Below are positions 1-64,000 of a DNA stretch of 64,000 nucleotides, piece by piece. The position numbers and the translations under genes were made by a program. A model generated the notes under the pieces. It saw only the letters and a program-made list of their open reading frames with translations. It ran no database searches and had not been told where the DNA came from. The DNA is taken from positions 139,748,001-139,812,000 of the forward strand of contig NC_042999.1 of NCBI RefSeq assembly GCF_006345805.1. The letters are read 5' to 3'. Within the stretch, counting starts at the first letter, position 1; each line of letters opens with the position of its first letter. This DNA is from Octopus sinensis. Its lineage: Eukaryota.

Positions 1-1626
1 AGCTCTAGTAATCGCCCCGCTTTAAAATATATAGTAAGATAATTTAGAAAATAATGTGAAAGGATGCCAACAATGAGAACAAAAATAGAAAAGAAACTTT
101 TTGGATCTTGCAACTACAAAGTTACCCCCTTATCGAACATGCTTTATGGGCTCAAGGAATAGTTACTATGACCTTCCTATTATCCAAGATTCATTCTTAG
201 CACAGTATGATTGTATCGAAGTTAGTAGATCAAGCAAACACACAGGTACCCAAATTTAGACATCGGTAGGCAGCCCTCATGATTAAGCTACAAGATGGTG
301 AGAAAGAGTAATGAAAACAATAGAAAAGTGATTGGCTTCCTTTCGAATCAATAAGAGGGACTGAAACACTTGCCAGTAAACGAAACATTCTCAATACTGG
401 CGTTGCAGAGAAGAATCGAACCATGGCACATGTACCGGATGATTATGAAACAGTTTGGGAGGGGTTGGTGGGTGGATAGAAATTAGACAATAAAGATCGA
501 GGAAACAACATAACGTAAAGAGAAAATATCTTAAATATTGAAATAAATCAGTCACTAAATATGGTGTATAGCGATTGCTAACTAGCTCACCTGCAAAAGT
601 AGCATAGACTTTTTTTATTTCCGTAACTTACTCCAGCCATTCGTTTGCAAGAACATTACAACCTCTGAAGTTGGATTATAAACCATTTTCACTCTAACTT
701 GCTCAAACAACCGATGCATCCTTGAACTTAACATAAAAGACGAGGGAGCCTTTAGTCACTTAACGGTACTAGAAATAAGTCAAACCCCTCCAACTCCACT
801 CCTACAAAAAAAACAAAAAAACTTGACTAATACAGCAGTGTAAACTTCAGGCAATCTACTGTATGTGTTCCCGACGGGGACACACACAGGATGAATCCCG
901 AACGAGATTCGTGGAAAATCCGAAGGTGAAGACACCAATGCAATTTGGTTAAATGCCAATATAATTTAATAGTGTATTTAATGCGGAATTCGACCAATGC
1001 CAGAAAGAATTAGGGGCGACACACAAATATATATATATCCTAGATAGTTTGTACCGCACGCTTGCAGTGTGACTGAGTAGATGCTTGTCAGTAGCAACAG
1101 TTACTGTTCTACTGCATCCTGCCACCCTTGATGTTGAATAGTGGAAAAAATATCAAGGGTAGCAGTTTTGTGATGGGAGCTGAAGTATATTATTAAAATA
1201 TTCACAGTTCTTCAGATTAATGAAAAACAGCACACGCCACTTAACCTGAAGTGCATATACAAAGAAAAAATTTATATATAAACATCTTCCAACTCGGCAC
1301 TGTCGATATATACACACCAAACTACACACAACTAATTTTCTAGTTAGCAATAAGTTTAGTATGATTTTACAGTTGATTAAAAACAGCCGAAAGCTGCTGT
1401 GGTAATTATTGCAGTTACGTGTTTTAAAGATACATTGACTACATTGTCTGATGAGGGAGAAAAAGATTCAACTTACGATACACCCTAAAACCCCGAGTAT
1501 TTATCACTTATTTACATCTATATTTATAACAAGCTTCAGCAACGTGAAAGTTTCTTTCGGGCTTTTATTAGTGAGTAGCTTGTTTTCTCGCTGTCAACTC
1601 CACATAGTGATGAGTGATTTGAACAA

Positions 1627-1895
1627 AATATCTAGATCCGCACCCGGTGGAAAAAATGGAAACTAAAATGTGTAACAGTTGTAAGGCATCGTATATTGAC
1701 GGAATAAGACGGAAAAAAAGCGCGCTGACAAACGGGGTTGGGGGTGGGGGGCTCGGGAAATTCCCAGGATCAACCGTAGAGGATCATGGAAAAAAATATG
1801 TGTAACAGGTGTAAGGCATCGTATTAACTAGTTGGTTAATATCTAGATCCGCACCCGGTGGAAAAAATGGAAACTAAAATGTGTAACAGTTGTAA
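1627..1895 (+). repeat. 58-bp perfect direct repeat (1627-1684 and 1838-1895) with a partial third copy near 1799-1825
   Basis: AATATCTAGATCCGCACCCGGTGGAAAAAATGGAAACTAAAATGTGTAACAGTTGTAA occurs twice. Confidence 0.9.
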
Positions 1896-3294
1896 CCAAC
1901 TATAATCCTTTTTATAAAATGTTTCAAAATTGCAGTAGAAAAAAGAGCGAGGCACTTTATAGTGTTAAATAAATTGGTCAAGAATGTTCGAAAATTGTAG
2001 TGAGAACAACGTATCTTCATACACGACAAAACAGGAGCAATAATAAAAGGAGCGAAGCGAAAGAGACATGTTCAACAATGTGTAATAAATAAAAGTAATA
2101 TTTGCCCGAGGTGGTGGAAGTACTGAAAATTAATCAGTTTAAAAATTTCTACAGTCAATTTCAAATGTTTAAACAATACTATAATACAATAACATTTACC
2201 GATTTGTCTAAGTGCAAGCTAGGAAGGTATTTCAAGTGAATGAACTTTGAATAGGGTAATAAGAAAATGATTTGGAGTGGTAAAGAATGTCCACAGCGAG
2301 TAAAATATTTAGCTTGGTACACATACAAGTGTTACACTTCAGTTGTCGCTTTTATGCAGTTGTAAACTTCTTAATCAGCTGAAAACTTTCCCATTGTTTT
2401 TCAATATATTCATTTTAACATAGGATCCAAATCGGGATTACATACTACCATGCTAATAAAAATCATAGAATATAATCACTAATCGCTGTGGTCCAGGTCA
2501 GTGCTTATCACCCAGACCTTTGATAAGATTCCAGACATGACTGACTGTTCCATCTTTTATCAGTCTAGGATTACATTACCGGCCGTACACTCACTCAACA
2601 GAATACAAGAATATCTTATACAATACATATGCCATTCAAATTCCATAAAGAAATTATTGCATTTCCAATGTGTATGTTTTAAAAATAAATTTTTAGTCAT
2701 AAAGAAAAACTTTTGTTTATATTTTGTTGTTTAATCCGATATAATAGTAACTCAAATTCTTTTTAGATGATACACAAAATTTGTTTCGAAGCCGACAAAA
2801 TAACCAGAATCATCACTATTATAATTGGATCAATCAGTTGACGCGTTATTTCGGAGATATAAAAAAACGTATTTAAATGTGTCCGGACCGTATTTTGATT
2901 TGTGTTTGACTGTAATAGGAAGAATTGCTGCATTATGTAATTTGAGGAATGCTAGGAGCAGCTCAGAAGACCATGTAGAGAGGTTCGTAGGCTCCATTAT
3001 CTCAATGTATTAACAGGTAAATGAATAATGGGAAAGAAGCTTTCATTACTTTACCACTTGATTTAATTGAATATAAAAGAACAGGACATCGCTGTTACAC
3101 CGCTTTAACATATTTTAATTATCAAAATACAGCCACGAAAAGATAATGATGAATGTGAGAAAGTACATGAAATGTTTGGAGCCTTTCAATTATTGAACCA
3201 ACCATTAATTAGTATTACAGTTTGAGCATTAACAAAACCGTCGTTTGCAAGAAGTAAATAAAACGGGGGGAAAAAAAGAATGCCAATAAATCAA

Positions 3295-3306
3295 TGCGCA
3301 TGCGCA
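3295..3306. promoter_or_regulatory. Perfect NRF1/EWG-type palindrome TGCGCATGCGCA
   Basis: Exact consensus in a CpG-rich patch. A second near-match, TGCGCATGCG, lies at 8688-8697, about 100 bp upstream of V4. Confidence 0.5.
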
Positions 3307-3480
3307 TGGAAGGCAAGCCAAGTTCCTACAATCGATAAATCAAAAGAAAAATAACGGACGTTCGTAAACACTTGTAATACCTTAAATATAAGAATCGCCG
3401 ATATATGCAGAACATGAAATATTAAGTAGAATCCAATAAAGCCTAGTTTAAGACACTCAAGTGGTAAAAGAAAAACTTAC

Positions 3481-3855
3481 TTGAGGAAAAGGAAACTCCA
3501 AAGAGGCCTTACCACCGTAGAGCTTTTTACTGTCCCGAGCTCTAAAATCAATTTTAGGGAAGATAGTTTGAGCAGGTGTCCATGGGAAAATAGTCGGAGC
3601 AGGATTTTGAGGGCTAGGTTCTCCATCTTTAAAGTGTCTAGAGCAAACGCGATGATGTTTTTTTGGACCATCCCAGTTGTCACCACGTCTTACTAGCTGC
3701 GTCCAAAGTTGACGCATGTACGGATCTTTCTTGGCAGTAGGAAAGGGGAAAAAGCGAACACCACGCATGAATGGATAGAGACTAACATTCTTGCGCGAAT
3801 CAGAGCTACACTGATGTACAATACACCACCACTTTGCTTTGCAAGTAGGCTCCAT
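3481..3855 (-). CDS. Variable first coding exon V1: THAP zinc finger (125 codons)
   Basis: MEPTCKAKWWCIVHQC..FFPFP..W..VCSRHF..PAPTIFP is a complete C2CH THAP motif. ATG at 3855; the ORF-track N-terminal extension comes from a non-ATG start. Donor CAA|GTAAGT after 3481 is phase 0. A competing phase-1 donor GTG|GTAAGG exists at 3512. Confidence 0.88.
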
Positions 3856-3963
3856 ATTAAAAAAATATAAACGACACGAACCAAGCTCGTTAGGCAACCC
3901 TCCAAAAAGGCAGGCAAACAAGAATTTATGATAACTGAACGGAAATGACTATGCCTTCACCTA

Positions 3964-4680
3964 TCACGTGACGTCCAAGGGATGCAACTGCAGAAGTCGT
4001 TGACAAAATATGAAAAAAGGTAAGCAGCTAAAATATGCAAAAAATCCGAAAGTAAAAAAATAAAAAGAGAAAGAAGAAAGTAAGATATTTCTTGATTAAG
4101 AAATGTAAATATGTACGGAATGACGAAACTAAATGCGCTCGCTAAATTTGTAATTAAGCCAGGTTACACCACACGACTGATACAAGTGATATTTTTATTG
4201 TATCTACCTCAAACCGCTTCTTCGCTCCTCGTCGTCGGATTGGTTTGAAGTTGAAGATAGTTGGTACTGCGTCTGGTTTAAGTCGTTGTTTTATTTTGAT
4301 GCCCCAGTGCTTGAGTAAATTAGGGTCTTTTACATAGCAGTTTCGTTCGAAGTGATCCGAACACAAACTAGAGTATTTCGAAGGTATAAATTCTGCCCGA
4401 TTAACCCTTGATAACCATTCCTTGTATATATGTGGCCTTGTGTTGCTGTCAGGAAAGCGGAAAAAACTTCTACCACTTCCTGTTTGATTACTGCAGCCGA
4501 AAGCAACACAGTGAACCATTTGCTACCATTTAAATTTCAATCCTAAGAGTATGGACTTTTTCCTCTTTTTACATGAACTGCTGTAAATCTTAACTAACAG
4601 AGATCACACAAAGATGGCGACAGTGTTGCACTAAAGTGATGTCATTACGAGTGGGGAGGTTACTCCGGAAATATCCGGAA
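3964..4680. promoter_or_regulatory. Promoter-type motifs upstream of V1 and V2
   Basis: TCACGTGA E-box at 3964-3971; YY1-type AAGATGGCG at 4611-4619; paired TCCGGAA (ETS-like) at 4664-4680. Confidence 0.4.
4208..4519 (-). CDS. Variable first coding exon V2: THAP zinc finger (104 codons)
   Basis: MVHCVAFGCSN..FFRFP..W..LCSDHF..LKPDAVPTIF is a canonical THAP including the AVPTIF box. Putative donor GAG|GTAGAT after 4208 is phase 0, of moderate strength. Confidence 0.88.
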
Positions 4681-4781
4681 ACGTACGAAATATAGTTATG
4701 GAAAAAAAAGGGCAATCGTTGAAATTATCATGCAAACATGCAACGATATTTGACAATTAAACGAGTATTAATAGAATTTAC

Positions 4782-5234
4782 CTTTAACGAGTCAAAGCCT
4801 GTACGCTTTAGAAAATTGTTTAACCATCCTTTACTAGCAACAAAAGGTTCGTAACTTCCACCCTGGTCTTGAACAAAACGCTCGTAAATAGCCAGTGCTT
4901 TGTCTCTAATACATATCGTGCTGAGGCTAAACTTCTTGTTTTGTAGTTGTTTCGTTATCCAAGTTCCAAGCACCTTTTCAGTTCTTTTTAACGCGGTATT
5001 CCCTATCCTGGTTACCGTTCCAGAAAACGGCGAGGAGTATAACACGGAATTCTTTATTTTGTCAGCATTTTTTTTGATTGAACGAATAGTGCTCTCTCCA
5101 ACACCGAACATACGGCCTAATGCAGATGAACCTTCTCCAGATTCGGCCCGTCCAAGAATCTCTAACTTGGTCTCTAATGTCAAATAGGTTCGTTTACGTT
5201 TTGTGAAAGAACTAGAAGCCGAACGTAAAGACAT
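4782..5234 (-). CDS. Variable first coding exon V3: Tigger/pogo-type CENP-B-like double HTH DNA-binding region, no DDE domain (151 codons)
   Basis: KRKRTYLTLETKLEIL..SALGRMFGVGESTIRSIKKN and FVASKGWLNNFLKR match TIGD/pogo N-termini. Donor AAG|GTAAAT after 4782 is phase 0. Confidence 0.85.
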
Positions 5235-6727
5235 GTCGCGGTGATAAACATATGCAAAAACAGACAAAAGGAGGAAAATGCAAAACACAAACAAGTAACC
5301 GGCACGATAGACTAACTTAGCAGTGGTGTTCTAAATCTAGGAACGCTAGATAACCAAGCAATCTAAACTTCTTTCCCACAAGGCCACACGCGCCAACTGA
5401 TCTCTCTTTCTCTCTCTCTCCTCTCGTCTTCCACTCATTCCCACCTCCCGCCCCGAAATAAAACCAACATTTCACATTACAGCTAAGAGAAAAGCAGGAG
5501 ATACAAAAATCAGATACACTCACTAAATCGCATTATCTAAATTCGCATTAAAGATGGTGGCCTACAAAGCTATCTCCCGTTATTAATTTTTTTCTTCAAA
5601 TATTTACAATCTTATATATTTCTTTTAAGCAAAACTGAATATTTTAAAAACTGAAATGTCAATAAAAATAAAATATAAATTAACAGAACAACTCTACCTG
5701 GATGTATCTTACGTTACCTGGGTATGCATAAACTTACATCTATACAACAATGTACTCTTAATGAACGCAGTAACTATACCCCGAATGAATATCCATTTCC
5801 ATTTATTTTTCATTTCCTATTTTTTAAAAATTTGACTTGTAGAATAACTTGACTAACAACGATGATAGAGTACTCATTAAAAGAAGATAGCCTGCTTCTT
5901 ATATGTAATATTTAAAATGCCAGACAGTTTGTACAAATTTATATATACACACACATACATCCATACACGAAAGCAACCACCTTTAAGCAGATCTTGAATT
6001 CAGTCTCTACTACTTATGACGTACAGCTTGACCCCCCACCCCCATCTATTACAGTAGTGGTTGAGCACTTCAATTTCAGGGTGAATAGGCTATTCCAGAG
6101 ATGTTAGAATTATCTATATATTTACACTTAAACTTCGTTTGAAGATTTAGATAAATACATCTGTTTAATACAGTACACTTCTATTGGCAAAGAAAAAAAA
6201 AGTATCATAATAGTGTTTGCTGCTCTACATGCTTTAACAGCAGCTAAAATTTGAACGTCCAAATAAAAAATTTACAGTATCTACTGAATGCATTCTCATG
6301 AGATAGATGTTGATGATGAATCTAAAAATATTAGAATTGATTGAAAGGACAGGAATTCTGAAAAAGCAGCCTAAAATAAAATACTTTCTTAATTCTGTCT
6401 ACGAATAATGAGTCATTCCATTACAAAACAGGAGTAGAACGTAGGCGCCTAACACAAGCATGTTGACAGTGGTCATCACATATACATGGAGCGGCTGTAA
6501 CTTTTTCTTCCTGACGGCAACATCACTGAATTTTTACTAGAAGCTGTTTCTTCGTCGGCTAAAGTATAGTTGGTATGGAATCTATGCCATAGACCTAATT
6601 TAATACGGATCAAGCTAGATAGATTGAACATAGACGGTGTTTTGAAATTACAACTAGTCTTACGGACAAATTCAATATAGATCTCAGATTTATAAAAAAA
6701 AAAGACGCGGAAACTTATGACGGTAAA

Positions 6728-6926
6728 CGCCATCTTTCCTTAACAACCACGGAGAACACAGCAGGTAACCATGGTAACAAGGAGCTTGTATTTATTTTGC
6801 CAACCTATTTTCTATAAATGTGAAAAACAACGGTGGGGTGAGGTCAAAGAACTACACAAACACGAGGTCCCAAATGCCATTTCTAGACTACTTTGTCATA
6901 GACGTAAGGGCGTCATAATGACGTCA
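6728..6926. promoter_or_regulatory. Candidate promoter/non-coding first exon: YY1-type CGCCATCTT plus CRE TGACGTCA
   Basis: Motifs at 6728-6736 and 6919-6926, with a minus-strand donor C|GTAAGA at 6663. Confidence 0.35.
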
Positions 6927-8251
6927 CCAATTTGCGCAAAACGTCATTTAGAAAAAAGAAAAAGAAGCGTTCAGCGTGCAATATTCAATGAAATTAAGCA
7001 AAGACTAAATCAAATAGTTCATGCTTTTTGAGTCTACTTAGTCTGGAAGATTATTTCGGAGCTGAAGGATTACTGCGCCAAAAGAGAATAAAAATCAAAT
7101 TTCGATTTGTGGCGAGCACAAAGCAGAATGAACATCACGAAGACAAACTCATTTGAAAAACTAGTCAATCAAGATTGTACTAGAACAGAATTTTCAGGAA
7201 AGTGATTAGTCAGTGAACCTATATACGCACGCAAACAGATCAACCCATCGTAATGGATTTGCTTTAGCGCCACAACAGACGATTTAATAAATCGTCTAAA
7301 ATGTAACTTGTAATTTGAAAAGGCCAATATTTTAGCTTCGTAAATGAACTAACCTATAACCCCCCCCCCCAATAATTCTTGCTTAATTATGCAGAATACC
7401 CGGATAAACTACAACGAAAGCTTTAATATAGTATACTCGTTCGCTTTCAATAACAATGATGTGAGTTGTAAAACTTAATATTGTATTACACTTTCCTACA
7501 TATTTTCAACTTAACTGGTGGCAATGTACATATAAATATTAAGTGTATGAATGTATGTTTCATTTGTATTTATAATTAAAATCTTAAATTCAAACAGCAG
7601 CATTTAAGTTTTAAGAAAGGAAGGAGAATAGTAATGTATTTATTGAATAACATATTACATTTTCATTCAGGGTCAAGTAGCGGGGTATCGACTAAACCAC
7701 TCCCCTTCATATTTGCTGGCTTTATGTTAAATAAAATAACTACTGTGTTAGGGTATTCTGCAAAAGTAATCGACAATTATACAAGACATAAATCAGCTTT
7801 ATAGGACAAGTAATTAAATCTAAGAATTTAAACAGATAAGGAAACTTTATGAGGTATGGCACATCCCTTGCAAAAGATTTTAAGAGGAAACTGCGAAGTG
7901 GATCGAGCCAATTAAAGGAGCTTCTGTGTGAAATAGCAGCCACATCTATAGGCTAATGCAATCTAACCAACTTATTTCTCTAAATATTATGTGCAGCAAT
8001 TAGTAAATTTTACACTTTATTGTAAGTCGGTGGCTGTCACTATACTGCCTATTTAAAGTTAATGATGTGAGCCGCATATTTTCTAATTATAAAACTAGAT
8101 AAGCCCTTTACATCAAACACAAGGTACAGAGAAGTATATGACAAAAATAAAGTTGCGTAACTGATTAAAAAGAAAAATAATTTTCCAAATGAAATCCCTG
8201 ACTTAAAAATGGCATTACATGATCGTATAACTTGGAACCCAACAAACTTAC

Positions 8252-8587
8252 AATGACATTATCAGGATATCTCGTGGCACTGTTGTTTACAGCGTTGAAA
8301 CGCTTCAGTCTTTGTTCGGTAACAAAGTTAGATTCATCCTGTGGCCTTGGCGAGAATATTGTAGGGACATAATCAATACTGGCTGTATTACGAACGGGGT
8401 ATCGGCTGTGGAAATGCAAGCCACATATACGGTCGTTGTCGCTAGCAATCCAATTTGGCCTGTTTATAGCATTTACCCACAACTGACGCCGATGAAGGTT
8501 TCGCGGGAATCTATGCAACCGCAAGCCGAGCTCAGAATTTTCTTTGGTAGCCCTTACTTTACAACCTACCACAACACAAGATGGCAT
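8252..8587 (-). CDS. Variable first coding exon V4: THAP zinc finger (112 codons)
   Basis: MPSCVVVGC..LHRFP..W..ICGLHF..DYVPTIF. Donor ATT|GTAAGT after 8252 is phase 0. A strong acceptor (..catactctag|tcATG) lies 2 nt before the ATG. Confidence 0.88.
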
Positions 8588-9931
8588 GACTAGAGTATGA
8601 AATAATACGAATAATAATAAAGAAAAAAAGTGTTAGGATACAAAAATACTCTAGCGAAGAATAGAGATATGTCGGCCAAATAAACGATGCGCATGCGTTA
8701 ACTCCCACCCCTGCTTTTTATAATGTACTCTCTTGCTTATTTGGCACAAACTTCCAACTACTCTCGATACACAAAACACGTTTACCTATAGGATTCAAAC
8801 AAAAATTGAGCTACAAAAAAAAAAGCATTTGAATTCGTTTACATATATCGATAATTATTTTAGTTTTTAATTTCAATATTCACACCATTTGGAGATTGAA
8901 AAGAGATAAAGATCTGAGACCAGATTCATAAATCCAGGAATATGCATGGTGCTTCCAAACATCATAAACAAGCAACTAACAACGGAACCGGTAATCAGTT
9001 GCGCACGTGTACATGAAAAGTATGCATGACGTTCATGCCTGTCTCATTAGCATCAGTGATATATGTAAACAAATTTACACTGCGATGTGAAACTATCCCG
9101 CAAACAGTTAGACTAAAGAGTGAACCAGTGACGTAGTTGATTACGATTTATCTAATATATATTTCTTTACTACCCACAAGGGGCTAAACACAGAGGAGAC
9201 AAACGGATTAAGTCGATTACATCGACCTCAGTACGTAACTGGTACTTAATTTATCGACCCCGGAAGGATGAAAGGCAAAGTCGACCTCGGCGGAATTTGA
9301 GCGTAGTGTTTTTATATATATGTGTCTAAAATCGTGAAGTAGGAGAGAGAGTAGTAAAGTGAAGGGAGAGGAGAGCACATAGTAATTCAGTGGAGAAGTA
9401 GTAAGAGTAATAGCGCTGACCGAGAGAGAGTGAGAGAAAGGAAGTAGCAAAGAGTGCGTCGTGTATCTTGTTTTCTCCGTCACAACATATGAGAAAGGAA
9501 GGTGTGAGAAAAAAATCAGCGTTTCAACTGTGTGTATGTAAAAGGGAGGTATGTGAATGTTTGTGTGCAATGGAAATGGGATGGTGAACTTGAGTTTATG
9601 TGTGTGCATGTACAAGGAAAGTATGAGAATGTTTGTATTTGTGATTATAATGTATAAAGTACTACAATTAGCCGTCATTTTTGACGACACGGGGTCAGGC
9701 TAGTATAGTTATAACCAGTTTGTTGCTAGTTAAAAAAAAACAACTTCTTAAGGAAATGAAAAATTAAACTGAACATCTGTTTTCTTTGTAAAATATTTGG
9801 AAGCTTTTCGACCCATCTCCACATTTCTCGGATTCTTTTTTGACAAATGAGAGAATAACGACACTTCGTTCTATTTATACAGAATCATTTAAAAACAATT
9901 CTGGACAAAATTCAATACTTATAATACACAC

Positions 9932-10324
9932 CAATTTTTTTCTTGTTAGCAGCATGCGATCCAGAGTTCGTGAAATGCATCCATCACTTACAAGTGGTTT
10001 TTGTGGCAAATTCAATCTCATACCCTCATTTATCTTCCGCAAGGTGATAGATGGGTTGTTGTTTATTGCTTCGTACAAGTAGGCACGCATCTCATCATCA
10101 ACTTTCACATTGCATCTACCGCCTTTGAGTAATGCTTCTCGTTTGCCCGTTTTTATATAGTCTAAAATTATTCTGCTTGCAGTCTTTAGATTAATGCCCA
10201 TGGATTTAGCAAAGTCCTTGTAGTTCGATCCACGATCATAACAATCTATGAGTTGATTGCGTGCGGCGTTGGACACGGGCGGCTTCTTTGTTCCACGTCC
10301 GCTGGATGCGGCTTGCCGGGGCAT
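9932..10324 (-). CDS. Variable first coding exon V5: Tc1/IS630-type tandem HTH DNA-binding region, no DDE domain (131 codons)
   Basis: VSNAARNQLIDCYDRG..FAKSMGINLKTASRII..GGRCNVKV..NNPSITLRKI..VSDGCISRTL..LTRKKL matches the paired-like HTH N-terminus of IS630/Tc1 transposases. Putative donor TTG|GTGTGT after 9932 is phase 0 (weaker). Confidence 0.78.
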
Positions 10325-10350
10325 TGCAAAAATCACTCTTTATCAAAGCT

Positions 10351-10440
10351 GTCACGCAAATGTGTGCTCACTTTGAAATCTCTATTCTCATTTTGAAAGT
10401 CACGTGCGCTCACTTTGAAAGTCACGTGTGCTCACTTAGA
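10351..10440. repeat. Short tandem repeats (about 22 bp, GTCACGTGyGCTCACTTTGAAA) directly upstream of V5
   Basis: Three clear copies and one degenerate copy. Confidence 0.75.
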
Positions 10441-11163
10441 CTTACAAATACGATTTAGGTAAGGGTAAGAGGAGGTGAAAGACGTAAAAAGCGAGATCCC
10501 CGACTACTTACATGTTTTCAATATAGTTGTGATCGCTTTAAACACACCAAGGAGAAAAAACCTCAAAAACTGTGTTTTCGATATAACATCACCACCAACT
10601 ATTAAATTATTTTACTGAGTCTGAGACAAAGAACCAGAATTATACTCCCCACAAATCTTTGTATATTCTCTAACCTACTTCAGACAATAGTTGTTTCCTA
10701 TTTTACTAACTCGTTAAAATTATTCAAAAGTAAACGTGTAAAGCCGAAACGGAAATGACGAAATGTATATAGTTTGTTTAAACTAACAAGAACACACTTC
10801 GTAAAATTTTTCTTGATTTTCAATAAACGCTAAAATAGGAAATTGAACAAAGGCACTCTAACCGCGACACTCCAGTCAACATATCGTAATATAATTTATA
10901 TGAAAAGTATTTCCTTTTATTTTATTAAAACGTCTATTGAACGATATATTGATTGGACAGTACGGCTACAACGCTTTAGGTTAATGCCTAAAAACAGCAG
11001 TAACTGAAAAAAAAAATCTTTTTTGAACATGTTCTTGTCGCGTATAAACTATGGATGTTCCGCCGTTTCGACGTTAGTAACCAAGGAAACGACTGTGGGT
11101 TTACCCACTACTTTCGCACCCCTCCACCTATCTCTCATTCATACACGTTAAGAAATACTTTAC

Positions 11164-11340
11164 CTTAGCAACATTGCCAGTACTAGCACGTTTCTGTCTT
11201 CTCCTTAGTGCAGACGATCTCATTTTTTCTAAACGTCTGCTCCTTTTTTCTGCAGTTTCTCTCTCTCTCCGGGCCCTCTCTCTCAATGCTTTTGCAGCAC
11301 GACGTTCCTCGTCGGTGGCATATTTCTTTGGCCTTCCCAT
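11164..11340 (-). CDS. Variable first coding exon V6: basic helical peptide with GRP (AT-hook-like) and ETxExRxxRL (STPR-like) motifs (59 codons)
   Basis: MGRPKKYATDEERRAAKALRERARRERETAEKRSRRLEKMR.. Donor AAG|GTAAAG after 11164 is phase 0. The family assignment is by motif resemblance only. Confidence 0.6.
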
Positions 11341-11699
11341 TAGTTGACGTATACGGCGGAGGAGAATTAAAAACTTCCCGTTTGACAAAAGGTTTTTAAA
11401 GGAGATTAAGAAATTCACAAGTTGACAGCTTTGATACTGACCGTTTAATTTAGTCAGAAAACAGAATTGTTAATTTGTTTATTAAATTTTACAATTTCAT
11501 AGATTAACAGATGCAGTGTGTGTTTCGGGCACATACACATTCAATCCATTACGGCATTACTATATTAATTCGGTAAAGTACGTTCATACTGAACTGAGTG
11601 AAAGTTGTCCAATCCCAGCAGTTAGAACATAGCAGGTATTGGAAGTAAGGGCGTTAGTGTTACTAAAGGTAGTAAGTAATTAGTAGTGGCGGGACACCG

Positions 11700-11800
11700 T
11701 CGTGAACAAAGAGACATGGCGGCAATAGCCACGTGATATGATCTCCGCTCCAGTATTAGTTCAAAATGAGGCAACTAGTCTGTCACGTGACGTGTGAGGT
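11700..11800. promoter_or_regulatory. Candidate promoter upstream of V6 with E-boxes
   Basis: GTCACGTGAC at 11782-11791 and a second CACGTG nearby. This is the last CpG-rich patch before a long CpG-poor stretch. Confidence 0.35.
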
Positions 11801-12520
11801 TTGGGCACATACACTAACAGAACTTCACGTAGAATGCACAGGTGAGAGAGGCGGTGATGAAATGAAAACTGATATAAATAATCACAACTAAAATTGCTAC
11901 CGAATTTGTCGTTGACAACCCGTCATTATAAATATTGAGTAGAAAAAAAAGTCCCTTATCTTTATCACATTAAATAAAACAATTGATGTGCTGAGATAAT
12001 GAAGTTATTTTCGTATCCCTTATGAAATAAAAGATCTACAACGTCCATATTCCCAGATACAGTTGCAATTGTGTACCTTATGTCCTTCAAACCTACACTA
12101 GCCAATAATAAGTGTCGAGACATTACTCAATAAAATGTCACTTCCACGTTGACAACTAAAGGTACCATACATAATTCATCTTGGCTCAGTCAACTGTAAA
12201 ATGTGTTTAATTGCATAGAGATCAAATATGTTATATCTAGTAACATTAAAATATATTTTTGTACCCCATGATACACAAAAACATTACACAATCCCAAACA
12301 ATTCAGTGATAATATAACAATGAGTGTATAATTTAACGTCTGCTTTGCCGTGTTACCAGGAGTCAGATGGAATTTGTTGAGGTAGATTTTGTGGCCAAAT
12401 GCCCTTCTTCATGTTTCCAAGCAAGGAAATATTTTGTCATAGGTGACAACCTCACATGATGCTTATTTACAACCATCATGTGAGGTCTAGACAAGGGTAC
12501 ACACACGATGCGCTTCTTTC

Positions 12521-12651
12521 AGTTTCCATCTACCAAACACACAAGAGGCTTTGATCGACCCAAGGCGAAAGTAGAAGACACTTGCCCATGGTGTAGAGCA
12601 CTGGGACAGAACCCAAGACTGAATGGTTGGGAAGCAAGCTTCTTAACTACA
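12521..12651 (-). mobile_element. SINE 5' fragment; similar fragments at about 13600-13770(-), 25388-25520(+) and 38200-38375(-)
   Basis: The shared core GACACTTGCCCA.GG / TTGGGCAAGTGTC. Confidence 0.65.
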
Positions 12652-14665
12652 TACATACTTTATCACTTGCTATTTGGTATCAAAATTTGCATCTCATCTG
12701 CAACCTGGTCACTGACACAATTCCATTGTAATTCAGTGTTGCAACTGGACATCAAATGAAGACTGTTGAAACTAATAAATGATTAAATGAAGTTAACAGT
12801 TTATGCGATTCCGAATCAATGTCTTCCATGCTCTAAAATAAAATGTGTTCACAAACTTAATCTCAAGAATTTCTATGTGGAATTACATCTCTGGAAAGAC
12901 TTCCATTATACTTAAATGTATGTTGTATAATGATCTTCCTATTATATTATAATGGTGCCAAGCCCTAGGAATCTCAGACAAAAAACAAAACAATGGCATC
13001 TAGCTGTAGAAATTTTGCCAATTCAGATCAGAACCTGGTGCAGTGCCCTGGCTTACCAGTTTTCAGTCAAACTGTCCAACCCATGCTATCATGGAAAACG
13101 GACATTAAATGATGATGATGGAGATGATGATTCACTGTCAAACTGGATATTCATCTTCATGTAAAACTGAAAGTTCTGACAAGGAAAATAGAACACCAAA
13201 TACCTTTTCCAACCACATGAACATTGCCATTTAGAGCCACACAATTGCTAAGCAATGCAAAGGAGATCATTTATTTCAGTGTAAAGACCAAAACCTTTAG
13301 GTATTGAAAACAGAAAAATCAAGATATCTGAATTTGGAAAGAGGACAATGATGACAGAAAGATCAGAAATGGATATTAGGGAGGTGGAAAAAGAGTAACT
13401 GTAGGTATGTAAATGAATATCATATGCCAGAGTATAAGATGCACATGTTTATTCCTAGATGTAACAAAACACAAAAAAACTGCTGCACAATCTAATGCAA
13501 CTGTATAATACAGTTGGATAGGATACTGCATGTATGTGTATGATGAAACATTAAATTTATTTTTTCAACAAAAAAGTCTAATGTGAGAGTATTTTATACT
13601 GGTATATATGTATAGACAGACAAACAATGAGCCTCCACAGGTTGTGCACCAAATCACAAGAGGCATTGGTGAACCCAATGGCTTTTGTAAAAGACACTTG
13701 CCCAAGATGCTACATAGTCTGATCAAACTCAGAACCATGGAGCAGCAAAGTAAACTTCTTAACCACATGATTATCCTGCACATATTTGTAAAAAATTCTA
13801 AAAATTGATGCATCATAGCCATACATGAGAAGAGAGTATTTGAGTATTCGATAAGAAAATTCCTTAATAGCATCTTGAAGATGAAATTCCTTCATATATA
13901 CACACAGAACACATAACTACATGCATACCCTCCACTTTCAGCAAGTAATACAATGCCACAATGAGAGTCACCAAGATTAGTTACCTTAAATATAAAAAAG
14001 GGGCCACCTCAATTTACAAAAGTCAATGAAAAAAACTGTGGCAGAATGGAATCAAATGTGTTTACTAGATACACATCACCAGGTCAAGTCATGATCAATA
14101 AAGAATGTCTGCTACAGAAATTAAGGTGAACAATGGTGCAGCTGGACACCAGTTTTGTATGTTAAATGGTTATCACACTTCAGAAATCACCAATATAATA
14201 AGTATAATAGTATTCCACATGATGTTTGATATTTTTCGCACAGCAAGCTATCAATATGTTGGCCCATTGGAACAGCCCAGCAAAAGTAATAGAATGACCC
14301 TCAACTAAATTTGCAACACTGAATTCTTTTATCCTGGAGCAACTATTAAAAGAGCAATCAGAAAACTCATTCTAGCACCGAGAGAGCTTCTATAAATTAT
14401 GTAGCTCAAACTTCATGCTAGGAAGAGTCAGGGTATGTGTGTGTGAGAGTAAATGTGGTTTAGTGGTTAGTGTGTTGCAACCATGGTTATATAACCCTGG
14501 ACTAGGCAGTGTGCTGTGTTAATGAGCAAAACACCTAATTTTATGTTGCTCCAGTTCGCTCAGCTGGCAAAAGTGAGCAATCCTGCAGTGGATAGGTGTC
14601 CTGCTCAGGGGGTGATTAGAATCAAGGAAATTAGCCAGATCTTTAGATCTTATTGTATGTATATA

Positions 14666-14826
14666 CAGGGTTGGCCAAAAGTCACCCAATAGCAAATCAA
14701 AATTTCATAAATACTATCTGTAATTCTGTATTGACTCGAATAGAAAAATGTGTTGCTCGAGACGGACTTCAGTTTGTGGAATTAAATGGTTTTGAGTTAC
14801 TGTCAGGTGACTTTTGGTCAGCCCTG
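14666..14826 (+). mobile_element. 161-bp non-autonomous Tc1/mariner deletion derivative
   Basis: TIRs CAGGGTTGGCCAAAAGTCAC / GTGACTTTTGGTCAGCCCTG with TA on both sides. The interior translates to ICNSVLTRIEKCVARDGLQF, resembling a transposase C-terminus. Confidence 0.82.
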
Positions 14827-16387
14827 TATAATTTTGTACAAACTTTTATTTGTCAAATTAACAAAACAAAATAACCTCAGATCAAAGTAAAAAAGTTTGA
14901 CTTCTGAGATGTACATATTGTGTGAAAAATATGCATTTAAGAAGTTACACCATTTAACCTGGCCATATCTGGCCAAAATATTGTTTTATGTTCAAATTTG
15001 ATAGATCTGACCTCTCACACCAACCATACAATGTCATTCTAAAAATAAGCATTCACACCAGCAAAATGTAGACAATATGACATAAAGCATGATTAATTTA
15101 AAACAATGTAAACAAATAAGCATTGCATTTGATAGAAGTTATCCATACGCTGAAGGGTTAAAACATGATTCAGTTACAAAGCAAATATGGAAACTTATGT
15201 TCCAACTAGTCCAAATAAATTTCATGAATGAAATTAATTTTTACTCAATAATAAACCAGATAAAAATCATTTCACTCCTATGCAAAAATGTGAGTATAGT
15301 CAATAGTTAACTAATTGAAGGGAGGTAATCCTCAGCGCAATTCTCTGGACAATAAAGTTTGAAGTTAATTTTCATCCAAATTTCCTAGATAAGTATATCC
15401 TTTATACAGAACTTAAAAAAACAAAATATTTCACATCTAACAGAGTGGTTGATTCAACAAGCTCTTCAATCGCTTAAGATAGCATTTACTTTTACACAAG
15501 CTAGAATCTTGTTGCCAACAGTTCTACATGCTAATTCTATATATCCCAAAAGACAAAATTTAACAGCAAGCTCATAAATAGCTTGACACAAGGCTCTAAG
15601 ATATGGCTCCTTCATCTATTGATTACAACTGAAAAATGCAGGCATATGGAAGAAGTTAGATGAAATGGCTCAATATGAAATAAAATGCCCAAGACTCAGC
15701 TGATAGCTAGTAAATAGCCAGATATATCAATAATCACATTCTTTTCCCCTTTCTGCAAGACATTTTATACACACCATAGCTTTCTCATATGACTACAGAT
15801 CAGGGGATTGTGTTAAAAATCCTCTCAATCAACATGTAAAATGGCTACAAGCATTTTATTAGAAATAATAGCACCTACATTGAAAATAGTTCCAATAAAA
15901 TACAAACAGATGAAATAAGATCTAAGAGATTGATAACTTGCTAGAAAAAGCAGTCCTATTTCCTTCAAACCATATTCACCACCTTAAGATGGCTATGAGG
16001 CAATGCCATTGATTGATTATAGGTCTGCTCAATCAGTCTAATTTGGGATTAAACTTCAATCAAAATCATATATTTTTGCAAGGTTTCTTTTAAGTGACTG
16101 TTATCCATGCTAATATTAGAAATTTTTATATGAAATGAGGTTACAGCCCAAAAGAGGTTAATGGAAAAGGATTATTATTAATTTTGCAGAATACAGTAGT
16201 AATGTTTTAATTAATTTTGCACTGTAATATCTCAGATATACAAAGGTTTCATAGTTTGTTTTATGAAAATTAAATCCCAAAATACAACAAATATCTTTTC
16301 AACAAACTTATCTCCAATTTTTAAAACACTTAAGTATTCTGGGCACACAAGGAGTAAAAGTGTATTAGTTTGCTATTATCTTATACA

Positions 16388-16388
16388 G

Positions 16389-16428
<40 letters not shown>
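16388..16428 (+). repeat. Poly-A tract of about 40 nt
   Basis: Read directly from the sequence; it lies next to the LINE relic. Confidence 0.9.
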
Positions 16429-16432
<4 letters not shown>

Positions 16433-16479
16433 AGCAAAAATTGAAAGTAATTTTTTTCTAACTTGCTGAGTCTGGAGAA

Positions 16480-17620
16480 TGGGGCAGAGCCTAAGTCTCT
16501 CACAGGCCTTTTGAGATTGGTGAAATTGATTGTTAATGTTCTGTTTAAACTGTTGCAAATCAATATTTACAAGAAAGATGTGAGCAAAGAGGAGATGCCA
16601 GAGAGCCAATGTTCAAAGGAAGGATTCGGATTTATGGTTAGTGACAAGGATGGAAACAAGTGGGTCAGGAGCACCTAAGTAGTGGAGGTATGAGAGCAGC
16701 TGGCTCTCAGAAGCAGAGACCATTACAATAGCAATAGAAAGACAGTCTACTTATGTGCCAGAGGCTGTAATGTACTTATAAGTGTTGAATAGCTCTTTCC
16801 TGGCTGTGGCCCAGGGCGTCAGTGTGCATAGTTGCTGCTTTGTCCCAAATGGGGGCATAGTACTCCATTGTGAGCCTAACTTGAGCTTGTAGAATATTGG
16901 CAGCTTTTAAGGAATGAAATATTTTCTAGCCCTAAAGAGCAGGACTCATTTTTGGGATGTGGTCTTAGCTATGCCAGAGATATACTCTTTCCAGAAGATG
17001 ACAGTGACACATAGTGAGGAGCTGTAGCTGAGTGATTAGCAGGAGTTCAATGGTGTTTTCTTGATATGCATAGTGCTTGAGTTTTCTGTTGTTAAAATAA
17101 AAAAGGTTGGCATGGTATCACTAGAGGATGCCCTCAAAGTGGAGCCAATGCAGATTTGGTATATGGTGTCTAGGATGCATGTAGATGATGTATTGTTATG
17201 AAAGGTTAGGAAGGAATAAATGGTCATGTCATCTGGGCATAAGAATGGGCATGGCTGGATGGTGTGGCATTGATATAAAGAAGAATATGTGGAACCTTGC
17301 TGTATTGGTGCAATCGAATATGAAATTACTGATCCAATAGATGGGAAGTTTCAACAGTGTTGCATGCCAGACATGGTCAAAGGCTTTACTGATGCCTAGA
17401 GCAATGATACTGATTTTGCTAAACTTCTTTAAAGCGAGACTCAACAGGTGAATGACATGACACTAAAGGTGATGAATGTCTCTATTACATAGATGTTGTA
17501 AGTGAGAGCAATGGGGCAACTGTTGGCTTGGTTAGAGGAAATGCCTTTCTTTGGGAAGGGATGTACAGAAGCATGCTTTCAATGACAAATGTCATGGTGT
17601 AGTCCCCTATACAAGTTACT
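16480..17620 (-). mobile_element. Decayed LINE ORF2 (reverse transcriptase, 3' part)
   Basis: IIALGISKAFDHVWHATLLKL corresponds to the RT motif ALDxSKAFDRVWH; stops and frameshifts are present. Homologous to 62760-63290. Confidence 0.75.
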
Positions 17621-18683
17621 CTTCAGTTTACTTTAAATAGCATTCTTTTTAAATATTAAATATCTTTAAGAATAATATATTAATTTTGATTAAATGAACA
17701 TTACATATGTAGTGTTCAAAAAGAACAGGATTCTTTTTTTTTTTAGATTGATTGAGGCAAAGGCATAAAAAGTCTGCTTCCCTCATGCTGTGTTACAAGT
17801 GTCTTTTACTATTAGCCAATCAAAGCAATGAGTGGATTTTTGTAGATGGAAACTAAAAAGAAACTCATTGTGTGTATTTATGTGTCTATGTGTTTAGTCT
17901 TCCAGCCTTGGCATTGTGATAGTTGTGAGTCTTACAACCATGCAGTCCTTCATTTCATATCTTCCAAGACATGTCAGATTATGGGGAAATGCTACCTACT
18001 TTGAAAAATAAAAGGTGATGGTTGGTGACTGGAAGGGCATCCAGCCACAGAAAATCTAGCTCAACAAATTATGTCTGACCCAACTGAGCATGGAAAAATA
18101 GAGGTTAAAGTTCTAGCTAAGTAAAAAACACGGCAATTCCAATTTTGAATGCTTGCAAAACATAGGAGGAGTAAAATAGTACAATAGGAAAATTAAAAGA
18201 AGTTTTGGAGAAATCACCTGTGCATAGCATGAAAGTTAAGACACCCTGAAATTGACTAGGAGATATAAAGAAACCAATGTCAGCTTCAATGGAGTTGTTA
18301 TAGTAGATTTCAAAGCTGTTGAGGGGATTAGAGGTCAAGTAAACTGAATATATCTACACTTCTCTTGATGTGTGGATGATATTTTAAGTTGGGAAATAAG
18401 ATGTAAGTTATTAAACATTATGTACAATGTTACTACCATATATTTATTAGTGTTTATTTTCCCCCATAACTTTAAGTTTTGTACCTTGAAGAATTTACCA
18501 GATGATATAGAAGAAATGTTAGCATGAAACTGCAGGTAATGAAAGCAGTCAACTCATCAAACACTTACTCCCTACAAGCTGAATATTTGCTTGTACTCTT
18601 AGTATTACTTGTACACTATACTTTGCATGGGTGTGCATACACACATACAATGTTCAAATGAAGTTAAATAAAAACAAACTTAC

Positions 18684-18779
18684 ATCTATGTATCCACCTG
18701 AGGAATGGAGAACATTCATTGGTCTGACTGGTAGAGGATCAGGGTGGTCTCGTGTAGGTCCATTGCCACCAACAAAATG
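18684..18779 (-). CDS. Internal 96-bp exon completing the split THAP domains (HFVGGNGPTRDHPDPLPVRPMNVLHSSGGYID)
   Basis: Acceptor cttattttctttcactccag|CAT and donor GAT|GTAAGT give a phase 0-0 exon of 32 codons. It starts with the His-Phe missing from the four exons ending CSK/CTK. It is too short to appear in the ORF track. Confidence 0.85.
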
Positions 18780-19378
18780 CTGGAGTGAAAGAAAATAAGA
18801 TTTGATATTAGAACATAAGGTAATATGTTAGGTTTCAAAAATTTATCAGAATATATAAAGAAATTTTAGAATGAAGCATCATGGAAATAATAAGTAGTCA
18901 ATTGAGACATACACCTACCCACTACTAGATGTAGAGTATTCGTGCTATATTACTTGCAAACTAAACTTTGTGTATGTGTCTGTGAGTTGACTACTTCCAT
19001 TATCTGAAGCTTCATGTTAAAATTTCATCACAGAAAATCAATGTCCAATGTTGCCTTAAAATTAAAAAAAATCTATGGAACTATGAAGTTATTTGATTAT
19101 CAGTTTCCCTGGAGGTCATTTGTGGCTGCCACTTAACAGGTCAAAACTGAACTGGTGCCACTAGCAGTTAATTCCTGGTGTACAGCACACTCAGATATAA
19201 AACAGTGCTGTTGGTAATTAATTAGTTAAGACAAGCAAATAGTGAAAGTAATACAGTAATAAAATTAAATAAGGATTATTATTATTATAACGCCCTTTTG
19301 TTGATATTAGCATTGGATTCTATATACAACCACTTATTGCCCTATTCTTTTAAGATCTGTTGACATGGTGCTATTTGA

Positions 19379-20348
19379 AATCGCATATTTCTTACTGCAT
19401 TTTACTGTGGTATGGAAATATCTAGCAAACAACACATTTTCATCCAGCATTTATTGTTCACATTACCACCCTTACATATATTTCAGCTCTTTAATGCCCT
19501 ACTTCAGTTCATTGGCACTTCTGCTTTTCATGCAGGTAGAACATTATTCAACAAACCCCATCAGAACTTTTCCACATTCACTGTTCTATGGCTACCACAC
19601 ACATTAACATATACTCCATGCAATCTACTTTTATTGTAAATACAGAAAGTATAATTTTAGCATGTAAGTTATATGCCTTTTATTTTTGAAATTTCTATTA
19701 AGAATTTACTTTAAGAGTGCATAATGACATCTCTCACCCAAACAACCCAGCTACAAAGAAATGCTTACCAACCACATGGTTTGGGTTCAGTCCCACTGCG
19801 TGGCACCTTGGGCAAGTGTCTGCTATAGCCTTGGGCTGACCAAAGCCTTGTGAGCGGATTTGGTAGATGGAAACTGAAAGCAGCCCGTCGTATATATATA
19901 TATATAGCAGACACTTGCCCAAGGTGCCACGCAGTGGGACTGAACCCAAACCATGTGGTTGGTAAGCATTTCTTTGTAGCTGGGTTGTTTGGGTGAGAGA
20001 TGTCATTATGCACTCTTAAAGTAAATTCTTAATAGAAATTTCAAAAATAAAAGGCATATAACTTACATGCTAAAATTATACTTTCTGTATTTACAATAAA
20101 AGTAGATTGCATGGAGTATATGTTAATGTGTGTGGTAGCCATAGAACAGTGAATGTGGAAAAGTTCTGATGGGGTTTGTTGAATAATGTTCTACTTGCAT
20201 GAAAAGCAGAAGTGCCAATGAACTGAAGTAGGGCATTAAAGAGCTGAAATATATGTAAGGGTGGTAATGTGAACAATAAATGCTGGATGAAAATGTGTTG
20301 TTTGCTAGATATTTCCATACCACAGTAAAATGCAGTAAGAAATATGCG

Positions 20349-20351
<3 letters not shown>
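19379..20351. repeat. Near-perfect 449-bp inverted duplication (arms 19379-19827 and 19903-20351, 75-bp spacer)
   Basis: The arms are reverse complements with one mismatch noticed. The mirrored ORFs 19412-19639(+) and 20091-20318(-) differ only as HAGR vs HASR. Confidence 0.93.
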
Positions 20352-20395
<44 letters not shown>

Positions 20396-20606
20396 GTATG
20401 TATGTATTTGTGTACACGTTTGTTCCTCCACCATCACTTGACAACCGATGCTGGTGTGTTTACGTCCCCGTAACTTAGCGGTTCGGTAAAAAGAAACCAA
20501 TACAATAAGTACTAGGCTTACAAAGAATAAGTCCTGGAGTCAATTTGCTCGACTAAAGGTGGTGCTCCAGCATGACAGCAGTCAAATGACAAACAAGTAA
20601 AAGAAA
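19756..20606 (+). mobile_element. Same SINE family, split at its (TA)n linker by the inverted duplication
   Basis: The 5' half (19756-19902) and 3' half (about 20395-20606) both align to 30030-30422. Confidence 0.8.
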
Positions 20607-20826
20607 GTCAAGCTGAAAGGTTGTATTAATAAGAGAGAAGGTGGGCATGAGAACCTAGTATCTGGATATGTAGTGTCCACGTACCTGCTTATACATACAC
20701 ACACACAGGCAATTATGTGAATAAACAAATTGGATGTATCAACTATATTAGTTTGGAAATGAAATATGAAGTATGTATACATGCATAACAAGAGAAAGCA
20801 GAAGATAGATACTTTCAGATAATGAA

Positions 20827-20827
<1 letters not shown>

Positions 20828-20869
<42 letters not shown>

Positions 20870-20880
20870 ATATATATATA
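20828..20880. repeat. (TA)n microsatellite; others at about 20352-20395 and 40915-40965
   Basis: Read directly from the sequence. Confidence 0.9.
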
Positions 20881-22770
20881 GGTCCAAGTTACAGAGTACA
20901 AACAACAAAGAAAATTTAAAAAAAGTTTTTGAAGTCCAACAGCGGGGACTCAGAGATCCATAATATTGTTGGTAGATTTAGTTCATTACATGCAGCTGTA
21001 TGGATGCAATTAACATCACTTTACAAGTTTTATTTTTCAAGCTCAAGATCTAAATTAAGTGCAAAAATTTCTACTACCACAAATGTTCCGGTGTATTACT
21101 GAGAAATTTATATAAAGCGAAAAAAAGCTTCTACGCAAACAATTCTAGACTTGTTATTTAAAAAGAAATCTACATGTCTGTCTAAGAGTGCTTGTTGAAT
21201 TGGCAATCGTGTCTACAAGTGATGGTGGCATGAGTCTAGTGCAAGTGAAATTGATTCAGAAAATGATTATAATAATAATATTTTTTATTATAAATGATCT
21301 TGATATTCTTTTGACTTTACATAAAATATTCTTTACATTCTACTGTTGTTTTATTGCCATTTATCTATCAGTATTATAAATTTTACAGATAAAATATTTT
21401 TTTCTGGAAAATTATTGTTCTGCTTTATGTGTTTTAGTTTTACAAGCTATCTCTGGGAAAATATTAACTTGTATATCAAGGCATAACTGTATAAATAGAC
21501 ACATGGCCATATGAACAGAGTTAACTTCATAATATGTTCTCAGGATCTATTTAAGTGGCAACTTGGGCAAATGTCTTGTACTACAGCTGCAGGTCAACTA
21601 ATGACTTGTGAGAGAAATTGGAAAATGGAAACAGTAGGGATGCCTGTTGTGAGTGTGGATGTTTATATTCCTAGTTAACAATATGACATGTTTTCAAAGA
21701 TCATTGGAATGAAAAAAATACCTGAATTTAAATCAGGTAATGGTTGGGAACTGGAAGAGTTGAGTTAATAAAAAAAAATTGCTCCAGTCCTTAATAGAAT
21801 CCATTGAATCTGATTATATGCGTTTGTTTAGCCCTAAGTCATGACTGGGTGTCCCATGTCCTCCATACATTCTTAAAATGGTAGGGTGTGATTTGAAAGA
21901 ACATCTGCTATTTAATTAGTTAAGCCAAGCAACTAACTGCACAGAGCTCCTTGTTTAGCCCCAAGTCATGTTTGGTCGGATTGATCAATGGTGAAAGACA
22001 GGTTGTCTGTTTTTATTTCATCAGGTATTGATTCCAAGAGTTGATGAACCTGATCACAAGTGTAACTTCAAAGTCAGATTTCACTGTCAATCTTTTCTTT
22101 GTAAGCATAAGTTTTAAGCTCTATATATATTTAGAATTGTTTCAGTTAACGTTTGAACGTCTTGCTAAGTCATTATGTGCCAGAAGACATGACTAGATGT
22201 ACACACACACACAACAATAATATATAAATACGTACGAAATATGTATGTGTGCATATACTGTTCTAACAGTCGATAATAGAAAGTGGAACCCTTCTTATTT
22301 TGGAATAAATCCATGGGCAGTTTAATATTTAATTCAATGTTATTGTGTACATAAGTATTTGTGCATTCTAATCCACATTGCTGGAAAAGTATAAACATTG
22401 AAATTTTTTTTTAAGAAACATAATTCTTGAAAAAAATGCTTTAGTAGTAAAAAAGTTCGAATAACGATTTCTGATGTATAACAAAGCATGTGGATAACAT
22501 CTACCTTTCCCTTCACTGTTTTCTTTTTGACAAACTCAAGACGACCTTTTTAAAGTAAGCTATCATCAGATACGTAATACATGCCATCGAATTATTTTTG
22601 AAATATATCATAGAAAATAACAAAAAAGTCCATACATTGCAAATGAAGAAAATTAAACAGATTTAAGTTAATTTAGAATTAAGTAGCCTTTAAAGATGTA
22701 ATGAATGTAATAAACAAGTTTGATACAATATTATATATATATTATATATGTGTATGTGTGAATTACTTAC

Positions 22771-22947
22771 TAAGAAGGAATAACAAGGTTTTTTATAATG
22801 ACGAGCGAGTGTGGCTTTAGGGATTGCGAACTTCTTAGCAGCTTTTCTAATACTGAGACTTCCAGACAGTACTGCTGATACGGCAGAAACCATCTGGCTA
22901 GATGACCACTTCCCATTGTCTGTTTTCCGGACATACGACTGAACCAT
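22771..22947 (-). CDS. Variable first coding exon V7: pipsqueak-type HTH (59 codons)
   Basis: MVQSYVRKTDNGKWSSSQMVSAVSAVLSGSLSIRKAAKKFAIPKATLARH matches the HTH_psq of pogo-like transposases. Donor TTA|GTAAGT after 22771 is phase 0. Upstream acceptor at 23000-23001. Confidence 0.82.
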
Positions 22948-23670
22948 AATTGACTTCCAAAATTTCCAACAACAAATTTCTTCAGTAAGCCACTTTACAC
23001 TGAACAACTCAATCTTTTTATCATACTATACTTAGAAATAGCATTCGTTACCTTTCCATTTAATTTTATTAATACAGCAATCGATTTCATACGAAGTGCG
23101 GTAAAAACTATTTACAATAGTATTTTTACACTAAGCATTCTTCGATTCTTAAGTATGGAATACTAATAAAAATAAATACAAGAAAACGAACGCAAATTCT
23201 TTAACTATTTATTTTCTCCGCAGGGCCTTAATGTTTGTTTACAGACACGTCAGACGTGATCGAATAACGAATTTTTTTTAACAATCAGTCTTTTAAGAGG
23301 ATCATATCTTCAATATAAGCACAGAAAACTGTTAAGTTTTAGTTACATTAGATCTGACCATATAATAGATATGTTGACAATATAAAAATACAAGCCCCGC
23401 ATTAGGTGAAATCGTCGATTTTCAGAGTGTCTCTATGAAACAGACAGTCGGCCATTTTGTAAATCACAATTAAATAAACAACGTTACGTTTCCTTTGAGT
23501 ATCTGACATGAATTCTTCCAGATAAATTCACAAATCCAATAATATACATAAAAAAAAAAAAACTAGTTCTAAATATATAAAAAAAAAGCAAATGAAATAT
23601 TAAAAACTACGAAACACAGACAACCGCCACCGTGTCATCCACAGAGAAGACTTCCATAATAACGTTAAAG

Positions 23671-23684
23671 ATTCTCGCGAGAAT
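23671..23684. promoter_or_regulatory. Palindrome ATTCTCGCGAGAAT containing the TCTCGCGAGA (BANP/ZBTB33-associated) CpG-island motif, upstream of V7
   Basis: Perfect 14-bp palindrome read directly from the sequence. Confidence 0.45.
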
Positions 23685-23967
23685 TTGCCGAGATGTTGCA
23701 AAGCAACAAACTACTATTGAGAAAACATTGAAAGTTCAAGGAGGAGGGGAAGAGAGCCTGGCCACTCGATTTCGATTCTAATTTGGAGTCATTTTACTTT
23801 CATCTATGTTAATAACAACCTAAAAATGTTCCAGCCTATTCCTAATTTTTCTCTTAAAGAACAGTTTAGATAGAAATAGAAAGAAATATAAAAAGGTTAA
23901 TGAGTGTGGGCGCACGAAAAAGTAGCCTGGATTCAGTAGCGTAGTGTATATAGAGAATTGATTTTAC

Positions 23968-24357
23968 TCGCTTGTTCTTGTCATCCACTTTTAATTGCTG
24001 TACACATGTGAAATGAGTTGGATCCAACTTTAGACTTTTCAACACCCGCTGGCATGTCCTCCTGCTTATGTGAGACTCCTGCGCCAATTTACGTGTTGAC
24101 TTGTTTGGACTTCGAGTAATCCTTCGGCGAACCTCCTGAATAACTTCCGGCGTTCGAACTGTAGGGTCTCTTGGTTTGGGGGCGTTGTGCACTGACCCCG
24201 TAGCGCGCCACTTCTTAACCAACATTTGTATCGTTCTTTTTGCCGGTAAGCCTTTACCCGGAAACTTAACTTCAAAAATTTCACGCGTTTGCTTAACAGA
24301 ACCCGTTCTCACATACGTTTTCACAATCTCCATCCTTTCTGCTATTGAGTACGTCAT
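23968..24357 (-). CDS. Variable first coding exon V8: DUF4817-like plus second HTH of Tc1/mariner-type transposase, no catalytic domain (about 130 codons)
   Basis: MTYSIAERMEIVKTY..F..KFP..P.KRTI..LVKKWRATGSV..R..VRTPEVI..SPNKSTRKLAQE..ISRRTCQRVLK. Similarity ends where the catalytic region would start. Putative donor CGA|GTAAAA after 23968 is phase 0 but weak, so the 3' boundary is less certain. Confidence 0.78.
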
Positions 24358-24474
24358 TTTGCAGAAAAAAACCAGAGATGTCAACTCAACGCAACCATAC
24401 AATCAACTAATGTGGTGGGGATAACGTAGCAAACAGTCGACTAGTACGCCATCTTTGATCAGCAGTTACACGCG

Positions 24475-24689
24475 GTCGAAATAACACAATGACACATGCA
24501 AACGAAAGGCCGAATGCTTTTTTTGCTTGGGTAAATTTATTTCTGTATTCACACTATGCTACGGAACCCAGGCTAATTTTTCAGTCGAAATAACACAACG
24601 GCACTTGCAAACGAAAAGCTGGATATTTTTCACATGTTTTATTTTATTTTTGTATTTACACTACGCTACAAAATCCGGGCTACTTTTTC
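24475..24689. repeat. Diverged tandem duplication, unit about 109 bp, upstream of V8
   Basis: GTCGAAATAACACAA..TGCAAACGAAA..ACACTA.GCTAC..GGCTA.TTTTTC begins at 24475 and again at 24584. Confidence 0.8.
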
Positions 24690-27179
24690 GTGCTCCATCC
24701 TGAGTTAGTGGGTGTGTGCGTGCAAGCAGACTGCAAGGCGATCTTTGTCTCATGTTCTGATTCTGCCAATCTAACACCATGGATTAATGTTTTACCGATA
24801 TGAGAAATATGAAAAGCAGGTACAAAAGCTGAACTCAAAGGGATTTCAAGTTCAGGATGGAATGATGCAATCCCTAGATGACAAAGTTTCCAACAGTTTT
24901 TGATGGTCAGATTCTTTCAAAACATGAAAGACTCAGAAAAACATCTTCAAAATGAGGTGGGTGTTGTAGTATGAATTTACCAGATTTATTTGTAAATAGA
25001 GCATGTCGTTTCTATGCATACATAGTCAACCACTTAACCACGCATCTGTTTAAGTTTTAACTAATACCCTGTGAATATGGTAGTTGGAAACTGCAGAAGT
25101 GTGTTGTGCAGTATCTCTGTTGTCTGTCTTTAAGTTGGCATTGCTTAAAGAAAAATTGGTACCATTTATGTCCTGTTTCCGTTCACTAAATTTTATCACA
25201 CTGTGGCCGTAGCAGAAGCTAGTGAATTGAACTTCTTGTTAACATAGCCACATCGCTGTCTAGAGTGCATGGTCATTGTCATCAGATGACGGTGAGCAAC
25301 CAAAACTGCGAAGTCACAATGGATAGATGAGTGTTTTAAGATGAGGAGAGAGTGCAAGGTAGAGTACACACATCACACATAAACTTGTATTAAGAAGTTT
25401 GCTTCCCAACCAAGTGATTTAGGGGTTCAGTCCCACTGCATGGTGCTTTGGGCAAGTGTCATCCTGTGCCTTTATAAGTGGATCTGGCAGAGAAACTGAT
25501 GGAAGGCTGTCAATATGTGCGTTTTCATGTCTGTCTTGATATCGCAAAACACCATCATATAATGGTGCTATTCGTTTTTACAGATTAGTGAAAACATGTC
25601 TAGGCATGGGAAAATATTACCTTGCTTGTAAAACAGGAAGTTGGTGACTGGAAGAGCATCCAGTCACAGAAAATCAACTGCAATAATTTGTCTGACCTAT
25701 GCAAGTATGGAAAAGTTGGACAAAAAAATGACATAGTTACTTAATAACTGTTTCATTCAGTTCTGCATTTAAGTTTCATAGGCAAAGACATTCCATTTCA
25801 TCGGTTTGAAGAGTGGAAAGAATTTAAAAGACAATGGTTTCTAAGTGTATAGAATTCTATTGGTCAGATTAAACCATGTGGTTAGTTTTGCTCTCATACA
25901 GGTAACAGTTATTTTATTGTTAGGTCCACTTGATGAAGCAGACAAGATGTTGGTGTAAATTTGTACGCATTCTGCAGGGTAACAAATTCAGAGACACCAG
26001 CTCTCTACCATGGATACTGAATGTGATAGGGTGTAGACAATTAGTCACTATTCTGTAGGATAGGGTATTTTAGTGACAATAGTTATGCTGAGGGTGGTCA
26101 GTAACCAATTTGATGGTGTTGGGTCATAGATATATTCAAATGACCAACATAATTAAGCAGCAATCTCTACATGTAGCAGGGTAGGATGCTAGCGAGACCT
26201 AGGGTGGTATATCTCATTATTAGAAGCTATAGGTTTGAAGCTCATTAACAATGTATGTCCACTAGCAACAATAAGATAGGTAGGTAATTTTTCCTTTTGA
26301 CAAATACAGTAGGCTGGTAGAGGGGTTTGCATGTTCTCATGAAGAGAAAGCAGCTAGCAATTATCATATGCAAGTGTGCTTGTGTGTGAATGTAACTACA
26401 CACATACTGTTGGTGATTTCTTTTACTTCTTTGGACCTTTCCCTGTATATCATGTGTGTATTGTTCCCCGTTTATCATATGTGTGTATTGTTCATTTTAA
26501 GGTCTGTTTTCCATGCTAGCATGAGTTAGACATGGTGTTATTCGAGGCAGGATATCATAGCCAGATGTTTTTTCTTTTTGCTAAACTGTAACTTATTTCA
26601 AGGAAGGGCTCTTTTTCAGGTTTTCAAATGCACAGTGTCAGGCAATAATATAAACTGTCATAAACATTTATGTGCATGGGTTTCCTGTAATTTTTCATTC
26701 AAATTCATTCACAAGGCCTGGAACTATAGCAAAGCCACTCAAAGTGCTATTTAAACACAAGACTAAACCATAATAATACCACTTGGTTGTGGGTGTATGA
26801 TCATATTGTGTATGGCCTTAATCAGCCATGTGGACCAATTTATATCTAAGACAGGTAGTTCAGTATATAATCTATATTATATAATATATATATTATACAA
26901 GAAAAATATTTAGTGCACTTAGCTAATGAGTATACATGTAAATGTTTATTGCTATGTTCTGTTTGTGACTGAGTTTTGTGAGTTAATTTCAAAGATGGAT
27001 TCCAAGATTAAGATTCAATATCCATGTTATGCCTCAGAGACATACCTACTATTGGTATTATGTCAGGAATTAAGTATTAGTATTATATAGTTAAAACTAC
27101 ATTCCAGAAACCCTAAACTACATCTAATTACAATGCTGTTATAATTTCTGAAAGCCTTCAAACATCATAATACACTAAT

Positions 27180-28559
27180 TTAACCCTTTAGTGTTCAAAT
27201 TATTGTCAAATGTAATTGCTTATTCATTTACATTTCTTTGAATCAATCATGAATTATTTCATAGCTTTGAGATTTTGAAGATATGATTGCATATACAGTG
27301 TGTGAGGGTTGTTTGAGGACATTTCACTTTTAGCTCATTACACCTTCAAATTATTTAATGTATCACCCCCCCCCCCCCAGATAACCCTTTCAAAATATGC
27401 TAACTCAAGGAATGAAAAGACACACAGTCATAGTTGCTATATATGCAATCCACAATGATTTAGAAATCAGTAATTTTCTCACAAATGTTGCAAGATCATT
27501 TGTACACAAAGTTAGGTTGAAATTGAAGGCATGTGATAATGATGTTTCACCTGTATCAAAAAGAAAAAAAACATTCACAACGCTCAGACACTAAAAGGAC
27601 ACTGGAAATTATACATGTTCAAAACATTATCTATGAAAATCCCAAAAGATCAATGAGGTCCATTGCTTAAAAACTCTGAGTGTCAGAGTGGACTATAAGA
27701 ACTATGGTACATTGTGACACTCAATACAAAGAAATACCAATTTGTCTGCGAAGACACCAGAAAACTGTCTCATCCGTTCAAAACGGTTACTTGAAAAACC
27801 CTCATGAATTTTCTAATGGAAAAAGAAAAAAAACAACCCAACTTTGACCAGGTGGTTATGTGCAGATCCTTCTGAAATACCCAGAGTGATGCACACGAAA
27901 ATCATGTGATGCCTCCCCACATTTTTTCCACAGGGTCTTAGAATTAAAGCTGCTGGATACATTGAGGTACTGGAAACTTATCAAGCCCTGGATTGATGAA
28001 GTATGCAATGGAAGGATATACATGTTTTAACAAGACTCAGCACCTTCTCACAAAGTACTAGTCACTCATGAATGGTTGTTAGACAATTTTTATGATTATG
28101 TAACACCCAATATGTGGCCTCCAAACTTGCCAAATTTGAACCCTAAGGACTACATGTGGAGCACTGTTGAAAGGGAGACTAATTATCATCCTCATAATAC
28201 CAGAGCTTCACTGAAGGCTGCCACTGTCCAGGTCATGTCCGAAATGAATTAGAACCATATAATATCAGCATACCAGCAGCTTCGATTCCGCATTGAAGTT
28301 GAAGGTGGCTTCACAGAATAATTTGCATAAAAAATCATTACCAAGATTAATTGCACAAATGTTTATTCAAATACACATTTAGTTATGCTGAAATATAGTT
28401 GTTTTATTGTATACCAAAACTGTCCTCAAATACCTCTCACACCCTGTATTTCGATTGATATTGTACAGTAGGTGTGAGAAACCAGATCTAGCTGGTTTGA
28501 ACATAAAACAGGTAGAATATTTGGGTTGGATATGGCTGGTTTAAATGCTGAAGAGTTAA
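27180..28559 (+). mobile_element. Short non-autonomous repeat (TTAACCCTTTAG...TGCTGAAGAGTTAA) split by the mariner insertion
   Basis: Its two halves flank 27296-28446 and join to match the uninterrupted copy at 62391-62608. Confidence 0.75.
27296..28446 (+). mobile_element. Decayed Tc1/mariner element (about 1.15 kb)
   Basis: TIRs CAGTGTGTGAGGGTTGTTTGAGGACA / TGTCCTCAAATACCTCTCACACCCTG with TA target sites. Frameshifted remnants of QDSAPSH and WPPN.P.LNP.DY motifs are present. Confidence 0.85.
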
Positions 28560-29399
28560 ACACACACACACACGTATACTTCAACATTTACTATACATAA
28601 TAGATTGAGGCAAAAAGGCACTCAGTGGAACTGGACATAAAGTTACATATGTGAAGTGAACTTCCTAACCTCACAGACATGGCTATGCATGTATATGTTC
28701 TGCTAAGCTTACAATTACTGCATCTTCCACACCATGACATGTCTGTCTATCTGTAATTTTTCTTGTAAAATACGAGCAAAATGCTATTTCCTGATCCATC
28801 TAGACGGACTGCACCTCAGATATATGTATGTGTATATATAGAAGCCTACATGTTGGGGTAATGTTTTAACATCATCTATTCTCCTGTCACTTATTACAAC
28901 ACAAAGTGACATGGTGTACAGTACCTCTCACTACACGCAACAGCAATCTACAGAGTGTATTTTTTGGTGAACTAATACTAGAGAGGTTTAAGGCAATAAC
29001 AAGGGTTCACTCAACCCTATGATGTCTTGTTTGTTTGCTTACTGTACTGGGTGAAATTGGAGAGATAGTGCTAGTGAAGTAATGGAAGCAGAAGTACCTC
29101 CTCCTGACAAAGTTGAACTACACCTCAACTAGCCTAATCCTCTTCTAAATCAGTTTTGCAATACCCCTTACTGTAACTTTAAAAACCAGGTCCAAAAGCT
29201 CAATACTGTAGTTTTATTGTTCTAGAACATCTCTTTGCCTCTGTATCAATTTATGGCAGCAGGGTTGGGTGAGTAATAAAGAGTAGAGTACATAGGAGTC
29301 ATGACTACTACAGAAATGTAGATAATTAGTTGTGCTCTGAGTGTTCATGCAGGAGTACATGATAGCTGTATGTTATATTTAGACATAATATCAAACAGT

Positions 29400-29990
29400 T
29401 TTATTTTTACATCTGCTTTTTCATGCATACATAGGTTAACTAGTCCTCTCCACTTGTGTCATTTTATCATCAGCTTTCTCCCCTTGGGTTGCTTGGTACA
29501 TCTAACCAACTTACCCATACATGTCTGTACCAAACCAGTTGTCTCTCTTGTACATTACATCTGATTCTTCTTATATCCAGATTTTCTCTTTTTCATTTCT
29601 CTCCCTTCAATGTTCTCATGCAGTTGACTTTTTTTTGAAGAGAATCTCTTTGTTGCCAGTAAAAGCAATGACTCCTTGAACCGTTTTACTCTATTATGCA
29701 CTCAGAGTACAAATGAAAACCATTTCTCATAATCTCATCTCCCATGAAGACACCAATCTTCTTTCATATCTTGGTCCATAGAGTCTGAAACGCCTATAAT
29801 TGGTTCTTTCTAAAAGTATTTCCTTTGCCCGTGTAGTATTTGACAATTATGCTGTCATGTTAATCATTGTGTACAACAACTCTTTGTGTTATTAGGTTGA
29901 CTATGCAAGTCCTATTTGAGATATTTTTAGCATCTCAACAACTATTTCTGATGGACCTGTCTTCATATCCTTAATGACTATTTTAACTCT
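29400..29990 (-). mobile_element. Decayed RTE-like LINE 3' fragment
   Basis: The minus strand shows broken remnants resembling the C-terminal LRW.GHV.RM region; boundaries are approximate. Confidence 0.45.
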
Positions 29991-30029
29991 ATACCTTGCC
30001 CACTTCAATTACATATTTTTGTTTAATTC

Positions 30030-30422
30030 AGGAGTGGCTGTGTGGTAAGTAGCTTGCTAACCAACCACATGGTTCCGGGTTCAGTCCCACTGCGTGGCAT
30101 CTTGGGCAAGTGTCTTCTACTATAGCCCCGGGCCGACCAATGCCTTGTGAGTAGATTTGGTAGACGGAAACTGAAAGAAGCCTGTCGTATATATGTATGT
30201 GTGTGTGTGTGTTTGTGCGTCTGTGTTTGTTCCCCTAGCATTGCTTGACAACCGATGCTGGTGTGTTTACGTCCCCGTTACTTAGCGGTTCGGCATAAGA
30301 GACCGATAGAATAAGTACTGGGCTTACAAAAAGAATAAGTCCCGGGGTCAAGTTGCTCGACTAAAGGCGGTGCTCCAGCATGGCCGCAGTCAAATGACTG
30401 AAACAAGTAAATGAGTAAATGA
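30030..30422 (+). mobile_element. Apparently full-length tRNA-head SINE of an Octopus-like family
   Basis: A-box-like TGGCTGTGTGG and B-box-like GGTTCAGTCCC, a central (TG)n tract and a tandem GTAAATGA tail. Homologous copies occur elsewhere in the window. Confidence 0.85.
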
Positions 30423-31864
30423 CTTTTTATTTAGACAGAAGGTTAGCAATTTCGAGGAGGGGTTTAGTTGATACTATCGATCCCAGAAAGATGAAAGGCA
30501 AATTTGACCTCAGTGAAATTTGAACTTACAACATAAAGAGCAGGAGAAATACTGCAAGGCATTTCTTTCAACGCTTTAACGATTCTGCTTTAAACAATGA
30601 ATGTTATCAACCGGTTATTGCCATCGATATCATTAAGTTCTTTAACACTAACAAGAACCTCACGGAACCTACCATTTGTATTATTTTGGAATGTAAATTT
30701 ACCAGTAATTGTTTACGTTATGATTTATCAGTAATTGTTTAGGTTAAGATTTATCATTTTAAGGCATCTCCCGTTGATTTTTCAAATATGTCCTCTTTTA
30801 AGACGATGATAGTAGTACAATCTGAGGGAGAATTGGCTTGCATTTTCTAACAAAGTGACTGAATTAAAGCACCCTCATTGGTTCGTGGATTTGATCAACT
30901 AGTCGTGAATGTAAACAGTTTCCTGTTCTTGTATCCCAATGTTTTAGGAACTATGAGACTGCCGTATGCATATCCACTAAGTATTAGGGTACCAAGAAAT
31001 GCCTTACTAGTTCAAGTTCTGAAATTAGAGACAGAATTCGGGAAATAGGATTTTAAAAATGCAGCTGTTGTTGGGTAAAGTGGAGAGAGGGTGCTACAAA
31101 TCCGGAAACATCAACATTGCAACTAAATTCCAAACAGACATAGAAAGTTTCTAGCGTGAATGCCCTTGAGAATGCGACACGAATGTCAAAATTTTCTTAT
31201 AACCCTTTTCTAAAAATAAATTTGCTAGACATCGAAAAATACTTGAGCATGTCAAATGTCAATTACAATTTTCAGTCCTAGTTGCCTACAACTCATGGGA
31301 AAGATATATGCACGCCACATTCCATCTTCACAGTGTTTGCTACCTCCTTGCTCCAAGTTCAAATCCTGCCTTGGGTCAATAAGTTAAAAGCTAGCTAATA
31401 ATCCTAGTGTATATTCAAGATGTGTATACACACACACACACATCGAAAATATAACATTCCAACTGTACGTTCTAAAACGATGTTGGGGATAATAACTCAT
31501 GCGTATCAATACGGATGTAAACAAACAAATAATAAACATGGTTTAAAGAGACGGCAAAATAATTTATCAGTTTCGAGAGAAATCCAATTCGGTCTCTATA
31601 TAGCGTCGTAATATAGCAGTACTAATACTCATCGTTTATGTATTCTACTCAACATCTAAATTACTGAAAATGAAAAACGCCTGTACGTGGTTGCCTAATT
31701 AAAACCGGGGTGAGGGGGGAACCCCTAGCAACAAACCATTTAATGGGCTTAAAGATTTGAGTAGAAAGATCAACTGTTTCATTTGCTTTTTGTTCTTATT
31801 CGTGATGCAGTTAAGGCACGGTAGCCATTTTGAGAGTCGATAATATATATATCTATATACATAT

Positions 31865-31895
<31 letters not shown>

Positions 31896-32736
31896 ATCTG
31901 TTTGGGGAGGAGAGGGAATAGATGGCACACTTCAATGAAAACTATTTACTTCCATAAACAAATCGAAATAAAGCAAACAGCAGATAACTTGAAAAAGAAA
32001 GAAAAGACAAAAACACGAAAAGCCAATAGAATAGGATTTCGTATATAACTATACCGCAGATAAAAATAGGGACTATTTATGGACTATTTTTGGCTGAGAT
32101 TTAGGGACAACCAGCAATACAAATAATAAGCTTTCCAGTTAGCAACAGCATACTATCGTACAATAGTCAAAATAATTCATCAACTACAATAATCTACCAC
32201 ATATGTGTATATTCTTTCACGTCGTGTCAATAGCAGCAAATAAAATGCTTATATGACCGCGCCGAGTACCCCCCACCCCAACAGCTAAACTAGCATTCAG
32301 CGTAAGTGTGTTACAAATCATTACGCTACTCCTCCTGTCTTTTTTCTCCTTTGTGTGCGTATGTAGATGTATAATGAAACAATGACCACTGCGCAAGAAT
32401 ATTTTATATTCACAGATAGAGTGAAAAGGTTTTCGGCGTGTAAATAACCAATTATAAGAAGAGGGTAAGTGAGAAAACATTACGCGTTCGACTCAGTCAC
32501 ACACACACACACACAAAATTTGTTTTAATAAGGCATGTTTTGTGAGAAAATCTTTTCGGTATTTCATTCTATAGTTATCAAAGTAGATTTTAAATTATAT
32601 CATGCGGAATGAAAAAAGTATCACTTTACGGGATGCAAATTCATAAATAGCTGAGAAAGGATGAGGGGGAAAGGAAATGTCATGAGATGAAATGAAAACA
32701 ACAGAAAACAAGTCATTCAGCTCTATCAATCCTTAC

Positions 32737-32934
32737 CTTTGAACAGACATATTTATTCTGATCGATCTTGAATACATTTAGTTGAGAATACGGCCGACCG
32801 CATGCTTCAATCCATCGCAAACACTTTTCTAGCTTTGTACGCGGTTTAGGAAAAGGAATGAAAAATCCACCGTTTATTCGTTCTGGGTACCTTTCGTCGG
32901 CGTTACACAAACCCCACACACATCGGCGCACCAT
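32737..32934 (-). CDS. Variable first coding exon V9: split THAP, N-terminal part (66 codons)
   Basis: MVRRCVWGLC..FFIPFPKP..CLRWIEACGRP..YVCSK|. Kozak GCCATGG, donor AAG|GTAAGG in phase 0, strong upstream acceptor ctcccctccctgcag. Confidence 0.88.
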
Positions 32935-34960
32935 GGCGAGCTGACTGCAGGGAGGGGAGAGAGCTCAGTAACAAGAGTTAGAGGCAAGGGGAGAGCACAA
33001 CCGACAACTACAACATACATAACTAATGCTACTAAATACCATCGTCACTACAGCTAATTTAAACGCCAGACTTCTGGATGGAGCTGCCAACCGTTTCATG
33101 GTTTTATTAGTTGAACAGAAGCGCATGAGCACATTAACCAACGAGAAAAGAAAGGACGTAAGTAATGAAATCAACAGTCAGATAAAGACGACTTTTGGAT
33201 TCCACAATAATACTAAAGAAAAAAAAAACCTACACTGAACGGTTTGAAAAAGTAAGGAAATTTACACTCAGTAAACTTTATTGCATTTGGTTATTTACCT
33301 TTCAAAACATATTCACAACTAAATCAGCTTAATAGTCCTACCCAGCTCCCAAACGAAAACGTCATTTCATTACTACTACTACTATATATATTTTGTGGTT
33401 CATGGCAATAAAAGTTTAATATGATTTTAATGACTTATACGCGCACATTTCTGCCCTTTATTGACACGACCAGTTTTAGATTGATTACGGATTTATTTCT
33501 GATAAATATCTACGATATGAAAACGAACCCAAAACAGTTACGTCCACTTGACAGCTGAAAATATAAAATCTTCCCTCCCCCCGCCAAAGGGGTGGGATGC
33601 ATGTTGTACACCTCCATCAATTATTATATTGAAGCATCCAGAAATGTATATTTCTGAATAAAGAACGTTGCAACAAAGTCTTTACATGAAGATAGAAAAG
33701 GGCAATTATAAAATAGCACATTTACATCATGCACACACTAGGACCAAATTAAGATTTAATGAGAAATTCCAAATTGCTAAAATCTATTCTCAGTATTTGT
33801 TCTATAATTATTTAAGCATTTTATTTATTCATATGAAATAATTATACTCGTTTCCCTTACTCCGGTCTTAATCGCTGAAACCACCCTTTGCTGACCATAA
33901 ATGTTTTAGTGCTATCTTGACTCTTCATATTCAGGCAAATAAGGACTTCACTCACTCTGTTCAGAATGACCGCCTGCAAAACAGGGACGTTATTATCATC
34001 GTCAAGCCAGGGCACTAATAAATTTTCCAGTTTTTTCCCACAGTCTCATCTACTACAAGGGTTTGGTACACCATGCATTTGTTTCTGCGTGTACACTTTT
34101 TTTTAATGTTGTTCATCATTGTCGATACAATAGAAGGTCTAGACTCGACGCCTAACAGACAATCGGCAGAAGAATTATTTTCTCAACTGTATTTTACATT
34201 CTAGTCTTCCCAAACGCAGACACTGCACTACGCTTACAGAGCCCGAGTAATTCACAGTTAGGACGTTATAAGTTGAAAACTCACCATAAACAATTCCTGG
34301 CATCACTATTACTTCATTATTATTATTATTCCACCCGTAACGCACTACGAAGAACAAAAGAAGCGTATTAGGATTCACAGGCACTGCTTCGAGGTATTGT
34401 TACTGGATTGCGATTGTTAATTAAAATGGAGCTTGTGTTTAATCATGTTTGATGGCAAAAGATAAACGTCTGATTCGAAGCTACCTAAAACAAGGATGCA
34501 ATTTGAAGGAAATGTGATTGCTACTTCAACCAATTCAAGATTCGATGCAGTGTAAGGCTCCTTCGTCGGCTCATGTAGGGAGAATCAATTGGATCTGATT
34601 TAAGTGAAATTTGGGTGCTAATTCTAAAATAAAGGGATCATACAGAGTTCATTATCTATATAAGACAGCAGGGTGTAATTTAATTACGATTTGCTCCCCT
34701 TGCTGACTCATAGATAGCATAAGACGATAAATTATCAAGCCAGAAATGGCATGTGAAATTATTGTCTACAAATATTGGTTTAAGAGCTTAAGAGAGAAAG
34801 CTTCTCATAGACCTGACACAAATGTCTGCAACAGAGTGGACTCCGCTAAAGTCAACACAAAACCAGGTGGTGGTTAAACAGTGCCACGCTTATAAACAGA
34901 GGCATATTTTGTTTCCATAACAAACAAGAATAAACAAATGTATTATTAATTCCAGCTTAC

Positions 34961-35167
34961 CTTCGAGCAGACGAAGTGATGCGATTTAATTTTATTAATA
35001 TTCAGCTGATAGTAAGGCCTGCAACATGCATCAAGCCAACGTATACAACGCTCCAGAGAACTCTTAGGCTTAGGAAAAGATACAAAAAACACGTTCAGCA
35101 TGTGAGGTTTATGTTTGTACCGACTGTCACTACGACAAGTACCCCAAGCGCAACGCTTAGTTACCAT
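34961..35167 (-). CDS. Variable first coding exon V10: split THAP, N-terminal part (69 codons)
   Basis: MVTKRCAWGTC..FFVSFPKP..CIRWLDACCRP..FVCSK|. Donor AAG|GTAAGC in phase 0; acceptor catctttccag 11 nt before the ATG. Confidence 0.88.
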
Positions 35168-36478
35168 TTTTGGAACTCCTGGAAAGATGCTTTAAAAAAA
35201 TCGTAACAAGGAGGGGAAAATTATATATTTGCTAGTAAAACTGATATGCTTTACTCTTGGCAAAAGCGGAAATACTGTTTGTACCGCGGTCATGTGATAT
35301 ATAAACACGATAACACCGGAAACAGTTGGGATGCAAATGGTAGTATATATGAACTTCGAGAATAATTAGTTCAAATGTTTAAATAGGAATTTTTGGCATT
35401 ACAATAAACTGGTCCCAGTACTTCGATGGTACTTAAAGAGTTAAATGACTTAAAAATACTGCAATGTATTTCACCCTGAGGTTTCATGATTACTAACATC
35501 AAGTACTAAGATAAACAGTTTAACTGAGACCTTATCTTAAAACGAACCTAAACTGAATTTCTACTTAATCCTCACAGCGGTAACATTTATAAACATAATA
35601 TATAGTTTACTAATTAACATTGTCGAACCAAGTTTTGGTTTTCGTCCCTAAATGCATATTACCATGCATAACTCAAGTTTTCACCATTACTTCGATACAC
35701 ACCACGCGCGCTGCAAGACATTCGAACATGACAGAAGGCAAAACATTTTTGTATCTCATCATCAACTTCACTCTTCTCACGCCAGCATTTACCATACAAA
35801 GATTAATGCACATTATATACGGTTAAAGACATTTAGTCAATAGACAAAATTCTGTTTGGAAACGTCACATTTAAATACTATAAATATTAAGGTAATTTTT
35901 TTTTTCAACGATGGTACGTTTCAGCAAGAAGTATCAGGTATCTCCTGTGCTCAATATTTTTGGCGGACTTGACTTTTAAGTAGATTTTTTTTTCTTTCTT
36001 AATCCTCACAGATGAAGCAACAAAAATGTAGGAAGAACTAATATATGATGGAAAAGTGAAAATAATAAAATAAGTACTGAAAAATGAAATGGGTTTTAAA
36101 AATACTTTTTCAATTTGGCACAAGTCAGTGGCCATCAAAACGGTATAAGTAATTTTAACAAAACAAGCAATAATTTTCTGTATTTTTTCCTAAACATTCA
36201 GCTTTTATATAAACTTAAAAAGAAATTTCCATAGTGTGCGGAAGTTAAAGGACATTGGAGAAGCAATAGCATAAACTTTATAGGATACGCTCAACAAGTA
36301 ATTTTATTCTATTATCACAAGTGAAGATATAAATATAAAAAACTTTATCCGTTTATATTTAATTTGCATTATAGAGAATATTAATGAGTAAAATTAAATC
36401 AACTCATAAGAAGAAAATCCAGATTTTTAAGTTGTTACGATTACAAAGAGGCTGAAATTAGAAGCCAGAGTTATTTAC

Positions 36479-36685
36479 CTTTGAACAGACGTAAAGGTTT
36501 TTGTTTCCGTCAACAATGTTAACGTTCAGTTGCTCGGGAATTCGACCGCAACGTTCAATCCAACGAAGACATTTGTCTCGTTGTCTCCGCGGTTTCGGAA
36601 ACGGTATGAATGTAACACCACCGAACAGACGTTCAGGATAACGATCGTCTGTATTACACAAACCCCATGCACAACGCTTCACCAT
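36479..36685 (-). CDS. Variable first coding exon V11: split THAP, N-terminal part (69 codons)
   Basis: MVKRCAWGLC..FIPFPKP..CLRWIERCGR..YVCSK|. Donor AAG|GTAAAT in phase 0. Confidence 0.88.
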
Positions 36686-36979
36686 TACACTATTCTTAAC
36701 CGACTAGGCAACAGAAAAAGCTTGACTGACTAAAATGGCTGACATGACAGAACAAGAGGGGTGTGATGATAAGTCGAAGAATCTGATTGGTTGAAATGGG
36801 TGACACAGATTGTTGGAGGTCACAACATGAATAAGCCGTTTGCGCTGAAAGGTTATGAATCTTGAAGAAAATTTAGATAAATGTGAACCTCTCTAACTTG
36901 CGCCAATAAAGTATACTTTTAAATGGACACTCCACTGCTCTGAGCTGAAGACAAATTGAGTAATTTCTGGGCAGGAGGT

Positions 36980-37125
36980 AAGTCACATCGACCCCAGTGC
37001 TCAACTGGTATTGTTTTTATCGACTCCTAAAGGATGAAAGGCAAAGTCGGCCTCAGAACGAGAAGACGGACGAATTGCGCTAAGCATTTCGCCTGGCGTG
37101 CTAATGATTCTGCCAGCTCGCCGCA
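36980..37125 (+). mobile_element. Second short interspersed repeat family; fragments also at about 9215-9300, 30450-30590, 42280-42320 and 57240-57275
   Basis: The shared core ATCGACCCC..AAGGATGAAAGGCAAAGTCG.CCTC. Confidence 0.65.
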
Positions 37126-38733
37126 TTAAAGAATAAACTCAATATATAATTCATTAGTATCCAACAGAAAAAAAGGTAGCATTCTCTAACCTATCTTGTT
37201 CGATCCCTTTCCATACAATGGAATGGCTGGCCGCATTCTCTCATAGCATTGGAAAGCGATCCAAGTACAAGCTAAAGAAAAAGTGCTTACTGCGAAGAAT
37301 ATTGCATTCTATTTGAGCTTAGCCGAGTGAAGTAGTTTGACTTGTAGGTTACGTGATACTTACCAGCGCCCCTATACCTGATTACCAACAGAACACAACG
37401 CCAATTTAATACTACTTCAAAGAAAGTGCACACCTAAAGTTAACGCGTACAGACAGAAATGACACTGGCATAATTTATGTTCGTACTTTCTGGAGATTCT
37501 TAATTGTGGACATGTTGATCGTTATATCAAAAACAAAACTAGATATATTTGGATTAAAACTAAATCAGGTAATTTGATTGACTACAAAAAATGTTGGGGA
37601 GGGGAATATAGGTAAAAGTAAAAACAAAAGATTATATCAACACATCTTTTCGAAGAACACAAAATATTTGGAAAACGAAAGTTTGATCCAGTCAACTCTA
37701 CAGCTCCGGTTGCTGCAAGAGACCCATCTGGCACAGAATACATTGTTGCTATTTAAACCCAGGCCAGCAATGATCAAGCACTGTAGCCGCGATCAATCTG
37801 TGTCTTTGAAGTAGCTTAGGACATAATCCAAAGTGTCCTTTCAGTACGATGTACTTGGAAGGGAATTTCCATGTTATTACCGGGGTACTGGGCGACCACG
37901 AAGCGCTCTCGCGTTGGTTTTGGTTGTCAAGTATGGCAAATATGGTAATAGATCGATGATTGTTGACGTTCGTGTGTCAAATCTTTCGTACGGTTCATTC
38001 ATTGGCAGCGGGGAAAAAAATGCTACATATATAGGGATTAAGTTAAACTTCAATAGCACCAATAAAAGTTGATGAGAATAATTTCTGTTTTTAAAAGAAA
38101 TCTTTTAGACCGAGGCTTTGCTGAGGAACCGCCTTGAAGAATTTTAGTTGAAACGAATCGGCACCAATATTTTTTTTCAAACCTGGTAATTATTCCATCG
38201 TTCGCTTTTGCCGAATCGCTAAGTTACAAGGATGTGAATACACACACACAATGGGCTTCTTTCACTTTCCGGCTACCAAATTCATTCACAAACTTTTGGT
38301 CGGCTCAAAGCTTTAAAAGCCACACTTGTCCAAGGTGCCACGTAAGTGAGACTTAATTCAGCAAACTTCTTACACATGCACCTATTTCTGAGATATTTTA
38401 CCGGAAGAAGCATAGGCATTACTTTTTTAGATGTATTTACTGATAAATGTAAACTTTACTTTACAAATGTCTTAGAGCAGAAAAGCTAAAATAAAATAAA
38501 CCGCTCTTTCAAAGTTTGGCTTTATGTATTAAGATATCCACAAAATGGGATGGGCATTCTACATAACAAGCCTTTGGCCTTCAAAAATGTAAAATATCAA
38601 GAACTCCAACTTGTTATACTATTTCATATTCCTACCTGTGAAAGCCAATCATTCTTATCTTAGATATCTTAACAGACTGTAAAAACATCTTAAAACAAGC
38701 GTGATATCAGATATTAATCAGAATGTCACCTAC

Positions 38734-39891
38734 CTGGTCCTTCTCAGAATCATTCCGTATCAATGTTACCTGCAGGTCCAGAGAACCATCACCAGAATTA
38801 TCAATAACCTGAGCATTCGTTGAGCTAGCTAAAGGCGTTGCACCAGAGTTTGAAGAATGATTTGATTCACCCTCTAAGATTTTATGCTCGAGACGAGAAT
38901 CTTTAGCATACGGCAAAGTAAAATTGTAACCCCCAGATAAAACGGTCTTATTGGAACCAGTTATTCTAATGGAATGGTTGCTGTACTTTTGTGAGAGTGA
39001 ACAGGCAAGACTAAGTTCAGGCATAAACCTTTGTAAAGTATTTCGACCTACAGCAATGTTTCGATACCAGACTGAGCCTTCGGGCGAATAAGGAGATATC
39101 GGTCTTTGCCATAATCGGTGGCAAAGCGGATGGAGTTTGCTCTTATATTTTTCAAATGATTTCACAGGACAGTTTGGATCATTGGGCCTTTCAACGATAT
39201 ATGTTAATTCTTCAATGTCAATTGTAGACGGACCTGTTGCTTGGATGTTAGAACCAGAGCACACTGATACGGTCTTGGTCTTCAAACTGCGTGGGGACTG
39301 TTCTTCAGCTTTACACATATACTTATACCCGGTCTGCGAATCAACGCGGACTTGGAAAGTCTTTTTAGTCATTTCTACCATACTCTGGGGACCTTTTCGG
39401 AAGAAATATAACCGGATCTCAAATTGAACTTTATTCAGTAAGCCTAAAGGTGTATTGATGTCAAAATAAACAGATGAATATAACTTCTCTAAATCTTCAT
39501 CCAAAATAATAGGATGATGGGTCACTTCACCTTTACCACTAGTTTTCAGCTCATTAACAGTTTCTTTAAAATGAGCGTTAGCTTCTTCAAATATTTCATC
39601 TTTAATGAGATCAAATGTTTTGAGATACGGTGGAAGCCGAAAGTATCGGTTAAGTGCATATCGGAAGCCTTCCAAACTGGTCACCTTATACTGATCACCA
39701 TCACGCTTTCGTACATCTCGGTAAAATAATATCAGCAGCTCACTCAGTTCTTTGGCGTCCAAAGATTCGAAATCTGTGGATAAACTCTTATCTTTTAAAT
39801 AATCCCGTAAAGCACGAGCCGCTTTTTCATTGGCACGCCTTGTATTTTTAGGTACGGCCTTATGTTGCCCATCAACAGCAAAAGTATCCAT
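38734..39891 (-). CDS. Variable first coding exon V12: Crypton-derived tyrosine-recombinase-like DUF3504 domain (KCTD1/QRICH1/ZMYM-type), about 386 codons
   Basis: FYRDVRKRDGDQYKVTSLEGFRYALNRY, NTPLGLLNKVQFEIRLYF, CPVKSFEKYKSKL, VGRNTL..FM and YSNHSIR. Donors CAG|GTAGGT (38734) and CAG|GTAACA (38770) are both phase 0. Acceptor actaacttgacag|t lies 1 nt before the ATG. Confidence 0.85.
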
Positions 39892-40149
39892 ACTGTCAAG
39901 TTAGTTACGTACATTCAAAGACAAGTGCAATATACCAGCAGTTATAGTTGATTGGCATATAGTGAGGTTATTGTGCGGCAATATGCATGTTTTGTTTAAT
40001 ATTTTAAAATCTAGTTTCTAACAGGTCTCGTATATTTCATCCCCAGCCAAATTACAATTAGTAACACTAACAATATTTCAAATGTATGAGTAGCAAGATA
40101 TATATATCATAGAGTGGGAAACTAATGGAAATAAAGGATATCTCAAAAC

Positions 40150-40470
40150 AGACTCACGTAAGAGGCACGAAAACGTCAAGCGAATGCTGAGAATTAGTAA
40201 ACTACGTGACGTCAAAAATTATTTTTATCAACACTCTACTTCGTTTGCGCTAGCAATGACTAGTGTATGATTTAGAAAGTACTCGTAAGTAATTCATTTG
40301 CTATGATATCATTACGATTTTACCTCGGAACAGATTATAATTCGCTGAAATTCTCAAAACTTTTCCTTACAGTGTGTCCTAAGATAAAATATTTAAAACA
40401 AAAGCTAAAATGCTACTGCACTACTTGACTGAAATTTATCCGCACTGTTGTTGTGTGACGTCACGGTCAG
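40150..40470 (-). promoter_or_regulatory. Candidate promoter and non-coding leader exon of V12
   Basis: CRE TGACGTCA at 40207-40214 and GTGACGTCAC at 40455-40464. A minus-strand donor GTGAGT near 40157 could join the acceptor at 39893. Confidence 0.45.
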
Positions 40471-40911
40471 TCTTATGGCAGGTTGGCTGACGTGTGCCAG
40501 AGGCGGTTTGGCTGCGTGAAGCAAGCAGCAGAGGGTCTGTATAAGTATCTAGACAAGAACAGTAGTGTAGAGAAGGAAAATTACTTTTAATGGGGTTTAT
40601 TTAATATTATCGTTGCCATCTACATGAAATATGAATAGATCTTGTCAACAGCTAAAACAATGAACACACATCTCCCAACAAATTACATGTTATTAAAATT
40701 ATGTATATTCAATTTTAAACGACGAAGTGCGTTTTCAATATAAAAAAGGCTATCATATAAAGAAAAAAAAATTACCGTTTCATTTCTATACCATATTCTA
40801 TTTTGAAAAATAACGGCAGTGAATCGAGTTCAATTTGTGTGAAGAAAATTGCTTGCGTTTTTCTATCTGAAAACAGTTCCAACTGTTACTCGTAATAAAT
40901 AGAGATGAACA

Positions 40912-40959
<48 letters not shown>

Positions 40960-41040
40960 TATATATAAATAATGTATGTGTGTGTGTTTGTAAAAAAAAA
41001 ATCCGAAAGAAGAAGCGAACTCTAAGATGTAGAACAGTAT

Positions 41041-41212
41041 ATATATATATTAAAAATGGGGAAGATCGGTTTATGGGATTACCACAGGTTTCCCGTCCAT
41101 AAAGGATTTAGCTGGTTTTGCTATCTAACGATACATCATAAAGCTAAACCTTTTATGGGCGGGAAACCCAAGGTAATCCCATAAGCCAGACCTCCCCATT
41201 TTAATATATACA
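41041..41212. repeat. Imperfect long hairpin / MITE-like element
   Basis: AAAATGGGGAAGATCGGTTTATGGGATTACCACAGGTTTCCCGTCCATAAAGG pairs with CCTTTTATGGGCGGGAAACCCAAGGTAATCCCATAAGCCAGACCTCCCCATTTT. An inner TTTAGCT/AGCTAAA pair is present and the flanks are TA-rich. Confidence 0.75.
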
Positions 41213-42526
41213 TAATCCGAATTTCGGATAACATACCAACTCTACTAACAGATATACGAGTCATCTTCTCCCTGACTTATGGTCTCTTAGACGACACGTG
41301 TGCGTGTACACACACACGACATGCTAAATCAAATGTGGCTTATGTGTTTACACGTGATACCAAATTATTTGATTTCAATTTCAACGTATAAATCTCGATT
41401 TAGTCAAGAAAATCTGGTATTTGTGATGTTCATGCTTTTATAATAGTATTAAGCAATATAAGTAGACTGTATGGTAGGATTGGCGTTTAACTTATAGAAA
41501 TCCTTGTATATTATATAAATTTTAGAATACGTACAAGAATATTTAACTTACGATTGCAGATATGACTAATAGTATATAATAGACAATACATCATTTTTGA
41601 AAATTTAACTTCAATGAAAGCAATTTCCAAACTTTGCTTAAATTTAATCTAAATAACCAACAACACATTCTGATGCTGGACCTTACGGGTGATTTCAAAG
41701 AGTTTGAAAGTATCAGTTAAGTGTTTCTTAAACAACAAAGCGGTGAGGTAGGTGGGATAGGGGACCAGCATTTTATTGCCTGATTATCAGGACAGAACGT
41801 GTTTAAACACAGCAACAAATGTGAGGAGTTTTGGAATGTGGTTGTAGAATTAGAATAAGCTGAGCAAGGTCAGATATAAAAGGCTTACAGCTGTTATGGT
41901 GTGACCTAAGGAAAAAATAAAAGTAGAAACCTCCAAGTTCGTGTGTGTGCACTCAGTAGAATTTAGTTAACAAATGGTTATAACATTTCATTGAATCTAT
42001 TTCATTACACAAATTATTGTACTCATTTAATAGTAAAGAAAAAATAAATACCCATACAAAGTATCCTCAAACTGGAGACCTGGCTAAATGCTTTGCAACA
42101 GGGTGGGATACTATTAAGCTACCCAAGGTGTCAGGTGGTGGCAATGAACAAGGCACTGGATTAAGTCTCCCACCTAAGTAGGCTACAGCAGGATTTGAAC
42201 TAAAAACTCAATGAGATAAGACAAGAACTATAAGGCATCTATTGTTATGTTCTTACAGATTTGACAATTCCATAGTCACCCACAAAAAGATGAAAGGCAA
42301 AACTGACCTCTGGAATTTTAAGTCAGTGTGTGACATGGCTGAACAAATACATCAAGACTATCTGATGCTCTAATGACTACAAATATGTATCAGTTCACAA
42401 GCAAATTTTTAAATTAGCAAGGCCCAAACGGAGCATGGAAACAACCTCAGTCACCCAAACATTAATTTAACCAAATTAATATGGCACTGATATTACAAGT
42501 TTAATCACACACACATATAAATGAGA

Positions 42527-42729
42527 GAGTGCTGAAAAGTGCCTGATTCTTAGGGTATCATGAAAGACCTGGTTGGAGGCTCGACATTCCAAATTATTTT
42601 ACAGGGCTTAGAAAAACTGAAGAATTGCTGCAATAAGTGTGTGAATCTGAGAGAGGAATATGTTCAACAGAAACATAACTGATCCTCCTTATTTTCCTTT
42701 ACCCAAAGCCAGGAACTTTTCAGCAGTAC
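42527..42729. mobile_element. Mariner-type MITE
   Basis: Imperfect TIRs GTGCTGAAAAGTGCCTG / CCAGGAACTTTTCAGCAG. Confidence 0.55.
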
Positions 42730-44334
42730 ACACACACACATTGCTTTTAACATCCACTTTTTAATGATTGGGTTAGATGGAATTCATTGAGACAAATTGT
42801 CAATGGTTGAATGCCCTTCTTGTGGCTAACCCTCACCTGTTTCCAAGCAAAGCAATATTTCCATATGGATGGACATGTTATCACAGAAAATTGGAAATGA
42901 ACAACACTTGTAAGACAGTTTACATTCATTTATAAATATTGTGTGATGTTAAGGCAAAAAGATACAAACACACTCATGCATGGGTTTGGTTGGCTTGGGG
43001 GTTATAATAGAAAATAGTAGCCCAAGGTGCTGCACTGTGTGACTGACCCAGAAACCATGGCATTGGGAAGTCAGCTTCTTAGTAGCAGAGCCATGCTGGC
43101 ACACAAATATATTTGAATGTACATACACACAAAGATGCACTTAACCATCATACATATGTACATTTACAAGTATACATTTTAAATTGTTTTAGTCAGGAGA
43201 AAATCCGGTGCTCAAAACCTTGCACAGGGCCACTGTGAATAGAGAAAAGGGAAGAGGAAGGCATCCTTAAACTAGAGAAAAGACCCGAATGCTTGCGACA
43301 GATGGATTCTGCCGAAGGTGCAAGGTAGTGTTAATAAGAATAAAATTAAAATATTGATTTTGTTGTTGTTGCAGTATCATGTCAGAGCTCTAAAATACAA
43401 ATCTAAGGGTGGGGGGAAACGTAAGAGCCCAAAAAAAGGAAAGCGAGTGGGTGTAAGAAATATAAACAATTTTTTTTGGGGGGGGGGGCACCTTCCCACC
43501 TCAAACTGGAGAATTGCAATCTTCCTCTATTCCACAGGATTACAAGACACACACGTGGAGTGGGGGGGGGAGATACTTTTAAGAAAATAAGCAAAAGATA
43601 AAAAATACACGGAGAGTGTTTTGAAGCCCGCTAAATAAATATCCATGGTTATAACCGGGTTCCTCTGTATTAAGAAAAAGAATGTGATGTTTTTATTTTA
43701 GCTGGAATTTCTGTTCCATAAAGCGTTTATGCTATATACATACGCCATAAACTCTACATGACTATTTTCTTAAATGACACAAGCATAATAAATATGCGTA
43801 ACATGACTAATGTTATACTGACGGCATATGCAGTTCAATAAATTTCACTGAGAGTATGTATAGTCGATTAAAGTAACTAGTGCAAAACTGATATCTTATT
43901 TTTATCGATTTCGCATCCCACCTCCCTCAAGTATCAGATGATGCTCGGGAGGTGTACTTGGCTATCATACACATTTTTAGAGGGGAATACCAACATTCCT
44001 TCAAGCACAGTACAAACTGTGGGAGTCGTGCATACTTCATTTAATTACTGCATTGTTCTTTCTTCTTTACTACCTGTTTGCGATCTTTTAGTTCAAATCT
44101 AAAATTTTTACAGTGGTCGTAACCGGTTTTTCTAGTACGTAAACTTAACTTATTAAGGAATGAACTCAGAAAATGCAGTAAGATAGTTTCAAGAGAAATG
44201 TACTGTTTCTGCTGTATTAATGAGAATGTAACAGTAACAATGTGTATAAAATATTTCCCATAAGTTACTCACACATTTTAAACAAAGGCGCGATCGATTG
44301 GATAAAATCCAGCAATTTATATGGCAGTTAATTT

Positions 44335-44661
44335 ATCGACGAAGTTTTCGATTCGCAACCACGTGGCTTCAGGTTCAATCCCACTGCACGACACCTTAGG
44401 TGAGTGTCTTCCACAACACCAGATCGACCAATGTTAATGCCTGGTGAATGAATTTAATAGGCAGAAATTGTGAAAACTCGTCTTACGTGTAATAGTGTGC
44501 ATTTACGTATTGAACAGACTCCCACTGCTTATCGGTCCGGCAAAAGAGACCGAGAGAATAAGTATCTAATTTTAAAAAAGCACTGGAGTCGAATTGTTCG
44601 ACTGACCCGTCAAGACGGTGCTCCAGCATGGTCGCAGTTCAATGACTGAAACAAGAAAAAG
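44335..44661 (+). mobile_element. Diverged copy of the same SINE
   Basis: GGTTCAATCCCACTGCACGACACCTTAGG ... GGTGCTCCAGCATGGTCGCAGTTCAATGACTGAAACAAG. Confidence 0.75.
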
Positions 44662-44745
44662 AATAAGATAATACTGTGATTATAACCAACAAAATTAATA
44701 ATAATAATGATCATAATAATGAACAATAGTAAAGGTAAGCCTTAC

Positions 44746-45096
44746 AGTAATCCGTTTGTCATCCTCATTAGTCTGTTTTTGTGGTAAAGATCCTTTAGTT
44801 TGAAAAAGAGTTGGTATTGCACCAGGTTTCAATTTCATTCGTGGTAATTTGCAGCGGTAGCCGACCTCCAAATACCGACTTTCGAAATGGCGCGTACAGA
44901 TTCGAATCTTGCACCGTATTTTTGCAATGTTTGAACATGTCATATCAAGAAAATTCTCCATCTGGCCAGAGTCAATACCCAGATTCTGGGCCCAGATCCG
45001 ACATTTTTCTCGGTCCTTCGGAAAACAATGCAACCGAATATGACGAGGTAATCGACCGTCGTGGCTGGTGCAACGAAATGCTATACAATGTGGCAT
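44746..45096 (-). CDS. Variable first coding exon V13: THAP zinc finger (117 codons), paralog of V16
   Basis: MPHCIAFRC..HCFPKD..W..ICTRHF..LKPGAIPTLF. Donor ACT|GTAAGG in phase 0. Confidence 0.88.
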
Positions 45097-48000
45097 GTGT
45101 TAATTCAAAATAGATGAAGGACAGTAAAGAGCAAATTTAAAAGTAAAAATTTTTAATGTTTATTTTGGAGAGTATGTATAAAAATTTGAATAGCTCCGTA
45201 ACATTGAGTGAAGGTAAATTTAAAAAGATCAGGTTATATTTTTTACTGTCTCGTATCAACAAACGAGTATGATGCTGAAATTCAACAGTGAAACGCGGTG
45301 ATTCTACGGAATAAATGGAAATGTAAGGTAACTTAAGGCGTCTATGAAATAGGTGATGCACGCGCGTATTCAGAAATACATACGAGCCTATATAGTAGGT
45401 GTGTGTCCGTCTAGGTTCACTGGATTAGGATAATTACCATTTTAAAATTTTAAAGTGTTTAAGAAAATTGATTTAAAGCATCAAAGACATATGGTCACTG
45501 AAAAGCGGAACAGTGAATGAATAAAAACTAGAGAGAGAGAGTGAGTGAGTGAGCGAGGGAGAGAGAGAGAGATAGTAGTCTAACAGCTTAACAATTGCGA
45601 CCCAGTGTTGAGTCGGTGAATATGATTCATTGGGTCATATATGGCACATAACTTGTATTTGCACCAATAGGAGAGCGTGTTGCTAAGAAACAGCGAAAAA
45701 GATAGAAAGAAACGAATAAACGACACGGAAGAACAGAGATATATAAATAGAAAACAACTTAAATCCAATTTCGATATCATATTTTAATTTCTTAACCCAC
45801 GATTTGACATACTTCAACAATAACAATAAATTCACCACAAAAGAAATTCATTTTTCGTTTCGAAGAAGGAAGAGTAGAAAGTCTTTTATAATTTCATTTA
45901 CATCTAAGACTATATTATAGGAATATAAATGGATCTTAGTACTTGACTTAATGTTTTTTTCTCGACCCCCGGATTTTCACTTAGAACGTAGCTAAATACT
46001 CTTAAGTTCGACACAAATGATTTTGCAATCTACCATTATTGATAGAAAATTAGGTTCATAGCTTTCTGCATGTATTAGTCAATATATGTACAAACCGAGC
46101 TCAATTCAATCCAACTCATAAACATGCTGAGCAATGTCAAAAGAACAAATGCCAAGATTCACATTTAAGTTTAGAGAGTAGCCCCACCATCCCTCATTAA
46201 AAATCCACGGACATTTACGGAAATTTTTCTAAAATTTACGAATATTAAAACTTGGTTATCAACTCAACTTTTTAAGCAGTTAACACTGAATTACACCATT
46301 CACTTACGATTTATTTTACCAAACACCAAATCTATAAACAATGTGGGAGCGAATGCAAATTAGTATTTCCCCCAAAACCTTTAATGCAGAAACGCATAAA
46401 CTACCATTAAATGTTCAAACCGATGTCACCTCTATATGTTAAAAGTTTATCGACTGTTCATAGAATATTTGCATCCAAATTTCAAAGAGAGCCATAATCA
46501 TAATTTATACGGTCTGAGACAGTTCTTATTTGTTGTTACCACTACATGAATTGGTGAACATCACACCTTTGACATGGATATGGTCTCTGCAACTGGGTGT
46601 TCTCGTTAACACCATTCACCCCACATTTACAAAGTGCTTGAGGGCACCTTGTACTCACATCAGAAGAGAGATTGTGATGTCCTTGACAGGCACAAAGGCT
46701 TCTTTTCATCGAATGTCGTCTGGTCATTTGTCAACCACTTAACAGAGTTTTAATGCAGTGAAAGAAGTCACCTTGTTTTTGCACGATTAAAGTGTCCTCT
46801 CTATTCAATGTTGTTTTCGTTCTTTCAAAACAAACGTGACTGAGGGGGTAAATAGAATAACGAGATGATCAAGAAGATAAGAAGATTACATGAATGTGAC
46901 AGAGGAAAACAATGAGCGTACGGTAAAGGAGAGAGTACTGAAAAAGAGACTAAGAATATATATGTATATATAGCATCATTAGAGTCAAACGCTAGAAATC
47001 CAAAAACTTTCCGTCTCTGCTGATGACACCATTCAACCCATTACACAAGTGACTGCGTTAACACTGTTGATGTGGGAATTTGCAGAAAAATAATAGTTAG
47101 CATCGATGATTCATTAAAATGTTTAGGTGAGCTAAATCATAAATGTAAAACTTCATGGATTCTACTAAATACTCATATCATTTGAGCAATTTTTTTTTTT
47201 ACACACTCGGAGCATTTGGAACATGCTGTATTTACAGAATTACAAATTACATTAAATTAATATATATATTTTTCTACACAAGTTAAGCAATTCTAAACTG
47301 CAAGTCAAGTGAAATTAATACAACCGGAAATATAAAAATAAGCTTGCTTATGCAGTCATTTCACTTAGGACTTGTTTACATTCAGATATTCTGCAAACTA
47401 TCAGGAAATACATAGTTTTTGGCTAGGCACTCAAAAGTAAAATGATTACGGTACAGGGTTACAAACAGTGCTAAAGTAAAAAAAAAAAAAAGCCAGAAAC
47501 ATCACTAAATGCAACAGTCATATGGAAACCCGTTTTCTGTGGAAGGATTAGTTAAGAATAAATAACTGCAAATTACCAAGTCTACATACACAAGTTAATT
47601 TAAAACACCCACCCCCAATCTTCAGATATATATCAGTGAAGAAAAGTACATTTTCTTAAAACTGTTGTGATATTCATAGATTTTTAAGAATGCTGTAAGA
47701 AAATCAATGGGCCATAGACTAGATTTGTTACGAGCTTATCACTTTGTGATGCTCAAGATTGAATATAAAAATTTGCTAGGCAAAACAGCTGGATGGAAGG
47801 ACACTCTAACCAGTTCAAAAGAAAGAGTTGTATATATTTCATTATAATCGCAACATGAAACTAGCTGTAAAGGTGTATAATTTGATGAAGTTTGGTATTA
47901 AAGAAAGTCTTTATGTAAGATCCAACTGAATCTGATAAAGTTGATTAATGAGCTTTGTGCAGTGTTCTATTGCAAAAAAAGATGTTAAAACTGACTAGGA

Positions 48001-48657
48001 TAATTTACCTACTTCACTAAAACCAATGAAGCTTTTGTTGATACCAACAAAAATGTTATTTCTATTACGGCTTGTCTACTGAACTAGTGAAGATGGTTAA
48101 GCAGGATATAGTCAATACATTCTGATTAATATCTATTACCAAAGGCCAACAAAAATTCTCGCTGTCAATCTTAGGCTCTACTAATAATGAATATCAAGAA
48201 CACATGGGAAGCAAATATATTGACTTATTTACCTATTTTAAAAAACTAAAATGAATGATCATGAGTTGCTCCTGAATATTTTACGATAAACAAAAATGAA
48301 AGCTTGTAATGAAAGCTTGAGAGGAATATTCATTGTATTACTTTGAAATTAAAAAGGAAATAAAGTAAAAACTAGTGTTTACTGCTTTTAAAGTAAAGCT
48401 TGTGTGTAGTAATGTAAGATGTACAATATCGCATGAACAAACATTCACTTTGAATAATGTAATATTTTGCATGTTTAGATAAGTAACATAATACATAATT
48501 TGAACTGTGTGTGTAAGTTCGCGTTCTCACTCGAATACATAGGCACACAAACATATCTCGACTTGCTAGAGACATTAGTTTTCAAATTAGGATAAAGGCA
48601 AACATTAAAAAAAAACAACAACCTGAGATACAGTTCATAAAAATGATAAAATTATAC

Positions 48658-48858
48658 CTTGGTACAAATATATGTTGCTCTGCTGATGCGATTAACGTTG
48701 AATTGATAGGAAGGTCTACCACAGCACAGAATCCATCGTAGACATTTCTCTAGGTTTTGTTTGGGCTTCGGAAAAGGTATGAACTGAACACCGCCCGCCA
48801 ACCTCTCGGGAAATCTATTGTCAGTGTTACATGTACCATAACAACACCGTTTAACCAT
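48658..48858 (-). CDS. Variable first coding exon V14: split THAP, N-terminal part (67 codons)
   Basis: MVKRCCYGTC..FIPFPKP..CLRWILCCGRP..YICTK|. Donor AAG|GTATAA in phase 0; without splicing a stop follows one codon later. Confidence 0.86.
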
Positions 48859-51833
48859 CGTATTGCATAGATAACAAAGTGGAAAAGTAAATCAATACTT
48901 TTTGCAGTCAGACAACGTTTCTTTTGTTTTCTTATAATTTGAGGATGTTTACGGTAAAAGACTTCATAAAGAAATACGAATAGGGGAGGGGGGCTGACAG
49001 ACGTACAATTCAATGTTTGTCTGAGTTAGCAGCACAGACACTATCATATGACGCAAACACTCACTGCTGATTGGCTTATGCTGCCCTACAGCTGAAATGT
49101 AGCAAGGGAAATAAACCATAACTGCAACAGATCGTAAGCTGTCAAATACACTACGAGTACACTCAGGTATAAAATTGCAACGGGCAACATTGCGTTTGGT
49201 TGAAATAAAATTCCACAGGAACCGATATAAAGTATCTGTAACATATTGTTGAAATTCATCATCCTTCAAAACTAGATTATTGAAGACAATGCAAATATAG
49301 GCACAAGCTGAATTAGGTTACCAAAATATTTAGAAGTTGGAGCCACCAGATACATTTACCTCTTTATATGGGTTGTTTAATGGTAACAGTCATTTCCGAC
49401 TCTGGCCCAATACATTAAATCATCCCAAGAATAATAAAGATTTGAGTGAGGTGACTTAGAGGAAACTAATATGTGGTTAGTACTAATTTTATCGACCCGA
49501 AAGTATATGATGCCAAAATAATAAGACATCTTCAGCCTAACCATCAGAAAAGGATTGTATCCTGGATAGAACTCCCACCATCATTGGTGACAACTGCCTA
49601 ATAAAAAATGCTACTCTATCCACCGAATCAGAAAAGACGGTACCGTTTGACTTTACTTTCACTACACAACAATTACAAGTCAGAGCTGAAGTATGGACGC
49701 GTGAGAATTTAGAAAAAACAAGAATAGTCATACATTTGATGTTGCTAAACAGGAGGTCCAGTTTATGGACTTAAAATTGCTTAATGTTAGCATAAATATG
49801 ACCAGTTAGTAACAATAAGAATATTTCTTAAGATGCACTACACTATTACAGCACATCAAATATTTTGTCTTAGTAGACAAAACCTTTCACTAAGGGAGTT
49901 ACTTTCTACTATTTTTATACTATTTTATATATTTAAACACTGAAAGTGTGTGTACGGGGGGGGGGAGTTAAAAAATAAGCAAGGAATATAATTGTTAGGT
50001 GGTCACTCAATGTAAGTATACTCTGCCATCATATATAAGGAAAATATACCCAGATCAGTAGCTTTTAACCAGGGATGCAATAACCACTCACAGACATTGT
50101 GAGCTCACAAAGAACAGCACATGTGAGAAGTGGGCATAATAATTTTTCTCATAAATAAAAGATAAACCAGGTAGTCATATTTGAAACATATAAAAAAAAC
50201 TTTTAAAATTTTAAGGTATACATATCAGCAAGTAGAAATATGTGATGATGTGCCAAGGTCCAGTATAATTTCATTATATAGGTCCTTGTCTTCTTTACTA
50301 ACTTCCATAAAAATTTAACATAGGGGGTAATACCTAAGCAAACATCTAAAAAGAAGCATATGCTGAACAGGCTACAGTAATAGGAATAATAAATTACCTG
50401 CAAGATTAGTATATGTTTTCATTAAAAACAATCTTTTTAAAACTTTTATTATTATTATTTTTTAAAGGCAAAATGGAGTTAGAACCTATGAAAAACATTT
50501 CCTGAAAGGAAGCACTGAGGTACAAAGGTCTAATAACTACTGATTTAAATAATGTAGTTCAAGATGGCCATTAAAAAGATGAGATGATCAGAGCTGAAGT
50601 ACATTTGATCATCCAACATGCACCAATTCAATTTTTTCTTTTTAAATTTGAGACACAGAACTGTTATTTTAAATGTGACATAGTGGATTTGAAACCGTAA
50701 AGAAACTCACTGGTGACAATAAACTTTTTATGCCATAGTATATATTTTTAATGTTTAAGAAAAGGTAATATCTAAGAAATTAATCTATCCAAAGAAAGAA
50801 TATAAATTGGCTGATTCCTTGGCACATGCAAAATATGTAGAATTACAAAAGTTACTAAGAAACAAAATCTGGAGTGGGAATGGATACTAAACTATAATTA
50901 CACCAATGAAAAAAATAGACAAGCATTTAGAATACAAAGTACTGTGTAATGTTCAAAGCATTCAACCTTAATCCTAAAATCAGTTTAAAAATACTGAAGA
51001 CATGGCATGTCACAGCTCCATCAAAGAGTTGATAATCCAAAGCCAGGCAACACACATACAAACTTTCAATATTTGGGACAAAGCTGCTAATTTTCAATGA
51101 ATCTACCAAATTTTGTAACTCAGAATAATACATGGAAGAAAAAACTAGAATCCAAGATTCTCTAGGGGTAAAATGGAGTCAGAAAAATAAGAGAAGCAGG
51201 GAGAGTGAAAATTGCAGTCATTGACTTGTTATAGTTTAAATAGAATGTCAATGGAACCAGTTTCACTAGTCTGGAAGGCCTATGAAAGCCCTGAGAACTA
51301 TCCTTCCTTCTAGACAAAACTGAAGAAAATATCAATGTTTCAAAGTAGGCTCGATTGAATGTGTCTTAAATATAATATAAGGTTAAATTTCACTATAATC
51401 AGTGAATAGTATTCCTCCAATCAAACATATCACTTGTTACATTGTTTAGATATATATATTATCAATATTTGTCATTTGGCAATTTTCAAACTGAGTCATG
51501 TAGATAAATCAATTGATGCAGAAGATTTACTGATGCACATTTCAGCAACTCTGGATGGATAAATTCAACACCAGTGAAGTTTCATGTACTGAGCTGAGCA
51601 ATACAAAACTACATGCTGCAGAATACTACACTAATAATCCAGGTATTGTATTTAAAACATGTACCAGTGTAATGAGAGAGATTTTGAAAAGTATCTTTTG
51701 TACAAACATGATATAAAAAATTTTTTTTTAATCAATGAATCATATACATTGCTTAAAAACCTGTTCAAAACTCCCAGTATGCCTTAATCTGAACAAAGAT
51801 CTTTATTGATGTGAAAGAGAAAATTCGACTAAC

Positions 51834-52928
51834 CTCAAATATCCCTGAAAGTGAAGAATCAGCTGAAATCAATCTTTTGAAATGCTGCTGCTTGGCATCA
51901 ATTGGTGGCTTCTCAGAAGAGACACTGTCCAACTTTGGCCCAGGTAACTGGTGAGTGATTACTTTCTGTATGCTCTTCAAATCTAATTTATCTGAGACAA
52001 TGAGACTGCTGAGTGTGGCACGAAGACATTGGTTGGTGTATGAATGCGAGAGGTGTGCTTTGGATGATATTTCTCTCATAAAGTTAGCTATACTCTTGCC
52101 ACCATGTGGTTGCAATGTGTACCAGGTAGGCGAATTTGTTACATCTCCAAAGCGGGGTTGACAAAAGAACTTGTCACTTTGTGGGTGCAATCTTGATAAA
52201 TAGTTTGCAAAAATTTTAACAGGACACAATGCTTCGTTTGGAACTTCATGTATCATCCTACAACTCGTGTTACTTAATTCGGTCGGAATATTTTCGCCTG
52301 TGTTGACAATACCATCAGTGAGGATTATAGATTGCAAACCAGACTTCTGATCCTTGTTAACGCGAAAATGATGTTTCGTTAATTGTGAGAGGCATTTATA
52401 GCCGTTACGACCAAAAAACAAGACGATGTCCATAAAGACACGTTTCTGGAGCTTGTTTGGATTATTCAGATCACTGTTACACCAGCTGTAGGCTTTTTGT
52501 AAATCAGCAAGAGTTATTGCAGATTTGGCATTCCCGATAGCTGAGAATTTTTGTTGTAGACTATAGGAATGTTTCTGCCACACTCTGTTAGCCTCTAGGA
52601 AATAAGGGTCATTTAATATATCGATGCCCCTCTTAAGTATGAAGCGATAAAGGCCATAACGAATACCTCGTAGACCGGCGTGTTTATACCAAGTACCGTC
52701 ATCTTTACGTAAATCAGGGAAAAAACTACAAAGATAATTTTTCAAGCGATGCTTGGCTTCCATATCACCACGAGCAATTTGCGACAACAACTGATGGAGT
52801 CGTAATTTTTCTCCTTTAGAAAAAATATATTCTCCAAATTTCTCGCAGGCACTGACTTCGGCGCGCTTTGTGGAATGGGCCTCAATATTGGCGGCGGAAC
52901 TCTCATTCTGTGATTCTTGAGTTGCCAT
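51834..52928 (-). CDS. Variable first coding exon V15: Crypton-derived DUF3504 domain (about 365 codons), paralog of V12
   Basis: FFPDLRKDDGTWYKHAGLRGIRYGLYRF, NNPNKLQKRVFMDIVLFFGRNG, CPVKIFANYLSRL, HGGKSIANFM and YTNQCLRAT. Donor GAG|GTTAGT in phase 0; likely ATG at 52928. Confidence 0.83.
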
Positions 52929-54859
52929 TATAGTATATAAATCAAGTAAAATACCGAACAATTGAAAAAAACTGTAACACTAAAGTGATATAACTTTAAA
53001 AAATTCAATACCTTCATATGTATATTATTCCTTACGATGCATTTTAATACAAAACTACATAGGTGATTGATTCGGGAAACGAAGCTCAATATTTTAATTT
53101 AAAATGCATAACTTTATACATAAAGCAAATGAGACCATCTCTTTCAAGGAAAAGAAACGTAGCATTTAAATTATATATCAGCTGATATCTGCATAATTTT
53201 AAAAGAAGTTGTGAAAGCAACAACAGGGTTAGATGATTAAATGCAATCACTGACAGTATTAAAATTGTTACGAGCATCGAACTGAGCAAAAGTAGTGACT
53301 GGCGCTAAGATATCTAAAGTTGTTATTCATGTGATAACAAGACTACTGTATAATTCTCGATCGAAATAGTAGCAGTAGGAGTACGTTGTAAGTTATTATG
53401 ACATTCAATTAAATCACGTAAGATGACAATAGATATTTATCTTATGTACACTCAATAAAGAGATATAAATGAACATAAACATAAAACAGAAAGGATTATA
53501 AACACGTGTAAGTAGACTAGAGATTGATCAGTTGTGTAAGTTTTTAACTGGAGTGATAAGGCAGACAGTGATGTGTGATATACTGTAGTCCAATAACACG
53601 AGTTATTATTACACAGTGGGTGACGAACGAAGTTGGCAGAGAGCAAAACAATACGCCACGAGAATGAGTGCATCGGCTGAAACATTCCACAGCAGGCTTA
53701 GAAAATAGAAGAGGCCAACAAGATGTACTCCAAAACAGAGAAACAGAACCACAGGACGAAACAAGAGAAATGGCATCAAGAATAGCTACGTTGGTTAATA
53801 ATACGAGGTCGCTGACATCAGATTGCAACTAAAAGCCGTTCGCGATAACAGGCCTGAACATAAGTAGTACCCCTAATGTACATAACGTATATTACACAAA
53901 CTGCTGACGTAGAAAGCAGCAAGTTCTATGTTATCTACCAACTGAAATAGTCCTTCCTACAAAGTAAACATCTACATAGTCATTATTTACCACAAAACCG
54001 AAGCGAGTATTTACAACAGCTATATAAACATTTGATAGTGGCTGCTGCTATCATTAAATGGGAAAAGATTATTTATTGCCACAGGCTTGAAGCTGTTCTT
54101 TTTTTTTCATTAAGAAAATGATTAGATTAAAAAAAATAAATATCAGCATCCCTATAACAATTTACGTTCACATAAGTGTGTGTATATATATATATTCGTG
54201 TACATCTCTACAAATGTACATATAAAAATAGCTAACAGCATAGCCGTCACTCGCAAGCGAGCATGATCTGATAGTTTGTACCAGGCGTTTTTTTTTTTTT
54301 TATTGTTCTTGGTACCAACCCTAATGTGAGCTGACGGAGACACTCAAGGGCCTTCTCACCTTTGAGCCCAACAGGAAAACGAAACGACTGGAGGAAGAGA
54401 GGGCTGCCACTCATTTTTAGCCGAATAAACTGGAACAAAGTGAACTGATATGCTTTGCTTAAGGACATGATGTTTCCTAGTCCAGGAATCGAAGCCATGA
54501 CCTTAGGATCATGAGCCAAACACTCTTCACACAAATTCATGCACGAGTGCAAGTGCATAATGTGTCTATACGTATATATAAGTGGGTTGGTGTCCGAGGG
54601 CGCAGTAAGCCTACTGGGAATGAGGAATTCCTGGTACATGTTAAGGCATCCCTCTAGAAGGCTAACTTGTACATAAAACCCGCTGCTCTGAGCCATATAT
54701 CTCACACTTTGTCTCTAGGCTTCTTGGTATTGCTAGTGAGAGTCGTTGTGGTGCTGTAAGCAGCAGTGCTCAACTTAAAACCCTTGCACAGGCATTACCG
54801 ACAGTGATAGTTATGATCCTCTACCCAGTGGACAACCATTAATTATGTACGTATGCACG

Positions 54860-54892
<33 letters not shown>

Positions 54893-56105
54893 GGATTGGG
54901 GGAGGGCACTACTAGGTTAAGAATTTCTCTCCAAAAGGTTTTTGCAGCAAAGGTCTAACACACACAAGTGTGTACAAATATATTTAACATAGTGTTACAC
55001 TCAAAATTTGAAAGACCTCAGTTGCAAAAACTTCTTGGAGAGAAATTCTCCTTAGCCCAGTAGTGCCCCCCCCCCATCCATAGAATCTATAAGAATTTCT
55101 CTCTAGAGACAGTCTCCGCAGTGGAAATCTTTCTACTTTTGAGTGTACATAAACATTTTAAATACAATTATACACAATTATATTTCAATCATTGCTGTTT
55201 AGTTTGCTTCTGATTAATACACACACATCTTTTCTCCCATATATATAATAAATATGATATGTGTGTGTGTTATTTAAGACACTTTGATTTGGCTCCATGT
55301 GAATTAAAGTTTTGCAGGCCTGTTAACACAGACCCATCTTATTCAGGATTAGTTAACTGAAGTCTAAACAAGCCAGGTTTCTGTAAAGAGGCATGGAACC
55401 AAATCAAACAGTTTTAAATAATAATATATTTAACTCCTACTAAATGTGTTGAATGCCTTTTTCTTTCATTTGTCCACTCATGTATATATGAAAATCCTCA
55501 TAGAGGTAAATGTGATCATGTAATTACATACACATAGAATAGAAAATTGGACACTGGATGTAAATGTAAGATGTTTGCCACTTGAAGTTCTAAATTTTAG
55601 GCTTTGTATAGCTAGTCCCTCTTCCCAGTTATATTAAAGAAATGCATGCTATATGATACCTATTTCTATATGCACAAAATCCAAGTACATTTCTTAGTAT
55701 ATCAAGCACATTGGACATGTAGCTAACAAGTTTGCTTTGCAATTATGTGGTTTTAGGTTTGTTTCAACTTCATGGCAGGCAAATATGTAACAGTCTAAGA
55801 TTGAGTGAAACCGTGTGAATGAAATTGGATCATATGGAAACCATGTGGAGGCCAGCAAATAGACTGTATTTCTGTTTTGAGGTTCCAGTTCTATCTCACA
55901 GTGCATGTTGATTTTTCAAGTCTAAATTTATGGTACAAGTTAATGAGTAGGTAGTTCCATTAATTGGAAAACTGAGACACATTTGTTGAAATCTAGAACA
56001 TATATGAGAGAAGGTGAGTTAAAATATAAAATAACTAAGACAAACATTAAGTTTCTCAAGATTTGATATGTTTAGCAAAACTCATCTATTGATGATGCTT
56101 CCTAT

Positions 56106-56400
56106 CATCATTTAACGTCCATTTTCCATGCTGGCATGGGTTAGACGCTTTGACTGGTACAGGTAAACTATGGAGCTGCACCAGGCCCAAGTTGTCTGTT
56201 TTGGCTTGGTTTCTCCGACTGGGTGTCCTTCCTGACACCAACTACTTTACAGAGTGTACTAGGTGTCTTTTACATATCACCGGCACTGGCTACAATTCAC
56301 TTAGCTTGACGTGTTTTCTCAAGTACAGCAAATCGCCAGAAGTCTCGGTCACTTGCCATAAGCCTGCATGAGGCTCAACAACTGAAGATCATATTTCATC
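56106..56400 (+). mobile_element. Third interspersed repeat family (TCATCATTTAACGTCCATTTTCCATGCTGGCATGGG..)
   Basis: Related fragments occur near 12990-13130(-) and 26500-26600(+). Confidence 0.5.
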
Positions 56401-57522
56401 ATTTTGTCTCTCCTATTAAAACAAGTACATGCGTTTGAAAGTTAAAAGTGAAGCTCAAACATTCTTTGAAAATATTTCTTACATATATACTTACACAAAA
56501 ATAATTTCAAATGTGAGTTATTAATGGTGTTCTTTATTAGCATATCCCATAAATTGATGGCTATTATAATCATTATTTAGATATCCATATAATTATAAGT
56601 TTTACACCTTTACTCGCCTTAATTATGGAAGGAAATTGAAGAGATAATTAAAATATTTAATAAACAATGAAACAAATTTTGTGTTATGTAAAAATAGGAA
56701 CATGAACACTTTAATAATCGGTTGACTTCCTGCTATATGATAGTACATAACATAGCTCTTATGTACTGAGTTAATTCAACCAATGCGTTTTTCGATAAAA
56801 TTTTTACAAAAGGTGGGTTTTCGAGGGTGTAGATTACAATTAAGTTAGAATATAGAAAAAAAAATTTGGAGTTTCGAATCTTGGTTATTATCAAATTCCT
56901 TAACTTTAAGATCCCCCTCCCGATGGTTTAAACCATCAATGTTATGTAAACAAAACACTTTAGTGCTTCCAATGGTTGTTCTAAATTCTCCTGGACTTAA
57001 TTGTAGAGAAACAATGGCACGCGTAACGCTTAATGTAACGCTCTGGCAGAAGGCTATCAAAGCTCTAGATGTGGAAAGAAGAAATTGAGATTTAAAGTAA
57101 CTGCTGCTAGTATGTTAGCTACTTTCCTTTCTCAATCAATTTCTTTCCATTCGTTTATTCAGTCACCCACTCCTCCACTTTATCACAAATTAACAACACA
57201 ATATCTGCTATTATTCTTGGCGGTTCCTTTAATGACACTAATTTTATCGACCCCCAAAAGAGATGAAAGGTTAAAAGTTGATCACTGCGATAATATATTT
57301 CAAGTGCTATTGTTTGCATCAAAACTGACATTGTTAACTTGAAAAGTAGTTATCTTAATTATACTATTGTTACTAGCAACAGCAATAAGAGTTTCTAACC
57401 CATCCTATAAAGAGGATGCAAGAGTTAATGGTGTTTGCCTTTTAAATGATTCAAAGAGAATGTGTGTAAAAGAAAACAGCAATATTTAAAAGGTGTTCAC
57501 AAAAAATAAAAGATTTCCTTAC

Positions 57523-57882
57523 GTCAGTTGGGCTGTTTAGTTTCAGTTTGGTATACCATTTTGGTGTGGGGACATTGCTCGTCTGGAATATTGTTGGTAT
57601 GGCATTCGGCTTCAGTAAGATACGTGGGTTCTGCATAAACTGGAAGTTCTGTTCGAAACAATGAGGTTCAAAATGCAGAGTGCAGATTCGAAATCGGCGC
57701 CGTATGCTCTGGTCATCCGAACAGGCCATGTCGAGGAAGTTCTCTATCTGGCTGAAACTAATGTTCATGTTCTGGGCCCAGATTCGACACATTCCCCGAT
57801 CTTTGGGGAAGCAGTGTAGCCTGATATGACGAGGGAGTCGGCCATCATGACTTGAACAACCGAACGCCTTACATTGGGGCAT
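57523..57882 (-). CDS. Variable first coding exon V16: THAP zinc finger (120 codons), paralog of V13
   Basis: MPQCKAFGC..HCFPKD..W..ICTLHF..LKPNAIPTIF. Donor GAC|GTAAGG in phase 0. Confidence 0.88.
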
Positions 57883-60800
57883 TGTGAACCGCTTAAGAAT
57901 CGGATAAGATTGTTAAATAGCAGATGTAAGTATTGAATTGAGTTTTAAAATTCTATAAAATATAGTTTTAATTATTTAGTTTAAGGAGAAAGAAGAGAAA
58001 CGAACGAGGAAGAGTGTTTACAATCATATTCGTTTTTATAAATGGGTGAGTAATAGCAACAGTATTACCCTGGAACTACAGCAGCAAATAGAAAAGGGGA
58101 AATGTGTGTATGAGACATACGATATTATTTTTGAAAAAAATTAAAAAGGAATTTTCCTTTATACTAACAAACTAAACAAAAACAAAACAAGAAAGGTAAA
58201 ACGTAGTTAATACTGTTTGTAGACGCTTAGATTAGCTACGGAAGAAAACAGAATGAATAATTTATATATATAGCTAAGCTAGCTTGCCGTGGGTGATTTT
58301 TCTTTCAATACAGTCACAATGTAGGCAAGCCTTTCTCTGGCTGTATTCACGGCCACCATGACATGAAAACACACACTTGATTATAAATTCTAACAGTTAT
58401 TATTATTTTGCATGGAGAAATGCATATTTGTTTTAGAAATAGAAGGGTGATATGCAGTTAAGGGAGAGAGACTAATACTAAATATTCGTAATCAGCCTTA
58501 GTCGCTCGGGGTGAACTTAGTCAGCAGTAGTCAGCCAGTTCTGTTCACAGTTGCTGTAACTGAATGGGTGAGTGGATGCTTTCTGCCTTAGTATAAGGGA
58601 GCCGACAGAGCAGCATAAATTGTGTGTGTGTGTGTGTAATCTGGCTTTGTGGATAAAATATAAGTGGGTGAGTGAATAAACGAGCAGAGAATAGAACGAA
58701 TTGAATAGAGAAATAGCAGAAGATACTTTAACTCTTAATCTCATCTTTCCATATAAAAATTAAATTTGAAAAAAGATATGAAAAAAAGTGGGGTGATGTT
58801 TTATTTTATTTATAGCTGATTTTTGTCAGCAGAATCATCACGGACTAAACGGAAACCAAGCGTATGTATCTAAAAAAATATTTTACAAGAGGAAAACATA
58901 CAGTAATGGATAGTAAGTATTATTTCGTAGGCATTATTAAGCCTAATATATGATAATGATAATAAATCACGTTTTCCCTATAAGCAAGAACATTTCAACA
59001 AACTTACTCCTCCTCCCACCTCAATCTATAAATTCCAGTCTATAGATTCGTGGGTGAACCGAGAGATTTCAAATAGATGGGGAGGAGGAAGAAAAAAAGA
59101 TTCTTCCGCCGTGCATTAACATAATCTAGGCTGGGTGAAGGTGATACACAAAAGCCATTCAGTTATGAAAAGCTGATCGATGAAATAAATCAATTACTGA
59201 GAACAGATATACATTATGTATGAGAGAGTGTGTATGTGTGTGTGAACGCGTGCGCGCATTAAAATCCCCCATTTAAACTGCAAATTTGAATCCTTTCAGC
59301 AACAAAATGAATTTATGTATTCCAATATTGGCACAAAGAGGGATGTATATAGTTGGTTGAACTGATACTCTATTTTATCAAAGCCACAAGAGTTAAAAAA
59401 CACAAAGCTGACTCATAGAGGAATTGATCTCAGCACAGTGATGAAACCAAGTACTGGTTGGCATTCAGTATGGGGTACTCTATAACCTTTTATATATCAA
59501 TGATTAAAAAAAAATCTCTTTGCATTAAGTGTTGCTGCTGGGCCAAGTTGAATTATTATACTTAAAATTTGCCCAACCACTAAGATGCTGTGTAGTTCAT
59601 TATTGCATGACGTATTTTCTGTGCATAGGTACTAGTAGAATGGACACTGACTAAAGTGGTTTGTTCTTAAACACTTTCTTTTGCGAAAATGCATTCCCCT
59701 CTTTTTCTTTTCTGTGATGTTTCAAAGGTGGTGTGATGTAATAGAATTTGTAAGAATGAAATGAAATAGTTATTTAAAAACTCATGCTACACTGAATGAG
59801 TAAAAACAGAAAAATAAACTCTACTAAATTAACAGAGGAACTAACATGTTGGATAATCAACAGTGTTGATATAAATTCCCAAATTAGAGATTAAAGAAAT
59901 ACATTTAAATTATCAAGTGAAACATTTGTTAGAATAATGGACACATGAGTAGTGAAAACTTGTACCTTTTCACTCTTAATAATTTCCCCAGCTGCCTCCA
60001 CACAAATACATAACCAACCAGTGTATTAACAATTTATATTTTGTCATTGGGAATATGTTACACCATGGCCAGGTCATTTTTAATGCCTTAATTTACCAAG
60101 TGAGAGGTACAGATAATTTCAAATCCAATTAACAAATCTGATCTTGTACAATACAAACTTGTTCACAAATTTTAGTCTGAAGATTTGCAAATGTGCACTA
60201 TGCACAAGAACTAAATGTTACCTATTTCCTCCTCCAACACAATGAGTGTCACCATATTCCAACAGCAGGACTGGATACATGTTATATCTATTATCCAACT
60301 AACTGATATGTAGGAATCTAAATCACAGCAATAAGACAGTGAACATACCATACATGCTTGTAGGTAAGTCAGAATTTCTTACTCAAATAAAGGGCATAAA
60401 AAGCTGCCTGCAACTTATCTATGGTACTTTGCTCTGGGGGTTGAAATTTACAGCATAAACTAATATCACAACATCCAATCACACATTGATCATGTCACTA
60501 CACAGTCTGTATGAATATTGCAATTAATAAATTCAGGTTGATGATGGTGCAACATACTGAAATAAATGCAGATGTTTATGGAAAATTTAATTTTGCTACA
60601 AAACAAAGGCAACTGTGCTGATATTGTTTATATCTGTCAAGATATTTTCCCTGCATAGATACAGATTTGGTGGCAGAAGTTTTGAAAAAAAATTCATTGC
60701 ATACCTTAATTAGAAAAACTGACTAAAACTTAATCCACAGGGATAAAAACAAAAGTTAGAGTTATGTGGATGGGTTGAAACTGCATATAGTTGAATATAC

Positions 60801-62390
60801 TGTAAAGCATGGATGGAAACAGTAAAGCTGTGAGACTTTAGTGTGCCAAAAAAATGAGGCACTAGTGGAAACAAAAAGATACACTCAAGAAAATGCCAGA
60901 ACATAAACTGTCTTTCCATATGAGAAATTGGGGAAATATTTGTAAGCTACTCAGAACTTTCTAACACAATTGACAAAAGTTAGGATTATTTTAGTTAGAT
61001 GTACCTATTACTTAAATGCAGCTATGATGCAAATAGTATTCACAAAAAGCAACAAATGATTTACATACAGGTCAAAGCCTTTTATTATAAACACAAAGTG
61101 CACGCAAATTATCTACTTGTGTTTTTATGTGAATATATATTGAATATTAAATGTGAAATATTTTGCATAAATATACCCACTTTATTGATCAATATCCAAC
61201 TAAGCACAATAAAATAAAATTGACATAGGTAGCAATAAAACACTTGTTTTTATCAGATGCTATCTACATAGTTATCAAAATTACATTCGAAATACTAGAT
61301 GGAGTGGTTTAGATTATATTTTTTTTGCACTCTGAAATTTCAAAATGCTGTATTTGACTTTATTAAGATCCTGAATGTCTGGTTCAAAACAAAAATCTGA
61401 AAACTTAGTTAAAGGGAGAGGGAAAAAAATGCATAATAGAAGTATTAATCCTTTAAGTGTGAATTTTAAAATCTTTTCTCTTCTGATGACATGATCATGA
61501 TTATTCCATTATACAAACTGAAGATTATAAATGTAAGCATACTGTCATTTATCAAAAGTTAATTTTCTAGAAAAGACCAACATTTGCACAATGTTGACTT
61601 AACAACAAGTGCATTTTTATGACCTACACAGTTCAAAGGTCACTTTAGTTTGATTTGTTTCATTTAAGATATAAGAACTTTTCAATGTATTCTATATTGC
61701 AATTATAATAAATTTGCCTAAATACACTTTTACCATAAATACTAAAAGTTAGTGAATGAGATGATTTTTCTAGAATTTCACTTCCCATACGTAGGTGTAT
61801 GTATTATATGAGTGCATATTGTACACAAATATGATAGCAACATTTTGCTGTAATTTAGTGAAGTAATTTTGAAAATAAAAATATTGTACAAATTAATGTT
61901 CAATGCAGTCTACTTATGCATCCACAGTATGCCATAATTAATATTTTAATATAAAATCATATTTTGAGTAAGACCAGTTTCAAACATGCCAGTATTGAAT
62001 TAAACATTCTTCAGTCATTTCCTCACTTTTTAGCAAATCAAGCACTTGTTTTATTAAACTATGTAATGCATAAACCATAAACCCACAATTTCAAAATTTG
62101 TTACCATCCATAATCAAATTTAAAGCTCCTGCTTACCTGAAAGAAAATCTTTTCCTTTTGTATTTCATTGGAAGATGGAAGAAAAATTACTGAAAATTTA
62201 ATTTTCTATAAAATGGCTAAAAGGTATGTAAACACAAACAAGTGCAGAGAGAAAAGCCACTACTTTTAAGGCAGTGGCATCAAAATACAAACATGAGAAC
62301 AGTTAATGGAAGAAAGGATTTGTAGTGATCTAATGAATAAAATACCAGCTGAAGAGTTAATATATTTCAAGACCTATAGCATGTCACTGT

Positions 62391-62608
62391 TTAACTCTTT
62401 AGCATACATATTTTTGTCAAAAGTAATGCTTATTTATTCACCTTGTTTTTAATTAATCATGCATTATCTTGTAGCTTTGAGATTCTGATGAGGTAACTGA
62501 TAATTTTTTAGAATGATATTGTTGGTGTGAGAAATCCAATCTATCCAGTTTGAACATAAAACAGAATATTTTGGTTGGATATGGCTAGGTTAAATGCTAA
62601 AGGTTTAA
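62391..62608 (+). mobile_element. Uninterrupted copy of the same short TIR-bounded repeat
   Basis: TTAACTCTTTAGCA ... TGCTAAAGGTTTAA; the interior is homologous to 27180-27295 plus 28447-28559. Confidence 0.72.
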
Positions 62609-62759
62609 AGTGAATTGACCCAAAAAGAATATCAGTACAAAATAAATGGGTCTAAAACAAGCAATCTCAGAAAAGCAAGTAGATCCTATGTTTTTATTAT
62701 TTATTCATCTAAAGAATAACAATGTTCATTACTGGATCTAAGGGAAGGAGTAATACCCA

Positions 62760-63290
62760 TAGCTTTGACAAGCCCACCTAGATAGATGAGATGAATGCCA
62801 TTGACATTCCTCTTGAAACTTTGCAAGTTGTGGGGAAACATGGGTAAGGAGGAAATTCCAGAAGGTGAATGTGTTGGGCAAGAATGATTAAGTGTAGTGG
62901 TTAGTGTGGGGTTAGAAGGTTGGACACAACAAGAGTGATGAGAAGAGGATAAGTGGGTCAGGAATACTGGGCTGAAGGTGTCAAGAGCCTAGCCAGCTCT
63001 GAGAAGACCCTGTGGACCAGAGGCTGGAGTGCATCTGTAAGTAACTTCATACTAATCAGTTGAATGGCTCTTTTCCTGATGCAGTCTAGGATGCCTGTGT
63101 GAGCAATAACAATTCCATTCCAGATGTGAGAGAGAGCAATGCTCCATTGTGAGCCTCACCTGAGTGTAGTGATTAGTGTGGGACTAGAATGTCAATAACT
63201 ATCAGGAAATGAAGTACCTTCTGGCTCTGAAAAGAGCCAATTGTTAGGATGTAGTACTAGCTATGTACTTTTACCAGGAGAGATCCTCGG
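62760..63290 (-). mobile_element. Decayed LINE 3' fragment of the same family
   Basis: Nucleotide similarity to 16690-17050 (CTCCATTGTGAGCCT.AC.TGAG, GAAT.GCTCTTT.CCTG). Confidence 0.6.
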
Positions 63291-64000
63291 TGAAATTATA
63301 AAGGTTTTAGTTGAGTAGAATGTATTGCAAGCAATTGTCCAATTAGAATTAATGTAAGCTCAAGATTGGAGGGAAACATAAGGGAAGGATTTCAAGCAGT
63401 ATAGTTCTTGAAGTATTAAGTATATGATTGGAAGCAGAGAGTAACTAAGACAGATAAGGAAACTGACAATAAATCTTTATATCATGTGAAGTTTGTCTTG
63501 TCCAGACAATGATGCGTAGTAACAATATGTAATCTGTTATTAGCAACATTCAATATTAATTTATCAGACAATATGCTCAATCAATCAGCACTGCTAAACC
63601 AAAATACTCAAAAATTTTAGCTAAGTGAAACTATTTAAAATACTTAATATTAGGCATATTATATAAAACGAGTAACAGTTGAAGTAGTAGTAATGATACT
63701 GGCAGAGTCATTGAAGGAAACAATAAGCGACAAAGTAATCAAACAGTAAAAAATACATATAAGAACTTGCAACAATATAACTGTAATCATGACAATAACT
63801 GCACTTACAAAGAAACTAACCATATACTTATGTTCTCATTGAAGTACACTTGTATGGATCGAGACCCAGCTATCTATATTTATATCAGCTGAAAGTAACT
63901 GAAGTCAGGTAGGTAAGAGAAAAGGGAGAGAGAAAGACAGAAAAAGATAACTAGATGTAAAAATACAAGGTGGAATATTTTAACAGAGAATTATTGATCC

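Follow-up and report, generated by a model that had tools for sequence, protein, structure and literature searches.

What do the short coding exons on one strand of this octopus DNA belong to, and what do they join? The window (the whole stretch of 64,000 nucleotides analyzed, Octopus sinensis C3:139,748,001-139,812,000) had been described in an initial annotation, made from sequence alone, as a minus-strand array of 16 intact variable first exons apparently spliced to one shared coding body. Our analysis makes it very likely that the window is the middle third of a single ~185-kb gene on the minus strand, and that about 30 alternative 5′ exons of single orientation, mostly encoding transposon-type DNA-binding domains, lead to one common BTB body, the joins being taken from public gene models. 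The gene is RefSeq LOC115209932, which runs on the minus strand of a 174-Mb chromosome from 139,740,681 to at least 139,926,130 (~185 kb), the locus continuing for ~115 kb to the right of the window. Its modules comprise THAP, split THAP, pogo-type CENP-B/Tc5, psq/Brinker, mariner-type HTH, paired-like HTH, FLYWCH and Crypton-derived DUF3504 types, odd zinc fingers and a basic AT-hook-like piece. The gene models were already public, and a literature search found no paper on the LOC115209932 locus; the statement that no such locus has been described holds within the literature searched.

The common body and the public gene models

A common C-terminal effector, reached through a phase-0 acceptor to the left of position 1, had been predicted and is found. 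It consists of three exons encoding 534 aa, 5.3-7.3 kb left of the window, with a phase-0 acceptor on C1:

139742495-139742730, minus strand: C1, starts AGPSNQV
139742104-139742407, minus strand: C2
139740681-139741745, minus strand: C3, ends with the stop codon

Common to all isoforms, C1-C3 encode a basic and Q-rich linker, a ZBTB/KLHL-like BTB/POZ domain (PF00651, E 8.7e-11), closest to those of IVNS1ABP and ZBTB17/BCL6, and a Ser/Thr-rich tail with conserved psi-K-x-E motifs which, read by eye, are possibly SUMO-type sites.

RefSeq and ENA models tie 11 of the 16 window first exons to this body. Eight of them (V2, V3, V5, V9-V11, V13 and V15) map exactly to isoform N-termini of O. bimaculoides LOC106877732, for which there are at least 36 isoforms (numbered to X36); X13, X14, X16, X18, X28, X29, X30 and X32 carry the orthologues of V15, V3, V13, V5, V2, V11, V10 and V9, respectively. 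No model was seen for V1, V4, V6, V8 or the exon at 48658, and their predicted O. sinensis products are absent from the protein collection. The joins are shown at the level of protein models from RefSeq/Gnomon and ENA, computational ones though built on transcript data; no RNA reads were used. In these models the heads do join one common body, as claimed, but exons right of 18779 reach it through a linker exon, I2. An older O. bimaculoides model in UniProt, A0A0L8GDU7 (1402 aa), mistakenly strings six of the exons together as one protein.

Anatomy of the first exons and of the linker

The claim of a minus-strand-only array held: all 14 ATG-initiated open reading frames of at least 100 aa lie on the minus strand (14 versus 0, one-sided binomial p ~6e-5), the count at 120 aa or more being 12 versus 0. 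A Pfam search of the window frames confirmed DNA-binding-type domains, and catalytic transposase domains were not found among the window heads:

3457-3855, 4154-4519, 8165-8587, 44695-45096 and 57451-57882, minus strand: THAP frames
4728-5234, minus strand: CENP-B_N + HTH_Tnp_Tc5 frame
9875-10324, minus strand: HTH_29 frame
22693-23025, minus strand: HTH_psq frame
23866-24357, minus strand: DUF4817 + HTH_32 frame
38707-39891 and 51765-52928, minus strand: DUF3504/QRICH1 frames

The 13 donors first proposed are all phase-0 GT sites directly past the domain. Nine coincide exactly with exon ends of RefSeq or ENA protein models (4208, 4782, 9932, 18684, 22771, 38734, 44746, 51834 and 57523), two (3481 and 8252) are unchanged at every base in another octopod, and two (11164 and 23968) are GT in phase 0 without confirmation by a model or orthologue. 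That there are 16 intact exons, each with its own ATG, held only in part. The exon ending at 18684 is internal and has no ATG, and four split-THAP exons (32737-32934, 34961-35167, 36479-36685 and 48658-48858) had donors that were not listed; with these, the window holds 16 ATG-first exons, all on the minus strand, and one internal linker exon. The heads are five THAP, four split-THAP, two Crypton-derived DUF3504, and one each of CENP-B/Tc5, psq, mariner-type HTH, paired-like HTH and basic AT-hook-like type. All 16 end at a GT donor in phase 0, which begins GTA in 13 of the first 15. An acceptor-like site within 90 nt upstream is absent in 13 of 15 window exons, I2 having a textbook acceptor; at V9 a strong acceptor-like site stands 6-10 nt before the ATG, with weaker ones at V4 and V11. 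Around the V-exon ATGs, from -450 to +300, CpG observed/expected is ~1.0 versus a background of 0.49 (0 of 5000 random sets as high), and a search for a promoter motif shared among the V exons found none.

This anatomy is shown, and it is very likely that of a variable-first-exon gene with a common BTB body. Each V exon has its own ATG, one DNA-binding module and a GT donor, mostly without an acceptor, and would therefore be cis-spliced to the next downstream exon having one. Two routes would follow within the window, V1-V6 joining C1 and ten exons at 22.7-57.9 kb joining I2 and then C1. Each first exon may have its own promoter, so that a transcript would carry one DNA-binding head; the claim that promoter choice picks the head remains inferred, not demonstrated. 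The products are predicted to be sequence-specific chromatin or transcription regulators pairing through the common BTB; DNA binding, dimerization and regulation are all inferred, and DNA binding by DUF3504 itself is uncertain (PMC3212892).

Within the window only V1-V6 join C1 directly, and V3, V2 and V1 are separated by gaps of 262 and 352 bp, matching the 260-350 bp noted before:

3481..3855, minus strand: V1, THAP first exon, 125 aa (Pfam THAP E 1.2e-12), donor CAA/GTAAGT in phase 0
4208..4519, minus strand: V2, THAP first exon, 104 aa
4782..5234, minus strand: V3, CENP-B_N + Tc5 (pogo-type) HTH first exon, 151 aa (Pfam)
8252..8587, minus strand: V4, THAP first exon, 112 aa (Pfam THAP E 3.3e-14)
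9932..10324, minus strand: V5, paired-like HTH (HTH_29) first exon, 131 aa
11164..11340, minus strand: V6, candidate first exon, 59 aa, basic, AT-hook-like (MGRPKK...), donor AAG/GTAAAG in phase 0

V2 is 100% identical to the N-terminus of isoform X28, V3 is 99.3% identical to X14 and V5 is identical to X18 at 131 of 131 positions, the matches ending exactly at 4208, 4782 and 9932. The V1 3′ end is used in A0A0L8GDU7; no RefSeq isoform with V1 or V4 was seen. V6 has no Pfam match. The variable region of the neighboring paralogous BTB gene contains a 64%-identical copy of V6 that shares its ATG and has a donor in the corresponding position, and a basic N-terminus resembling V6 is found on a spliced BTB transcript (P0039).

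I2 follows every first exon to its right and is present in all ~20 middle and distal isoforms:

18684..18779, minus strand: I2, internal linker exon, 96 nt, 32 aa, HFVGGNGPTRDHPDPLPVRPMNVLHSSGGYID, phase 0 at both ends, polypyrimidine-CAG acceptor, donor GAT/GTAAGT, no ATG
22771..22947, minus strand: V7, HTH_psq first exon, 59 aa (Pfam HTH_psq E 8.5e-11), joins I2
23968..24357, minus strand: V8, candidate first exon, mariner-type HTH (DUF4817 + HTH_32, Pfam), 130 aa
32737..32934, minus strand: V9, split-THAP first exon, 66 aa, ends ...CSK, joins I2
34961..35167, minus strand: V10, split-THAP first exon, 69 aa, joins I2
36479..36685, minus strand: V11, split-THAP first exon, 69 aa, joins I2
38734..39891, minus strand: V12, Crypton-derived DUF3504/QRICH1 first exon, 386 aa, joins I2
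44746..45096, minus strand: V13, THAP first exon, 117 aa, joins I2
48658..48858, minus strand: fourth split-THAP first exon, 67 aa, ends ...CTK, from the reading-frame scan, donor AAG/GTATAA
51834..52928, minus strand: V14, DUF3504 first exon, 365 aa, joins I2
57523..57882, minus strand: V15, THAP first exon, 120 aa (Pfam THAP E 9.7e-14), joins I2

The predicted V7+I2+C protein equals O. vulgaris CAI9720178.1 letter for letter, and V12+I2+C and V14+I2+C are exactly the O. sinensis isoforms X1 (XP_036357306.1) and X2 (XP_029634399.1). V13 is 94% identical to O. bimaculoides X16 and V15, its paralogue (57% identity), is 92% identical to X13, a model that begins at an internal Met; the matches end exactly at 44746 and 57523. 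V9 and V10 are 100% identical to X32 and X30, and V11 is 98.6% identical to X29. The exon at 48658 aligns with V9-V11 (61% identity to V9); no gene model carrying it was seen. All four split-THAP exons are truncated after Cys-x-x. As read from the sequence and from THAP scores, I2 supplies the zinc-binding His of the C2CH site and the remainder of the finger. V9 scores 19.5 bits alone, below the profile cut-off of 23.9 bits, and 30.1 bits with I2; V10, V11 and the exon at 48658 reach 31.7, 32.3 and 31.2 bits with I2. I2 is homologous to the C-terminal piece of a contiguous THAP exon left of the window. For exons right of the window two further linker exons, I1a and I1b, precede I2, and the tiered use of I1a, I1b and I2 tracks exon order along the chromosome.

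Alternative explanations

The heads could be picked mainly by mutually exclusive cassette splicing from one or a few far-upstream promoters, which would leave the gene and its body unchanged. In O. bimaculoides a short leader exon (MKNVINEDDFLLNKNK) precedes a THAP exon, or joins I1a directly to give the head-less X35 and X36, while X4 and X7 join a THAP exon to a psq exon, and the acceptor-like sites at V9, V4 and V11 point the same way. By these four isoform models, starting at an upstream leader or joining two heads, first-exon choice is not the sole mode. However, most window exons have no acceptor-like site upstream, RefSeq coding sequences begin at the exon's own ATG, CpG observed/expected of ~1 around each exon is expected for unmethylated promoters, and the V8 ATG is preceded by the 5′ end of the mariner element itself. 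Cassette splicing as the main mode is unlikely.

Two further scenarios are much harder to sustain. The exons could be unrelated transposon relics, or small independent genes, within introns of a BTB gene, the multi-isoform models being annotation artefacts. V8 clearly lies inside a deleted mariner copy, five exons lack a model, and the mis-chaining in A0A0L8GDU7 indicates that annotation errors do happen at the locus. Against this, all 16 heads lie on one strand with phase-0 donors that match the phase-0 acceptor, most exons have dN/dS of 0.00-0.16 with conserved ATGs and donors, the THAP exons tested have no copies outside the locus, catalytic transposase domains are absent, four THAP exons would be incomplete zinc fingers unless joined to I2, and paralogues show the same head-plus-BTB proteins as spliced transcripts. 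Trans-splicing of separate head and body transcripts, as at Drosophila mod(mdg4) and lola, rests on analogy only, namely the many alternative DNA-binding exons and the BTB body. The intron upstream of I2 contains a 456-nt inverted repeat (99%); intron pairing elements assist unusual splicing elsewhere. Some variable exons of mod(mdg4) lie on the opposite strand, which forced the conclusion of trans-splicing there. No opposite-strand variable exon was seen at the octopus locus, and with colinear exons on one strand ordinary cis-splicing is enough. Both scenarios are very unlikely, and we retain the variable-first-exon gene with a common BTB body.

Selection, origin and related systems

Purifying selection is shown by comparison with contigs of another octopod. 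dN/dS is 0.10 for V1, 0.00 for V2 (7 synonymous changes), 0.08 for V3, 0.45 for V4, 0.147 for V12 and 0.157 for V14, not ~1; values for the four exons immediately to the left of the window are 0.03-0.62, and eight proximal exons, four of them in the window, give 0.147 when pooled. The dS (0.153) is close to the non-exonic distance (0.157). The p-distance is 0.07 in V12 versus 0.18-0.23 in its flanks, and 0.058 in V14 versus 0.14-0.15. The ATGs and donors of the compared exons, including the V4 GTAAGT donor, are all conserved, and exon indels are in-frame only (none in V1 or V12, a single 3-nt deletion in V4), versus 902 gap columns in ~9.4 kb of non-exonic alignment. Conservation extends to other octopods and a cuttlefish; in the cuttlefish there are tandem units whose V3-like first exon ends K/GTAAAG and whose C1 acceptor is in phase 0. 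Twelve paralogous BTB bodies stand in tandem on the same strand, each having first exons of its own, and further DUF3504+BTB loci lie on C23, C2 and C16. Spliced transcripts of relatives, with THAP, DUF3504 or Brinker/Tc5 heads and BTB, are present on Logan contigs scarcely longer than the coding sequence.

The claim that the modules are transposon-derived held in part. The evidence is direct for V8 only, and transposon origin of the pogo-type, Crypton-type and THAP exons is a family-level inference. V8 lies within a mariner-like element (about 23909-24582) that has terminal repeats and an internal deletion. The genome contains dozens of copies of this family at 50-76% aa identity, the majority interrupted by stops; one full copy has DDE motifs. 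About 15% of V8-type copies stay open-frame by chance, no orthologue or gene model was found for V8, and it may be a mere mariner fragment. No transposon copies of the tested THAP exons were found elsewhere in the genome, the closest genomic relatives of V3 share at most 34% identity, and V5 has decayed relatives elsewhere at 45-53%. Most heads are old, locally duplicated exons and not recent captures.

The clustered protocadherin (alpha/gamma) and UGT1A loci are same-orientation arrays of first exons, each with its own ATG and donor and no acceptor, cis-spliced to common 3′ exons, with several units in tandem. The octopus gene has the same array layout and tandem units. However, its variable exons are not mutual paralogues and encode at least eight unrelated DNA-binding folds, its products are inferred to be nuclear BTB proteins and not cadherins or transferases, its extra common linker exons create nested tiers, and no conserved promoter element of the kind found in protocadherins (the CSE) was detected. 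Drosophila lola and mod(mdg4) combine a constant BTB part with 20-30 alternative DNA-binding-domain exons, FLYWCH included (PMC11426971; PMC13490949), as the octopus gene does with its own BTB part and heads, FLYWCH among them. In the fly loci, however, the BTB is N-terminal and the variable exons 3′ terminal, whereas the octopus heads are N-terminal and the BTB C-terminal; the fly BTB is of the arthropod-specific TTK type, a motif not found in Mollusca (PMC11426971), and the fly loci trans-splice, which nothing at the octopus locus requires. The likeness reflects convergence, not homology.

In KRABINER and similar vertebrate proteins, splicing reportedly joins the DNA-binding domain of a transposase, but not its catalytic domain, to a regulatory domain of the host (Cosby et al., 2021). 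V8 is alike in that its donor falls within the transposase coding sequence immediately past the DNA-binding domain, the GTA being a Val codon of the element itself; the vertebrate fusions, however, are single captures scattered over the genome, whereas in octopus many heads of different superfamilies precede one effector. In vertebrate KCTD1 isoform b, a highly conserved, Crypton-derived DUF3504 in a single upstream exon provides a BTB protein with an alternative N-terminus (Kojima and Jurka, 2011, PMC3212892), and is ascribed to transposon insertion upstream of the original gene (PMC3212892). KCTD1 differs in that a single exon was captured and the BTB is of T1/KCTD type; in the octopus gene three of the ~30 heads are DUF3504 exons, and the BTB is ZBTB/KLHL-like.

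The BTB body and the heads joined to it

The 10 kb adjoining the left edge of the window (C3:139,738,001-139,748,000, here L002) contain four further minus-strand heads, as we call the ATG-first variable exons, followed by three exons of a BTB protein (a slash marks the splice site).

Features left of the window, all on the minus strand (positions in L002)
Four heads: THAP; DUF3504; C2H2/GAGA-like finger; zf-C17orf113-like finger
C1, 4730-4495: constant exon; acceptor ...tttacag/GCA in phase 0, peptide starting AGPSNQV, donor in phase 2
C2, 4407-4104: constant exon
C3, 3745-2681: constant exon terminating in TGA

The product of C1-C3 is 534 aa long and carries a BTB/POZ domain (PF00651) at residues 160-263 (E 8.7e-11). 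The initial annotation had interpreted the variable exons as spliced to one shared body and had predicted a phase-0 acceptor left of position 1; the C1 acceptor meets that prediction exactly, and the shared-body interpretation holds with refinements, in that the body exists and public isoforms join heads of the window to it. A homologue search with the body recovered isoforms X2 and X3 of the O. sinensis gene (LOC115209932, annotated as 'uncharacterized protein'), X5-X18 of the O. bimaculoides orthologue LOC106877732, an Argonauta hians orthologue and paralogues; the recovered isoforms carry THAP, CENP-B/Tc5, FLYWCH or DUF3504 heads, all before the same body. In cluster listings the O. bimaculoides isoform numbering reaches X36, and the identical 534-aa body is common to 29 public isoform proteins. 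When the isoforms were cut at AGPSNQV and their N-termini mapped back to the window, the exon ends fell at exactly 4208, 4782, 9932, 44746, 51834 and 57523. The mapped N-termini also revealed three exons, each encoding an incomplete THAP finger (32737-32934, 34961-35167 and 36479-36685), that were missing from the donors listed in the initial annotation, and a later ORF scan found a fourth at 48658-48858.

Proteins predicted for ten window exons were also looked up by exact identity. V12 joined through the linker exon I2 to the constant body is identical to XP_036357306.1 (O. sinensis isoform X1, 952 aa), V7 so joined to O. vulgaris CAI9720178.1, and V14 so joined to XP_029634399.1. Exact look-ups in the protein collection gave no match for V1, V4 or V6 joined directly to the body, for V8, V9, V10, V13 or V15 joined through I2, or for ten window ORFs alone; O. 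sinensis RefSeq probably carries only a few of the isoforms. The products predicted for V1, V4, V8 and the 48658 exon would be 659, 646, 696 and 633 aa long.

Within the window, the ORFs that reach 90 aa (ATG starts, standard code) number 15 and without exception lie on the minus strand; an independent count gave 14 minus versus 0 plus at 100 aa or more and 12 versus 0 at 120 aa or more. Pfam assigns THAP (five complete domains), CENP-B_N with HTH_Tnp_Tc5, HTH_29, HTH_psq, DUF4817 with HTH_32, and DUF3504/QRICH1 (two) to these ORFs. Every window head has its own ATG and a phase-0 GT donor, which begins with GTA in 13 of the 15 heads checked. The strand bias, the DNA-binding character of the modules and every one of the donors reported earlier, each a phase-0 GT immediately behind the domain, are thereby confirmed. 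Counting the whole locus, there are 16 ATG-first exons in the window, 4 to its left and about 11 to its right, every one of them minus-strand. Almost every 2-kb bin of the window has a positive AT skew, as would be consistent with a position inside a single minus-strand transcription unit.

Four other minus-strand ORFs (9217-9678, 13565-13873, 19734-20434 and 54247-54696) were taken as translations of repeats or low-complexity sequence, having neither a domain nor a gene model, and were rejected as exons. No RNA family was detected when the window was scanned against Rfam. In C3, two psi-K-x-E motifs (DVKQEI and VKTEPVGPEDD) within a fast-evolving Ser/Thr-rich tail are kept from octopus to cuttlefish, as is a C-terminal YPVGLFTAGGD..LPL motif.

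Linker exons and split THAP fingers

Every isoform whose head lies right of 18779 has the peptide HFVGGNGPTRDHPDPLPVRPMNVLHSS(G/A)GYID between head and body. This peptide is encoded by I2 (18684-18779), an ordinary internal exon with a polypyrimidine tract and CAG acceptor, a GAT/GTAAGT donor and no ATG. An upstream tblastn extension hinted that I2 might belong to a full THAP first exon; this was rejected, since the sequence before I2 is an intron with a normal acceptor. More distal heads add a shared piece, (G)DTQNVQISKQTHRFST, at +89,064 (plus signs denote window-equivalent positions beyond the right end) and a second one, LKTQNQINEEYDV, at about +145,865; middle and distal heads reach the body via I2 and the two linker exons right of the window, I1b and I1a.

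Distal heads right of the window
+93.7, +114/118.9, +123.3, +132.2, +134.8, +162.8, +172.5, +173.7 and +177.9 kb, minus strand: mapped distal heads

All isoforms fit a simple rule, which is likely to be correct and rests on joins taken from public isoform models: each first exon joins whichever acceptor-bearing exon comes next downstream. Because of this rule, the convergence on one acceptor that the initial annotation had proposed is right for V1-V6 only, and the other heads need one intermediate step. The locus as mapped spans 139,740,681 to at least 139,926,130, and the O. vulgaris gene model measures 177.5 kb.

The division of the THAP fold between exons is an unusual feature of the I2 tier. 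V9, V10, V11 and the 48658 exon end in C-S/T-K right at the donor and I2 starts with H-F, so the splice junction runs through the Cys-x2-His part of the C2CH zinc site. In these four heads the THAP signature, Cys-x2-4-Cys-x35-50-Cys-x2-His, is complete only once they are joined to I2. Against the THAP model (cut-off 23.9 bits), V9 reaches 19.5 bits by itself and 30.1 bits with I2; V10, V11 and the 48658 exon with I2 score 31.7, 32.3 and 31.2 bits. Immediately left of the window, a THAP exon of this subfamily has the finger uninterrupted (...CSLHFIGKNGPTPEHPDPIP...), which shows that I2 and the C-terminal piece of such a finger are homologous. Part of a DNA-binding fold is thus shared in an uncommon way, the zinc ligands coming partly from an exon that varies and partly from one that is common. 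AlphaFold2, run on the single sequence of V9 with I2, gave an uninformative model (mean pLDDT 39.6).

Several further observations concern the same region. Donor phase differs by tier, being 1 in the middle tier and 0 in the window tier, so that a donor joined to the acceptor of the other tier would be out of frame. One distal THAP head, that of O. bimaculoides X11, is itself in two pieces (+113,974-114,252 and +118,854-118,925), with a 4.6-kb intron following residue 24. Two minus-strand ORFs occur in no isoform recovered: an intact Tc1/Sleeping-Beauty-type HTH ORF of 154 aa at +147,579-148,043 (HTH_Tnp_Tc3_2, E 1e-21) and a repeat-rich 250-aa ORF without a Pfam match at +80,801-81,553. They could be further heads or mere transposon remains. 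An inverted repeat (19372-19827 and 19903-20358; 456 nt, 99% complementary, 75-nt spacer) sits in the intron that precedes I2, some 600 nt ahead of the I2 acceptor, and its arms hold a repeat recurring elsewhere in the region. It would make a long hairpin in the pre-mRNA and might be a substrate for editing or splicing control, or else an assembly artefact.

Selection and exon starts

Logan contigs of another octopod (runs SRR11869385-94) align colinearly with the locus, at an identity of about 80-90%. In the window, the estimates made against them are for the variable exons V1-V4, V12 and V14.

Nei-Gojobori dN/dS against the aligned octopod
V14: 0.157
V12: 0.147
V1: 0.10
V2: 0.00
V3: 0.08
V4: 0.45
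THAP exon, left of the window: 0.03
DUF3504 exon, left of the window: 0.09
C2H2-like exon, left of the window: 0.62
zf-C17orf113-like exon, left of the window: 0.04
C1 (constant): 0.02
Pooled, 8 proximal variable exons: 0.147

These values show that the captured domains of V1, V2, V3, V12 and V14 (0.00-0.16), and of V4 (0.45), are under purifying selection. For V14, dS is 0.187 and the p-distance is 0.058 in the exon versus 0.14-0.15 in its flanks; the pooled dS, 0.153, is close to the non-exonic Jukes-Cantor distance of 0.157. A dN/dS of about 1, which the initial annotation had said would refute its reading, was checked on V1-V4, V12, V14 and the heads left of the window and is not what we find, since dN/dS is low, the ATGs and donors are all conserved in the aligned octopod, and the exons contain only in-frame deletions (3, 9 and 3 nt), compared with 902 gap columns in the non-exonic alignment.

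A heuristic scan, which is not a splice-site model, detected no polypyrimidine-AG within 90 nt upstream of the ATG in 13 of the 15 heads; V9 (strong) and V11 (weaker) are the exceptions, and the I2 acceptor gets a perfect score. Around 28 head ATGs of the whole locus (-450 to +300), CpG observed/expected is 0.87-1.09, against a background of 0.49 +/- 0.08 for the locus (188 kb) and 0.62 for the window (0 of 5000 random sets as high), the remainder of the locus being strongly CpG-depleted. These peaks could mark unmethylated promoters without proving them, there being no transcription-start data. When the 300 bp preceding each of 28 first exons were searched for k-mers, only T-runs emerged, none above the null, and no shared motif. 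In O. bimaculoides some isoforms lack a head and start at a leader exon, and two join a THAP and a psq exon; some alternative splicing is therefore superimposed on the choice of first exon. Upstream of V9 (32935-32950) lies a strong polypyrimidine tract with two AGs, 10 and 6 nt before the ATG. Since the AG at -6 is in frame, splicing of a head further upstream to V9 is possible in principle and would yield a protein with two heads, like those of O. bimaculoides X4/X7.

Relation to known systems and origin of the heads

Very likely, the locus arose in convergence with lola and mod(mdg4), whose polarity it inverts, and it has a protocadherin-like layout and transposon-type DNA-binding domains. 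With the protocadherin and UGT1A clusters it shares a tandem array of like-oriented alternative 5' exons ahead of common exons, and variable exons with their own start codon and donor but no acceptor (13 of the 15 octopus heads scanned); splicing to constant exons is also shared, although the middle and distal octopus heads pass through linkers first. As in lola and mod(mdg4), the BTB domain is in the constant part and alternative DNA-binding domains (in octopus THAP, HTH, FLYWCH and DUF3504) are in the variable exons. In the Drosophila genes, however, the BTB exons are 5' and the variable exons 3', whereas the octopus heads are N-terminal and the BTB domain is in the C-terminal body; moreover, the octopus BTB domain is not of their TTK type. 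Variable exons of lola and mod(mdg4) are trans-spliced; those of the octopus gene are all colinear on one strand. The solved BTB structures closest to it are IVNS1ABP (E 1.4e-10), then ZBTB17/BCL6, SLX4 and ZBTB18. No LRWN-type (TTK) N-terminal motif is visible in the body sequence, and the TTK motif was not found in Mollusca (Bonchuk et al., PMC11426971). ZBTB factors have an N-terminal BTB domain and C-terminal C2H2 arrays, whereas the octopus BTB domain is C-terminal and the constant body lacks a C2H2 array. The nearest one-off analogue is KCTD1 isoform b, in which a single Crypton-derived DUF3504 exon forms the alternative N-terminus of a BTB protein (Kojima and Jurka, PMC3212892).

Octopus THAP and CENP-B proteins carrying BTB/POZ have been counted as transposon-derived factors, with BTB treated as a transposon component, in a text that lacks the words 'isoform' and 'alternative' and does not mention the locus (Mukherjee and Moroz, PMC10027918). 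In the open-access and bioRxiv texts searched we found no description of the locus, and only that paper touches its gene models, which are public and yet, it would seem, undescribed. The locus merges three ideas known only separately, namely protocadherin-style first exons, lola/mod(mdg4)-style domain swapping on a BTB protein and host-transposase fusion; to our knowledge, no other effector would be served by as many unrelated transposon-type DNA-binding domains. Cephalopods have protocadherin and C2H2 expansions, and whether they also diversify nuclear regulators through first-exon choice is a testable question.

The BTB terminal exon has 11 further tandem copies on the same strand (139.538-139.711 Mb) and single copies on other chromosomes. 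With the window's gene, which has by far the largest head array of the units, the tandem copies form a twelve-copy array (C3:139,538,454-139,741,745, minus strand, units 10-30 kb apart); a second cluster of five BTB terminal exons lies 2 Mb off on the opposite, plus strand (C3:141,877,939-141,982,454). One neighbouring BTB unit has its own FLYWCH head, a neighbouring unit carries a copy of V6, 64% identical and alike in ATG and donor position, and annotated paralogues have ZSWIM3_N/FAR1 and FLYWCH heads. In the cuttlefish Acanthosepion pharaonis, a 50-kb locus contains two tandem constant units, with a psq-like head that is annotated and a CENP-B/Tc5 head that is not; the latter ends K/GTAAAG in phase 0, and C1 has a phase-0 acceptor. 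We infer from this that the architecture is older than the octopus/cuttlefish split.

A transposon origin is clear for V8, a head of 130 aa homologous to a transposase DNA-binding domain. It lacks the catalytic domain, whereas a longer genomic copy of its type runs into mariner-type DDE motifs, and it has dozens of genomic relatives (50-76% identity, stop codons in most). Alignment places V8 in a mariner-like element (about 23909-24582) that has terminal inverted repeats and an internal deletion; the donor GTA is a Val codon belonging to the element and sits at the deletion point. A homologue search with V8 returned only relatives of <=73% identity, without an orthologue or a gene model, and it may therefore be a chance-intact fragment. 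Homology to a transposase DNA-binding domain, without the catalytic domain, also holds for V3 (CENP-B_N with Tc5) and for V12 and V14 (DUF3504, a Crypton-derived domain; PMC3212892), and these exons stop directly behind the DNA-binding domain. Relatives of V3 are at most 34% identical, those of V5 are few and decayed (45-53% identity), and those of V12 are mainly other DUF3504 exons that precede BTB bodies on C23, C2 and C16. The THAP exons V1, V2, V4, V13 and V9 have no relatives outside the locus at E <=1e-5; for them a transposon origin is inferred from the fold and refers only to its general origin, without copies outside the locus. Because relatives are distant, decayed or absent, most heads are old, locally multiplied exons and not recent captures.

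A bolder reading, which we consider unlikely and which the evidence does not exclude, is that the locus and its 11 tandem paralogues are a trap and archive for transposon DNA-binding domains. An element would insert upstream of a BTB body in sense orientation and be exonised by using the element's 5' end together with a cryptic donor that directly follows the DNA-binding domain, and the resulting protein would carry the BTB repressor/adaptor module to the element's own copies. If this were true, a heritable, protein-level repertoire against transposon families would accumulate over time. KRAB zinc-finger clusters and piRNA clusters would be its functional analogues, the octopus version being built from the transposons' own DNA-binding domains. 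Two exons fit ongoing capture. One is V8, with its deleted mariner element, its transposon-native donor and its dozens of genomic relatives. The other is the THAP first exon of O. bimaculoides X4/X7, of which O. sinensis has at least 20 scattered copies (71-82% aa identity, many with stops, e.g. C3:55,163,355). This exon has no orthologue in the 314 kb around the O. sinensis locus, a stretch that ends about 36 kb past the most distal mapped exon, and it may be a lineage-specific capture. Against ongoing capture as a general rule, most heads are old and without surviving cognate elements.

The birth of transcription factors from transposons becomes a testable question, since capture intermediates such as V8 adjoin old, selected exons. 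The 5' repeat of the mariner element containing V8 has a second copy at 24584-24702, and sister mariner copies with the same deletion exist elsewhere, for example at C3:143,580,422-143,581,190.

Follow-up and report, generated by a model that had tools for sequence, protein, structure and literature searches.

Four half-THAP exons and one candidate shared completing exon in a single-strand array of transposase-derived DNA-binding domains of Octopus sinensis

How could an exon that ends before the last zinc ligand of a THAP finger give rise to a complete domain? The question is raised by four exons on the minus strand of a 64,000-nucleotide stretch of Octopus sinensis DNA (the window, which is without N gaps), each carrying a transposon-derived THAP zinc finger that breaks off two-thirds of the way through:

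32737..32934 (-), V9, half-THAP exon, 198 nt, 66 codons, MVRRCVWGLCN...KYVCSK/GTAAGG, phase 0
34961..35167 (-), V10, half-THAP exon, 207 nt, 69 codons, MVTKRCAWGTCRSDSRYKHKPHML...FVCSK/GTAAGC, phase 0
36479..36685 (-), V11, half-THAP first coding exon, 207 nt, 69 codons, MVKRCAWGLCN...NLYVCSK/GTAAAT, phase 0
48658..48858 (-), V14, half-THAP first coding exon, 201 nt, 67 codons, MVKRCCYGTCN...YICTK/GTATAA, phase 0

As the first-pass annotation had described, all four end in C-S-K or C-T-K at a GT donor in phase 0 and lack the C-x2-H histidine; they open with an ATG and M-V-[KRT]-[RK]-(R)-C, and each retains its start codon, the C..C...C ligands, the FP.P core and the donor. When splice sites were scored with a home-made matrix and ranked among all AG or GT sites, the donors of V9 (score 11.4) and V10 were the strongest in the region (top 0.1-0.2% of GT sites), that of V11 was in the top 1.4%, and the GTATAA of V14 was weak (88th percentile). 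At least two old subfamilies are represented: V11 belongs to the 'DGNKNL' insertion subfamily, the closest relative of V14 is the Pinctada type, and V10 is the most divergent. Pairwise comparisons among the four gave pN of 0.21-0.36 versus pS of 0.70-0.91, with every reading frame, ligand cysteine and donor intact, and V11 compared with the related sequence L001 gave pN = 0.053 and pS = 0.745 (91% identity in protein, 80% in DNA), which supports purifying selection on the half exons, a signal that could partly date from the active-transposon phase of the copies.

The annotation had proposed that a single distant exon, here called E, supplies the missing histidine to all four:

18684..18779 (-), exon E, 96 nt, 32 codons, phase 0-0, encoding HFVGGNGPTRDHPDPLPVRPMNVLHSSGGYID

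E is bordered by tttcactccag/CATTTT...ATAGAT/gtaagt and, if joined to a half exon, would contribute the histidine that binds zinc as well as the invariant Phe and the PDP motif. The pattern AG/CAYTTY occurs at 15 minus-strand sites, and a pyrimidine tract (0.85) followed by a THAP-like continuation was found at 18779 only. Of the AG/CAY sites 3' of V14, 45 open a frame of 12 codons or more; family similarity together with a good acceptor was seen at E only, whose score of 6.6 compares with 3.4 for the runner-up. Its acceptor, preceded by a branch-point-like CTAAT, is among the best 0.4% of AG sites on the minus strand; for its donor the figure is 1.3% of GT sites. Regular-expression and tblastn searches of the six frames, with second halves from three subfamilies, detected no second HF exon in the window: none other than E in the 48 kb 3' of the half exons, and none in the 18.7 kb 3' of E. 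The candidate therefore stands as the sole histidine-starting exon of the window that continues a THAP domain, 14-30 kb downstream of the half exons, and an overlooked HF exon close to each half exon was not present.

E corresponds almost residue for residue to the family second half HFVGGNGPTxDHPDPLP of Pinctada, Crassostrea, Tegillarca and several other relatives, in support of a genuine homology between E and the second half of this THAP subfamily; the own second half of the Pinctada type, V14's closest relative, is likewise HFVGGNGPT. Since H, F and PDP were invariant in all 18 aligned sequences, E seems generic and should suit every subfamily. Reading through its donor meets a stop after 9 more codons, so that E could be a terminal exon; the presence of the donor in turn implies further exons outside the window, and no constant exon was found 3' of E within it. 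No ortholog of E, V9, V10 or V14 was found among the sequences searched, which likewise yielded neither a transcript nor a gene model, and host-level constraint on these four is suggested by comparisons of old paralogs only.

Joining the exons changed how the domain was recognised. The half exons alone reached at most 21.6 bits, or no match, against Pfam THAP (threshold 23.9), whereas each of them joined to E scored 30-32 bits; V10 was recognised only once joined (31.7 bits). AF2 models had pLDDT values of 78.8 (V14+E) and 76.6 (V10+E) and were confident over the junction to residue ~87-89; in V14+E residues 68-87 were confident and the last 12 disordered. The two top Foldseek matches were THAP domains, both weak (E-values 0.1-0.8). 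In a phmmer scan covering 1.84 billion representatives, the match was nearly always one stretch, query residues 1 to ~87, at the protein N-terminus (851 clusters). On these models the joined product is predicted to be a complete THAP finger, in agreement with the original proposal.

By homology, the half exons and E derive from exon 1 and exon 2, respectively, of ISL2EU (PIF/Harbinger-like; PIF-ISL2EU, PHIS superfamily) transposase genes, with up to 78% amino acid identity (Tegillarca copy). At four other mollusc loci a single half exon is followed by its own HF exon 0.45-2 kb downstream. Pinctada (intron of 1.28 kb), Tegillarca (0.45 kb), L012 (~1.8 kb) and Haliotis all have this intron at the same codon and in the same phase, and in many relatives the read-through ORF stops just past C[ST]K. 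Members of the family form the N-terminal part of proteins of THAP + HTH_Tnp_4 + DDE_Tnp_4 composition, close to which YqaJ ORFs occur, in agreement with the published description of ISL2EU (PMC4482050). Because mollusc ISL2EU loci carry this intron at the same codon in a 1:1 relation, the split was inherited from the ancestral transposase gene rather than invented for combinatorial use, and the notion that it arose as a combinatorial design had to be abandoned. What seems unusual here is the 4:1 ratio of exon-1 to exon-2 copies, the 14-30 kb between them, and the loss of all catalytic parts, since no DDE (DDE_Tnp_4), HTH_Tnp_4 or YqaJ remains were detected in the window. E, in addition, is an ISL2EU exon 2 of which a new GTAAGT donor has left 32 codons.

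The sequences upstream of the half exons bear on where transcripts would begin:

49008..49074 (-), putative V14 promoter, GCCAATCAGC, ~50 nt, then CAGACAAACA
36715..36790 (-), putative V11 promoter, CCAATCAG at 36783-36790 plus the block GTCAGCCATTTTAGTCAGTCAAGC
32935..32985 (-), strong 3' splice site 5' of the V9 ATG, branch-point-like CTCTAAC, pyrimidine tract, CAG/TCAG/

The layout at V14 recurs in Tegillarca, Haliotis and L012 in front of exon 1 of ISL2EU. At V11, the block is 89% conserved with L001 over 36 nt, and the CCAATCAG motif, also found in bivalve and gastropod ISL2EU copies, has only two copies in the whole window, both on the minus strand and both 5' of a half-THAP exon. V11 and V14 would thus retain a putative transposon-type CCAAT...GACAAAC promoter. 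V14 also has an in-frame TGA 12 codons 5' of its ATG with no AG between; because of this stop and of the putative promoters at V11 and V14, the half exons are read here as ATG-bearing first coding exons, and not as the internal variable exons they had been taken for. The CCAAT promoter was absent from the V9 upstream region, where two acceptors score 10.7 and 9.1 (top 0.1% of AG sites), and a leader exon further upstream probably splices into V9. So strong an acceptor near the V9 ATG ill fits a simple first exon with its own promoter. V10 has a moderate 3' splice site 11 nt 5' of its ATG.

The half exons are part of a larger array, in which V8 and V7 lie between them and E:

57523..57882 (-), V16, complete THAP first exon, phase-0 donor
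51834..52928 (-), V15, DUF3504 (Crypton/KIAA1958-like) ORF, natural ATG, phase-0 donor-like site
44746..45096 (-), V13, complete THAP first exon, paralog of V16 (62% aa)
38734..39891 (-), V12, DUF3504 ORF, paralog of V15 (29% aa), phase-0 donor score 11.0
23968..24357 (-), V8, mariner-type HTH (DUF4817 + HTH_32) first exon, 130 codons, CGA/GTAAAA, phase 0
22771..22947 (-), V7, HTH_psq first exon, 59 codons, TTA/GTAAGT, phase 0
11164-11340 (-), basic ORF, ATG to phase-0 donor
9992-10324 (-), HTH_29 ORF, ATG to phase-0 donor
8252-8587 (-), THAP ORF, ATG to phase-0 donor
4782-5234 (-), CENP-B_N + HTH_Tnp_Tc5 ORF, ATG to phase-0 donor
4208-4519 (-), THAP ORF, ATG to phase-0 donor
3481-3855 (-), THAP ORF, ATG to phase-0 donor

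The last six, all 3' of E, together cover 3481..11340 (-). The minus strand carries every one of the ~16 transposase-derived DNA-binding ORFs recognised in the window; the ten longest frames of the plus strand had no Pfam match. All array ORFs open with an ATG at the natural Met of the domain, and the donor-like sites at their ends fall in phase 0 in 15 cases versus phase 1 in 3. The V16 exon is 95.6% identical, without gaps, to its ortholog L013 in a sister species, against 80-82% with many gaps in the flanks, which points to clear host-level constraint. V15 is without the recombinase C-terminal part, and V12 and V15 might be separate genes between V14 and E, possibly with their own termination signals, since both start where stand-alone homologs start. 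As a whole, the region resembles a multiple-variable-first-exon cluster of the UGT1 and protocadherin kind.

Sharing of E by V9, V10, V11 and V14 is the best-supported reading, to which we assign roughly an even chance; as E is the sole completing exon in the window, the half exons probably alternate in splicing to it. The four would be alternative 5' coding exons with separate start codons, derived from ISL2EU-type exon 1, with the ancestral intron separating the third cysteine of the C2CH finger from its histidine. Every copy would have lost its catalytic part, leaving four exon-1 copies and a single exon-2 copy, trimmed by a donor in phase 0. A transcribed half exon would then splice to E and yield a complete finger, bypassing V8 and V7 with no special mechanism, because these are first exons without usable acceptors. 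With splicing by default, any first exon upstream, and not the half-THAPs alone, would be joined to E: this exon offers the first good acceptor 3' of all V7-V16, all of them in phase 0, so it may simply begin the part that every upstream first exon has in common, with no special nested tier. A search for docking/selector complementarity restricting E to the half-THAP exons found none. Of the two-tier nested design initially envisaged, the true second half and the fitting phases hold up, and the separate tier is not required; of the suggestion that non-split variants skip E or include it in frame, in-frame inclusion is possible. Against sharing, the V11 subfamily's own second half, HF[IP][DE][GE][EG]PTE.FPDP, is of another type than E. 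The weak V14 donor is a further observation on that side.

Other readings were weighed against the shared exon. A single half exon might splice to E, the rest being silent or decaying duplicates, which we regard as unlikely, if still worth serious attention: the relation is always 1:1 elsewhere, V14 matches E in subfamily (HFVGGNGPT type, Pinctada-like first halves), V9 is nearest to E, and the promoter motif is found at V11 and V14 only. However, start, ligands, FP.P core and donor are retained in 4/4, the strongest donors of the region belong to V9 and V10, and the residues coded by E are the family's invariant ones. Moreover, V11, for which no second half of the matching type is present, is the best conserved of all (synonymous sites saturated with respect to L001), and therefore needs a partner, E being the only one present. 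Somewhat less probable, in our estimation, is that five ISL2EU insertions decayed and left behind the half exons and E, unrelated to one another, neither spliced together nor expressed as protein; a transposase family with hundreds of lineages, the origin of the half exons in different old subfamilies, and the fact that low pN/pS between transposon lineages can predate insertion would all agree with such debris. It would have to explain, however, why exon 1 (four times) and exon 2 (once) alone survive with frames, ligands and splice sites intact, without a detectable trace of the remaining 3-5 kb of the element; why the gaps between V11 and V10 (1.3 kb) and between V10 and V9 (2.0 kb) are too small for whole elements; why all share their strand with ~12 other DNA-binding ORFs free of catalytic domains, when ordinary repeats in the window face both ways; and why E gained an in-phase donor, in an array whose member V16 is constrained.

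The array's constant exons would lie outside the window, and phase 0 throughout makes any phase-0 exon joinable, so the half exons could instead join a histidine-starting exon elsewhere, e.g. a first constant exon below coordinate 1, with E skipped or a relic. We consider this quite improbable, given that E is an exact family match with a highly ranked acceptor, a branch-point-like element and a good donor, and that a second HF exon, none being found in the 18.7 kb 3' of E, would be redundant. The Drosophila genes lola and mod(mdg4) join a constant BTB part to one of many 3' exons that code for alternative DNA-binding modules and whose acceptors share one phase. A gene of this type, with its constant 5' part upstream of the window and the half-THAPs as internal or terminal exons, would account for many DNA-binding domains on one strand and for the acceptor-like sites 5' of the ATG at V9 and, weaker, at V10 and V11, and one locus would in both cases give many proteins differing only in the DNA-binding module, some of it transposase-derived. 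Nevertheless, it is the reading we find hardest to credit: relative to the ATG, V9, V10 and V11 each have their acceptor-like site in a different phase; V13 (stop one codon 5' of its ATG), V3, V12, V8 and V14 have in-frame stops directly 5' of the ATG with no AG between; and each ORF runs exactly from the natural Met of its domain to a donor in phase 0, so the V exons are ATG-starting 5' exons and fall outside this class.

The shared-exon reading also has partial parallels. The KP and 66-kDa repressors of the P element are THAP-only products that compete with the transposase; they likewise carry transposase THAP domains without the catalytic part, but are encoded by the element itself, whereas the THAP domains predicted here are fixed in a host array. 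Clusters of multiple variable first exons are known from UGT1A, the clustered protocadherins and GCNT2 (PMC3325998, PMC1885805). Like them, this locus has tandem same-strand first exons with their own start codons, promoter-like elements (at V11 and V14), and donors of one phase, any of which can reach the first downstream acceptor far away while skipping the others. Unlike them, its variable part consists of DNA-binding domains of unrelated transposon families rather than paralogs of one domain, and four variable exons end in the middle of a zinc finger, whose metal site a shared exon would complete. In host-transposase fusion genes, a transposase DNA-binding domain is captured by splicing (Cosby et al., bioRxiv 10.1101/2020.05.07.082677), and single captures of the same ISL2EU-type THAP are seen in RefSeq models of Haliotis rufescens (LOC124116783, THAP+BTB) and Dreissena polymorpha (THAP+C2H2). 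These share with the present array an N-terminal DNA-binding domain that has no catalytic domain and is joined through the transposon's own donor; there, one THAP is found in one gene, whereas here ~16 domains were captured, with finger halves at 4:1.

In the THAP1-DNA structure the base-reading residues precede the third Cys and the minor-groove loop follows the His (PMC2879526). By analogy, the four spliced fingers would vary in the parts that read the major groove, namely the N-terminal tail, the beta-sheet and loop L3, and would have in common the histidine ligand, the minor-groove loop and the core motif HF...PDPLP.

Four minus-strand first coding exons, each encoding half of a THAP finger, and one distant exon that could complete them were analysed in DNA that is eukaryotic, AT-rich (G+C 31-40%) and gap-free. 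The coordinates and sequences match the first-pass annotation, which had described four half-THAPs ending at C-S/T-K directly before GT donors and lacking the zinc-binding His. Each of them (V9, V10, V11 and V14) starts with an ATG and ends in phase 0 two residues after the third zinc-ligand Cys; the His is missing from all four.

Half-THAP exons and the candidate second half (a slash marks the exon boundary)
32737-32934, minus strand: half exon V9, MVRRCVWGLCN...KYVCSK/GTAAGG
34961-35167, minus strand: half exon V10, MVTKRCAWGTC...HFVCSK/GTAAGC
36479-36685, minus strand: half exon V11, MVKRCAWGLCN...LYVCSK/GTAAAT
48658-48858, minus strand: half exon V14, MVKRCCYGTCN...YICTK/GTATAA
18684-18779, minus strand: exon E, cag/CATTTT...GAT/gtaagt, phase 0-0, encoding HFVGGNGPTRDHPDPLPVRPMNVLHSSGGYID

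All four half exons open with ATG/GT (Met-Val; 36683, 35165, 32932 and 48856, minus strand), and V9, V10 and V11 show a moderate donor score (5.6-7.1) right after the start codon; this donor-like start is probably just the MV start of the family.

The proposal that E is the sole HF-starting candidate was borne out by a window-wide scan for further HF-starting exons, which gave none; an own HF exon near each half-THAP was looked for and is not present. AG/CAYTTY sites numbered 15 on the minus strand, and a pyrimidine tract together with a THAP-like continuation was found at 18779 only, while among the AG/CAY sites downstream of V14 followed by at least 12 open codons (n = 45) a good acceptor score was obtained for E alone. 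Regular-expression and low-stringency tblastn searches of both strands, using second halves of three subfamilies, yielded no other second-half exon, and searches of the same two kinds found exactly four half exons in the window. A simple, generic, home-made matrix placed the acceptor of E among the best 0.4% of AG sites and the donor of E among the best 1.3% of GT sites; among the half exons, the donors ranked in the top 0.2% (V9 and V10) and the top 1.4% (V11), and the GTATAA donor of V14 was weak (88th percentile).

Joining to E would complete the THAP finger, as had been suggested from the sequence: the C2CH signature (C-x2-4-C-x35-53-C-x2-H) is present after joining only, the halves having no His, and all four joined products exceeded the Pfam THAP gathering threshold (PF05485, 23.9 bits), with 30.1, 31.7, 32.3 and 31.2 bits for V9, V10, V11 and V14 joined to E. 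Alone, V9 scored 19.1 and V11 21.6 bits, and V10 and V14 had no THAP match. The ligands are C5, C10, C64 and H67 in V9+E, and C6 (or C5), C10, C65 and H68 in V14+E; the spacer of the joined products, x(53-56), is at or slightly over the published upper limit. AlphaFold2 models of two joined products, V14+E and V10+E (mean pLDDT 78.8 and 76.6), had a strand-helix-strand core, modelled with confidence over the junction and as far as residue ~87-89, followed by a tail in disorder. The two best Foldseek matches in the PDB were THAP domains (2jm3 and 2jtg), both weak (E 0.1 and 0.8, TM 0.35-0.45). No C-terminal AVPTIF-type motif was found in the joined products, and the Pfam alignment stopped at profile position 58-62 of 87; PDP[LIV]P replaces AVPTIF at this position throughout the ISL2EU subfamily, not at this locus alone.

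The third Cys, a further conserved Cys, the His, a Phe and Pro-Asp-Pro were invariant in an alignment of 18 sequences, and five of these seven columns are encoded by E, which thus carries the subfamily-invariant part, making it plausible that four halves share it. In the THAP1-DNA complex, bases are read by the N-terminal tail, the beta-sheet and loop L3, which all precede the third Cys, whereas the minor-groove loop, L4, comes after the His (PMC2879526). The variable exons would, by analogy, form the specificity head, and E would add the core, the counterpart of L4 and the fourth ligand.

A search with V11+E detected relatives in bivalves, abalone and fish, the related Logan contigs being called mollusc by inference from their best matches. 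Complete relatives read ...C[ST]K-HFVGGNGPTxxxPDP[LIV]P..., indicating that E is the true second half of the family. Many relatives had been called as short ORFs that run beyond C[ST]K into junk, which points to an intron at the same place, as in the following loci.

Gene structure of related loci
L009, Pinctada: half exon, 1.28-kb intron, HF exon
L011, Tegillarca: 0.45-kb intron leading to an HTH_Tnp_4 + DDE_Tnp_4 gene
L012, ENA contig: intron of ~1.8 kb; YqaJ ORF and DDE_Tnp_4 gene close by
L010, Haliotis: adjoining YqaJ gene

A phmmer search of 1.84 billion representatives gave 851 clusters, almost always matched in one stretch (query residues 1 to ~87) at the protein N-terminus, and the long cluster members consisted of THAP, HTH_Tnp_4 and DDE_Tnp_4. 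ISL2EU transposons carry a transposase with DDE, HTH and THAP plus a YqaJ ORF (PMC4482050). This family make-up and the intron position in the relatives indicate that the split finger is the ancestral boundary between exons 1 and 2 of ISL2EU genes, in which, unlike here, exon 1 and exon 2 are paired one to one across a short intron. The window also differs from autonomous ISL2EU elements in having no HTH, DDE or YqaJ: tblastx with four ISL2EU loci found THAP parts only, with no HTH_Tnp_4 or DDE_Tnp_4 in the window, and the YqaJ ORF, which exists near the relatives in L010 and L012, is absent from it. Decayed transposase or YqaJ remains were searched for beside the half exons, and none were found. 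The survivors are four copies of exon 1 and a single exon 2, all intact and on one strand, and the gaps of 1.3 and 2.0 kb between half exons are too small for whole elements; such an intact one-strand set, with short gaps and no other element parts, argues that the exons themselves were retained.

V11 has a two-residue insertion (DGNKNL) in common with the Tegillarca and L012 copies, whose own second halves are HFIDGEPTEQFPDP and HFPEEGPTEKFPDP. V14 is nearest to the Pinctada type, which has a second half of the same type as E. Judged by this insertion and the second-half types, the four half exons derive from at least two old subfamilies and not from recent local duplication. That the subfamily of V11 differs from that of E is a weak point of the joining model. 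Among the four half exons pN was 0.21-0.36 and pS was 0.70-0.91 (saturated). The comparison of V11 with L001 (a Logan contig present in eight runs) covered the exon and a 36-nt upstream block, the only alignable parts, and gave a pN of 0.053 and a pS of 0.745; lineages of a transposon can already show a low pN/pS before they insert, a caveat for reading these values as selection on the half exons. No orthologs of V9, V10, V14 or E were obtained.

Judging from upstream motifs, V11 and V14 seem to keep the transposon's own putative promoter. CCAATCAG occurs twice in the window, both times on the minus strand, ~100 nt before the ATG of V11 and ~210 nt before that of V14, and both copies are followed ~50-60 nt further on by a GACAAAC / TCAGTCAAG-like motif; among the half exons, the conserved CCAAT...GACAAAC / GCCATTTT motif was found upstream of these two only. 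Motifs arranged in this way also stand before exon 1 of the ISL2EU copies from Tegillarca, Haliotis and L012, the block upstream of V11 is 89% conserved with L001, and AAGATGGCG is located upstream of V8, a DUF4817 + HTH_32 frame. V9 and V10 have no CCAAT-type promoter motif. A top-0.1% 3' splice site (32935-32985, minus strand), composed of a branch-point-like CTCTAAC, a pyrimidine tract and CAG, lies 6-10 nt before the ATG of V9, and a moderate one (35168-35200, minus strand) 11 nt before that of V10. These upstream acceptors do not fit a simple model of first exons with their own promoters. V9 and V10 may be fed by a non-coding leader exon; alternatively, the site at 32940 would allow tandem joining in frame.

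The half exons belong to a group of ~16 minus-strand frames (3481-57882) that encode transposase DNA-binding domains with no catalytic part.

Content of the minus-strand array
Minus strand: five complete THAPs and four half THAPs
Minus strand: HTH_psq; DUF4817 + HTH_32 (mariner type); HTH_29
Minus strand: CENP-B_N + HTH_Tnp_Tc5 (pogo type)
Minus strand: two DUF3504 frames (Crypton/KIAA1958 type) without the recombinase C-terminus
11164-11340, minus strand: basic ORF of 59 codons, MGRPKKYATDEERRAAKALRERARRERETAEKRSRRLEKMR..., with its own ATG, a phase-0 donor and no Pfam family

The basic ORF at 11164-11340 may be another captured DNA-binding head. V2 (3481-3855, minus strand; ...VCSRHFKDGEPSPQNPAPTIF) is an unsplit THAP weakly related to the ISL2EU type, and the intron is absent at its C-x2-H position.

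All the array frames start at the natural Met of the domain and finish just past the domain at a phase-0 GT site. In V13, V3, V12, V8 and V14 an in-frame stop stands directly upstream of the ATG with no AG between them, so these frames cannot extend an upstream reading frame. Of the strong donor-like sites within the final 50 codons, 15 were in phase 0 and three in phase 1 (home-made matrix). Read-through ORFs in relatives of V16 and V13, two complete THAPs, from other species all go on as '.../VR...', in line with conservation of a donor at this point, which reads GTAAG in V16 and V13. The V16 exon was 95.6% identical and gapless relative to a close sister species, with flanks of 80-82% and many gaps; the same comparison was less clear for V13 (exon 91.5%, flanks 89-91%). 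No plus-strand copies of the array families were found in the window, and none of the ten longest plus-strand frames had a Pfam match, whereas the ordinary repeats of the window, of which the SINE-like copies served as the orientation control, occur in both orientations.

A THAP is followed ~5 kb downstream by a DUF3504 frame twice (57523-57882/51834-52928 and 44746-45096/38734-39891), 12.7-13 kb apart; the paired THAPs (V16/V13) are 62% and the paired DUF3504 frames (V15/V12) 29% identical in amino acids. Block duplication holds for these two pairs; its extension to the triplets V16-V15-V14 and V13-V12-V11 was rejected, since V14 and V11 belong to different indel-defined subfamilies. L018, a contig from a more distant species, carries a DUF3504 gene (1-1751) 8 kb upstream of a V16-like THAP (10001-10459) on the same strand; no half-THAP or HF exon was found across its 14.7 kb, the contig ending 4 kb downstream. 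V12 and V15 may be independent genes within a long intron, another weak point of the joining model.

Several repeats were also observed. Copies of a short interspersed repeat, which by eye we take to be a tRNA-related SINE, are located at 12505-12645 (plus strand), 19762-19901, 30046-30198, 38238-38356 and 44528-44666 (74-91% identical, both orientations). An inverted repeat (19372-19827 / 19903-20358; 456 nt, 99% complementary, 75-nt loop) lies ~0.6 kb upstream of the E acceptor, in the intron, and includes a SINE-like piece; it must be a foldback of very recent origin or else an artefact of the assembly and, if real, would form a long pre-mRNA hairpin next to the shared exon. An ORF at 17229-17444 (minus strand) contains ISKAFDHVWH, a reverse-transcriptase-like motif recognised by eye; the intron that follows E thus probably holds a fragment of a LINE. 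A 58-nt direct repeat (1627-1684 / 1838-1895) is 100% identical, with its copies 211 nt apart.

The anatomy of the region looks like that of a multiple-variable-first-exon cluster, as known from UGT1 and the clustered protocadherins (PMC3325998, PMC1885805). In likeness to these, ~16 tandem same-strand exons each have their own ATG, V9 with its strong upstream acceptor being the exception, and all the variable exons end in a donor-like site of the same phase (0). The constant exons of the cluster look to be outside the window: in 1-18683 nothing convincing was found by acceptor score and open frame, E alone being detected. An alternative 3' exon array of the lola/mod(mdg4) type was rejected on the in-frame stops upstream of the ATGs and on acceptor-like sites that occur in three phases. 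In a first-exon cluster, a transcript starting at or spliced into one half exon would use its phase-0 donor, and E would be the next usable acceptor downstream, because V8 and V7 (an HTH_psq frame), which lie between, are first exons; the join would complete the C2CH site. The donor of E would then lead to further exons beyond the window; alternatively, E would be a terminal exon, as read-through stops after 9 codons. We put the chances at roughly even that E is truly the splice partner of two or more of the four half exons.

The two-tier design that had been proposed, with a variable/constant unit nested in the larger array, stood in part: E was supported as the second half of these fingers, but a dedicated tier is not required. 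With every donor in phase 0 and E in phase 0-0, splicing by default would also place E in the V7, V8, V12, V13, V15 and V16 transcripts, where it would act as a 32-residue linker; were E in all upstream transcripts, it would simply be the first common exon of the upstream sub-array. Intronic complementarity restricting E to the half exons was not found either: Dscam-type docking/selector pairing between the introns of V9, V10, V11 and V14 and that of E was within the control distribution (duplex energies and longest complementary words), in a crude and poorly discriminating test (RNAduplex on 300-600 nt segments). As to the route, one ISL2EU copy would have been captured first, with exon 1, exon 2 and a new donor; later same-orientation ISL2EU insertions upstream of E would have brought promoter, ATG and donor, needing E alone, their own exon 2 and catalytic part being dispensable.

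The THAP of the ISL2EU transposase, host capture via transposon splice sites and variable-first-exon clusters are already known. Transposase DNA-binding domains have been captured by host genes through such sites (Cosby et al., bioRxiv 10.1101/2020.05.07.082677), and RefSeq models show an ISL2EU-type THAP fused to BTB in Haliotis rufescens (LOC124116783; P0120/P0201) and to C2H2 fingers in Dreissena polymorpha (P0060/P0202/P0203; two paralogs and a THAP-less isoform), which are independent host captures of this THAP in molluscs. In the literature, no description was found of several zinc-finger first halves sharing one second half, of a first-exon array of DNA-binding domains from unrelated transposon families, or of both features combined. 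So far as found, the same-strand, uniform-phase array may be a gene architecture undescribed for DNA-binding proteins.

A single Pcdh/UGT1-like locus, in which at least ~16 promoter-driven DNA-binding first exons are spliced in phase 0 to common effector exons, seems to us unlikely. Each first exon would there be the head of a different DNA transposon family (ISL2EU, P/hAT-like THAP, Tc1/mariner, pogo, Crypton), with four fingers spliced together from base-reading halves that vary and a single shared half that completes the metal site. If true, the locus would be a heritable catalogue of proteins recognising the ends of their source transposons, comparable at the protein level to a piRNA cluster or to KRAB zinc-finger arrays.

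As for the shared exon itself, were the junctions to exist, alternative splicing would here complete the metal site of a zinc finger, with four DNA-reading heads and one His-bearing tail, a short exon making four transposon-derived domains functional. Because an ISL2EU insertion upstream of E, if suitably oriented, supplies its own promoter, start codon and donor, only E would be needed for a working domain, and the host would have a way to keep gaining transposase DNA-binding heads.
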